A stretch of 42,279 nucleotides of DNA from Jimgerdemannia flammicorona. Lineage: Eukaryota. The DNA lies in contig RBNJ01000093.1 of the NCBI GenBank assembly GCA_003990765.1, positions 1-42,279 on the forward strand. Direction: 5' to 3'. The notes beneath the pieces were generated by a model that made no database searches, was not told the DNA's origin, and saw nothing but the letters and a program-made list of their open reading frames with translations. Shown piece after piece: positions 1 to 42,279 of the stretch; position 1 is the first letter of the stretch; each line of letters starts with the position of its first letter. The translations under genes and the position numbers were made by a program.

Positions 1-428
1 AAAGATAATATCAGCAAAGCTAAAAAGCTTGATAGATATATATGGAAACTCAAGGATAATACTAGATGAGAAGTAGAACTATAAGATCTAAATACTATTG
101 AAGAAGTAATATTAATTACTGACTACTTTAATATAATCTCTTTTAAAAGAAATTATTTCTTCAAACAATTCAAGAAGCCCCAATAAAGATATGGATATCT
201 CAAAAAGATTGTAAGTTCTGTCTCAATAAATCTAGATACTATTATCAAATCAAGACTTATACTAGAGGAAAAGAAAAAATTATATAAGAGCAAAGTCTAC
301 TTCTTCTGCTGAGAAAAAGAATATATTGCTGCCAAATATCTAAGGAAAACTAAGGACAAAATAGAAACAAAGAAGGCCCTGGCTATTACTAAGAAGGAAA
401 TAGTAATCTCCATTATTCAAACTGAGAA
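1..428 (+). pseudogene. C-terminal part of gag of an old Ty3/Gypsy host element, with a degenerate CCHC zinc knuckle
   Basis: ~250-345 translates RLILEEKKKLYKSKVYFFC*EKEYIAAKYLR, which reverts by transitions to ...CFFCREKGHIAAKCPR. The frame resumes after the GAGAA TSD at 10859. Confidence 0.7.
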
Positions 429-908
429 TGTAAGAGGGTTACTTTTTAGGGTAACCATTATGTAGTTCTGGAAGAGTTTTTCTAGAAGTTCTGGATATTC
501 TGGAAGACTGTTTTCTTATGGTCAAGATCAATTTCGTATGGAGTATATCCTCTATACTTATTGATTTCAAGATCGGGTTGACGTCTCAACCAAAGTCCTT
601 TTTTGGACTAGTTCTGGATGTTCAGGAGTTTCCATATTTCAGGAAGTTCAAGAAACTAAGACCAGCTTAGTTGAATTGGCATATCGCTGCAGACAATACC
701 CAATTAGGAAATTTCGTGATGGGGTTAGGAGTGGGATCTAACAGGGAGCAGATTTACTTAAGAGTGGTTTGTGGGTTATAGAATAGGTTTATTTGCTATT
801 CATGATATTGCTATACTAGGAGTATTTGTATGAAGAGATATTGTGGGGAAGTATTCAGGAATGTTCTTGTGTGTTCGAGTCTGAGATTCTGAGGTCTGGG
901 AGAGGGGG

Positions 909-916
909 TATTTATA
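909..916 (-). promoter_or_regulatory. TATA box (TATAAATA) of LTR-A; AATAAA at 788-793
   Basis: Same motif at the equivalent position in all three LTR-A copies (909-916, 9277-9284, 18366-18373), downstream of the U3 ORF. Confidence 0.6.
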
Positions 917-1105
917 CTAGTGAGAGGCTATCTGGACTATACTGAATATGGATGTAGCACTAAGTGCTTTGCTGAGTCGGAATGCAGTCATGTAGTACAA
1001 GTGTGATCTGACATGTCAAGAGTTCGTCTGACTGCTGAGTCAGTTCACAGTCATATCATACAAGGCTAATCTAACTATACTATGACTGCTAGGCTATTTA
1101 TGAGT

Positions 1106-2204
1106 TTAGGTACTATCTGGGTAGTCCTCGATGACATCACCATCAATTGCATCATCTCTGATAAAGTAGTCGTCTAGGAATAATGGTTCGCAGATTACTT
1201 CTCCTTGTTCACTGAGATAATAATACATTGGAACTTCGTCTCTGTCCCACAGAATAGCACCATCTGTCTCGTATGCTGGATAAGGTGTTGGTGGGTGAAG
1301 GAGGGGTACATTGTTTTCACTTTCATCGGATTCACTGTCTGCATACCTTCTGTAGGTTACAGCACTATGAGTTGCAGGATTGTAGTAAGCTGGCGGCTGT
1401 GGTTCATGTCACTCGTACTCAGGTGGTGGAGTGGTTGGTTCAGTCTCGAGGGTTGTCTGGAGGTACAGGTTATGTTCTCTGGTCTCTTCATTATAGTTGA
1501 AGTAATTGGGAGTGAATGCTGATTAGTATTCGTACCAGTGGTCATTGTCCCAATAAGTCTCATATGCAGTTATGAATTGTTGTAAGTTCATCGGCAAAGT
1601 TGGCAGAGTGATCAGGGTTGGCAGAGATCCTTAGCTAGAGGTCATGTCGGCGTCAGAGGGATCATTGTCTTCTGCTTCGTCTTCATCGAAGTGGATTATA
1701 TTGTAGATGTCCTTCATGATGTATCCAACTTGGGGCATTTGCAGGATATGATCATTAGGGTGGGGGAAGGTTCTATCTGTGGTTTCGACATACTTGAGGT
1801 ACTTGTAGTTGAGTTCTTATATCATATCATCGATTTGGCCATAGAACAGAGTAGCAACCATTTTGCTAGTAGTAACTCAGAGGTGGGAGAATAATTGTGC
1901 TGTACTCATAGAAGAGTTCTCAATGTTTGCAGGCAATGAGCTTCTGGTGTTGAGACATCTGGGTAATGTCTGTATCATGGTGGTGTTCGACCATGTCTTC
2001 CAGGAGGTGGCCAATCTGGTAGTAGCTTGAGATTTGTCTGATTCAGTAGACCTCGCTAAGTATGTTCAGAGCATTCCATCAGGCTTCCATGAAGTAGGGG
2101 GGTGCCAGGCTATGGATATTCATGAGGGGCAGAGGGAGTGTGGCTCGGTTGACGATGGCATTCCAAATATCAGTGCAGATGTGGGTATAGATCTCAGTGG
2201 TCAT
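1106..2204 (-). pseudogene. U3-encoded ORF of LTR-A (ancestral ~365 aa, MTTEIY...EDYPDST), 3' LTR copy
   Basis: ATG at 2204, TAA at 1106-1108. Broken by TGA 2079-2081, two CAA>TAA stops (~1632, ~1818) and a +1 indel near 1890; the other LTR copy is open at the TAA and indel sites. Confidence 0.8.
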
Positions 2205-2492
2205 GTTTGTGTGTTTAGAAGTTGTAGTTGTTGTTTGTTTTGGTTCTCTGATTTGATGCATCTCAGTGCTCAGTATATATGCATTTGGTCCTGATTGGTA
2301 AGATTCTGTTTGTGTAAATCTTGTATTCTGTGACTTCATATTGACTCAGCTTTGTGCGCTGTGACTTCGGTTTGACTCAGCTTCATGATCAAGCAGGTGA
2401 TTTCCAGATTTGTTCAGAGGTCGCGTGTGATTTCAGTAGCTTGTTCAGAGGGTGATGTGTAATTTCAGTGGCTTGGAGGTTGTCTGCTTACA

Positions 2493-2506
2493 ACTCTCCC
2501 CTTCTT
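2493..2506 (-). other. Polypurine tract of element A
   Basis: AAGAAGGGGAGAGT on the minus strand immediately 5' of the 3' LTR. Confidence 0.9.
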
Positions 2507-2743
2507 AGCTTTCGACGTCCTCATCAGGGCCTTCTAATTTTGTTCAGTGGTACAGGGAGAATAGGCTTGCTTTCAGTTTTGCCATTTCTCCAGAGGGTCA
2601 GTGTTTTTGTCTTGTTTTGCTGAGTTCTTGGTCTGGTTTGTGATAATTATAATGTTCGGGAAGATAATATATAGTGTGTACTGATAGGTGTGGAGTATTT
2701 GGTTCTAGTTGTTCAAGGAATCATATTCCTGAACTAGGTCAGT

Positions 2744-2872
2744 AGCATTCTGGAGATTGGTCTTGGGTTCCCAAGTTGCATCATAGATCGGGTAACCTTT
2801 CTATTTGACAAGGTACTCAAGATGGTTCTTGTTGCCATGTTTGTTGAGGATTTATTCAACTTCATACTCTTC
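2744..2872 (-). pseudogene. Chromodomain at the integrase C-terminus
   Basis: [41 protein letters not shown] in the pol frame. Confidence 0.9.
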
Positions 2873-2959
2873 TTGGTCATTAATAATGACAGGTGCAGGT
2901 GGTTTGGTGGTCCGGTTTGGAAATAGCTCATCATCATTATCATTGTATTGCTTGAGACA

Positions 2960-4010
2960 TTGAACATTAAAGACTGGGTGAATCTTAATGGTATCTGGTA
3001 GCACCAGTTTGTAGGAGGTTGGAGAGACTTATGCGATGACTTCAAATGGTCCAATGAACTTGCTATTCAGCTTTGTAGATGGTCTGTGCTTGAGGTTGTC
3101 AACTCGGTATCCTCTGATGTCTAGTAGGACTTTTTCTCCAATATCAAAAGTTTCTTCTTGGCAGTGTTGGTTAACATACTGTGATTGTTGTTCTTGAGCT
3201 CACAATAAATTCTCAATGGCAATCTGGCTTAAATTGCACATTTAGAGTAAGAATTCTTCAACAGCTTCAACTGTGGAGGGTTCTTCATTAGTTCAGATAA
3301 GTGTCAAAGGAGTGTTTGGATTTTGTCCAGTGTTGGCGAAGAATGGGGTCATTCCAAGAGAGGCTTGCTTGCTATTGTTATAGGCAAACTCGACTGCAGT
3401 GAGGTGTTCATGCCAGTCATCTTATCTGTAGGAAACATAGTTCCTTAGCATTTGTTCCAGAGTTTGGTTCATTCTTTCAGTTTGGCCATCAGTTTCTGGG
3501 TGAAAGGCTGTGGATAGTACAAGTTTTGTTCCAAGGTGTGCATGGAGGGCTTTCTAAAAGTAGTTGGTGAATTTCAGATCTCGGTCACTAATAATGATCT
3601 TAGGAAGACCATGATAGCGGAAGATGTTGTCAAACAAGAGTGTGGCTATGTCTGGTGCTATTGCAGTAGTGGTAGTAGGCACAAAGTGGGCTTGTTTGCT
3701 GAGATAGTCCACAAAGACAACAATTGCATCTTTCCCATTTTTGGTTCGGGGTAGTTGTACAATGAAGTCCATAGAGATTTGTTCCCAATTTGCAGATGGT
3801 ACTGAGATAGAGTGGAGTAAGCCAGGTTTTGCTAGTGTTGAGGACTTGTTTCATTGGCAGGTATCACAGGAAGTAATGTAGGTTTTGAGCTGATCTGCCA
3901 TGCGGGGCCAATAGAAGTTCCAGGAGATAACTTCATAGCATTTGTCAAATCCTAAATGTCCAGCTGTAGGGGCATCATGACATTCGAATAGGATAGTCCT
4001 TCGGAGGTCT
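2960..4010 (-). pseudogene. Integrase (HHCC zinc finger, DDE core, GPY/F region)
   Basis: HDAPTAGHLG...CDTCQ; MDFIVQLPRTKNGKDAIVVFVD...[28 protein letters not shown]. Confidence 0.92.
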
Positions 4011-4214
4011 CGGTTGTTTGGAACATACAGTCTGTCCTTGTAGTAGATAGTATTGTCTCTGAGTTGGTATTGGTTGTACTGGGTATACTTGTTAGCATCA
4101 TCATTGTTCAGGATTTCTCGGAGTGCTTGAGCTTCCTTATCATCAGTATATGCTGTGATAATTTGTTCCATGATGGAGTTTGTAACCAAGGTGAGAGTTT
4201 GGATAATGTCTTCG

Positions 4215-5500
4215 ATTGGTGGTCTGGAGATTGTATCGGCAACAATATTTTCCTTGCCAGGGTGGTACTGGATTTCGTAGTCAAAGTTGGTGAGGACTTT
4301 CATCCATCTGGCTTGCTTTCGGGAGAGGGTAGCCTGTGTCTTGATGTTGACCAATAACTTGTGGTCAGTCAATACAGTGAAGTGTACTCCTTCTAGATAT
4401 GGTCGCCATTTGATCAGAGTGTCTACAATGGCTAGCATTTCCTTTTCGTGAGTTGCATAGTTGATTTCCACATCATTGAACTTGCGGGAGTGATAGGCCA
4501 CAGGGTGTCCTTCTTGTATAAGTACTGCTCCAAGGGCTAGGTCAGAGGCATCAGTGGTAACTTCATATGGTAAGGCAGAATTTGCCGCTTGAAGTACTGG
4601 AGTGGTTATCAGAGCATTTTTCAGTGCTTGGAAGGCGGTATCTTGCTCGGGTCCCCAATTTACAAGATTGTTGAAGTCTTTCTCTTATTTCATGGTCCAG
4701 GGTTATTCTTGTTTCTTGCTGTACTTGGTCATTTGGGTGAGGGTAGTAGCGATTTTAGCAAAGTTGGCAATAAATCACCTATAATAGTTTGCCAATCCCA
4801 GGAATGACTGGAGGTCTTTCAGCTTCTTAGGTCTGGGCCAATCCTTGATTGCAGAGATTTTGCTGGGGTTCACTTTGATTCTATTCAGAGTGACAATGTG
4901 TCCAAGGAATTGAATTTCTTTCAGAAGAAATTCACACTTGCTGAGTTTTGCAAAGAGTCGGTTTTCTCGAAGTTTCAGTAGTACTAGTTTGAGGTGTTCG
5001 AGATGTTCCTCCAGGGTTTTGCTGAAGACTAGGATGTCGTCAATATAGACAACAATGAATTTGTCTAGGTATGGATGCAGAATGGTATTCATCAGTGTCT
5101 GGAAGGTTGCTGGAGCTTTAGTTAAGCCAAAGGGCATAACCAGGAACTCGAAGTGTCCATAGCAAGTTCAGAAAGCTGTCTTGTAGATGTCTTCTTCTTT
5201 CATGGCAATTTGCCAGTAACCATTTCACAGGTCAAAAGAGCTCATGAATTGTGGGTTGGTGAGCCTATCGAATATTTCATTAATCCTTGGTAGTGGGCAA
5301 CAGTTCTTGATGGTCTGTTCATTGAGATTGTGGTAGTCAATGCATATTTGTAGATCTCCTCCTTTCTTGACAATGAAGAGGACTGGTGCACCATAGAGTG
5401 ATACACTGGGTCTGATAAATCCTTGTTCTAGGAGTTTGTTGATTTCCTTCTTGAGTACATCAATTTCTCTTGGAGACATGTGGTAGATTGACTTGAAGGC
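4215..5500 (-). pseudogene. Reverse transcriptase and RNase H
   Basis: [13 protein letters not shown]...[10 protein letters not shown]...[12 protein letters not shown]; RNase H TTDASD...YATHEKEMLAIV...TDHK. Confidence 0.95.
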
Positions 5501-5799
5501 TGGTTTGGCATCTGGGATAGTCTTGATTGCATGGTCTACTGCTCGTTTGGAAGGTAGGCCTTTCAGGAGCTTCTTTGGGAATATGTCTTGAAATTTCTGG
5601 AGTAGTGGTCTGACATGGCTATCAACTTTGAAAAAATCTTCTTCAGAGTTCTTGGGTTCTCCTTTGGATGGTTGGATGGAGATGGCAAAGAGAGGGCATT
5701 TCTTGGCCAATTTCTTAAGTTGTAGCTTGTTGATGTGGGTGATCTTTGGTCCAGGGTCCCTAGAGTTGAGTGGGTCCTTTTTGTCTTATAGTTTGAAGT

Positions 5800-6150
5800 T
5801 GTGGTGTCCTTTCTTGATGGTCAGAGAATAGTTTATCCAATCAATCATGGGGTTCTCTTGTTTTAACCATGGAGTCCCAAGGATGATTTTATTGTCAGGA
5901 AGTGGTACGATTTGGAGGGTAACATATACTTGGTAGTCACCAATTCGGAAGGGTAGATTGCAGACTTCTTTGCTAATAACATGTGAGGTTCCATCAGCTG
6001 TAGCAACTACTTGAGTTTGCTGTACTGGAGAGGTGAAGACCTTGAGTCTGTTGGCTGTTTCTTCATTGATAAAGTTGTCTGAGGCACCACTGTCTATCAT
6101 AATCTTGACAGGTGCTCTGTTGATAAAAGCCTTAAGGGTGAGCAGTTTGT
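5800..6150 (-). pseudogene. Retroviral-type aspartic protease
   Basis: IMIDSGASDNFI and IILGTPWL motifs. Confidence 0.92.
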
Positions 6151-6365
6151 CTGATCCCATGGTGGTAATTTCAGTTGTTTGAGCTTTCCTTCTGTTGGTT
6201 CTTCTTTGAGCCAGTTCGTTGACACAAGAGAAGCAATTATCAATCATTCGGGAAGAGTACATTCCAATACTATGAGGGCATCAGCCACTTGGTATATATC
6301 CATCTTCTATCTTCTTATAGAATTGTTCTTCTTTGCTCATGGTAGGTTGGGCTGGGGTCTTGTTT

Positions 6366-6772
6366 GATGAGCCAAATCCTTTGGATCCTCAGATGGTGGG
6401 CAGTAGTTCAGAGACTTCCTTGACTGTCAGGGTTGACTCAATTTTTTCGAATAGGATCTGGGTGATGCAGAAGCCAATAGGGATCTTGAAGGATATCCAA
6501 CTGTAGTTTCGAATAAGGACCATAATTTCGCCTGTGTAATCCTCGTCAATGACTCCTCCTTCTACTGAGAGTCCTTTCAATGCTAGGCTGCTGTGACAGC
6601 ATATTCTTCCAACATGTCCTTCAGGGATTTGGATACTGATTCCTGTATAGACTTGTTTGACTTCTCGGTTGGAAACTGTAGCTTCTTCGGCTACATACAG
6701 GTCATATCCAGCTGCTTTTTGACTTCCTTTGATTGGGGCCTTAGCAGTTTGTCTTAACTTGATAAAGTCCAG
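6366..6772 (-). pseudogene. dut: Trimeric dUTPase domain between Gag and protease
   Basis: All five motifs in order: AGYDL, GRICCHSSL, GVIDEDYTGEI, GFCITQILF, (R)GSKGFGSS. Confidence 0.93.
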
Positions 6773-6839
6773 TGTTCTGGTGGTCAGGTTGTTGAGGTGG
6801 TGAAGAGTGGTAACAGTTGCTCGTATTGCTGTTCAGGGT

Positions 6840-7834
6840 TTTCGGTTGGGGCAGATACTGGCCATGTGTCCTGTCTTTCGGTAGAAGCATGCTCCGCTTC
6901 TTCGAAGTTCATTCCTTTTGCCTTCAGTAAGTTTCTTGAAGGTACTGGGCTGGGTGGGTTCAGGATTTCTAGGTGTCCAAGAGGTGGATGTGGAGGGAGC
7001 TTGGGATGCTTCATGCTTGGGTTCTTCTTTCTTGGTCCAAGTCCTTTCCTTGTTGTTAAATTGTCTTCAGGGCAGAATTGGTCCAGCTGTTAGGATTCGC
7101 TTGACCATGGTCTTGATTCTTGCTAGGCACCATTGTTGGTGATCACAACCAACTGGGTGGTCTTGTTCTCGGATTTTTCTAGTAAGCCATTCGGGCAGGG
7201 CATCAAATAAATGGTCTGCTCTTGTACCATTTTGTGCTTCATCATTAGTGATGTATCCTAGGCCAACAGTGTTCAGGAGTGACTCGAGTTTTGTACAGAA
7301 GGTTTTGAATTCTTCTTTGCCATGTACATCAAATTTGAGGTTGCAGAGTTTTACTCAAGATTCAGCAATCATGGTTTCGCTGCAGTATTGAGCAATCATG
7401 GGTTGTTTGAGTCCAGGGGCTGCAGGATGGGCTCCATATCCTGGGGCATTGTTTGCTGCATTCTGGGCAACTACTGCAGGTCGGGTATCCCATGTGAGGG
7501 GTTTTTCGGGAAGGGTTCGCCACCATTCTTCAGCAGGTCCTTGGAAGAATATAACAACTCAGCGGACATAGACTGTAGTGGTAGCAAAGAGTTGTTCCAG
7601 AGTGTGGTCTTGATTGTTTGTCAGAACGTGGTCAGCAACTTGCTCATTGGTCCATTGATTGGCTTCGAAGTTGGTGTCAACTACACTAATGAAGCTTTGG
7701 ACTTCTTGTACAGTACCATTAAAGGTAGGTAGGCTCAGATTTTTGGTAGATTGGGTCTGTTCAGCTAAGACAGTAATGGTTGCTGCCATTATAGCTACTT
7801 GGGCTGTGAGATCAAGAATCTGTTGGTTTGCCAT
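6840..7834 (-). pseudogene. Gag core and zinc knuckle
   Basis: LPTFNGTVQEVQSFI near the N-terminus; GACFY-RKTGHMASICP knuckle at ~6850-6895 that lacks the second Cys codon. Confidence 0.8.
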
Positions 7835-8781
7835 GTTGATTGCTGAAGGCAGTTGGACTGCTGGTAGTGGTGTTACTGGTACTACTTGAGGTACTGGTGC
7901 AGAGTGTGATGGGGTTCTTTGGGTCTGTGTAAGTTGCTGGAGTAGTAGTTGTGGGTCTGGAGTGAGGGCTTGATAGATAACTGTTTGTTGCTGTATAGGT
8001 GTATTCTGTCCTGATGGAGGTACTTCTCCTTTGGTGATATATCTGGGATCGAATTCACTGAGATACTCCTCCTCTTCTTCAGTTTGGTCCCCGTGTAATT
8101 GGGTTTGCTCGGCATCAAAGTAGACAGAATCAGTTGTATATCTGATTTCAGATGGACTTAATTCAAAGTCAAGTTCTGGTTCGGTATTGGTCTCAGATTC
8201 AGGTAGGGTTGTAGCAGGACCTGCTTCAGGTTCGGGGTCAGGTAGTTGATGAAGGGTTTCTCTTACTTCTTCTTTAAGAATATGGTGGGCCTTACTGTTC
8301 TGGAATCGGTAGTATAAGGTGGTCTTGGTCCTGGTGCGGTGAAAGTCAGTAGAGTTGAGCCACTTGGCTACAGAGGCTTGGGCTTTGTGAGGAACTACAA
8401 CTAGAAAGACTGCTGCTGGTTATCCTAGGTCGCTCAGATTTGTGGAGCTGACAAAACTCTTGTTGAGAAGAATAAAGAAGGCTTCAATAAGACCTTCTTC
8501 ATCTTGACTTGCTGAGTGTAGTGCAAGGAGTTTGGTGAATAGGGTTTCACCTATTTGTTGGTTTAACCTGAGTACTTCTTTCTTTGAATGAAGTTTATCC
8601 CACTTGTTGCAGGTGTGGAGGTCAAATTGTTCTTGTATGTCAGGTTCAATTCTCTCCAGATTGTCAGATAGTTCAGGATAAATTCTAGTTCAGAGGTTGG
8701 GCTTTATACCAACTTGTAGGAATTCTCAGAAGGGTTTGTAGCAGGATGAGGAAGCATCTTGAAATAGAATTGGATTGTAAA

Positions 8782-8793
8782 CTGCTACTACCA
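8782..8793 (-). other. Primer binding site (tRNA type, possibly initiator Met)
   Basis: TGGTAGTAGCAG 3 nt inside the 5' LTR; the TGG start is complementary to tRNA CCA. The tRNA identity is inferred. Confidence 0.65.
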
Positions 8794-8796
8794 AGT

Positions 8797-10858
8797 TGTA
8801 AGAGGGTTACTTTTTAGGGTAACTGTTATGTAGTTCTGGAAGAGTTTTTCTGGAAGTTCTGAATATTCTGGAAGACCGTTTTCTTATAGTCAAGATCAAT
8901 TTCATATGGAGTACGTCCTCTATGCTTATTGATTTCAAGATCGGGTTGATGTCTCAACCAAAGTCCTTTTTCAGACTAGTTCTGGATGTTCAGGAGTTTC
9001 CGTATTTCAGGAAGTTCAAGAAACTAAGACCAGCTTAGTTGAATTGGCGTATCGCTGCAGACAATACCCAATTAGAAAATTTCATGATGGGGTTAGGAGT
9101 GGGATCTAACAGGGAGCAGATTTACTTAAGAGTAGTTTGTAGGTTATGGAATAGGTTTATTTGCTATTCATGATATTGCTATACTAGGAGTATTTGTATG
9201 AAGGGGTATTGTGGGGAAGTATTCAGGAATGTTCTTGTGTGTTCGAGTCTAAGATTCTGAGGTCTGGGGGAGGGGGTATTTATACTAGTGAGAGGCTATC
9301 TGGACTATGCTGAATATGGATGTAGCACTAAGTGCTTTGCTGAGTCGGAATATAGTCATGTAGTACAAGTGTGATCTGACATGTCAAGAGATCATCTGAC
9401 TGCTAAGTTAGTTCACAGTCACATCGTACAAGGCTAATCTAACTATACTATGACTGCTAGGCTATTTATGAGTTTAGGCGCTATCTGGATAGTTCTCGAT
9501 GATATCACCATTAATTGCATTATCTCTGATGAAGTAGTTGTCTAGAAATAATGGTTCGCGGATTACTTCTCCTTGTTCGCTGAGATAATAATACATTGGA
9601 ACTTCATCTCTATTCCACAGGATAGACTATCTGTCTCGTATGCTGGATAAGATGTTGGTGAGTGAAGGAGGGGTGCATCATTTTCACTTTCATTGGATTC
9701 ACTGTCTGCATACCTTCTGTAGGTTACAGCACTATGAGTTGCAGGATTGTAGTAAGCTGGCGGCTGTGGTTCATATCGCTCGTACTCAGGTGGTAGAGTG
9801 GTTGGTTCAGTCTCGAGGGTTGTCTGGAGGTACAGGTTGTGTTCTCTGGTCTCTTCATTGTAGTTGAAGTAATCGGGAGTGAATGCTGGTTGGTATTCGT
9901 ACCAGTAGTCATTGTTCCAATAAGTCTCGTATGCAGTTATAAATTGTTGTAAGTTCATTGGCAAAGTTGGCAGAGTGATCAGGGTTGACAGAGATCCTTG
10001 GCTAGAGGTCATGTTGGTGTCAGAGGGATCATTGTCTTCTGCTTTGTCTTCATCGAAGTGGATTATATCATAGATATCCTTCATGGTGTATCCAACTTGG
10101 GGCATTTGTAGGATATAATCATTGGGGTGTGGGAAGGTTCTGTCTGTGGTTTCGACATACTTGAGATACTTGTGGTTGAGTTCTTGTATCATGTCATCGA
10201 TTTGGCCATAGGACAGAGTAGCAACTATTTCACTGATAGTAACTTGGAGGTGGGAAATAAAGGTACTGTACTTGTAGAAGAGTTCTCGATGTTTGCGGGC
10301 GATGAGCTTCTGGTGTTGAGACATCTGGATAATGTCTGTATTATGGTGGTATTCGACCATGTCTTCCAGGAGGTGGCTGATCTGGTAGTAGCTTAAGATT
10401 TGTCCAATTCGGTGGGCCTCACTAAGTATGTTCAGAGCATTCCATCAGGCTTCCACGAAGTAGGGGGGTGCCAGGCTATGGATATTCATGAGGGGCAGAG
10501 GGGGTGTGGCTCGGTTGATGATGGTATTCCAAATGTCAGCACGGATGCAGATATAGATCTCGGTGGTCATGTTTGTGTATTTGGAAGTTGTGGTTGTTGT
10601 TTGTTTTGGTTCTCTGATTTGACACATCTTGGTGCTCGGTATATATGCATTTGGTCCTAATTGGTAAGGTTCCGTTTGTGTAAATCTTGTATTCTATGAC
10701 TTCGTATTGACTCAGCTTTGTGCGCTGTGACTTCAGTTTGACTCAGCTTCGTGATCAAGCAGGTGATTTCCAGATTTGTTCAGAGGTCGTGTGTGATTTC
10801 AGTGGCTTGTTCAGAGGGTAACATGTAATTTCAGTGGCTTGGAGGTTGTCTGCTTACA
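8797..10858 (-). repeat. 5' LTR of element A (2062 bp)
   Basis: Direct repeat of 429-2492; adjacent to the PBS and the TSD. Confidence 0.95.
9474..10570 (-). pseudogene. U3-encoded ORF of LTR-A, 5' LTR copy (best preserved; includes the 265-aa track ORF)
   Basis: ATG 10570 is in frame with 9563-10360. Lesions are TGA 10445-10447 and a 1-bp deletion near 9625; the true stop is TAA 9474-9476. Confidence 0.82.
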
Positions 10859-10870
10859 GAGAAAGTACAT

Positions 10871-11281
10871 TTGATGGTTCAGAAACTATATTCTGATATC
10901 ATTATATTAGAAGCAAAAATCTCAGAAGTAATTAAGTTGAACCTAGTAGCTATTTGAAATATAATAATCCTTACAGAATAGTAATAACTTATAGCCATTG
11001 AACTAGCCATACAGATATCTAAAGAGTATTATAGAAAAATTATATCATGATCAGATCTTAGTACTAAACATTACATTGATCTAAATATAGGAGTAATAGA
11101 TCTGGACTATTATAGAGAAATCAAAGCACTTTTGATTAACAATAGTACACAATCTTTTGAAATCAAGAAGTAAGACTGGGTTGTACAACTAATTCTAGAA
11201 TAAGCCAAAGTACTGACAATTAAGAAAATTACAAATCTAGAAGAATCTGTTTGAGATACTGAAGAATCTAGAAGTACTAGA
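10871..11281 (+). pseudogene. dut: Heavily mutated dUTPase of the host Gypsy element
   Basis: ...IELAIQISKEYYRKIIS*SDL...NIGVIDLDYYREIKALLINN...DWVVQLILE...V*DTEESRSTR reverts largely by transitions to GYYGKIAPRSGL, GVIDPDYRGEI, DRVAQLIL and a motif-V-like RGTGGxGSTG. Confidence 0.8.
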
Positions 11282-11329
11282 AGTATAAGCCATAAGGAGA
11301 ATATTAGTACCATCAATACTAGTCTACTA

Positions 11330-13490
11330 TTATTCAAAAAAAAAAAGTCAAAGAATAAGAAATAGATGTCCTTATTAATAGTAGTACATTTGACAACTTT
11401 ATTAGTAAAGAGATAATAAAAGAGCTGAAGATTATTACTATTAAGCTACTATGATAAGTGAAGTTTAAGATTTTTATAACTGATAGAAAAAAAAATCAAG
11501 TTAACAGAATGATAGCCAAGTTACTCTATATAATACAAGAGTACTTTGAAAAATTAATTTCTATATTACACTTCTGTAAGAATATTACATCATTCTGAAA
11601 ACTCTGGTTAATACTATACAATTCTGATATTGATTAGAGAGAAAATAAGTTCATGCTAAATAAAGAAGAAAAGAAGGTCATACTGGAAGTAAAGAAGCCT
11701 ACAAAAGTATTAGTAGAAATTATATCTGTAATTCAATTTAAGAAGCTTTTCAAAAAGTACAAGTAAGCATTCTTGGTAATTATACAACCCTCAAAACCAG
11801 AAATAGGAAAGGATCTCCCAAAAACAGTCTAATCTCTGGTTTAAGAATTTAAGGATATTTTTCCAAATGATCTACCTATAGGACTACTATCTAAAAGGAG
11901 CATAGATTATGAAATCAAAATTCTTCCAGACTCTGAACCTCTATACAAGTCACTATATTTTATATTATAATCTGAACTAGAACTCTTTCAAAAAGAATTA
12001 AAAGACCTAGCTACTAAAGGATACATTTAACCAAGCAAATCACTCTATAGTATATCTATTCTTTTTATCAAGAAAAAGAATAGCACTATGTGAATATATA
12101 TTAACTACTATACTCTCAACAAGATTACAGTTAAGAACTAGTATCTATTATTAAGAGTAGATGAAATATTAGATAGACTCCTATATGCTAAGATCTTTTC
12201 AAAATTGGACCTCTATGCTAGCTATCATTAAGTCTATATTAAGGAAGAGGATATTTCCAAGACTGTCTTCAAGATATGCTATGGTCTATGGGAATTTTTG
12301 GTCATACCCTTTGGTCTCACCAATGTACTACATCTTTCAGAGATTGATATAAGATATTCTGTGACCATACCTTGATATCTTTGTTATTATCTATCTAGAT
12401 GATATTCTGATATTCAGTATATTAGAAAGAGAACACTTTAAGTACCTTTAATAAGTATTTGAGAAGTTGTAAGAAAATAAGCTTTACTATAAGCTTAGTA
12501 AATATGAATTCTTCAAAAAGGAGATAGAATATTTTAGCTATATTATTTCAGCCAATAGTATTCAGCCTAATCCCAAGAAAGTTCAAACAGTCTCAGATTG
12601 GTCTATTCCAGTAAACATCTATAATATCAGATCTTTTCTGGGGCTATCTGGATATTACTACTAATTTATTGAAGATTACTCCAGTATTGCCAAGCTTATG
12701 ACTGAATTATTGAAGATTAGTAATCAATTTCAATAGACTCCTGTCTATCAAGAGGTATTCCAACCTCTAAAGACAAAACTGATAACTATTATAACCCAGA
12801 CCCAGCTCTGTAGTTTACAGTTACTATAGATATATCTAGATATATAATCAGTATAGTACTGTCTTAAGATACAAGCAAGAGACCTCAGCCAGTTGCATAT
12901 TCTTTACAAAAATTGAATGAGACTAAACAAAAATATGCTATCTATGAAAAAGAACTCCTAGCTATTTATGAGATTCTATAAAATTGACAATACTATCTCA
13001 AAGATCAATATTTTGATATTATTACTAATTATAAGTTACTTATATATCTCAACTTAGATCTCTATCTATTTCTAAATTAGACAAAATAGATTGAGTATAT
13101 CCAAGCCTTTAATGCCAAGATTATCTCTAAGTTAGGTAAGACAAGTATAGTGGTCAATGTCTTATTAAAGAGGCCCAATCTTAGTATCATCAAGATGACC
13201 TCAGACAAGACTCTTCTGGATGAACTAAAAGAAAGATATTACTAGGATCCAGTTATAAAAGAAATCCTTACAAGCCTACTAGAAGAATATAAAATATAAA
13301 TTCTAAACTCCAATAACCTTCACTTTAAGATTCTTAAAGAAAATTATAACTCTCCTCTTGCTGGTTACATGGGATACTAGAAAACCATCCACAATATCTA
13401 TTATTATTTATTCTAGCCTGCAATGAATCAAGATATTAAGAAATATATCTCTACCTATAATCACTGCCAAAAGAATAAGATATCAAGATT
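11330..13490 (+). pseudogene. Degenerate pol of the host Gypsy element (PR, RT, RNase H, start of IN); 3'-truncated
   Basis: VLI(D)S(G)..DNFI ~11368; PFGLTN ~12307; YLDDILIFS ~12392; EKELLAI ~12945; HHCC remnant (...HCQKNK) ~13460. Confidence 0.88.
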
Positions 13491-13549
13491 ATACTCTAAT
13501 ATCTCTATATAGATACATATGTATATATATCTTTCTACAGTCTAGATAG

Positions 13550-14377
13550 TAGTTATTATTGGTTTTTGTTATGAGATTGGGACTTGGCCAGTGCTGGATC
13601 TGGTAGTTCTTTTTAAACTCTGGCAGATATCAGTTATAGGAACTACAAGAGAGGAACTTATCTTGATTTCTTGAATCTTTTGCCAGACTTCATCATAGAT
13701 ATTTCAGAGCATAGTCTTCAGAGTATACTTCTTCTTGAGCTTTAGAATAATAGGCTCTTGTTCTTCTTGTTCTATTTCTTTATCCTCTAGTGATAGTTCA
13801 TTTATTTCAGAGATAAATAATAAGAGAGACTAGTGAGATGTTTCAATCTACTCTTCTTCATCTTTCTGAATAATTCTTCTGCTGGTATTTCTGGATGGTC
13901 TTCCTATTGATCTCTTTCTTTTCTCAGCTAGATAGACTGTTTTCTTAGTAATAATCTTGGTTGGGTATAGGTCTAGATTACTATAGTCTTTGCTGTTGCT
14001 CTCTTCTTCAAAATCTTGGACAGAGTAAGCTTCAGTCTTCTTTTTTCTAGATTGTATTCTTTTGATTTGATAGTTCTGAGTCTCTTTGATCACTTTTTCT
14101 ATTATTATATTCTGTGACATAATGTCTGAACTATCCACAGGAGAAGTATTGAACTTAGGCTCTATCTTAGACTAGACATCTTCTTTCTTCTTATAGCCAG
14201 TAGTTTTATTATCTCTGGGTAGGTAGTCTTAGTTTCTTTATAGTGTATACCCTCTGTTGTCCTGTAGATAGCTCTGATTTTCATATGTAATGAGTTTTTT
14301 AATTTGTCCAACCAATTAGTCCAACTTGAAGTTAAGGTCTTAGATTTTATTTAACTCTTTCTTCTTAACTGACTTCC
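13550..14377 (-). pseudogene. Downstream part of a degenerate gag-like ORF, continued from 18848-19566
   Basis: K/E-rich minus-strand frame (track ORF 13848-14138); joined to 18848 across the CTTCC/CTTCT TSD of the solo LTR. Confidence 0.5.
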
Positions 14378-14690
14378 TATAAGCACACAATCTCCAAGCC
14401 ACCAAAATCATACATCACCCTCAGAAATCATATATAAGATTATAAAGCTGAGTCAACTTGAAGTCATAGAATATAAAAATTACACAAATAGAATCTTATC
14501 AATCAGGATCAAAAGTATATATACTGAAAACACTAGTATATTAAAATGGAGAACTATAACAAACCAAAACAAATAACTGCAACTCTTGAATATATATTGT
14601 GACATACACAATTGATAATGGAGTACCAGTGACTGCTAAGATCAGACGACATAATGGCGTGACAATCAAATAGACAGCCTGACCCATTAG

Positions 14691-15791
14691 GTGATCATCC
14701 CAAAAGAAGACAAGATGATCCGAGCCAAAATGAAGACCACGTTATTTAAGAAACCATACTCCACCTCAAGGATCGGCACCAAAGAACCAAGTACCCATTA
14801 CACAATGCCTCCCATTCACCAAACCAACCAGACCTCCCACCACTCTACCCCTTTGCCTGGCCCAAAAAACCTGATCTTTGAAGCTATCAAGAAGGCTATC
14901 TGGTGCCCAGATACCTCCGAACACTTGAACTTCTACACTGAGGACCTTGGACACTTTATCAACTACTGGTATTTAATGACCCAACAGCTCAAAGACACTA
15001 CCAAACGAATGACCCTCTGGCATGACTATGAAATTGGACACCGCCTTCGCAATGAGACTTAAGAAGGCGACCAGGAAGACCTCATTGCCAAAATGTTAAC
15101 CACCAGCCGGCTAATCAAGAGAGCCCTCTGTATCCATCAAATCTTCCGCCATATTCCCTGGGCTATAGCACACTTGCAAGGAGTAACAGCTGGCAGCCTC
15201 TCTCGCCTTTCAACTGAAGATGCTGACTAGATAGAATCTGAAGTAGCCAATGCTATTGGCAGCAACTGCATCGCCGTAGGAAGCCAACAAACCGAACCTA
15301 CTCAGCCAGGTTTCCACACCACCCCACTCCGAGACAACCATCAAGGTCACCTAATGAGTCTTATGGAGATATTTGAAGGACCGCCCATCACTATAGAGGT
15401 ACCTGTGGGAGCTACCCCAACCACCCACTACTCTGTCAGCCACAATTCACACCTCATTATTTGGGAACCGAATCAAGAAGAAGCCCAAGAAGTTCCTGTC
15501 TTTGAAGAGGAGACCCAAGAACTCCAAGACCCTGCCTCTGAAGAAACCCCCTCTGACACTGAAACTGACGAGTCTTCAGAAGAAGAAGAGGAGCAACAGA
15601 GAGTCTACCAGTCCTCTGTCTGCATTCAAGCTGTTCAAGGGTTGGAGAATGTTGTTGAAGATGACTGGCCACTTTTCTACCCCCTCACCTCTTGGCCGGC
15701 ACTTCCCCCCTTTGAGGAGAGATATGATGAAGAAGAAATCACAACCCAGCAAGATTTGCCTGCCACGGACGAAGGGTACTATTTCCTCTAG
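14691..15791 (+). pseudogene. U3-encoded ORF of LTR-B (~330-365 aa; likely ATG at 14715 or 14805)
   Basis: Track ORFs 14691-15062 and 15354-15791 are in frame; only TAA 15060-15062 and TAG 15228-15230 interrupt them; acidic C-terminus. Confidence 0.82.
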
Positions 15792-15842
15792 AGTACCGCC
15801 CATCAGCCGTGAGAACTCAGCTTTTGTCAGCAAGTCTGTTTC

Positions 15843-16115
15843 CAGCGTTGCTACCCAGCACAACCGTTTTCAGCATTGCTACCCAGTACCACCATTTTCA
15901 GCATTGCTACCCAGTACCACCGTTTTCAGCATTTTGTCAGCAGATCCGAATTCAGCGTTGCCACCCTCCACAACCATTTCTGGCAACAATCATCATATCA
16001 TGTCAGCTCATCCGAATTCAGCGTTGCTACCCAGCACAACCATTTTCAGCGTTGCTATCCAGTGCCGCCATTTTCAGCATTTTGTCAGCAAGTCCGAATC
16101 CAGCGTTGCTATCCC
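15843..16115 (+). repeat. 28-bp tandem array (CAGCGTTGCTACCCAGCACAACCGTTTT) in U3 of LTR-B
   Basis: Units start at 15843, 15871, 15899, 15927 and 16019, 16047, 16075, with variants between. Confidence 0.9.
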
Positions 16116-16241
16116 CTATAACCCAATCCGTAGTAAACAATAGCCTGCACCTCGCATCATGCAAACCAATAGCATAAGTTCGCCACAACGTAGTATACCT
16201 TAGCCTTAGTCGCACCCCCTCTCCCATAGCTAGCAAACTTG

Positions 16242-16273
16242 TATAAATAACCCATATTCTTAGAGTGAATAAA
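16242..16273 (+). promoter_or_regulatory. TATA box (16242-16249) and AATAAA (16268-16273) of LTR-B
   Basis: Motifs seen directly; their position after the U3 repeats fits LTR organisation. Confidence 0.6.
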
Positions 16274-17074
16274 CCTCAGTCAACTGGTTTTGAGAAATAA
16301 CCACTGCCTCTAAGAGACCGGATAAATTCTGAGAACAAGATAACTAGAGCAACGATTGCTCGAGGTTTGAGTTAAAGAATTTTCTCTTGCCACGGAAAGA
16401 AAGAAAACATTACAAGACCGCTGCCACGAAAAGGATTCAAGACCACGGACTGCCTGCCATTCAGTCAGTTTGTGTTTAAAGAAAACGTTATCTGACCGCC
16501 GCCATTCAACTGCCATTCGAGACCCGAGACCCAGTCAACGATTCAAGAATTCGACCACTGTGCATTCAGACCGCCATTTGGACTGCGCATTCGAGATTCA
16601 AGACCCGGAACCCAAGATACCCTGCCAAAGGATACAAGACCGCTGCCAAAGACCTGAATGACCACCAGGAACCTCTCAAGTTAACAAGTCAAGACAGACG
16701 AGCAAGCCATCAACCTCCATTTTCTGACCTACTGTGCCATGGACTGCTTTAATTGACCGCATAAAGAGCAAGACCGTCAAGACCATCGCCACATAAATTC
16801 AAGTTTGCCATCAAGTTAATCACCGCCAGGAAACTTAGCCAGCATAATTGCCGCCCTTATCCACTAAACAATTGAGCCATCGATGTCCTGAGCCACTATC
16901 GTTGAATGAACTCCTGCTATTATTACCGCACGAATTGAACGACCTGTCACATGACCAACAACCCGTAACCATCGCGAACGCACTCACATCCATCGCGCGC
17001 TTCACCAAGTGGCACACATTGAGCCATGCAGTCGAAGTTCATTATATACAAATTGAATGCCACAATATATAAAC

Positions 17075-18176
17075 ATAACCATTGAGATCTATAACTATAT
17101 TTATACTGATATTTAGAATATCATTGTCAACTGAGCCATACCTCCTCTACCCCTCATGAATATCCATAGTCTGGCACCTCTTTACTTTATGGAAGCCTGA
17201 TGGAATATTCTAAATATGCTCAGTAAAGCTCACCAAATCAGACAAATCTCAAGCTACTATCAGATTAATCATCTCTTAGAAGATATGATTGAACACCACT
17301 ATAATATAGATATTACCCAGATGTCTCAACATCAGAAACTCATTGCCTGTAAATACTGAGAACTCTTTTATAAGTATAGTATCTTTATTCTCTGCCTCCA
17401 AGTCACTATTACTAAAATGGTTACCACTCTGTCCTATGGCCAAATTGACAATATATATAATATAAGAATTCAACCACAAGTATATCAAGTATGTTCAAAT
17501 CACAGACAGATCCTTTTTCCATCCTGATAACTATATTCTGCAAATGCCCTAAGTCAGATATACTATGAAGGATATCTATGATATAATTCAGTTTGACAAT
17601 GATGAAGCAGAAGACAATAATCTCTCTGATACCAATATAACCTCTAGCCAAAGATCTCTACCAACTCTGATCACCCTGCTAACCTTACTGATAAACTTAT
17701 AGTAGTTTATAACTATCTATGAGACCTATTGGAATAATGATCACTAGCATGAGTACCAATCTGTATTTATACCTAATTACTTCAACTATAATGAAAATAC
17801 CAGAGAATATAATCTGTATCTCTAGACAACTCTTGAGATTGAACTGATAACTCCATCTTTTGAGTATAAATAAAACAAACTATAGCTACTAGCTTACTAC
17901 AACCCTATAACTCATAGTGCTATTACTTATAGAAGATATACAGATAGTGAATCTGATGAAAGTGAAGATGATATATCTCTCCTTCACCCACTAATACCCT
18001 ATCCAGCATATAAGACAGATGATACTATCTTATAGAATAATAATATAGTTCTAATATACTACTATATAAATAAACAAGGAGATATCATCCAAGAACCACT
18101 CTTTCTAGACAACTACTTCATCAGAGATAATATCATCAATGGTGACCTCATTGAAGAATACCCAAATAGTATCTAA
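17075..18176 (+). pseudogene. U3 ORF of the solo LTR-A copy, heavily mutated
   Basis: Colinear with 1106-2204 and 9474-10570; ATG>ATA at 17075, TAA 18174-18176. Confidence 0.78.
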
Positions 18177-18847
18177 ATCTATAGATGACTTAGTAGTTAT
18201 TAGTATAGTTAGATTAGCCTTAATGATATAACTGCATATTGACTCAGCAGTCAGATGATCTCTTAATATGTCAGTTTACACTTATACTATATGACAGTAT
18301 TCTGACTTAGCAAAATACTAAGTACTATATCTATATTTAGTATAATCTAGATAGCTCCTTATTAGTATAAATACCCACTTCTCCAAATCTCAGAAACTTA
18401 GATAAAAATACAGACAAAAATAACTTAAGAACACTTCCACACATACAATATCTCTTCATAAACTACTCCTAGTATAGTAATATTATAAATAGTGAATAAA
18501 TCTATTTAATAATCTACAAACTACTCTTAAGTAAATCCACACCCTATTAGGTCTCACTTCTAACTAAGTTACAAAATTTCCTAATTGGGTATTGTCTACA
18601 GTAATATATCAATTCAACTAAGCTGGTCTTAGTTTCTTAAACTTCTAAATTCTGAATATTCAGAACTAGTCCAAAAAAGGACTTTGGTTGAGATATCAAT
18701 CTAATCTTAAAATTAATGAGTATAGAGAATATATTCTATATGAAATTGATCTTGATCTTAAGAAAACAGTCTTTCAGAATATCCAGAACTTCTAGAAAAC
18801 TCTTTCAGAACTATATAATAGTACTCTAACAAAGTAACCCTCTTATA

Positions 18848-19566
18848 CTTCTCTTTTTCTGATTTACCATATTCTTGAAGGAGTCTTTGCAGAGTTTTAA
18901 CTAAGAGGTCTTCCTTGTTACCTTTCTTATCATAATTACTCTAGGTAGTTCCTTGTCTGATATTGAAAAATCCTTAAGCTATATCTACTTGTTCTTTAGA
19001 CTTTCTGATATCTAGAGTATAGATATACTAGGCAATATTTGAAGAGATTCTATTTATAAAGATCATTGGATCTATAATATCTTAGTTTGTAGTATGAAAT
19101 CTAGCTATATATTCTTTTCTGAATTCTAATAAGAATACTCTAGGCAATTCTCTAAGATTCATCTTTATCTCTATGATAGATTTTTGAGCTTTGTAGTATA
19201 TTTCATTTCCTGTATTTTTTCAATAAGTCAGTAGATTATAGTGCTATATTCTTTTTTCCAGAATAATACTATATAGATGGCTGCTCTATAGTCTAAATGT
19301 GCATTACTTATTACTTAGTTGAAAATTCCCTTGGTTGGTTCTCTGAGTTAGGCTTTAAAGATAGTGACTTTTCTCTAGATAGAAAGATTCTTTAAGGCTA
19401 CTATTTTTTAATTCTATTAAGAAATTCTCTTGGATCTTCTTCTAAGTATCCTGCAGAGATTGGTATTGAGGTAGCTATTTTATTATCACTACCTTCTGGT
19501 TCTGATTTACTTTTTGAGTTGTTATTAGAGCTTGAGATACTTAGATATTTCAAAGATAATAGACTA
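18848..19566 (-). pseudogene. N-terminal gag-like remnant of another LTR element, cut by the LINE at 19567
   Basis: IPISAGYLEEDPREFLNRIKK resembles the retrotransposon Gag N-terminal F-x-G-x3-D-P-x-x-[FW]-L motif. Confidence 0.6.
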
Positions 19567-21670
19567 TATCTTTCTTTAGTATAATTCATATTACACAAAT
19601 ATCTTTAATTACTTTTTATATAGTTTTTAGAGAAAAGATACTAGCAATATAACAATATACAAGAATTCTGATAGGTAAGCTGGATTAGGTGAACCTGGAG
19701 CCTTTGACTAGTAATATATCAGAAGGAACTATAGTATAGAGATGGGTCTTTTCAATAGTATAAGTAGGTAGAGAGAGTCAGATAGGAGTTAACTACTAGA
19801 TATAAGTAGTAGAGAGTAGAGATAGATAAGCTTTACTGATAAGATGAAGATATGAAATAGACCTGGAGGTGCTCAGAGTAATAAGTCTAGAGAGAAGAAA
19901 AGGACAGATACTGGGAGGGCTAAGGGGTCATTACCTGATAGAGCTGATATATATATATAAGGGCTAGTAGGGCTACTACTGGAGGCAGAGGTATGACTAT
20001 TAATGACAAGATTAGGATAGATCTGGAAATAAATCCAGATGTAACTATTAATGATAAGGCTGAGTAGGTAAAGAATATAGAGAAGAGGAATCTGATGGAT
20101 AGTGTAATAGGCCTAGTAGTGGCACTATTACTCAAAAAATCAATCTTGGAATTTACAGTTACTTTGTACTTCTGAGAAACTAGTAGTAATGGCCAAAATA
20201 TTATTGGGTCTAATTATAAGTTAAATAATAGGAGCTATCTTAGTGAAGTTCTTGCATAGACTAGAGAGAGTTAAGATGAGATTTGAGAAGAAGAGATTAT
20301 TAGTGGAGATCATATAGTCTGGGCTGTCTGTTGATAAAGTAGTAGTACTGATAGCTTATTGTTTGAGATGAGACCTAAGAGTAGTTCAGCTCTTGGTAAA
20401 AGAGATATCTATAGTAATGATTGTTGAGATAAAGAAAAGGATAAAGAATATTATGAGAGAGTATGGTGAGATAGTAGATGTTGGATTTCAGATCTGAGAG
20501 GGAATCTTATTCAGGATAGAAGATGTGGATATCCAGCTCTAATTTATCAAAAAAGAGATCACTGAAAAGATAAGAGACTAGTCTTAGTACTGATGTGGAG
20601 TATCTTTGTTTATAAGATGGTGAGAGTAAAAGAGAGTGAAGAGAATGGAGAGAATCTATTGGAGGTACCGGAGAAACTCAGTAAAGTAATAGAGTATTAG
20701 ACAGTAGTATTATATATATATATATATAACATTATTATATCTAGAGATAGTTGATGGTAAGTGAATTTATATGAACAAGATATTGTAGGAGAAGGCTCAG
20801 GAGAGGAGGTAATAGCAGAATCTACTGGTAGATCTGAAGACAAAAGTAATATCTGAGGCTATAGAGAGATTGAGAGAAGTGAAGGCAAGTGATTGGGCTA
20901 GAGTTAGAGTAGAGAGGAAGAAGGAGAGTATGGAGGAGAGCAGAGAGATAAGAGACCAGAGATTCTATAATAATAGTATACTCAAGGTCTGAGAGGAGAA
21001 GGAGGATCATATTGAAGCTGGCTACTCAGAAGAAGAGAGCTGGAGAGGATATAGAGATGAGAAGTACCCATAAGGTCTGATTTAGGGTATCAGATGTAGT
21101 AAAGAGAGGGCAGATAGTTGGGACTGATACAGGACATTCAGAAGGAGGAGTGAGATGAGTCTATAAGTGTCAGTACTAATACTATATTATTGAAAGAGGG
21201 GAGGCCTATAACTTCTGATGAGAAATATATTGGAGATATATACTAGATGAGTATAATGATGAACAAGTTGACTGCAGAGGACTGAGAGAAATAGACCTAC
21301 ATATTGTCAGTAAGGAGTAATGGATAAGAGTATTGTAGATTGATAGAGTGATAGAGAAGCTGAAGGCTGAGATATTGGCTATATTTATAAAGAAAGAAAG
21401 TTATGAGGTAGATGTGATAAGAGAAACTAAATTAGCAGTAGTTGCTGAGAGTATGCAGCCTTCTAATAGAAGCAGATACATAGATTGCAGCTTTGACAAG
21501 AGGTGTATATAGAGTACAAAGAGGAGATAAAGGTCAAGAATAATAAGATAATAGCAGAGATACTGACTGAATTAGAGACTAGGAAGGTTGAGGAGAAGAA
21601 AGCTATTGTAGAGCATGGTCTGGACTTAGCTCAAGAGGAGATGAGTGTGGAACTGTAAAGAGGTTGAGAA
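19567..21670 (+). mobile_element. 5' UTR and ORF1 fragment of a LINE related to 21741-27491
   Basis: Begins TATCTTTCT like the 5' end of the full LINE; shared segment near 20030-20190 versus 26890-27060 (antisense peptides ATTRPITLS / TATRPITPS). Confidence 0.75.
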
Positions 21671-21799
21671 TATGACATTATGTAGGTTTTCTTTTGATCC
21701 AGAAAGATCAATCTCTCATCTAGCCCACTAGTCCTTATCTTTTTTTCTTTTTTTTTTATAGTCACAAGGACTCTTACTTTATTACTAAACTATCTATGA

Positions 21800-24700
21800 T
21801 ATATTAATACAAATGAGCTCCTTATCCAATCTCACTCAGAAACTCTCTCTCTCCCTCACTATTCTCCTAAAACACCACTGATCCCTCTGCTATTCCAACT
21901 CTCTCCCCACTCTTCCTACAGATTATCTCCACCAATCACCTCTGATACCTCTCACTAGTACCTCCACCCCTCTGTCACCCATTCAACATATCTGTTATTA
22001 GCTACTCTAATCTAGCCACTCTCACCACCAAAGTCAACTATTGATCCTCCTCAAATATATATAGTCAATATTCTATAAGTCTGATCAAAATTGCCAACAC
22101 CTATCCTAATATCAATCACTTATCTCTCAATCCCCCCACCAGCCTCCTCTGGAGATCACCCCACCTCCCTTCTGCTACTAACTCTGGTGGATATACCTCT
22201 AGCTACATCTCAATCTCTCTCATCATCTCACACTCTCCTAGCCAATATTCAGAAGTCTGTACTACTCCTCCCTCCTGTCTAATGTTCAGATACTCCTCAC
22301 ACTCCTGGGTACCTCTTTCTACTAAGTATCCTATCCAGTAGTTCAATATTATATTATGCCATAGAATTCTCCACTATACTACCCAGAACTTGGGGGGGAT
22401 CTATCTTACCACCTGCTTGCTCTACTGCTAAATGCTGTTCCAGTCCTACTCCTCTCCAATCCCCACCCTCTGCCATATCTTAGGCCACAGATCTCTCCTA
22501 TATTTCTGAAGGCACTCTATGTCATCCTCCAAGCAGAAGTCTTCTACCAGTACCCCACCTAACAGAAGGCAGTTCCACCTATATATCTGGGGTCTCCATT
22601 CCTCCTCCCCCTCATCACCTCTCTAATGGAGATCAATATGGTATACTCTATCAACCATCTCTCATCAGAATCTCCTATATTGCATCCTCTGACTCTTCTC
22701 CAAAACCACCAGAGATAGAAGATCCCCAGTTACACCATAGGGAGAGAACCAGGCCTCTCATACCCTCTGCATGAGGGGCACCCACTCTCTGCTCTTCAAC
22801 TCACTTACTTACTTCAGCTACCATACTCTCAAGCAGTGAAGACACTTGGGGAAATCTACCAGACCCAGGCCTCTCCTGTCTACTGGCTAGGTCAATACCT
22901 CAACTAATCTGACTTCATTGTTCTGCCTATATCTAAGTTCTGATCATCTTCAATAATTATTTGACCACCTATACTAGAAAATCCAAGTGGTACTCTAGAT
23001 ATTACAGCTTAGGCAATCAGTATATATTCAATACAGTTACCCTTTCTATTAGAGATATATAGTGACCACCCCACTTTAAGAGAGTACTTCTCCACTTTGT
23101 CAACTGCTACTCTCACTACCTATATAATAGTAAGAAGCTATATACCAAAAAGTAAATTCCCAGATAGCAAACAATCTCTCTCATAGGAGCAATTATTTCA
23201 ATCATATTCTCACCTACTATCTCTTCTCTCAACACCAATATCTCATACTTATACCAGTTGAGCTTAGCACTTAAGCATCTCTCATATCACTCTACTGTAC
23301 CTTTTAGAGCTATAACATTCTCAGCTGACCTTAGCCTAACTACCATATTATTGGCAAAGGCCCCTACCTTCCAATTAATCCCCAGAATATCCAACCCTCT
23401 CACTTGCTATTGTATTTTATCCAAAAGAGACTCCAGAGACAATATATACAGAATTGGTGACAGTGGATTCCCCTGCAATACTCCTCTGCCCAGAGGGAAT
23501 AAAACCCCTCTATACTCATTTACTATAATTACTACCTAACTCCCTTCCAGCAGACTGACCAAGGCCCACCAGACCCCAGGGGGGACCTTAATGTACTTTA
23601 GTACTCTTTTCAATCACACTTACTGAACTCTGTCATAGGCCTTCTCTTGGTCCAAGAAAACCAGCTATCCATCTACTCCAGCTATATAAGCTCCCTCAAT
23701 GATACCATGTACCTAGGCTGTCTCATCTTTGATCCAATGTCTCTCTACAAATTCTCTTTGCTCAGCTCCCAGAACCTGTTGAGCTACTTCTTGCAGCCTA
23801 GCCACTAGCACTTTCATGACCAGTTTGCAATCTATATCCAGAAGTATGATTGGTCTCCAGTTCTTCTACTTCTCTCTTCTCTCCTTATTCTTAAACAGCA
23901 GAGCCATAAGATCCAAGCTCTGCCCTCCAATCTATGTCTCTGAGCTAATTACTTTATCACACATTACTATCATTTCCTCCAGAATCAATTCAACTCCTGC
24001 TATCTTCTTCCAAAAATCCCACTGTAAGCCATCCTCTCCTAGTACAGTCCCAGAGCTTGTCATTATCAAAATCTGCTAAATCTCTTTCCCTTGAACAGCA
24101 GTACTAAGGTCATCTAAGCCCACTGCTGGATCAGGGTACTATTTCTCCAAGTGTCTGTCAATGTCTAGTATCCCAACTTCTCTATCCTCCTTGCTCTACA
24201 AATATCCCCACCATCTGCTCAACTGGTCCAGAATCTCTGATGTCTCAACAACCAACTCTCCAGCCTCATCTAAAACTCTCTCTCACTACTGCCATACTCT
24301 CCTTACCTGCAGAAGCTATAACAAAAACTTAGTAGGCCTTTCTCTCTCCTTCAATCTCTGTCACCACAACTGGACTGCCATATCCTTAATCTGTAGGTCC
24401 TCCTCTTACCTCAGTATATCCTTCAATTTCTCTACCTCTAGTCTGATCTACTATATTCACCAATTCCCATTCTCACCATCATTCAATAAATCTGTCTAAG
24501 TTACTAATAATCTTATCAATCTCCAGAGAGCCCACTTTATTCACTTCTTTCTCTAAGTACCCTACATTCTTCTTACCTCTCTTTAGTACTGTTGTACCTC
24601 AGATTTTAATTATATATATCTAGCAATCCCCAATCCCCAGCCTCTCTGCTCTCTAACTAAGAATTCTTGAGCTAATATCTACTACTCATACCTTCCATAA

Positions 24701-25470
24701 AGAGACCTCTCCTAGCAAGGAGGTATTCAGTCACTAATGTCCAGGTTCCTCTCTACTTTCCCCAAAACACCCCTCTTCTAGAAGACCCCAGTAATCTGAT
24801 TACAGACACCAAACAGTTTCTAAAGTTCTCTAGATATCAACTCTCAAGCAATCAGCAGTTAATATCCAGTCAATCCTTAAGCCCAGCCCTACCACCCAAT
24901 AGGTAAAGATCCTACAATCCCTTCATCTAAGTCTCCTAATATCCACTAAGGAGCTCAAATATTTGACTTCCTTCCAGACTTTCATACCACTACTTCTACT
25001 TACTATCTCTTTTTCCCTATTAGTTCTGTCTATCTTCCATCATATATTATGTTAAAGTTCCCCTCTAGGCAATCAATTCCTGCCTCCACCAATGCTCCAG
25101 ACTCTTGTAGCCATTGAATCCATTCTACTCTCTCCCTCCTCTCAGCCAGACAATAATATGATCCAACCATCAAGAGCCTTTAGCCTGGTCTCTTCCAGAC
25201 TCCTGACACTATCCTGCTCCTCCAATGTTCAATATCTTCAATATTCCCCTTACTCTTCCTAATTAGAATGTCCATACATCGTCACCAAATAACCACATCA
25301 CCTCATTTCTTCATCTAGTCCAGAGTATCCAAGTCTTCATCACACCCAATATTCTATAGTAGAAACAAATCTACTTCTATCCCCTTCAGCTATCTAAAGA
25401 TATTTTGCTACCTCATCATACCTCATAGCCTATTGATATTCAAAGATAAGATATTAGTTATACTATTTAT
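21800..25470 (-). pseudogene. LINE ORF2: apurinic endonuclease and reverse transcriptase
   Basis: LSLNIN ~25445, G(D)FN ~25060, RIDWIL ~24870, NWRPIILLDIDCKL ~23840, LVFLDQEKAYDRV ~23640, GVLQG(D)PLSPILY ~23465, AFA(DD)M ~23350, YLG ~23160. Confidence 0.9.
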
Positions 25471-25489
25471 ATTGAATAATATTATTTGA

Positions 25490-27400
25490 AGAATAGCTAT
25501 CTACTGTACAATTCTATGCTCACTATATTACTAGTAATATCTAGATTCCTCTCTGCCTTCAGTTTATCTGTCTCTTCTTGCTGAGCCTCCAGTGCCTCTA
25601 AGATCTTCTGACAATCAATACCATCCATTGCTTCTATCTTCATTTGGTACTACTTGCACACTATCTGCCACTTTGCAGCTCTTTCCTCAGATCTCACATA
25701 TATGTAGCTCTATCATTTATAATCACCAGAAGTGCTATCTCCCTATCATCATTTATATAATATACCTCAGCCTCTAGCAATGCTACTATTATCTTATTCC
25801 AGAGTTTTCATAACATCTTCTCACTATGCAGGATTTCACCCCAGTATCTCTTGTTTAATACCTGAAAGTCCTCTCTCTCCAGCTTCTCAGCCACCACATT
25901 CTCAAGTATTTTCCACAGCCATTTCTCCTTGACCTCAGCCTCTACCACTCTCTGAACCACCCCCTTCCCCCCTTCTATCTGTCTACTCTCTGCATTTCTC
26001 CTTGCTGACTCATTCCAATTCTTCTCTAGTATATCTTGCAATTTATCATCTCTTCTAGTCCCATCTGACACCCCATACTAAGGGCACCCCCCCTCTGCCA
26101 TCTCTGCATCCTCCACAACAACACTCAGCCCTGCACCTTCTCTCTCTCCTAGAGTCTCCTCTGGTACTACTCTCTTCTTCTCTGCTCAGATACTCACTCT
26201 TGATCCAGCTTCTTCAGTAGTAGTCCCTCCAGCTGCCCCTCCTTCCAACTTAGCCAATAGATTCTTCTGAATGCACCTCTCCTGTGCTCTCTCTCAGACT
26301 GTCCAATTCAACTGTACCCTCTTGCTATTTACAATCTCTACAACCATCTTAGCCTCAAACTCCTTCCAGACTAATCTCTTCCTCTCTATAGCTCTAGCTA
26401 AATTCTCTAATATCTCTAGCAATTCCTCTTCTTCCTCTAGTATCCCTTTCACTCATAAGATCTTATACTCCACAGGTATCTATTTGAGAACTACCAGCCA
26501 GTCCCTTATCTTCTCTATATTCTCCTTGTCCACCAGCCATACTTTGATATCTATATCTCCTATCCTGAATTCTATACCTTTCTAGACCTGAAACCCAACA
26601 TCTATGATATCTCTATACTCTTTGATGGTCTCTACAATCAACCTCTTGGCCACTTTCTTCAACATTATAGGAATATTCAGTACTGTCAGCTATACTATTT
26701 GGGAATCCCAGTATAAGTACTGGGCCATAGAGATCACTACTCCTCCCACTACTACTCTCTTCTCTATCACCTCCAACAGTATATCTTCTTTCTCAAAGCC
26801 TATCTTCACCTCTTCCAGACTTTTCAAAAACTTCACCAATGCTACTCTCTTCACCTCCTAAACCAGAAGCCTCAGAATCATCCTTGCTGTCACTACTAAG
26901 TCTTAGAAACACAATGTGACTATGAATTCTGATCTCAATTTCTTGAATAATAGTACTGCCACCAGGCCTATTACACCATCTGCCAGATCTCTGGGCCTCA
27001 TATCCACTCTCTGTCTAGATTTAACATTAACTATCACATCTGGATTTTTTTCCAGATTAGCAGTCCTCTTGCCATCAGCAGTCTCACTCCTCCCAGTCAC
27101 TACTCTCTCAGCCCTGCTGCTCTCACTACTATGAGCCACTCTATTAGACCCTGCAGTCCTCACCATCTCCTTGTCTTTTCTCAGCCAACCCTCCAGTCTC
27201 ATTGTTGGATAACCTCTTTTTATCTTGTCTATAAAGCTTATTCTCTTAGTTCTCTACCTCCCAGCACTGCCTTCTCCCCTTCTATATTCTCTAGCCAGCA
27301 AGCCCCTCATACTTCCCCCTAAGTCATGACTTCTCTCCACATACTGCTAGTCAAATATACTAGAACTGCCCTACCCAGCATAGATCTCAGAATACTAATC
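25490..27400 (-). pseudogene. LINE ORF1 (degenerate)
   Basis: Purine-rich coding-like minus strand upstream of the APE domain; homologous to 19567-21670. Boundaries approximate. Confidence 0.55.
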
Positions 27401-27491
27401 AGTTGCCATGTTGCTAGTACCTATTCTCCAAAAATAATATCTTGAGTATTGTCAGAAGTTTGTATAATCTAAATATTAATAGAGAAAGATA

Positions 27492-27990
27492 CCCACTAGC
27501 CCTTATCTCTTCAATTATGGCATATATGTATCTATACTGTCTTATTTCTAATCAACCTGCTATCAATAAAGCTATATTGCTCAACTCTCAATATCTATTG
27601 AGCCACTTAACAATAAGTATCTTAGTGATTTACTTTCTATTTATATCTAGAAGTATAATTGGTCTCCAATTTCTCTAATTCTCTTATCTATTCTTATCTT
27701 TATATAACAAAGCTATCAGACTGAGGTTATGTCCTTTGACTCACTCTTCATATATAAGAACAAAGTTATAAAGTATGGTTATCTCCTACAATATCTCTAG
27801 TATCTCTACTATCTTCTTCCAAAAGTCTCAGGGTAGGTCATTCTCATCAGAAGCTATGCTCAATTTCATAGCCAATAGAATACTCAGAATCTCATTCTCC
27901 TGAATTAGTAGAATTAGATCCTCAAGACTATCAATCTATAGAGAGTACTAATTCTCTAGAGAGTACTTATATCTACACTCTCAGCTTGTT
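27492..27990 (-). pseudogene. RT fragment of an older LINE that served as the insertion target (continues at ~21670-21740)
   Basis: NWRPIILLDIN at ~27640-27675; the frame continues past the TSD as IRTSGLDERLIFLDQKKTY. Confidence 0.75.
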
Positions 27991-28189
27991 AGATTCTCCT
28001 ATATATAAAAGGTAAATATAATAAGCTAAAAATTGTTAAATTTAGACATATTTTTATTAAGTTATTATATTTCTAAAAATAGAATTCAAATTGAAAAATC
28101 TCTAATTTAATTTAATTCAAATGACTCTCAATTCAATTCAATTTAAATTAATTTGATTCATTTGGAAGTATTGGTACCACTACTTTACC

Positions 28190-28716
28190 AACTATTAACC
28201 TAGTCTGTAAGGCTTCCTCCAATGGCTCTATCTCCTCAAACTCTATCTCAACTCTCTCCAATCTCTATAGAAACTTAATTGAAGCCACCCCAGTTATCTT
28301 ATTTACAATCAGATCCAAAACTATTTTAACTGTCACCACTAACTCTCAGAAGTACAAAGTAATAGTAAATTTAGAGATTAACTTCTTAAGTAATAGAGCC
28401 ACTGTCAGATCTATTATACTATTTACCAGATCTATCATTTCTTCTTATCCTACCTACCTAGTCTCTCTATCAATAGTTATATCTGGATTTTTTTCCAGAT
28501 CCTCTATTATATTACTATTAGTAGTCATATCTCTATCTTCAGTAATAGTTCCACAAGTCTCTATACTAGCTTTACCAGCTATCAATCTATCAGCTCTTTT
28601 AGTATTAGCCTTTTTTCTCTCTCTAGACTTACTACTCTTAGTATCTCTAGACTAACTCTCTATCTTCACCTTATTGACAAAACTCATCAGCCTCTATTCT
28701 CTTCTATTTACTATTA
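28190..28716 (-). mobile_element. Third LINE ORF1 fragment
   Basis: Similar to 26850-27250 (for example TCTGGATTTTTTTCCAGAT at ~28483 and ~27040). Confidence 0.6.
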
Positions 28717-30237
28717 TATAGTGGTCACTGAGTCCTTTAAATATATCAGATTCTCTTCAAGGTATATCTCTTAGACTAACTACAAGTTTCTTATAAGCAA
28801 GTTCTTATTAGAGTACCTTTCTAAGGTCTTATAGTTCTCAAACTTCTTATCTTTAAACTGTCTTATTATCTCTTAGATTGCTTGTATGAAATTAAGTATA
28901 AGTGAACTTAACTGACTTTATTTCAAAAGAAATAAGAGAGGTATTTATACAAAATATAATTCAATGATTGCTAAGATATAAAGCTAAATATAAATTCCAA
29001 TAACCAAATAAAATACTGAAACATAGAAAACTTCAGTCATAAGTGTAAATTTGAGTACTTATATAAATAATTGCATAAGTTCAGAATACCAGAAGATTTT
29101 GATAGTATAGGAAAAGGATACCAGAAGATTTTAGTATTATTAAGAACTTAGAGCAGAATGTTCAGAACCATGAAGACTTTATCTTCATTGCTGCCAGAGG
29201 TCAGGATGTCTTCAAAGGAGATGAGATTAGCAAAAATTTTATCTATTTTGCATATATTGCCAATTAGCAAGATAATGTCATTGCTGATAATATCATTATA
29301 AGTAATATTATCTCATTTAGTAGTAGAGAAAGCAAGGAGGTCTAGAGATCTCCAATCTATGAGGTTCTCTTCTACAAAATAAGAGACAAATGTGGGATCT
29401 TAGGAAGGTCTAATCTGGATACTGGTGCCTTAGAATGCTGAGATCAATCCTTGTAGAAATTGATCTAAATTGTTCTGAAGGATGGAATTTCAGAACTTTT
29501 CTACTTCATTACTATTGAGGGTGATAGTGGACTGAGCTTCTGTGATAACTATGGCTTCTAGTGCATTGGTATAACAGATTGATAATTCCTTAAAGTCTGA
29601 GACTCTAGTATACTTTAAGTTAGAGATTGACTACAGTGTATATCTGAAGACCTGATGAATCTTCTTAGCTGTCCTTATTTCACATACATCCATGAGAGTG
29701 GTATTTTGTATCTCTTGAAGACTGACCTGAGGGAATTTCTGATAGAGAAGGTTTCCTATTTCATATTCCTGTCATATTTAGAGGTATTTGGTAGCAATAG
29801 TAATCTTTGTTTTCATTTTATAGTAGTAGAGAATATAATGATAAGGGTCATCAGTACCCAGGTTAAGGCTAGGAGTCCTACTTGTGTGGATCCTCATAGC
29901 TCTTCTGATGTCTTAGAATATCCTTTCCTAGACTGAGAGGCCTTGGTGGTTTCTGGATTTTGAGATTTAGTGAGCAGCAGGTATTTTGTTTATAGTAAGT
30001 CTTTTGAACTATTTCTGTGAGTCTTGTTTGAGTTGCTGCTACTGCAGTTTTTTTATCCTTTTTTTATATTCCTTGAAATTTCTGTCTTATGGTCACAATG
30101 ACTCATAATTAGTCATCATTACTCATCTTGTAGCTTGGGTAAGTTATGCTATATGATCTTCTTATACTCTGATCTGGTGACTTATAAGGAAAGGCTGTCT
30201 CCTGTGATAATATCATTATTCTAAAATCACCATTATA
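28717..30237 (-). repeat. 3' LTR of a third Gypsy family (C), ~1.52 kb
   Basis: Inverted termini TATAGTGGT...ACCATTATA (decayed TG...CA); PPT AGAAGGAAGA at 30238-30247; TATAAATA 28942-28949 and AATAAA 28917-28922 on the minus strand; lies downstream of integrase. Confidence 0.72.
29148..30126 (-). pseudogene. U3-encoded ORF of LTR-C, homologous to the LTR-B and LTR-A ORFs
   Basis: LNLGTDDPYHYILYYYKMKTKITIATKYL*I*QEYEIGNLL...IRTAKKIHQVFRYTL*SISNL aligns without gaps to the LTR-B ORF; several stops and at least one frameshift. Confidence 0.75.
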
Positions 30238-30599
30238 TCTTCCTTCTGAATAAGGATCTTCTCTTGAACATTCTTATTCATTGGTCTAGTCTGAAAAATT
30301 TGCTGATCTCATAACCTCTGACAGGGAGTCAAAAAGTAGTATTTATGAGCTAGTATCTTTTTTATATATTTTGGCATGATGGTGAAGAGTTGCTTCCTTC
30401 ATATAAAGCAAAGACCTGATTCTGATCTTGACTAATCAGTTGATGGTTTGAACTTCTCTAGCTTTAAAAGTCTCATAGATGAGTAGTTTCTGATACTATA
30501 TCTCTTAGAGAATAGTCTAGATAGATTGTCTGCTAGTTATGGAATATGTTGTTATAATTTGTAGACTAGAACCTCATGAGTAGTTATTATATTTTACTT

Positions 30600-31610
30600 C
30601 TCTTATATATGTTCATAGTACTTCTTGAGTCTGTTCCTATATACCATAATAGGCAGTATGGTCTCTGAGAGTTTTCTAAGCCAGAAGATAGTTCTCTTGA
30701 TATCTTGTATATAGAAGAGTCCTTTTTATTTAGGCTCCAGTTTTCATGACCATAAGATTTCTACTATATTTCAATATAGTAGGACCTTTTCTCTGATTTG
30801 GATGGGTTCTAGGGTCTTATAATTCTTTTCTATATTCTTTCTTATCAGTACTTGTAACTTGATGATATAATCTTCAGCCTTCTTTCTGATTTGGTGTAGT
30901 CTTCAGATTTTTAAGTCAATCTATCATCAAGTTAGATCTAGATTTATAGCTGAGGTTTTATTAGAATCTTCTTCTCTGAAGAGCAGTTCTCTTAGAGTAA
31001 AGTGTGTGCTCTATGACCATATATCTTGTAAGACAGAGAGGGCAGTTGAGAGGTAGTTATCTCAATTCTCATATATTTCTGAGATCTTGGTCAGAATATT
31101 CTTGAGGGTCTTGTTAGTTCTTTCTATCTATCTATTTCCTTGAGAGTGATATATAGTAGTCTTGATGTGCTGAATCTTATATTTCTGATATATTATCTCA
31201 TAGAATCTATTGACAAATTCTGTACTATGGTCTGTAGTGATTTACCTTGATATCTTGTAGTGGTAGATGATTTCTCAGTGCAGAAAGTTGGCTATAGAGA
31301 AAGTATTGGCTTCTTGTAATACTCCTGCTTCTATCTATTTGATAAAGAGATCTATGATAACTATAATGTAGTAGATTTCTGATAGTGTTACTAGTAGTGG
31401 TCCAATAATATCTATTTTAATGTGGTGAAAGGAGATAGACTCAATTCTGAATGACCCAGATACCTAGTCTTACTGATCTTATTTCTGTTTTTGGTACTTG
31501 TTACACTCTTTGACAAATTGGTACAGATCTTTTTCTATTTTAAGCCACTATATAGTTCTTCTTGCTTTGTCATATGTATTGGTTTCTCTTAGGTATTCTT
31601 GTTTATATAT
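30600..31610 (-). pseudogene. Gypsy integrase core and GPY/F region of element C; 5'-truncated
   Basis: FHHIKIDIIGPL...IDLFIK*IEA...ITTDHSTEFVN...TTIYHSQGNR*IERTNKTLKNIL; KLEPK*KGLFYI. Confidence 0.88.
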
Positions 31611-31620
31611 AGTGTACAGT

Positions 31621-32189
31621 ACTTATACTCAACTTTTTGTATCTCCTTTTTATTGTATTTAATAAAAAATAAAAAAAAATCATAAATTGATAGAAAAACC
31701 TATAAAGTTTAATCAAATAGAGAGTTTTTTTTTATTTTTATATATAATATTTTAATAAAAATAGTTTTTTTATTATTTTATAATAAATATTGAGACCAGT
31801 TACAATTTTGGTCTTAAATTAAAGCCAAATTACAAATCACTGGTTACAAATTCAAATTAATAAATTACTTATAACTATATTATTTTTAAAAAAAAACTCT
31901 CTATTTAAGTAAAGTAGATATGTAATATTTACTATTTATATTCCTAATAATAATTTTTTTTTTAATATGACCAATATATAGGAGAAGAGATTTTAAAAAT
32001 ATAAAAATCTATATTAAATAAGTAAAAAACTATCTCTATTAAAATATTATATATTATAATAAAAAAAAAAAACTCTCTATTTGATTAAACTTAATAGGAT
32101 TTTCTATCAAGTTATGATTTTTATTTTTATTTTATTAAATATATTAAAAAGAAGAAGCAAAAAAGAGTGACAAAAAATTAAGCATAAGT
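31621..32189. repeat. AT-rich imperfect inverted repeat (arms ~31621-31760 and ~32040-32189)
   Basis: CATAAATTGATAGAAAAACCTATAAAGTTTAATCAAATAGAGAG versus CTCTCTATTTGATTAAACTTAATAGGATTTTCTATCAAGTTATG. Confidence 0.8.
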
Positions 32190-34075
32190 TTAGGTGTAAC
32201 TATTAATTTAAGGCCAAATATCATTAGGGTGCACAATTCCCAAATGGTGTACCTAAATGGTGTAGCTTCACTAATCTTGCAGAGTTCCCTTTCACTGTTC
32301 TTACTAAGTTCCTCTTTACTATTATTTATCAATTTTAGGCCAAAATTGTGAAACTGGCTGATTTGAAGGAGAATTCAGCAAAGGGGAATAATTTTGATAA
32401 TCGATTTAAGGCCAAACACCATTTGGGCACACAATCTCCAAATGGTGTACCCAAATGAGGCCAAAATTATAAAACTGGCTGGCTTGAAGGGGAATTTGGC
32501 AAAGGAGAATAATTTTGATAATTGATTTAAGGCCAAACACTGTTTGGGCACAAATGGTGTATCCAAATGGTGAAGCTTCATGAAGATTCACTGATCTTGT
32601 AGAGTTTTTTTCACTAATTTTGCTGAGTTCTCCTTCACCAAGTTCTCTATCAATTTAAGGCCAAAATTGTGAAACTGGCTGGCTTGAAGGGGAATTCAGC
32701 AAAGGGGAACAATTTGGTAATAAATTTAAGACCAAATACCATTTGGGTGCATGATCCTCAATTGGTATGCCTAAATAGTGCAGCTTCACTGATCTTGCAG
32801 AGTTCTCTTTCACCAAAATTGTGAAACTGGCTAGCTTGAATGGGAATTTGGCAAAGGGGAACAATTTTGGTAATCAATTTAAGGCCAAACACCATAAATT
32901 CACTAATCTTACCAAGTTCTCCTTTACTAAGCTTTATTGATTTAAGGCCAAAATTATGAAACTGACTAGCTTGAAGGGGAATTTAGCAAAGGAGAATAAT
33001 ATTGGTAATTGATTTAAGGCCAAATATTATTTGAATGCACAATTCCCAAATGGTGTGCCCAAATAATGAAGCTTTATAAAATTTTGTAGAGTTTCCTTTT
33101 TTACCAAATTCTCTATCAATTTAAGACCAAAAGTATGAAACTGGCCAGGGGAACAATTTTACATGATTCCCAAATAGTGCACCCAAATAAGGGAAACTGG
33201 TTGGCTTGAATAATTTTGGTAATCAATTTAAGGCCAAACACTGTTTGAGCATATGATCTCCAAATGGTATACCCAAATGATGAAGCTTCATGAAGGTTCA
33301 CTGATCTTGTAGAGTTCCCTTTTACTGATCTTGCTGAGTTCCCCTTCACCAAGTTTTCTATTAATTTAAGGCCAAAATTGTGAAACTGGCTGGCTTGAAG
33401 GTAAAGGAGAACAATTTGGTAATAAATTTAAGACCAAACACCATTTGTGCACATAATTCTCAATTGGTGTGCCTAAATGGTACAGCTTCACTGATCTTGT
33501 AGAGTTCCCTTTCACTATTCTTATCAAGTTCCCCTTCACCATTCTCTATCAAGTTTAGGCCAAAATTGTGAAACTGGCTAGCTTGAAGGGGAATTTGGCA
33601 AAGGGGAACAATTTTGGTAATCAATTTAAGGCCAAACCCCATCCAAATGGTACACCCAAATGGTGCAGGTTCACTGATCTTACCGAGTTCCCCTTCACCA
33701 AGTTCTTTAGTGATTTAAGGCTAAAATTGTGAAACTGGTTGGCTTGAAGGCGAATTCGGTAAAGGGGAACAATTTTGGTAATAATTTAAGGCCAAACACT
33801 ATTTGGGTGCACAATCCCCAAATAGTGTACCCAAATAGTGCAGGTTCACTAGTTCTCCTTCACTAAGTTCTTTATTAATTTAAGGCCAATATTATGAAAC
33901 TAGCTGGCTTGAAGAGGAATTTGGAAAATAATTTTGGTAATTGATTTAAGGCCAAACACTGTTTGGGCATACAATCCCAAATGGTGTAAAGCTTTATAAA
34001 AATTCACTAATCTTGTAGCCAAGTTCTCCTTCACCAAGTTCTCTATCAATTTAAGGCCAAAATTGTGAAACTGGC
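32190..34075 (+). repeat. Degenerate tandem array, ~170-200-bp unit anchored on ATTTAAGGCCAAA
   Basis: About ten recurrences of TTTAAGGCCAAAATTGTGAAACTGGCTGGCTTGAAGGGGAATT with modular indels. Confidence 0.9.
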
Positions 34076-34139
34076 TGAGAAAGAACTAATATATATTGAA
34101 TATATTTGATAGAATAGAGTTATTTATACAATATATTAG

Positions 34140-36193
34140 CTAAACAGATTTCTGAGAGACATATTGATATGAATGATATTTTTTAACATCATTTTCTGCA
34201 TCAGCTAATATAAGTCCCTTTTGATATGCATTTATATATTTTTGTAAATGATATACATATTTTCTAATTGTAATAAGATCAACAGAGGCCAAAGCTTTTG
34301 GAATATTCTGCTTCAGTCCAGTCTCTGTATAATTACAATGAGTTCTAAATATTGTAATTAATAATTATAATAATTAGTATTATTATTAAATTATAATTAT
34401 AATTTAATAATATATATATTACATATCTGTAATATCTTTTTACACTACTCCAAAAATATTCAATGTAATTAAGTTCACAATAAAACTTAGGATAAAAAAT
34501 ACATTTATGACCTAAACTTTCAATAACCTCTTGAACAAATGACTTCTGTACTTTAAAATCTTCTTGAAGAGATAAAATTTACACAACACAACAATCTTCT
34601 GTCTTGCATTTTTCCTTGCATTTTCTTTTTAAATCTTTTCTCCAAAAATTTCTTTCTTTAAGTATTTTTTTTTAAGCCTTTTGCATTACCATGCAGATTA
34701 ACAATTTTATATTTTGATATAAATATCATTTCTTGAGTAATATTGTTAAACTTTGTAGTTCTCATAAGTGGCTGTTTTCCACCAGATCCAAAATTCATCT
34801 TGTGAGCAAATAAAGCATTTAATGTATATATTGAATGTCCTTGACTATGATCAAATGCAAATACTGCTATATAGTTAGGATGAATGGTGTTGAAAATTGG
34901 AATAGCTTTGTTTTTGATCTAATGATATAATATTAATTTATATTATAAGTTTTTTAGTTAATTTATTTACTAAATTTAATTATTATTATAAATATATATA
35001 CCTGATCTATTAGATCATTTCCAGTCCAATAATCTTTCTTAGCTTTTCTAATTTCAAGTAGATAACAAGCTTCTCTTAGAGGCTTTGGACTCTTTATATC
35101 TTTATATTATTCTTTAGATATAGCTAGTCTTCCAACAGTATTCAGTAGAAAATCACTAACCATTATACTAGTACCTCTACTTTTTTTTTCTTAGAGGAAA
35201 TTGTCCTTTTGGTCCCCATCCAAAGTTTAGATCATCATTAGTATTAAAAGTAGCCTCATCATGTATTACTAGAATATGTTGTTGTCCAAGAGAAATATTA
35301 TATTACAATGGTTGAAAATCTTTATCATATTGAACTATAAATGGTTTCCAGTCAGCCATCTACTTTAAAAATTGTTCCCGAGATACTTTAACATCATCTC
35401 TTTTATGACCATCAATATAAAGTCCTTTTCTGTATCTACTGTAAGTATAACCTATCTTTAGCATCCATCTTTTTGCTATATCTTCATGAATTTTTATAGA
35501 TTCTACTGATATTGAAAAAATCTCTTCTAAATGTTCTTTAAAAGACCTTAGAGTAGCAGCAAACTTATTATTTTCTAAATAAGTTTTAACTGCAAGTTTA
35601 ATATTTTTATCTTCAAGAAGACTTTTCTTCTTAGTATGTCTTTCTTGCTGAGAAATAGAAAGAGTTCTATTGTTAATCCAATCTTGTGTCTATCTTCTTA
35701 AAAGCTTTGCATAATATGAGCCTTTGTTGATACTTTCTGCAATTAGTTAACTAGCTTGAGAAGCACCTCTATTATTATTTCTAAACATCATATATTGTGA
35801 TATATGATGATATTTTAGAATATAACTTAGAGATAGATTCTCTAAACTTTTTAAGTGAACTTTAAGTGCAGTGATGTGAGATTTCCAACTATTATCAGCT
35901 TTTTTATCTTCATCTTCATCTTCATATTCCTCTTCTTCTTCTTCTCTCTCATCATCTTCTTCTCTCTCATCTTTATCATCTTCTCTCTCATTATCTTCTT
36001 CCTCATAATCTTCTTCATCATCATCTTTGTCTTCTCTATCATCTATATATTATAATTATTATTATAATTAATATATATTATTAATATTATTAATATTTAT
36101 ATAATAATATTTACCTATAGTATCATCCTCAAGTTTACTTTTTTGATGTCTTAGGACTTGTAAGTGCTGGTTTTGTTTTGATAGTTTTGACAT
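34140..36193 (-). pseudogene. IS630/Tc1-like DDE transposase with three short AT-rich introns (36043-36114, 34919-35001, ~34345-34426)
   Basis: GLYIDGHKRDDV, HILVIHDEATF, AVFAFDHSQGH, FYPKFYCELNYIEYFW motifs; removing the introns restores the frame; acidic tract after exon 1. Confidence 0.85.
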
Positions 36194-36244
36194 TTTATTG
36201 TAACTAAAATATAAATTTAATAATTTAGATAAATGTAAGAGAAA

Positions 36245-36460
36245 GTCAGAATATGACAGGACAAAATAGATGAAACAGAACAGGGATATGACAGAGATAG
36301 AACAGGATAGATGAGATAGAACATAATAAAACAGGATAGGATAGACAAGACAAGACAAAATAGATAAGACAGGATAAGATAGATGAGACAATAGATAAGA
36401 CAGAATAGAATAGACAGGATAGGATAGATGAGATAGGACCAAATAGATGAGACAGGATAT
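36245..36460 (+). repeat. Purine-rich simple repeat (GACAGGATAG/GATGAGATAG)
   Basis: Visible 5/10-bp periodicity upstream of the transposase ATG. Confidence 0.7.
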
Positions 36461-36599
36461 ATAAATATTTTTATATTTATTTTTTAGAAAAAAAAAATTG
36501 CATATTACATATCTTAGTTTTGTAAGATATCAAGAAGTTTGTTGACAATTTTGATGATGAATAAACTTATAGCTGAGTTAGAAATAAAATGTAGATGTC

Positions 36600-36958
36600 A
36601 CAGACCTGCATCATTTGAGTGCACCATTTAGAGATTGTGTACCCAAATAGTGTTTAGCCTTAAATCAATTATCCCTTTGCTGAATTCCCTTTCAAGCCAG
36701 CTAGTTTCACAATTTTGGCCTTAAATCAATAGAGAATTTAGTGAAGGGAAACTTGACAAGATTAGTAAAAAGAAACTTTATAAGATCAGTAAATCTTCAT
36801 AAAGCTTTACCATTTGGGTGCACCATTTGGGGATTGTGTGCCCAAATAGTATTTGGCCTTAAATTGATTACCAAAATTGTTCCCCCCAGCCAGTTTCACA
36901 ATTTTGGCCTTAAATTGATAGAGAACTTGATGAAGGAGAACTCGGCAAGATCAGTAAA
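36600..36958 (-). repeat. Inverted copy of the 32190-34075 array
   Basis: CCAGTTTCACAATTTTGGCCTTAAAT and TTTGGCCTTAAATTGATTACCAAAATTGTTCC are reverse complements of the array unit. Confidence 0.9.
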
Positions 36959-37070
36959 AGAGTGCTTTGGTTTGGTCTAATTCACTGGTCTGCTATAAAA
37001 ATTAGAGTATTCATCTAAAGTTATTGTGATAGCGAAACCTTTGCTGTAACAGTGAAACCTTTGAAATCTT

Positions 37071-37931
37071 GTGGCTGAAGTACAGTTTAATGTAACTGAG
37101 GTTATTTGTGACCAAGGGTTTATAAAAAAAAAATTACCAAATAGACAAAACTTGACAATTATTGTCAATAACCAAAAGATGAGTATTTTACATACCCAGT
37201 TCAAACTTTCACCCAAAATTCTAAACCACATTTATGAAATACAAACTTTCCTTATCAAATCAACATTGAAAGAAGTATGAATCACCCTTAATGAAGGAAT
37301 ATTTTGTATACCAAAAACTGGAGTCACCTCTCCACTATCTTTAGCTAGCAATGAGAATACCTCTGATGATGATGAACATACTTGGATGAAGTGAAAAGCC
37401 AAAGCTAGTGCCATATGAAATGCTGAAATATACTACAATCAATGAGCCCAGAAGAAAGCTTCAAAATTATTTACCACCCTACAGCAAGGCCAAAAAACAA
37501 TCAAACAAAAAGCTGAAGAGGATATTGAATAAGCTCTGAAAAAAGCCAAAGATACCAAAATACCTGAACAAATCAGTGCAGCCCTATGTAAAGCCCAAGA
37601 AGCAGTTATAGTACAACCTTCAGAACCTATTGGATTATATAGATTTATACCTCCAGGCTACCAATATTACTGCTGAAGACATACTCAAAAATTATCACAT
37701 TTTCAGAAAAGTCTTATACTGGGATGAACATAAACAGAGACAGGAAGAAACAGATTTAGGATGAGAGTGAGCCATTGCTAAACTAGTCCAATTGGTATTA
37801 TCTCATCTTAAGACTATATAGGTGAATAAGTATTTCGAGATGCACACAAAATATATAATATATATTACTACCCAGCTGACCTCAAATCAATTACAAAATA
37901 TTTACAGAATAATGAAAACTGATTTGGTTAA
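37071..37931 (+). pseudogene. Intronless orphan ORF (~285 codons), function unknown
   Basis: One frame continues beyond track ORF 37071-37280 with only TGA/TAA stops (CGA/CAA decay); followed by an A-run. No recognised domain. Confidence 0.5.
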
Positions 37932-38139
37932 TATAAAAAAAAAATGTATTCCAATGTGCAATATGTAAATAATCTATCCCATTATGCCCACTATATATAC
38001 TATAAATATTGTAAACAATATGTAATTATAATAAAAATTATATAATAAATAAACTTATGATGATAGATAATTTGGTAAATTGGCTCCACAGTAACAATAA
38101 ATAATTAGCAAGCTGATTCAACAAGGCTATGGTTCTGTA

Positions 38140-41100
38140 GACTAAACTAAAGCAGCAGAGCAGACCAAACTGAAGCAGTAAAGTAGATCAAACCAAAGTA
38201 GTAAAGCAGACCCCATCACGTAAGAGAGGTGAGACTGCTGTGTAAGAGAGGCTGCCACATAAGAGAGATGAGGCTGCTGCATAAGAGAAATGAGGCTGCC
38301 ACATAAGAGAAATGAGGCTGCCATGTAAGAGAAATGAGGCTGCCACATATGTAAGAGAGATAGGGCCACTACATAAGAGAGATGGACTGCTACATAAGAG
38401 AGAACTGCCATATAAGAGAGAATGGGGCTGATACATAAGAGAGAATGGAGCCACCATGTAGAGAGAATGGGGCCACAGGTACCTGATTTGAAAAAATGAG
38501 TGGCAAGGTGTTTCCAATGCTCATTTCTAATGCCTCACCACTCATTTTTTCAAATCAGATAAAATCTATACTTTGCAGTTTTTTCAATGCTCATTTCTGG
38601 AGGGTGGTACTTATATACTTGCTCATTATGCAGATAATAGCTGTTGGAAATGAGCACCAGAAACATACAAGCATAACTCTCCAAAAGACTGCAAAATATT
38701 GAATTTATATACCTGACTTGAATAAGCAGTGAAAGAGCATGACAGTACTGCCAAAACTGAAGTAGCGAAGCAGACCAAACTGAAGCAGTGAAGTAGACCA
38801 AACTGAAGCAGCGAAGCAGACCAAACTGAAGCAGTGAAGCAGATCAAACTGAAGCAGCAAAGCAGATCAAACTAAAGCAGTGAAGCAACCAAACTGAAGC
38901 AGCAAAGCAGACCAAACTGGGTGAGGCAAGGAGGCAAGGCATAGAAGGAGAGGGGAGTTATTGAAATGAGTGAAACCCAGCAGTATAATGCAAGCCACTA
39001 GATGACATAATAGCTTATCATAATCTTTAAATGATATCATAACTAAGATATCACATGAAAGTATATAAACCTCTGTCAAATTGACTGAGGACAATGAGAA
39101 TGGCACCAATACTATAAAATCATCATACCATAATTATGCTGAAGAGAAGTATATGAAACACCTGTCAAATTGACTAGAGTTTTACCTCTGTCCACAATTT
39201 AGGCAGAATCTCACCATGGCTTTTATCAGATTGACTGAAGACGACAAGATGGTCATATAGCAATGTCAAATTAACTTTACTAACATTGATGATTGAACCC
39301 CTTTTTTTTAAAAAAAAAAAAAAAGAAATTAAGTACCTTATTATCATCTTTGCAGTATAAGAGAGATTAGGCTGCTATATAAGAGAGAATAGAGCTGCCA
39401 TGTAAGAGAGGTAAGGTTGCCACATAAGAGAGGTGAGGCTGCTGTGTAAGAGAGGCCACCACATAAGAGAAATGAGGCTACCACATAAGAGAAATGAGGC
39501 CGCCATGTAAGAGAAATGAGGCTGCTGCATAAGAGAGATGGGGCCACCACATAAGAGAGATGGGCCACTGGATAAGAGAGAACTATCACATAAGAGAGAA
39601 TGGGGCTGCCGAAACTGAAGCAGTGAAGCAGACCAAACCAAAGCAGCAAAGCAGATCAAACCAAAGCAGCAAAGCAGACCAAACTGAAGCAGTGAAGCAG
39701 ACCAAACCAAAGCAGCAAAGCAGACCAAACCAGGTGAGGCAAGGAGGCAAGGCATAGAAGGAGAGGGGAGACATTGAAATGAGTGAAACTCAGCAGTGTA
39801 ATGTAAGCCACTAGATGATATAATAGCTTATTAAAATCTTTGAATAATATCACAACTAAGATATCATATGAAAGTATATAAACCTCTGTCAAATTGACTG
39901 AGGATAATGAGAATGGCACCAATACCATAAAATCATCATACTATAATTATGCTGGAGAGAAGTATATGAAACATCTGTCAAATTGACTAAAGTTTCACCT
40001 CTATCTACAATTTAGACAGAATCTCACCATGGCTTCTGTCAGATTGACTGAAGATGACAAGATGGTCATATAGCAATATCAAATTGACTTTGATGATGTT
40101 GATGATTGAAACCTTTCAAAAAAAAAAAAACAAAGAGAGAAATTAAGTACCTTGCTATCATCTTTGCAGCATAAGAGAGATAAGGCTGCCACATAAGAGA
40201 GAATGGGGCCACCACGTAAGAGAGGTAAGGCTGCCATATAAGAGAGGCCATCATGTAAGAGAGATGAGGCTACTGTATAAGAGAAATGAGGCCACTGTAT
40301 AAGAGAAATGAGGCTGCCATATAAGAGAAATAAGGCTGCCGAAGAGAGATAGAGCTGCTGCATAAGAGAGAACTACCATATAAGAGAGAATGGGGCTACT
40401 GAAATCAAAGCAGTGAAGCAGATCAAACTGAAGCAATAAAGCAGACCAAACCAAAGCAGCGAAGCAGATCAAACCGAAGCAGCGAAGTAGACCAAACTGA
40501 AGCAGTGAAGCAGATCAAACCAAAGCAGCAAAGCAGACCAAACTGAAGCAGTCTGCTTCGCTGCTTTGGTTTGGTTGCTTTACTACTTTAGTTTGGTCTG
40601 CTTTGCTGCTTCAGTTTGATCTACTTTGCTGCTTCGGTTTCAGCAGCCCCATTCTCTTATGCGGCAGTTCTCTCTTATATAGTGGCCCATCTCTCTTATG
40701 TGGTGGCCCCATCTCTCTTATATGGCAGCCTCATTTCTCTTATGTAGTGGCCTCATTTCTCTTATGTAGCAGCCTCATTTCTCTTATACGGTAGCCTCAT
40801 CTCTCTTATGTAGTGGCCTCTCTTATGCGGCGGCCTCTCTTAAGCAGCAGCCTCACCTCTCTTATATGATGGCCCCATTCTCTCTTACATGGTGGCCTCA
40901 TCTCTCTTATGCTGCAAAGATGATAACAAGGTACTTATTTCTCTCTTTTTTTTTTTTTTTTAAAAAAAAAAAAAAGGGGTTTCAATCATCAATGTTGGCA
41001 AAGTTAATTTGATATTGCTATATGACCATCTTGTCATCTTCAGTCAATCTGACAGAAGCCATGGTGAGATTCTGCCTAAATTGTGGACAGAGGTAAAACT

Positions 41101-41635
41101 CCAGTCAATTTGACAAATATTTTATATACTTCTCTCCAGTATAATTATAATATGATGATTTTATGGTATTGGTGCCATTCTCATTATTCTCAGTCAATTT
41201 GACAGAGGTTTATATACTTTCATGTGATATCTTAGTTATCATGTCATTCAAAGATTGTGATAAGCTATTATGTCATCTAGTGGCTAGCATTATACTACTG
41301 AGTTTCACTCATTTCAATGTCTCCCCTCTCCTTCTATATCTTGCCTCCTTGCCTCACCCAGTTTGGTCTACTTCGCTGCTTCAGTTTGGTCTGCTTCACT
41401 GCTTCAGTTTGATCTACTTCGCTGCTTCAGTTTCGGCAGCCCTTATATGATAGTTCTCTCTTATACAGCAGCCTCTTATGTGGTGGCCTCTCTTATATGG
41501 TGGCCTCTCTTATGTGGTGGTCTCTCTTATGTAGCAGTCTCATCTCTCTTATGCAGCAGCCTCATTCTCTCTTATGCAGTGGCCTTATCTCTCTTATGCT
41601 GCAAAGATGATAACAAGGTACTTAATTTCTCTCTT

Positions 41636-41668
<33 letters not shown>

Positions 41669-42279
41669 GGTTTCAATCATCAATGTCAGCAAAGTCAATT
41701 TGACATTGCTATATGACCATCTTGTTATCTTCAGTCAATCTGACAGAAGCCATAGTGAGATTCTGCCTAAATTGTGGACAGAGGTGAAACTCCAGTCAAT
41801 TTGATAGGTATTTTATACACTTCTCTCCAGCATAATTATAGTATGATGATTTTATGATATTGGTGCCATTCTCATTATCCTCAGTCAATTTGACAGAGGT
41901 TTATATACTTTCATGTGATATCTTAGTTGTAATGTCATTCAAAGATTGTGATAAGCTATTATATCATCTAGTGGCTTGCATTACACTACTGGGTTTCACT
42001 CATTTCAATATCTTCCCTCTCCTTCTATGCCTTGCCTCCTTGCCTCACCCAGTTTGGTCTGCTTTGCTGCTTCAGTTTGGTCTGCTTTACTGCTTCAGTT
42101 TGATCTGCTTTGCTACTTCGGTTTGGTCTACTTCACTGCTTTAGTTTAATCTGCTTCACTACTTCGGTTTCGGTGGCCCCATTCTCTCTTATGTAGCAGC
42201 CTTATCTCTCTTATGCTGCAAAGATAATAGTAAGGTACTTAATTTCTCTCTTTGTTTTTTTTTTTTTAAAAAAAAAAAA
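38140..42279. repeat. Complex satellite: ~700-830-bp higher-order unit of a ~19-bp array (AAACTGAAGCAGCAAAGCAGACC), a ~430-bp core and a ~20-bp array (ATAAGAGAGATGAGGCTGCCAC); orientation flips at ~40551
   Basis: Cores at ~38920-39350 and ~39735-40165 (+), ~40915-41360 and ~41600-42050 (-), plus a partial one at the window end. Confidence 0.93.

Follow-up and report, generated by a model that had tools for sequence, protein, structure and literature searches.

LTRs of a related, probably fungal, group of Ty3/gypsy retrotransposons appear to carry a genuine accessory protein gene of ~250–400 codons, a reading to which we assign a probability of about 0.75. In the window, i.e., the whole 42,279-nucleotide stretch of DNA analyzed, sense ORFs of ~280–365 codons lie inside three LTR-like units, A, B and C, in the 5′ two-thirds of the LTR. 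A gene copy is present in both LTRs of the full element and in every solo LTR, and all five copies are broken. The initial annotation had described a conserved family without a named domain, encoded in sense orientation within LTRs and 5′ of a canonical TATA box, and our analysis bears this out; the peptides it quoted for A, B and C were recovered in place and in frame.

Element A is a full-length Ty3/gypsy element, in which Pfam domains follow in the order gag, dUTPase, protease, RT, RNase H and integrase, i.e., with the Ty3/gypsy pol order of protease, RT, RNase H and integrase. Its LTRs are a proven pair, with 92.8% identity across 2064 nt, TG..CA ends, a polypurine tract and the 5-bp target duplication TTCTC. 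ORF-A and gag-pol of this element share one strand. Three LTR-A copies had been counted before, and we confirmed the third as a solo LTR, A3, 77–78% identical to the pair. Its 5′ end has evidently been severed from the remainder by insertion of LTR-B. The features of element A and of A3 are as follows.

424..10858, minus strand: element A, full-length Ty3/gypsy, defined by LTR pair, Pfam domains, TG..CA ends, polypurine tract and target duplication
8797..10858, minus strand: A1, 5′ LTR of element A, 2062 bp, defined by LTR pair and ends
9474..10570, minus strand: ORF-A1, ~364 codons, one in-frame TGA and one frameshift near 9627
9277..9284, minus strand: TATAAATA of LTR A1, at LTR position 1575; AATAAA starts 123 nt later
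424..2492, minus strand: A2, 3′ LTR of element A, defined by LTR pair and ends
1109..2204, minus strand: ORF-A2, broken by 8 in-frame stops plus one frameshift near 1894
14378..14596, plus strand: 5′ end of solo LTR A3, blastn match to LTR-A positions 3–266, 77–85% identical
17065..18847, plus strand: rest of solo LTR A3, flanked by the repeat CTTCC / CTTCT
17075..18176, plus strand: ORF-A3, heavily decayed, start now ATA, many stops and one frameshift

LTR-B is, by its boundaries, a solo unit nested inside A3. It sits in an ATATA repeat at the target site, has a GC content of 47–49% and, being solo, lacks a partner LTR; no internal region linked to B was found in the window. B had previously been taken as the LTR of a neighboring element with an RT at 11776–13470. 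This assignment had to be abandoned, because the 5′ end of A3 (14378–14596) intervenes and B is a solo insertion in A3. The earlier claim that the gene also resides in solo LTRs is substantiated by both the B unit and A3.

14597..17064, plus strand: LTR-B, solo unit of ~2467 bp with ends TGTGACA...GCCACA
14743..14750, plus strand: TATA-like box TATTTAAG, 62 nt 5′ of the ORF-B start codon
14805..15791, plus strand: ORF-B, 328 codons, in-frame TAA at 15060 and TAG at 15228
15828..16123, plus strand: tandem repeats of ~28 bp (family D11), between the ORF-B stop and TATAAATA
16242..16249, plus strand: TATAAATA of LTR-B; AATAAA starts 26 nt later

For element C, the initial annotation had probably placed the body at ~20000–28700 on the minus strand. 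We find the body on the other side of the LTR, where an integrase lies at 31149–31589. Both integrase matches are weak, at E 5.7e-5 and 2.3e-4, and fail to reach the Pfam cut-off. The distance from integrase start to LTR is ~1490 nt in C compared with ~1520 nt in element A, and ORF-C is on the integrase's strand. From this geometry, which is like that of element A, we regard LTR-C as the 3′ LTR downstream of the integrase. The ~20000–28700 region contains, on the minus strand, a reverse transcriptase without adjoining protease, RNase H or integrase and was read as a LINE-like element. The far end of LTR-C may have been cut by an element of this kind. No second copy of LTR-C or ORF-C was found in the window, and C is thus represented by one LTR. 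A search for a family ORF at 18848–21200 was negative, and low-stringency tblastn of the element A proteins against 18854–31500 yielded noise only.

28715..30097, minus strand: LTR-C, the 3′ LTR of element C; its sequence begins with TGTGACC at 30097, and the end at 28715 is tentative
30061..30068, minus strand: TATAAAAA, 84 nt 5′ of the ORF-C start
29148..29984, minus strand: ORF-C, 278 codons, start now ATA, 10 in-frame stops, no frameshift
28942..28949, minus strand: TATAAATA of LTR-C; AATAAA starts 27 nt later
31149..31589, minus strand: integrase of element C, with H2C2 zinc domain and rve core

The products of the A, B and C ORFs belong, as judged from sequence comparison, to one protein family. 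As the initial annotation had noted, B and C have no evident DNA similarity (best blastn E 0.33), yet their proteins align with a Smith-Waterman score of 145 compared with 31.8 ± 4.5 for shuffled sequences (Z=25; none of 2000 shuffles scored as high), and tblastn matches reached 2.3e-12 and 1.5e-8. The proposed alignment of all three proteins thus withstood shuffling for B vs C but failed in pairwise form for A, where 230 of 2000 shuffles reached the score against B and 580 of 2000 that against C, neither being significant. A was too diverged for pairwise tests, and we therefore used profile tests instead, with a profile built from environmental relatives only. The N-terminus of A1 from the window scored 15.0 bits (reached by 1 in 5000 shuffles), and that of P0028, an intact A-type relative, 29.2 bits (E 3.3e-11; reached by none of 20,000 shuffles). 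hhalign aligned A with P 1.1e-4 and 1.8e-4 over 119–134 collinear columns. Membership of A, claimed earlier, is hence established by profiles and not by pairwise comparison. In the six-frame translated window, an HMM from seven environmental proteins recovered both B (3e-80) and C (1.8e-57). The reported YEIG motif of B lies at 15027 and that of C at 29765, and in C the spacing from YEIG to IHQ (29660) is 105 nt as described; for B, the motif script reported only an earlier IHQ at 14814.

Relatives outside the window were sought in a HMMER scan of 1.84 billion representatives, which returned 11 proteins at E<=1e-3. Together with their cluster mates and P0028/P0009 these make up ~8 lineages of 12–50% identity, with intact members encoded on environmental contigs, and uninterrupted ORFs of 247–342 aa occur in several of them. 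Word-indexed protein searches gave one match each, and a scan of metagenome contigs gave one contig of 1535 nt, without a clear LTR boundary. In-frame stops of the window copies fall at Arg, Gln or Trp of the intact relatives: the TGA of ORF-A1 aligns with an Arg in P0028, and the TAA and TAG of ORF-B match a Gln and a Trp, respectively. ORF-C terminates in ...LNILL, as do intact C-type proteins. Identity by codon position was 0.45–0.64 at positions 1 and 2 and 0.32–0.37 at position 3, a contrast that is inflated because the alignment was protein-guided.

These data bear on whether a selected gene exists at all. In favor of a residual DNA homology of related LTRs, with open frames due to chance, all window copies contain stops, and LTR DNA can persist, as is seen from the 5′ end of A3 compared with LTR-A. 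However, the B and C proteins match without detectable DNA similarity, open frames are maintained across diverged lineages, and third codon positions are near saturation whereas positions 1 and 2 are retained. We consider this explanation, already disfavored, very improbable. Only slightly less improbable is that a host gene, or a gene of another element, was captured by or inserted into the LTRs and that the link to LTRs is local to this genome. Genomic context is established for the five copies in one window and one 1.5-kb contig, and the environmental protein sequences come without context, which leaves some room for such a capture. Against it, three LTR families whose ORF regions have no DNA similarity carry the gene at the same position and with the same motif order, and neither the HMMER scan nor Pfam provided a cellular homologue. 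We hence keep to an accessory gene of the LTRs themselves.

The protein starts with a conserved N-terminal domain of ~125 aa, predicted helical, with motifs Y/W-x-I-G and A-x-K/R-x-H-x-I/V-F-x-H-x-P. A middle block ending in F-E-G-P-P-I is common to most lineages. The tail is acidic and Pro/Ser/Thr-rich; at its end, an acidic run precedes P-L/M/W and a hydrophobic residue. By composition, the tails of A, B and environmental members, with Asp/Glu runs and hydrophobic residues, resemble acidic activation regions. A helical N-terminal domain and acidic tails had both been proposed for the family, and AF2 prediction and composition, respectively, agree with this. The N-domain was predicted by AF2 with pLDDT 86.6 and pTM 0.79, a fold that rests on 19 sequences and on the best of five models spanning pLDDT 86.6 to 51.9; the model of a full-length C-type protein (pLDDT 50.1) was too poor for use. 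For seven members, Pfam gave no family and one chance-level glycosyltransferase match at E 0.089. A PDB sequence search had no matches at E<=1, and Foldseek found none at E<=0.001 in the PDB (two models) or among viral structures. In a wide VIA fold search the best Z was 4.0 and none of 48,161 chains reached Z>=5; ParB-type DNA-binding domains (VirB, SopB) appeared at Z 3.1, within noise. The ESM Atlas gave no usable match, with a best score of 0.88 to unnamed clusters. The earlier statement that no named domain is recognizable is thus upheld by Pfam, PDB sequence and fold searches. As Pfam holds no model for the family, genome annotation misses the gene or labels it a hypothetical protein.

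A1, A2, B and C each contain a single TATAAATA, always 3′ of the ORF and with AATAAA starting 26–123 nt later, and the flank of this box is common to A, B and C (g-TATAAATA-a/c-c-c/t). A canonical box followed by AATAAA is the layout of short-R retroviral LTRs. Since the ORF lies upstream of this single canonical TATAAATA and of AATAAA, it is most likely located in U3, judged purely from motif positions. A second, TATA-like box occurs upstream of the start codon, at 62 nt in B, 80 nt in the related contig L001 and 84 nt in C, where it is the only such motif in L001, one of three in B and one of six in C. In A, we saw by eye only a TATATA ~75 nt 5′ of the start, unmatched by the pattern. In B, C and L001, the position of the TATA-like box, 62–84 nt ahead of the start codon, suggests that the LTR gene has its own promoter. 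This box would drive the gene, the poly(A) signal of the LTR itself would terminate the transcript, and each LTR would form a self-contained gene with an mRNA of ~1.1–1.5 kb.

The same upstream box could instead be the main LTR promoter, in which case the ORF would lie in R/U5 as the first cistron of the genomic RNA, before gag. Its distance from the start codon would suit such an arrangement, as would its position in C, just 30 nt from the LTR start. However, gag would then be >1.7 kb from the cap and behind a long ORF, the commonly flanked TATAAATA with AATAAA soon after it lies 3′ of the ORF in all three units, and tandem repeats separate the ORF from TATAAATA in B. We therefore consider this arrangement rather unlikely compared with a gene in U3.

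With regard to function, for which the initial annotation had proposed a transactivator or anti-silencing factor, possibly DNA-binding, we only tentatively suggest a nuclear regulator of the element's own LTR. The protein would bind the repeats that separate its stop codon from the main LTR promoter, and its acidic tail would then activate that promoter; such a regulator would resemble foamy-virus Tas with the internal promoter. A different role is about as likely, i.e., that of an RNA export/packaging adaptor (Rev, Rem, CERV-like), an anti-genome-defence factor or an integration targeting/tethering factor. By eye, the Leu/Ile/Phe-rich tail ends of C-type and related proteins (PLILNFLL, DLISF) resemble nuclear export signals, and the elements carry heavy RIP-like mutation; on the other hand, the protein contains no Arg-rich RNA-binding stretch and has no family or fold match, and the evidence is no better than for an activator. 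Taken together with a U3 gene under its own promoter, the LTRs might possibly be self-contained genes, whose protein, with a fold that has no known relative, switches on the main promoter or disarms host genome defence.

The closest layout is that of MMTV sag, likewise a sense ORF of ~300 codons wholly inside the LTR (U3) and upstream of the promoter, so that each of the two LTRs contains it. The Sag protein, made from spliced RNAs of a vertebrate retrovirus, is a superantigen and membrane glycoprotein. Our searches gave no similarity to Sag in sequence or fold, and the LTR protein differs in its probably fungal host, its predicted helical domain with acidic tail and its apparently own TATA box. 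Foamy virus tas/bet and lentiviral nef are also accessory genes at the 3′ end of the element that reach U3. Foamy viruses have an additional internal promoter, and their Tas protein binds DNA and activates transcription by means of an acidic activation domain. In contrast to the LTR gene, tas/bet and nef start in the internal region and merely overlap U3; homology is lacking, and the activator role is here a guess. Pfam holds models of Sag, Nef and Bet, and homology to them was found neither with Pfam for seven members nor among PDB sequences at E<=1.

Accessory ORFs without assigned function in Ty3/gypsy elements are also represented by the additional ORFs of plant LTR retrotransposons and by brtn of Botrytis Boty. 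The plant additional ORFs are known from the internal region. brtn is reportedly antisense, to go by the title of a 2011 report by Zhao et al., whereas the LTR ORFs are in sense and inside the LTR, ORF-A being on the gag-pol strand and ORF-C on that of the integrase. The account of 'crapaud' of Podospora, in the part available to us, describes variable LTRs and no LTR ORF, and the phrases 'within the LTR' and 'in the LTR' are both absent from the text of a review (PMC7264820). We found no fungal LTR-borne ORF in the main texts of the literature searched. With no report found, we regard the LTR-borne gene in fungal retrotransposons as previously undescribed, while the layout itself is known from some retroviruses.

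Complex retroviruses are characterized by genes located within their LTRs, and to our knowledge the LTRs of fungal LTR retrotransposons are thought to be short and non-coding. If LTRs bear a conserved gene, then retrotransposons, too, have given rise to accessory genes, which are probably regulatory. Besides acting as promoters, solo LTRs would have to be considered potential coding units, and the gene would provide access to the way in which these elements regulate their expression or evade repeat-directed mutation. Moreover, the gene is retained in solo LTRs; if the LTRs are indeed self-contained genes, a genome would therefore contain many scattered copies of a regulator made by transposons, and these copies would outlast the elements themselves.

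One long sense frame is present in each of the LTR copies A1 and A2 (5' and 3' LTR of element A), A3 (a third LTR-A copy), B and C. The initial annotation had read these frames as one protein family encoded in the U3 of three Ty3/Gypsy LTR families. Its observation is real, and stronger than it could show; its element assignments required correction.

LTRs and sense frames in the window
424-10858, minus strand: element A, with LTR pair, target duplication and Pfam domains
424-2492 and 8797-10858, minus strand: LTRs of element A, 92.8% identical over 2064 nt
14378-14596 and 17065-18847, plus strand: A3, in two pieces, 77-78% identical to LTR-A
14597-17064, plus strand: LTR-B, 2.47 kb between the A3 halves, TGTGACA...GCCACA, within duplicated ATATA
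From 30097, minus strand: LTR-C, starting TGTGACC, only the start placed
10570 to 9474, minus strand: ORF-A1, a single TGA, a single frameshift (heavier decay in ORF-A2 and ORF-A3)
14805-15791, plus strand: ORF-B, two in-frame stops
29984 to 29148, minus strand: ORF-C, ten in-frame stops, no frameshift, ATA replacing the start codon

B and C had no detectable DNA similarity (best blastn E 0.33). Their proteins aligned with a Smith-Waterman score of 145, compared with 31.8 ± 4.5 in shuffles (0/2000 reached 145), and tblastn gave 2.3e-12. Of the three-way alignment, the B-C part thus withstood shuffling, whereas the pairs A-B (score reached in 230/2000) and A-C (580/2000) did not; the by-eye alignment of A therefore required further support. 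We used an HMM from seven environmental proteins, i.e., with no window sequence, on the six-frame window, which recovered B (3e-80) and C (1.8e-57). The next best match (i-E 0.0028) was the spot in LTR A1 that the initial annotation had singled out. With this HMM the A1 N-terminus scored 15.0 bits and A3 8.1 bits, each reached in 1/5000 shuffles, followed by A2 with 6.8 bits (13/5000) and full-length A1 with 5.4 bits (30/5000). For A, hhalign gave P values of 1.1e-4 (134 collinear columns) and 1.8e-4 (119 collinear columns).

The environmental protein P0028 is an intact A-type N-terminus of 128 aa with 82% identity to the window copy. A profile built from 17 environmental sequences, none of A type, gave it 29.2 bits (E 3.3e-11 as single target), and 0/20,000 shuffles lay above 12.1 bits; as profile evidence, we regard this score as decisive for A's membership. 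Its first residue is the Met predicted beforehand. Moreover, it has Arg at the TGA site of all three window A copies, a column in which nearly all members of the family alignment have Arg. From the profile evidence, P0028 above all, we conclude that A, B and C are members of one protein family.

An intact relative of B is P0003 (325 aa, 77% identity), in a cluster of six. With a profile of the B family and C, a search of 1.84 billion representatives yielded 11 proteins with E≤1e-3, of which 7 had E≤1e-10 and 4 had E≤1e-30. Together with their cluster mates, they comprise an intact C-type (247 aa), types with lengths of 259 and 342 aa, and a further three that are more distant. The source contigs, all environmental, measure 0.66-4.8 kb, and the proteins are nameless or labelled 'hypothetical protein'. 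After ...PPFEERND, B-type C-termini are of two kinds, one in P0003 and P0004 and the other in P0008, P0006 and window B, a difference that may stem from a frameshift or from splicing. On L001, a related environmental contig of 1535 nt with its own family ORF, the motif GTCAGGCGGAAC stands on both sides of the ORF, at 170-200 (upstream) and 1470-1500 (downstream).

Element A has the LTR termini TGTAAG (5') and TTACA (3'), its polypurine tract AAGAAGGGGAGAGT precedes the 3' LTR, and the 5-bp duplication TTCTC is found on both sides. Between the LTRs, the Pfam order is dUTPase, aspartic protease, RVT_1, RNase H and integrase zinc domain. The dUTPase domain (6392-6832, minus strand, E 4.2e-29) lies between the protease and a frame in gag position (7562-8419) that had no Pfam match. 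The first piece of A3 (14378-14596, 219 nt) matches LTR-A positions 3-266 at 77-85% identity, and we read A3 as a solo LTR because it is flanked by CTTCC on one side and CTTCT on the other. LTR-B does not belong to the RT/RNase H element at 11776-13470. It has still 47-49% GC, compared with 27-33% in the surrounding DNA and in old copies, and it lies between the two A3 pieces, which makes it a young solo insertion within A3. An older gypsy element (plus strand) is in pieces at 1-423, 10859-14377 and from 18848 onward, with RT and RNase H at 11776-13470 and an integrase zinc domain near 13411. It received three nested insertions, i.e., full-length A, solo LTR A3 and LTR-B inside A3; its own LTR was not found in the window.

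An integrase (31149-31589) lies about 1490 nt upstream of LTR-C, with Pfam matches that are both below Pfam's own cut-offs (H2C2 zinc domain E 5.7e-5, rve core E 2.3e-4). The equivalent distance in element A is about 1520 nt, and C is therefore a 3' LTR, belonging to a gypsy-type element now decayed. Its far end may be cut by an RT region that lies downstream. This region (about 20000-28700, minus strand) has an RVT_1 match in Pfam (23161-23871, E 4.2e-17) but none nearby to protease, RNase H or integrase, and from its motifs we read it as a LINE-like element. A second RT fragment is near 27580-27836, and plus-strand GC skew goes as far as -0.52. A purine-rich segment is repeated at 28710-28169 (minus), 27094-26500 (minus) and 19803-20353 (plus). 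Satellite-like arrays of about 120-600 bp units occupy 32200-34080, with an inverted copy at 36600-36960; another, at 38150-42279, is partly inverted, and its units of about 690-815 bp contain sub-repeats of 22-23 bp.

The ORFs were said to precede a TATA box, and a single copy of the canonical octamer TATAAATA is indeed found in each of A1, A2, B and the C region, in every case 3' of the ORF (LTR positions 1575, 1577, 1645 and 1149, respectively), in the common flank g-TATAAATA-a/c-c-c/t. The AT-rich A3 has four occurrences. AATAAA starts 123 nt (A1 and A2), 26 nt (B) and 27 nt (C) after the octamer. In LTR-B, tandem repeats of about 28 bp lie between the ORF stop codon and TATAAATA. These repeats are also spanned by an open frame of 248 codons in a different phase (15397-16140, plus strand, repeated ...FQHCYPVPPFSALLPSTT...), which is probably a repeat artefact, not a gene. 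A second TATA-like box stands 5' of the start codon, at 62 nt in B, 84 nt in C and 80 nt in L001 (one of three such motifs in B, one of six in C and the sole one in L001); A has just TATATA, by eye, about 75 nt 5' of its start codon. From this layout we infer two promoters. The upstream promoter would serve the ORF, with its RNA ending at the LTR's own poly(A) signal, and the TATAAATA promoter would serve genomic RNA.

The window is made up of nested retroelements that have decayed almost only via transitions, e.g., about 133 transitions and 4 transversions between A1 and A2. C-to-T decay is preferentially found before A and G; in A3 the share of sites affected is 39% for CpA, 36% for CpG, 29% for CpC and 15% for CpT. 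This pattern looks like repeat-induced point mutation and may point to an ascomycete host. The ORF-B stops fall on Gln and Trp positions of intact relatives, consistent with this C-to-T spectrum. Uninterrupted frames of 247-342 aa are kept across lineages just 12-50% identical. Among B-C, B-L001 and C-L001, identity was 0.45-0.51, 0.53-0.64 and 0.32-0.37 at codon positions 1, 2 and 3, a contrast inflated by protein-guided codon alignments that are significant in their own right. From persistent open frames, codon-position contrast and stop positions, we conclude at the sequence level that the family is maintained by selection and that the window copies are all dead.

The ORFs matched no Pfam family, in line with the initial annotation, which had recognised no named domain; a PDB sequence search gave nothing at E≤1 and the ESM Atlas no usable match. 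The proposed helical N-terminal domain was predicted by AlphaFold2 from 18 aligned sequences as six helices, one of about 40 residues (mean pLDDT 86.6, pTM 0.79; the five models span 86.6 to 51.9). With this model, Foldseek found none at E≤0.001 among PDB and viral models, and VIA, which is independent of Foldseek, reached a top Z of 4.0 over 48,161 chains, none at Z≥5. For the full-length C-type protein, model quality was low (pLDDT 50.1) and the structure search gave no matches. Most lineages have a block ending FEGPPI after the N-domain. In every lineage the tail is acidic, with abundant Pro, Ser and Thr, and terminates in an acidic run, then P-L/M/W and a hydrophobic residue.

MMTV sag is a known sense ORF inside U3. 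The brtn gene of Botrytis Boty elements is reportedly antisense, going by the title of its paper. The open-access literature searched yielded no account of the family, nor of any gene carried in a fungal LTR; among the matches listed on LTR ORFs, most dealt with MMTV and none with such a fungal gene. The phrases 'within the LTR' and 'in the LTR' are absent from the text of a plant additional-ORF review (PMC7264820).

The helical domain, the acidic tail, the site just upstream of the repeats and main promoter and the putative separate promoter are together reminiscent of retroviral transactivators that are served by an internal promoter. On the same data, the protein may equally act in RNA export, in targeting or against genome defence. 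We draw the likeness to a transactivator tentatively, as a possible role of the family rather than a probable one.
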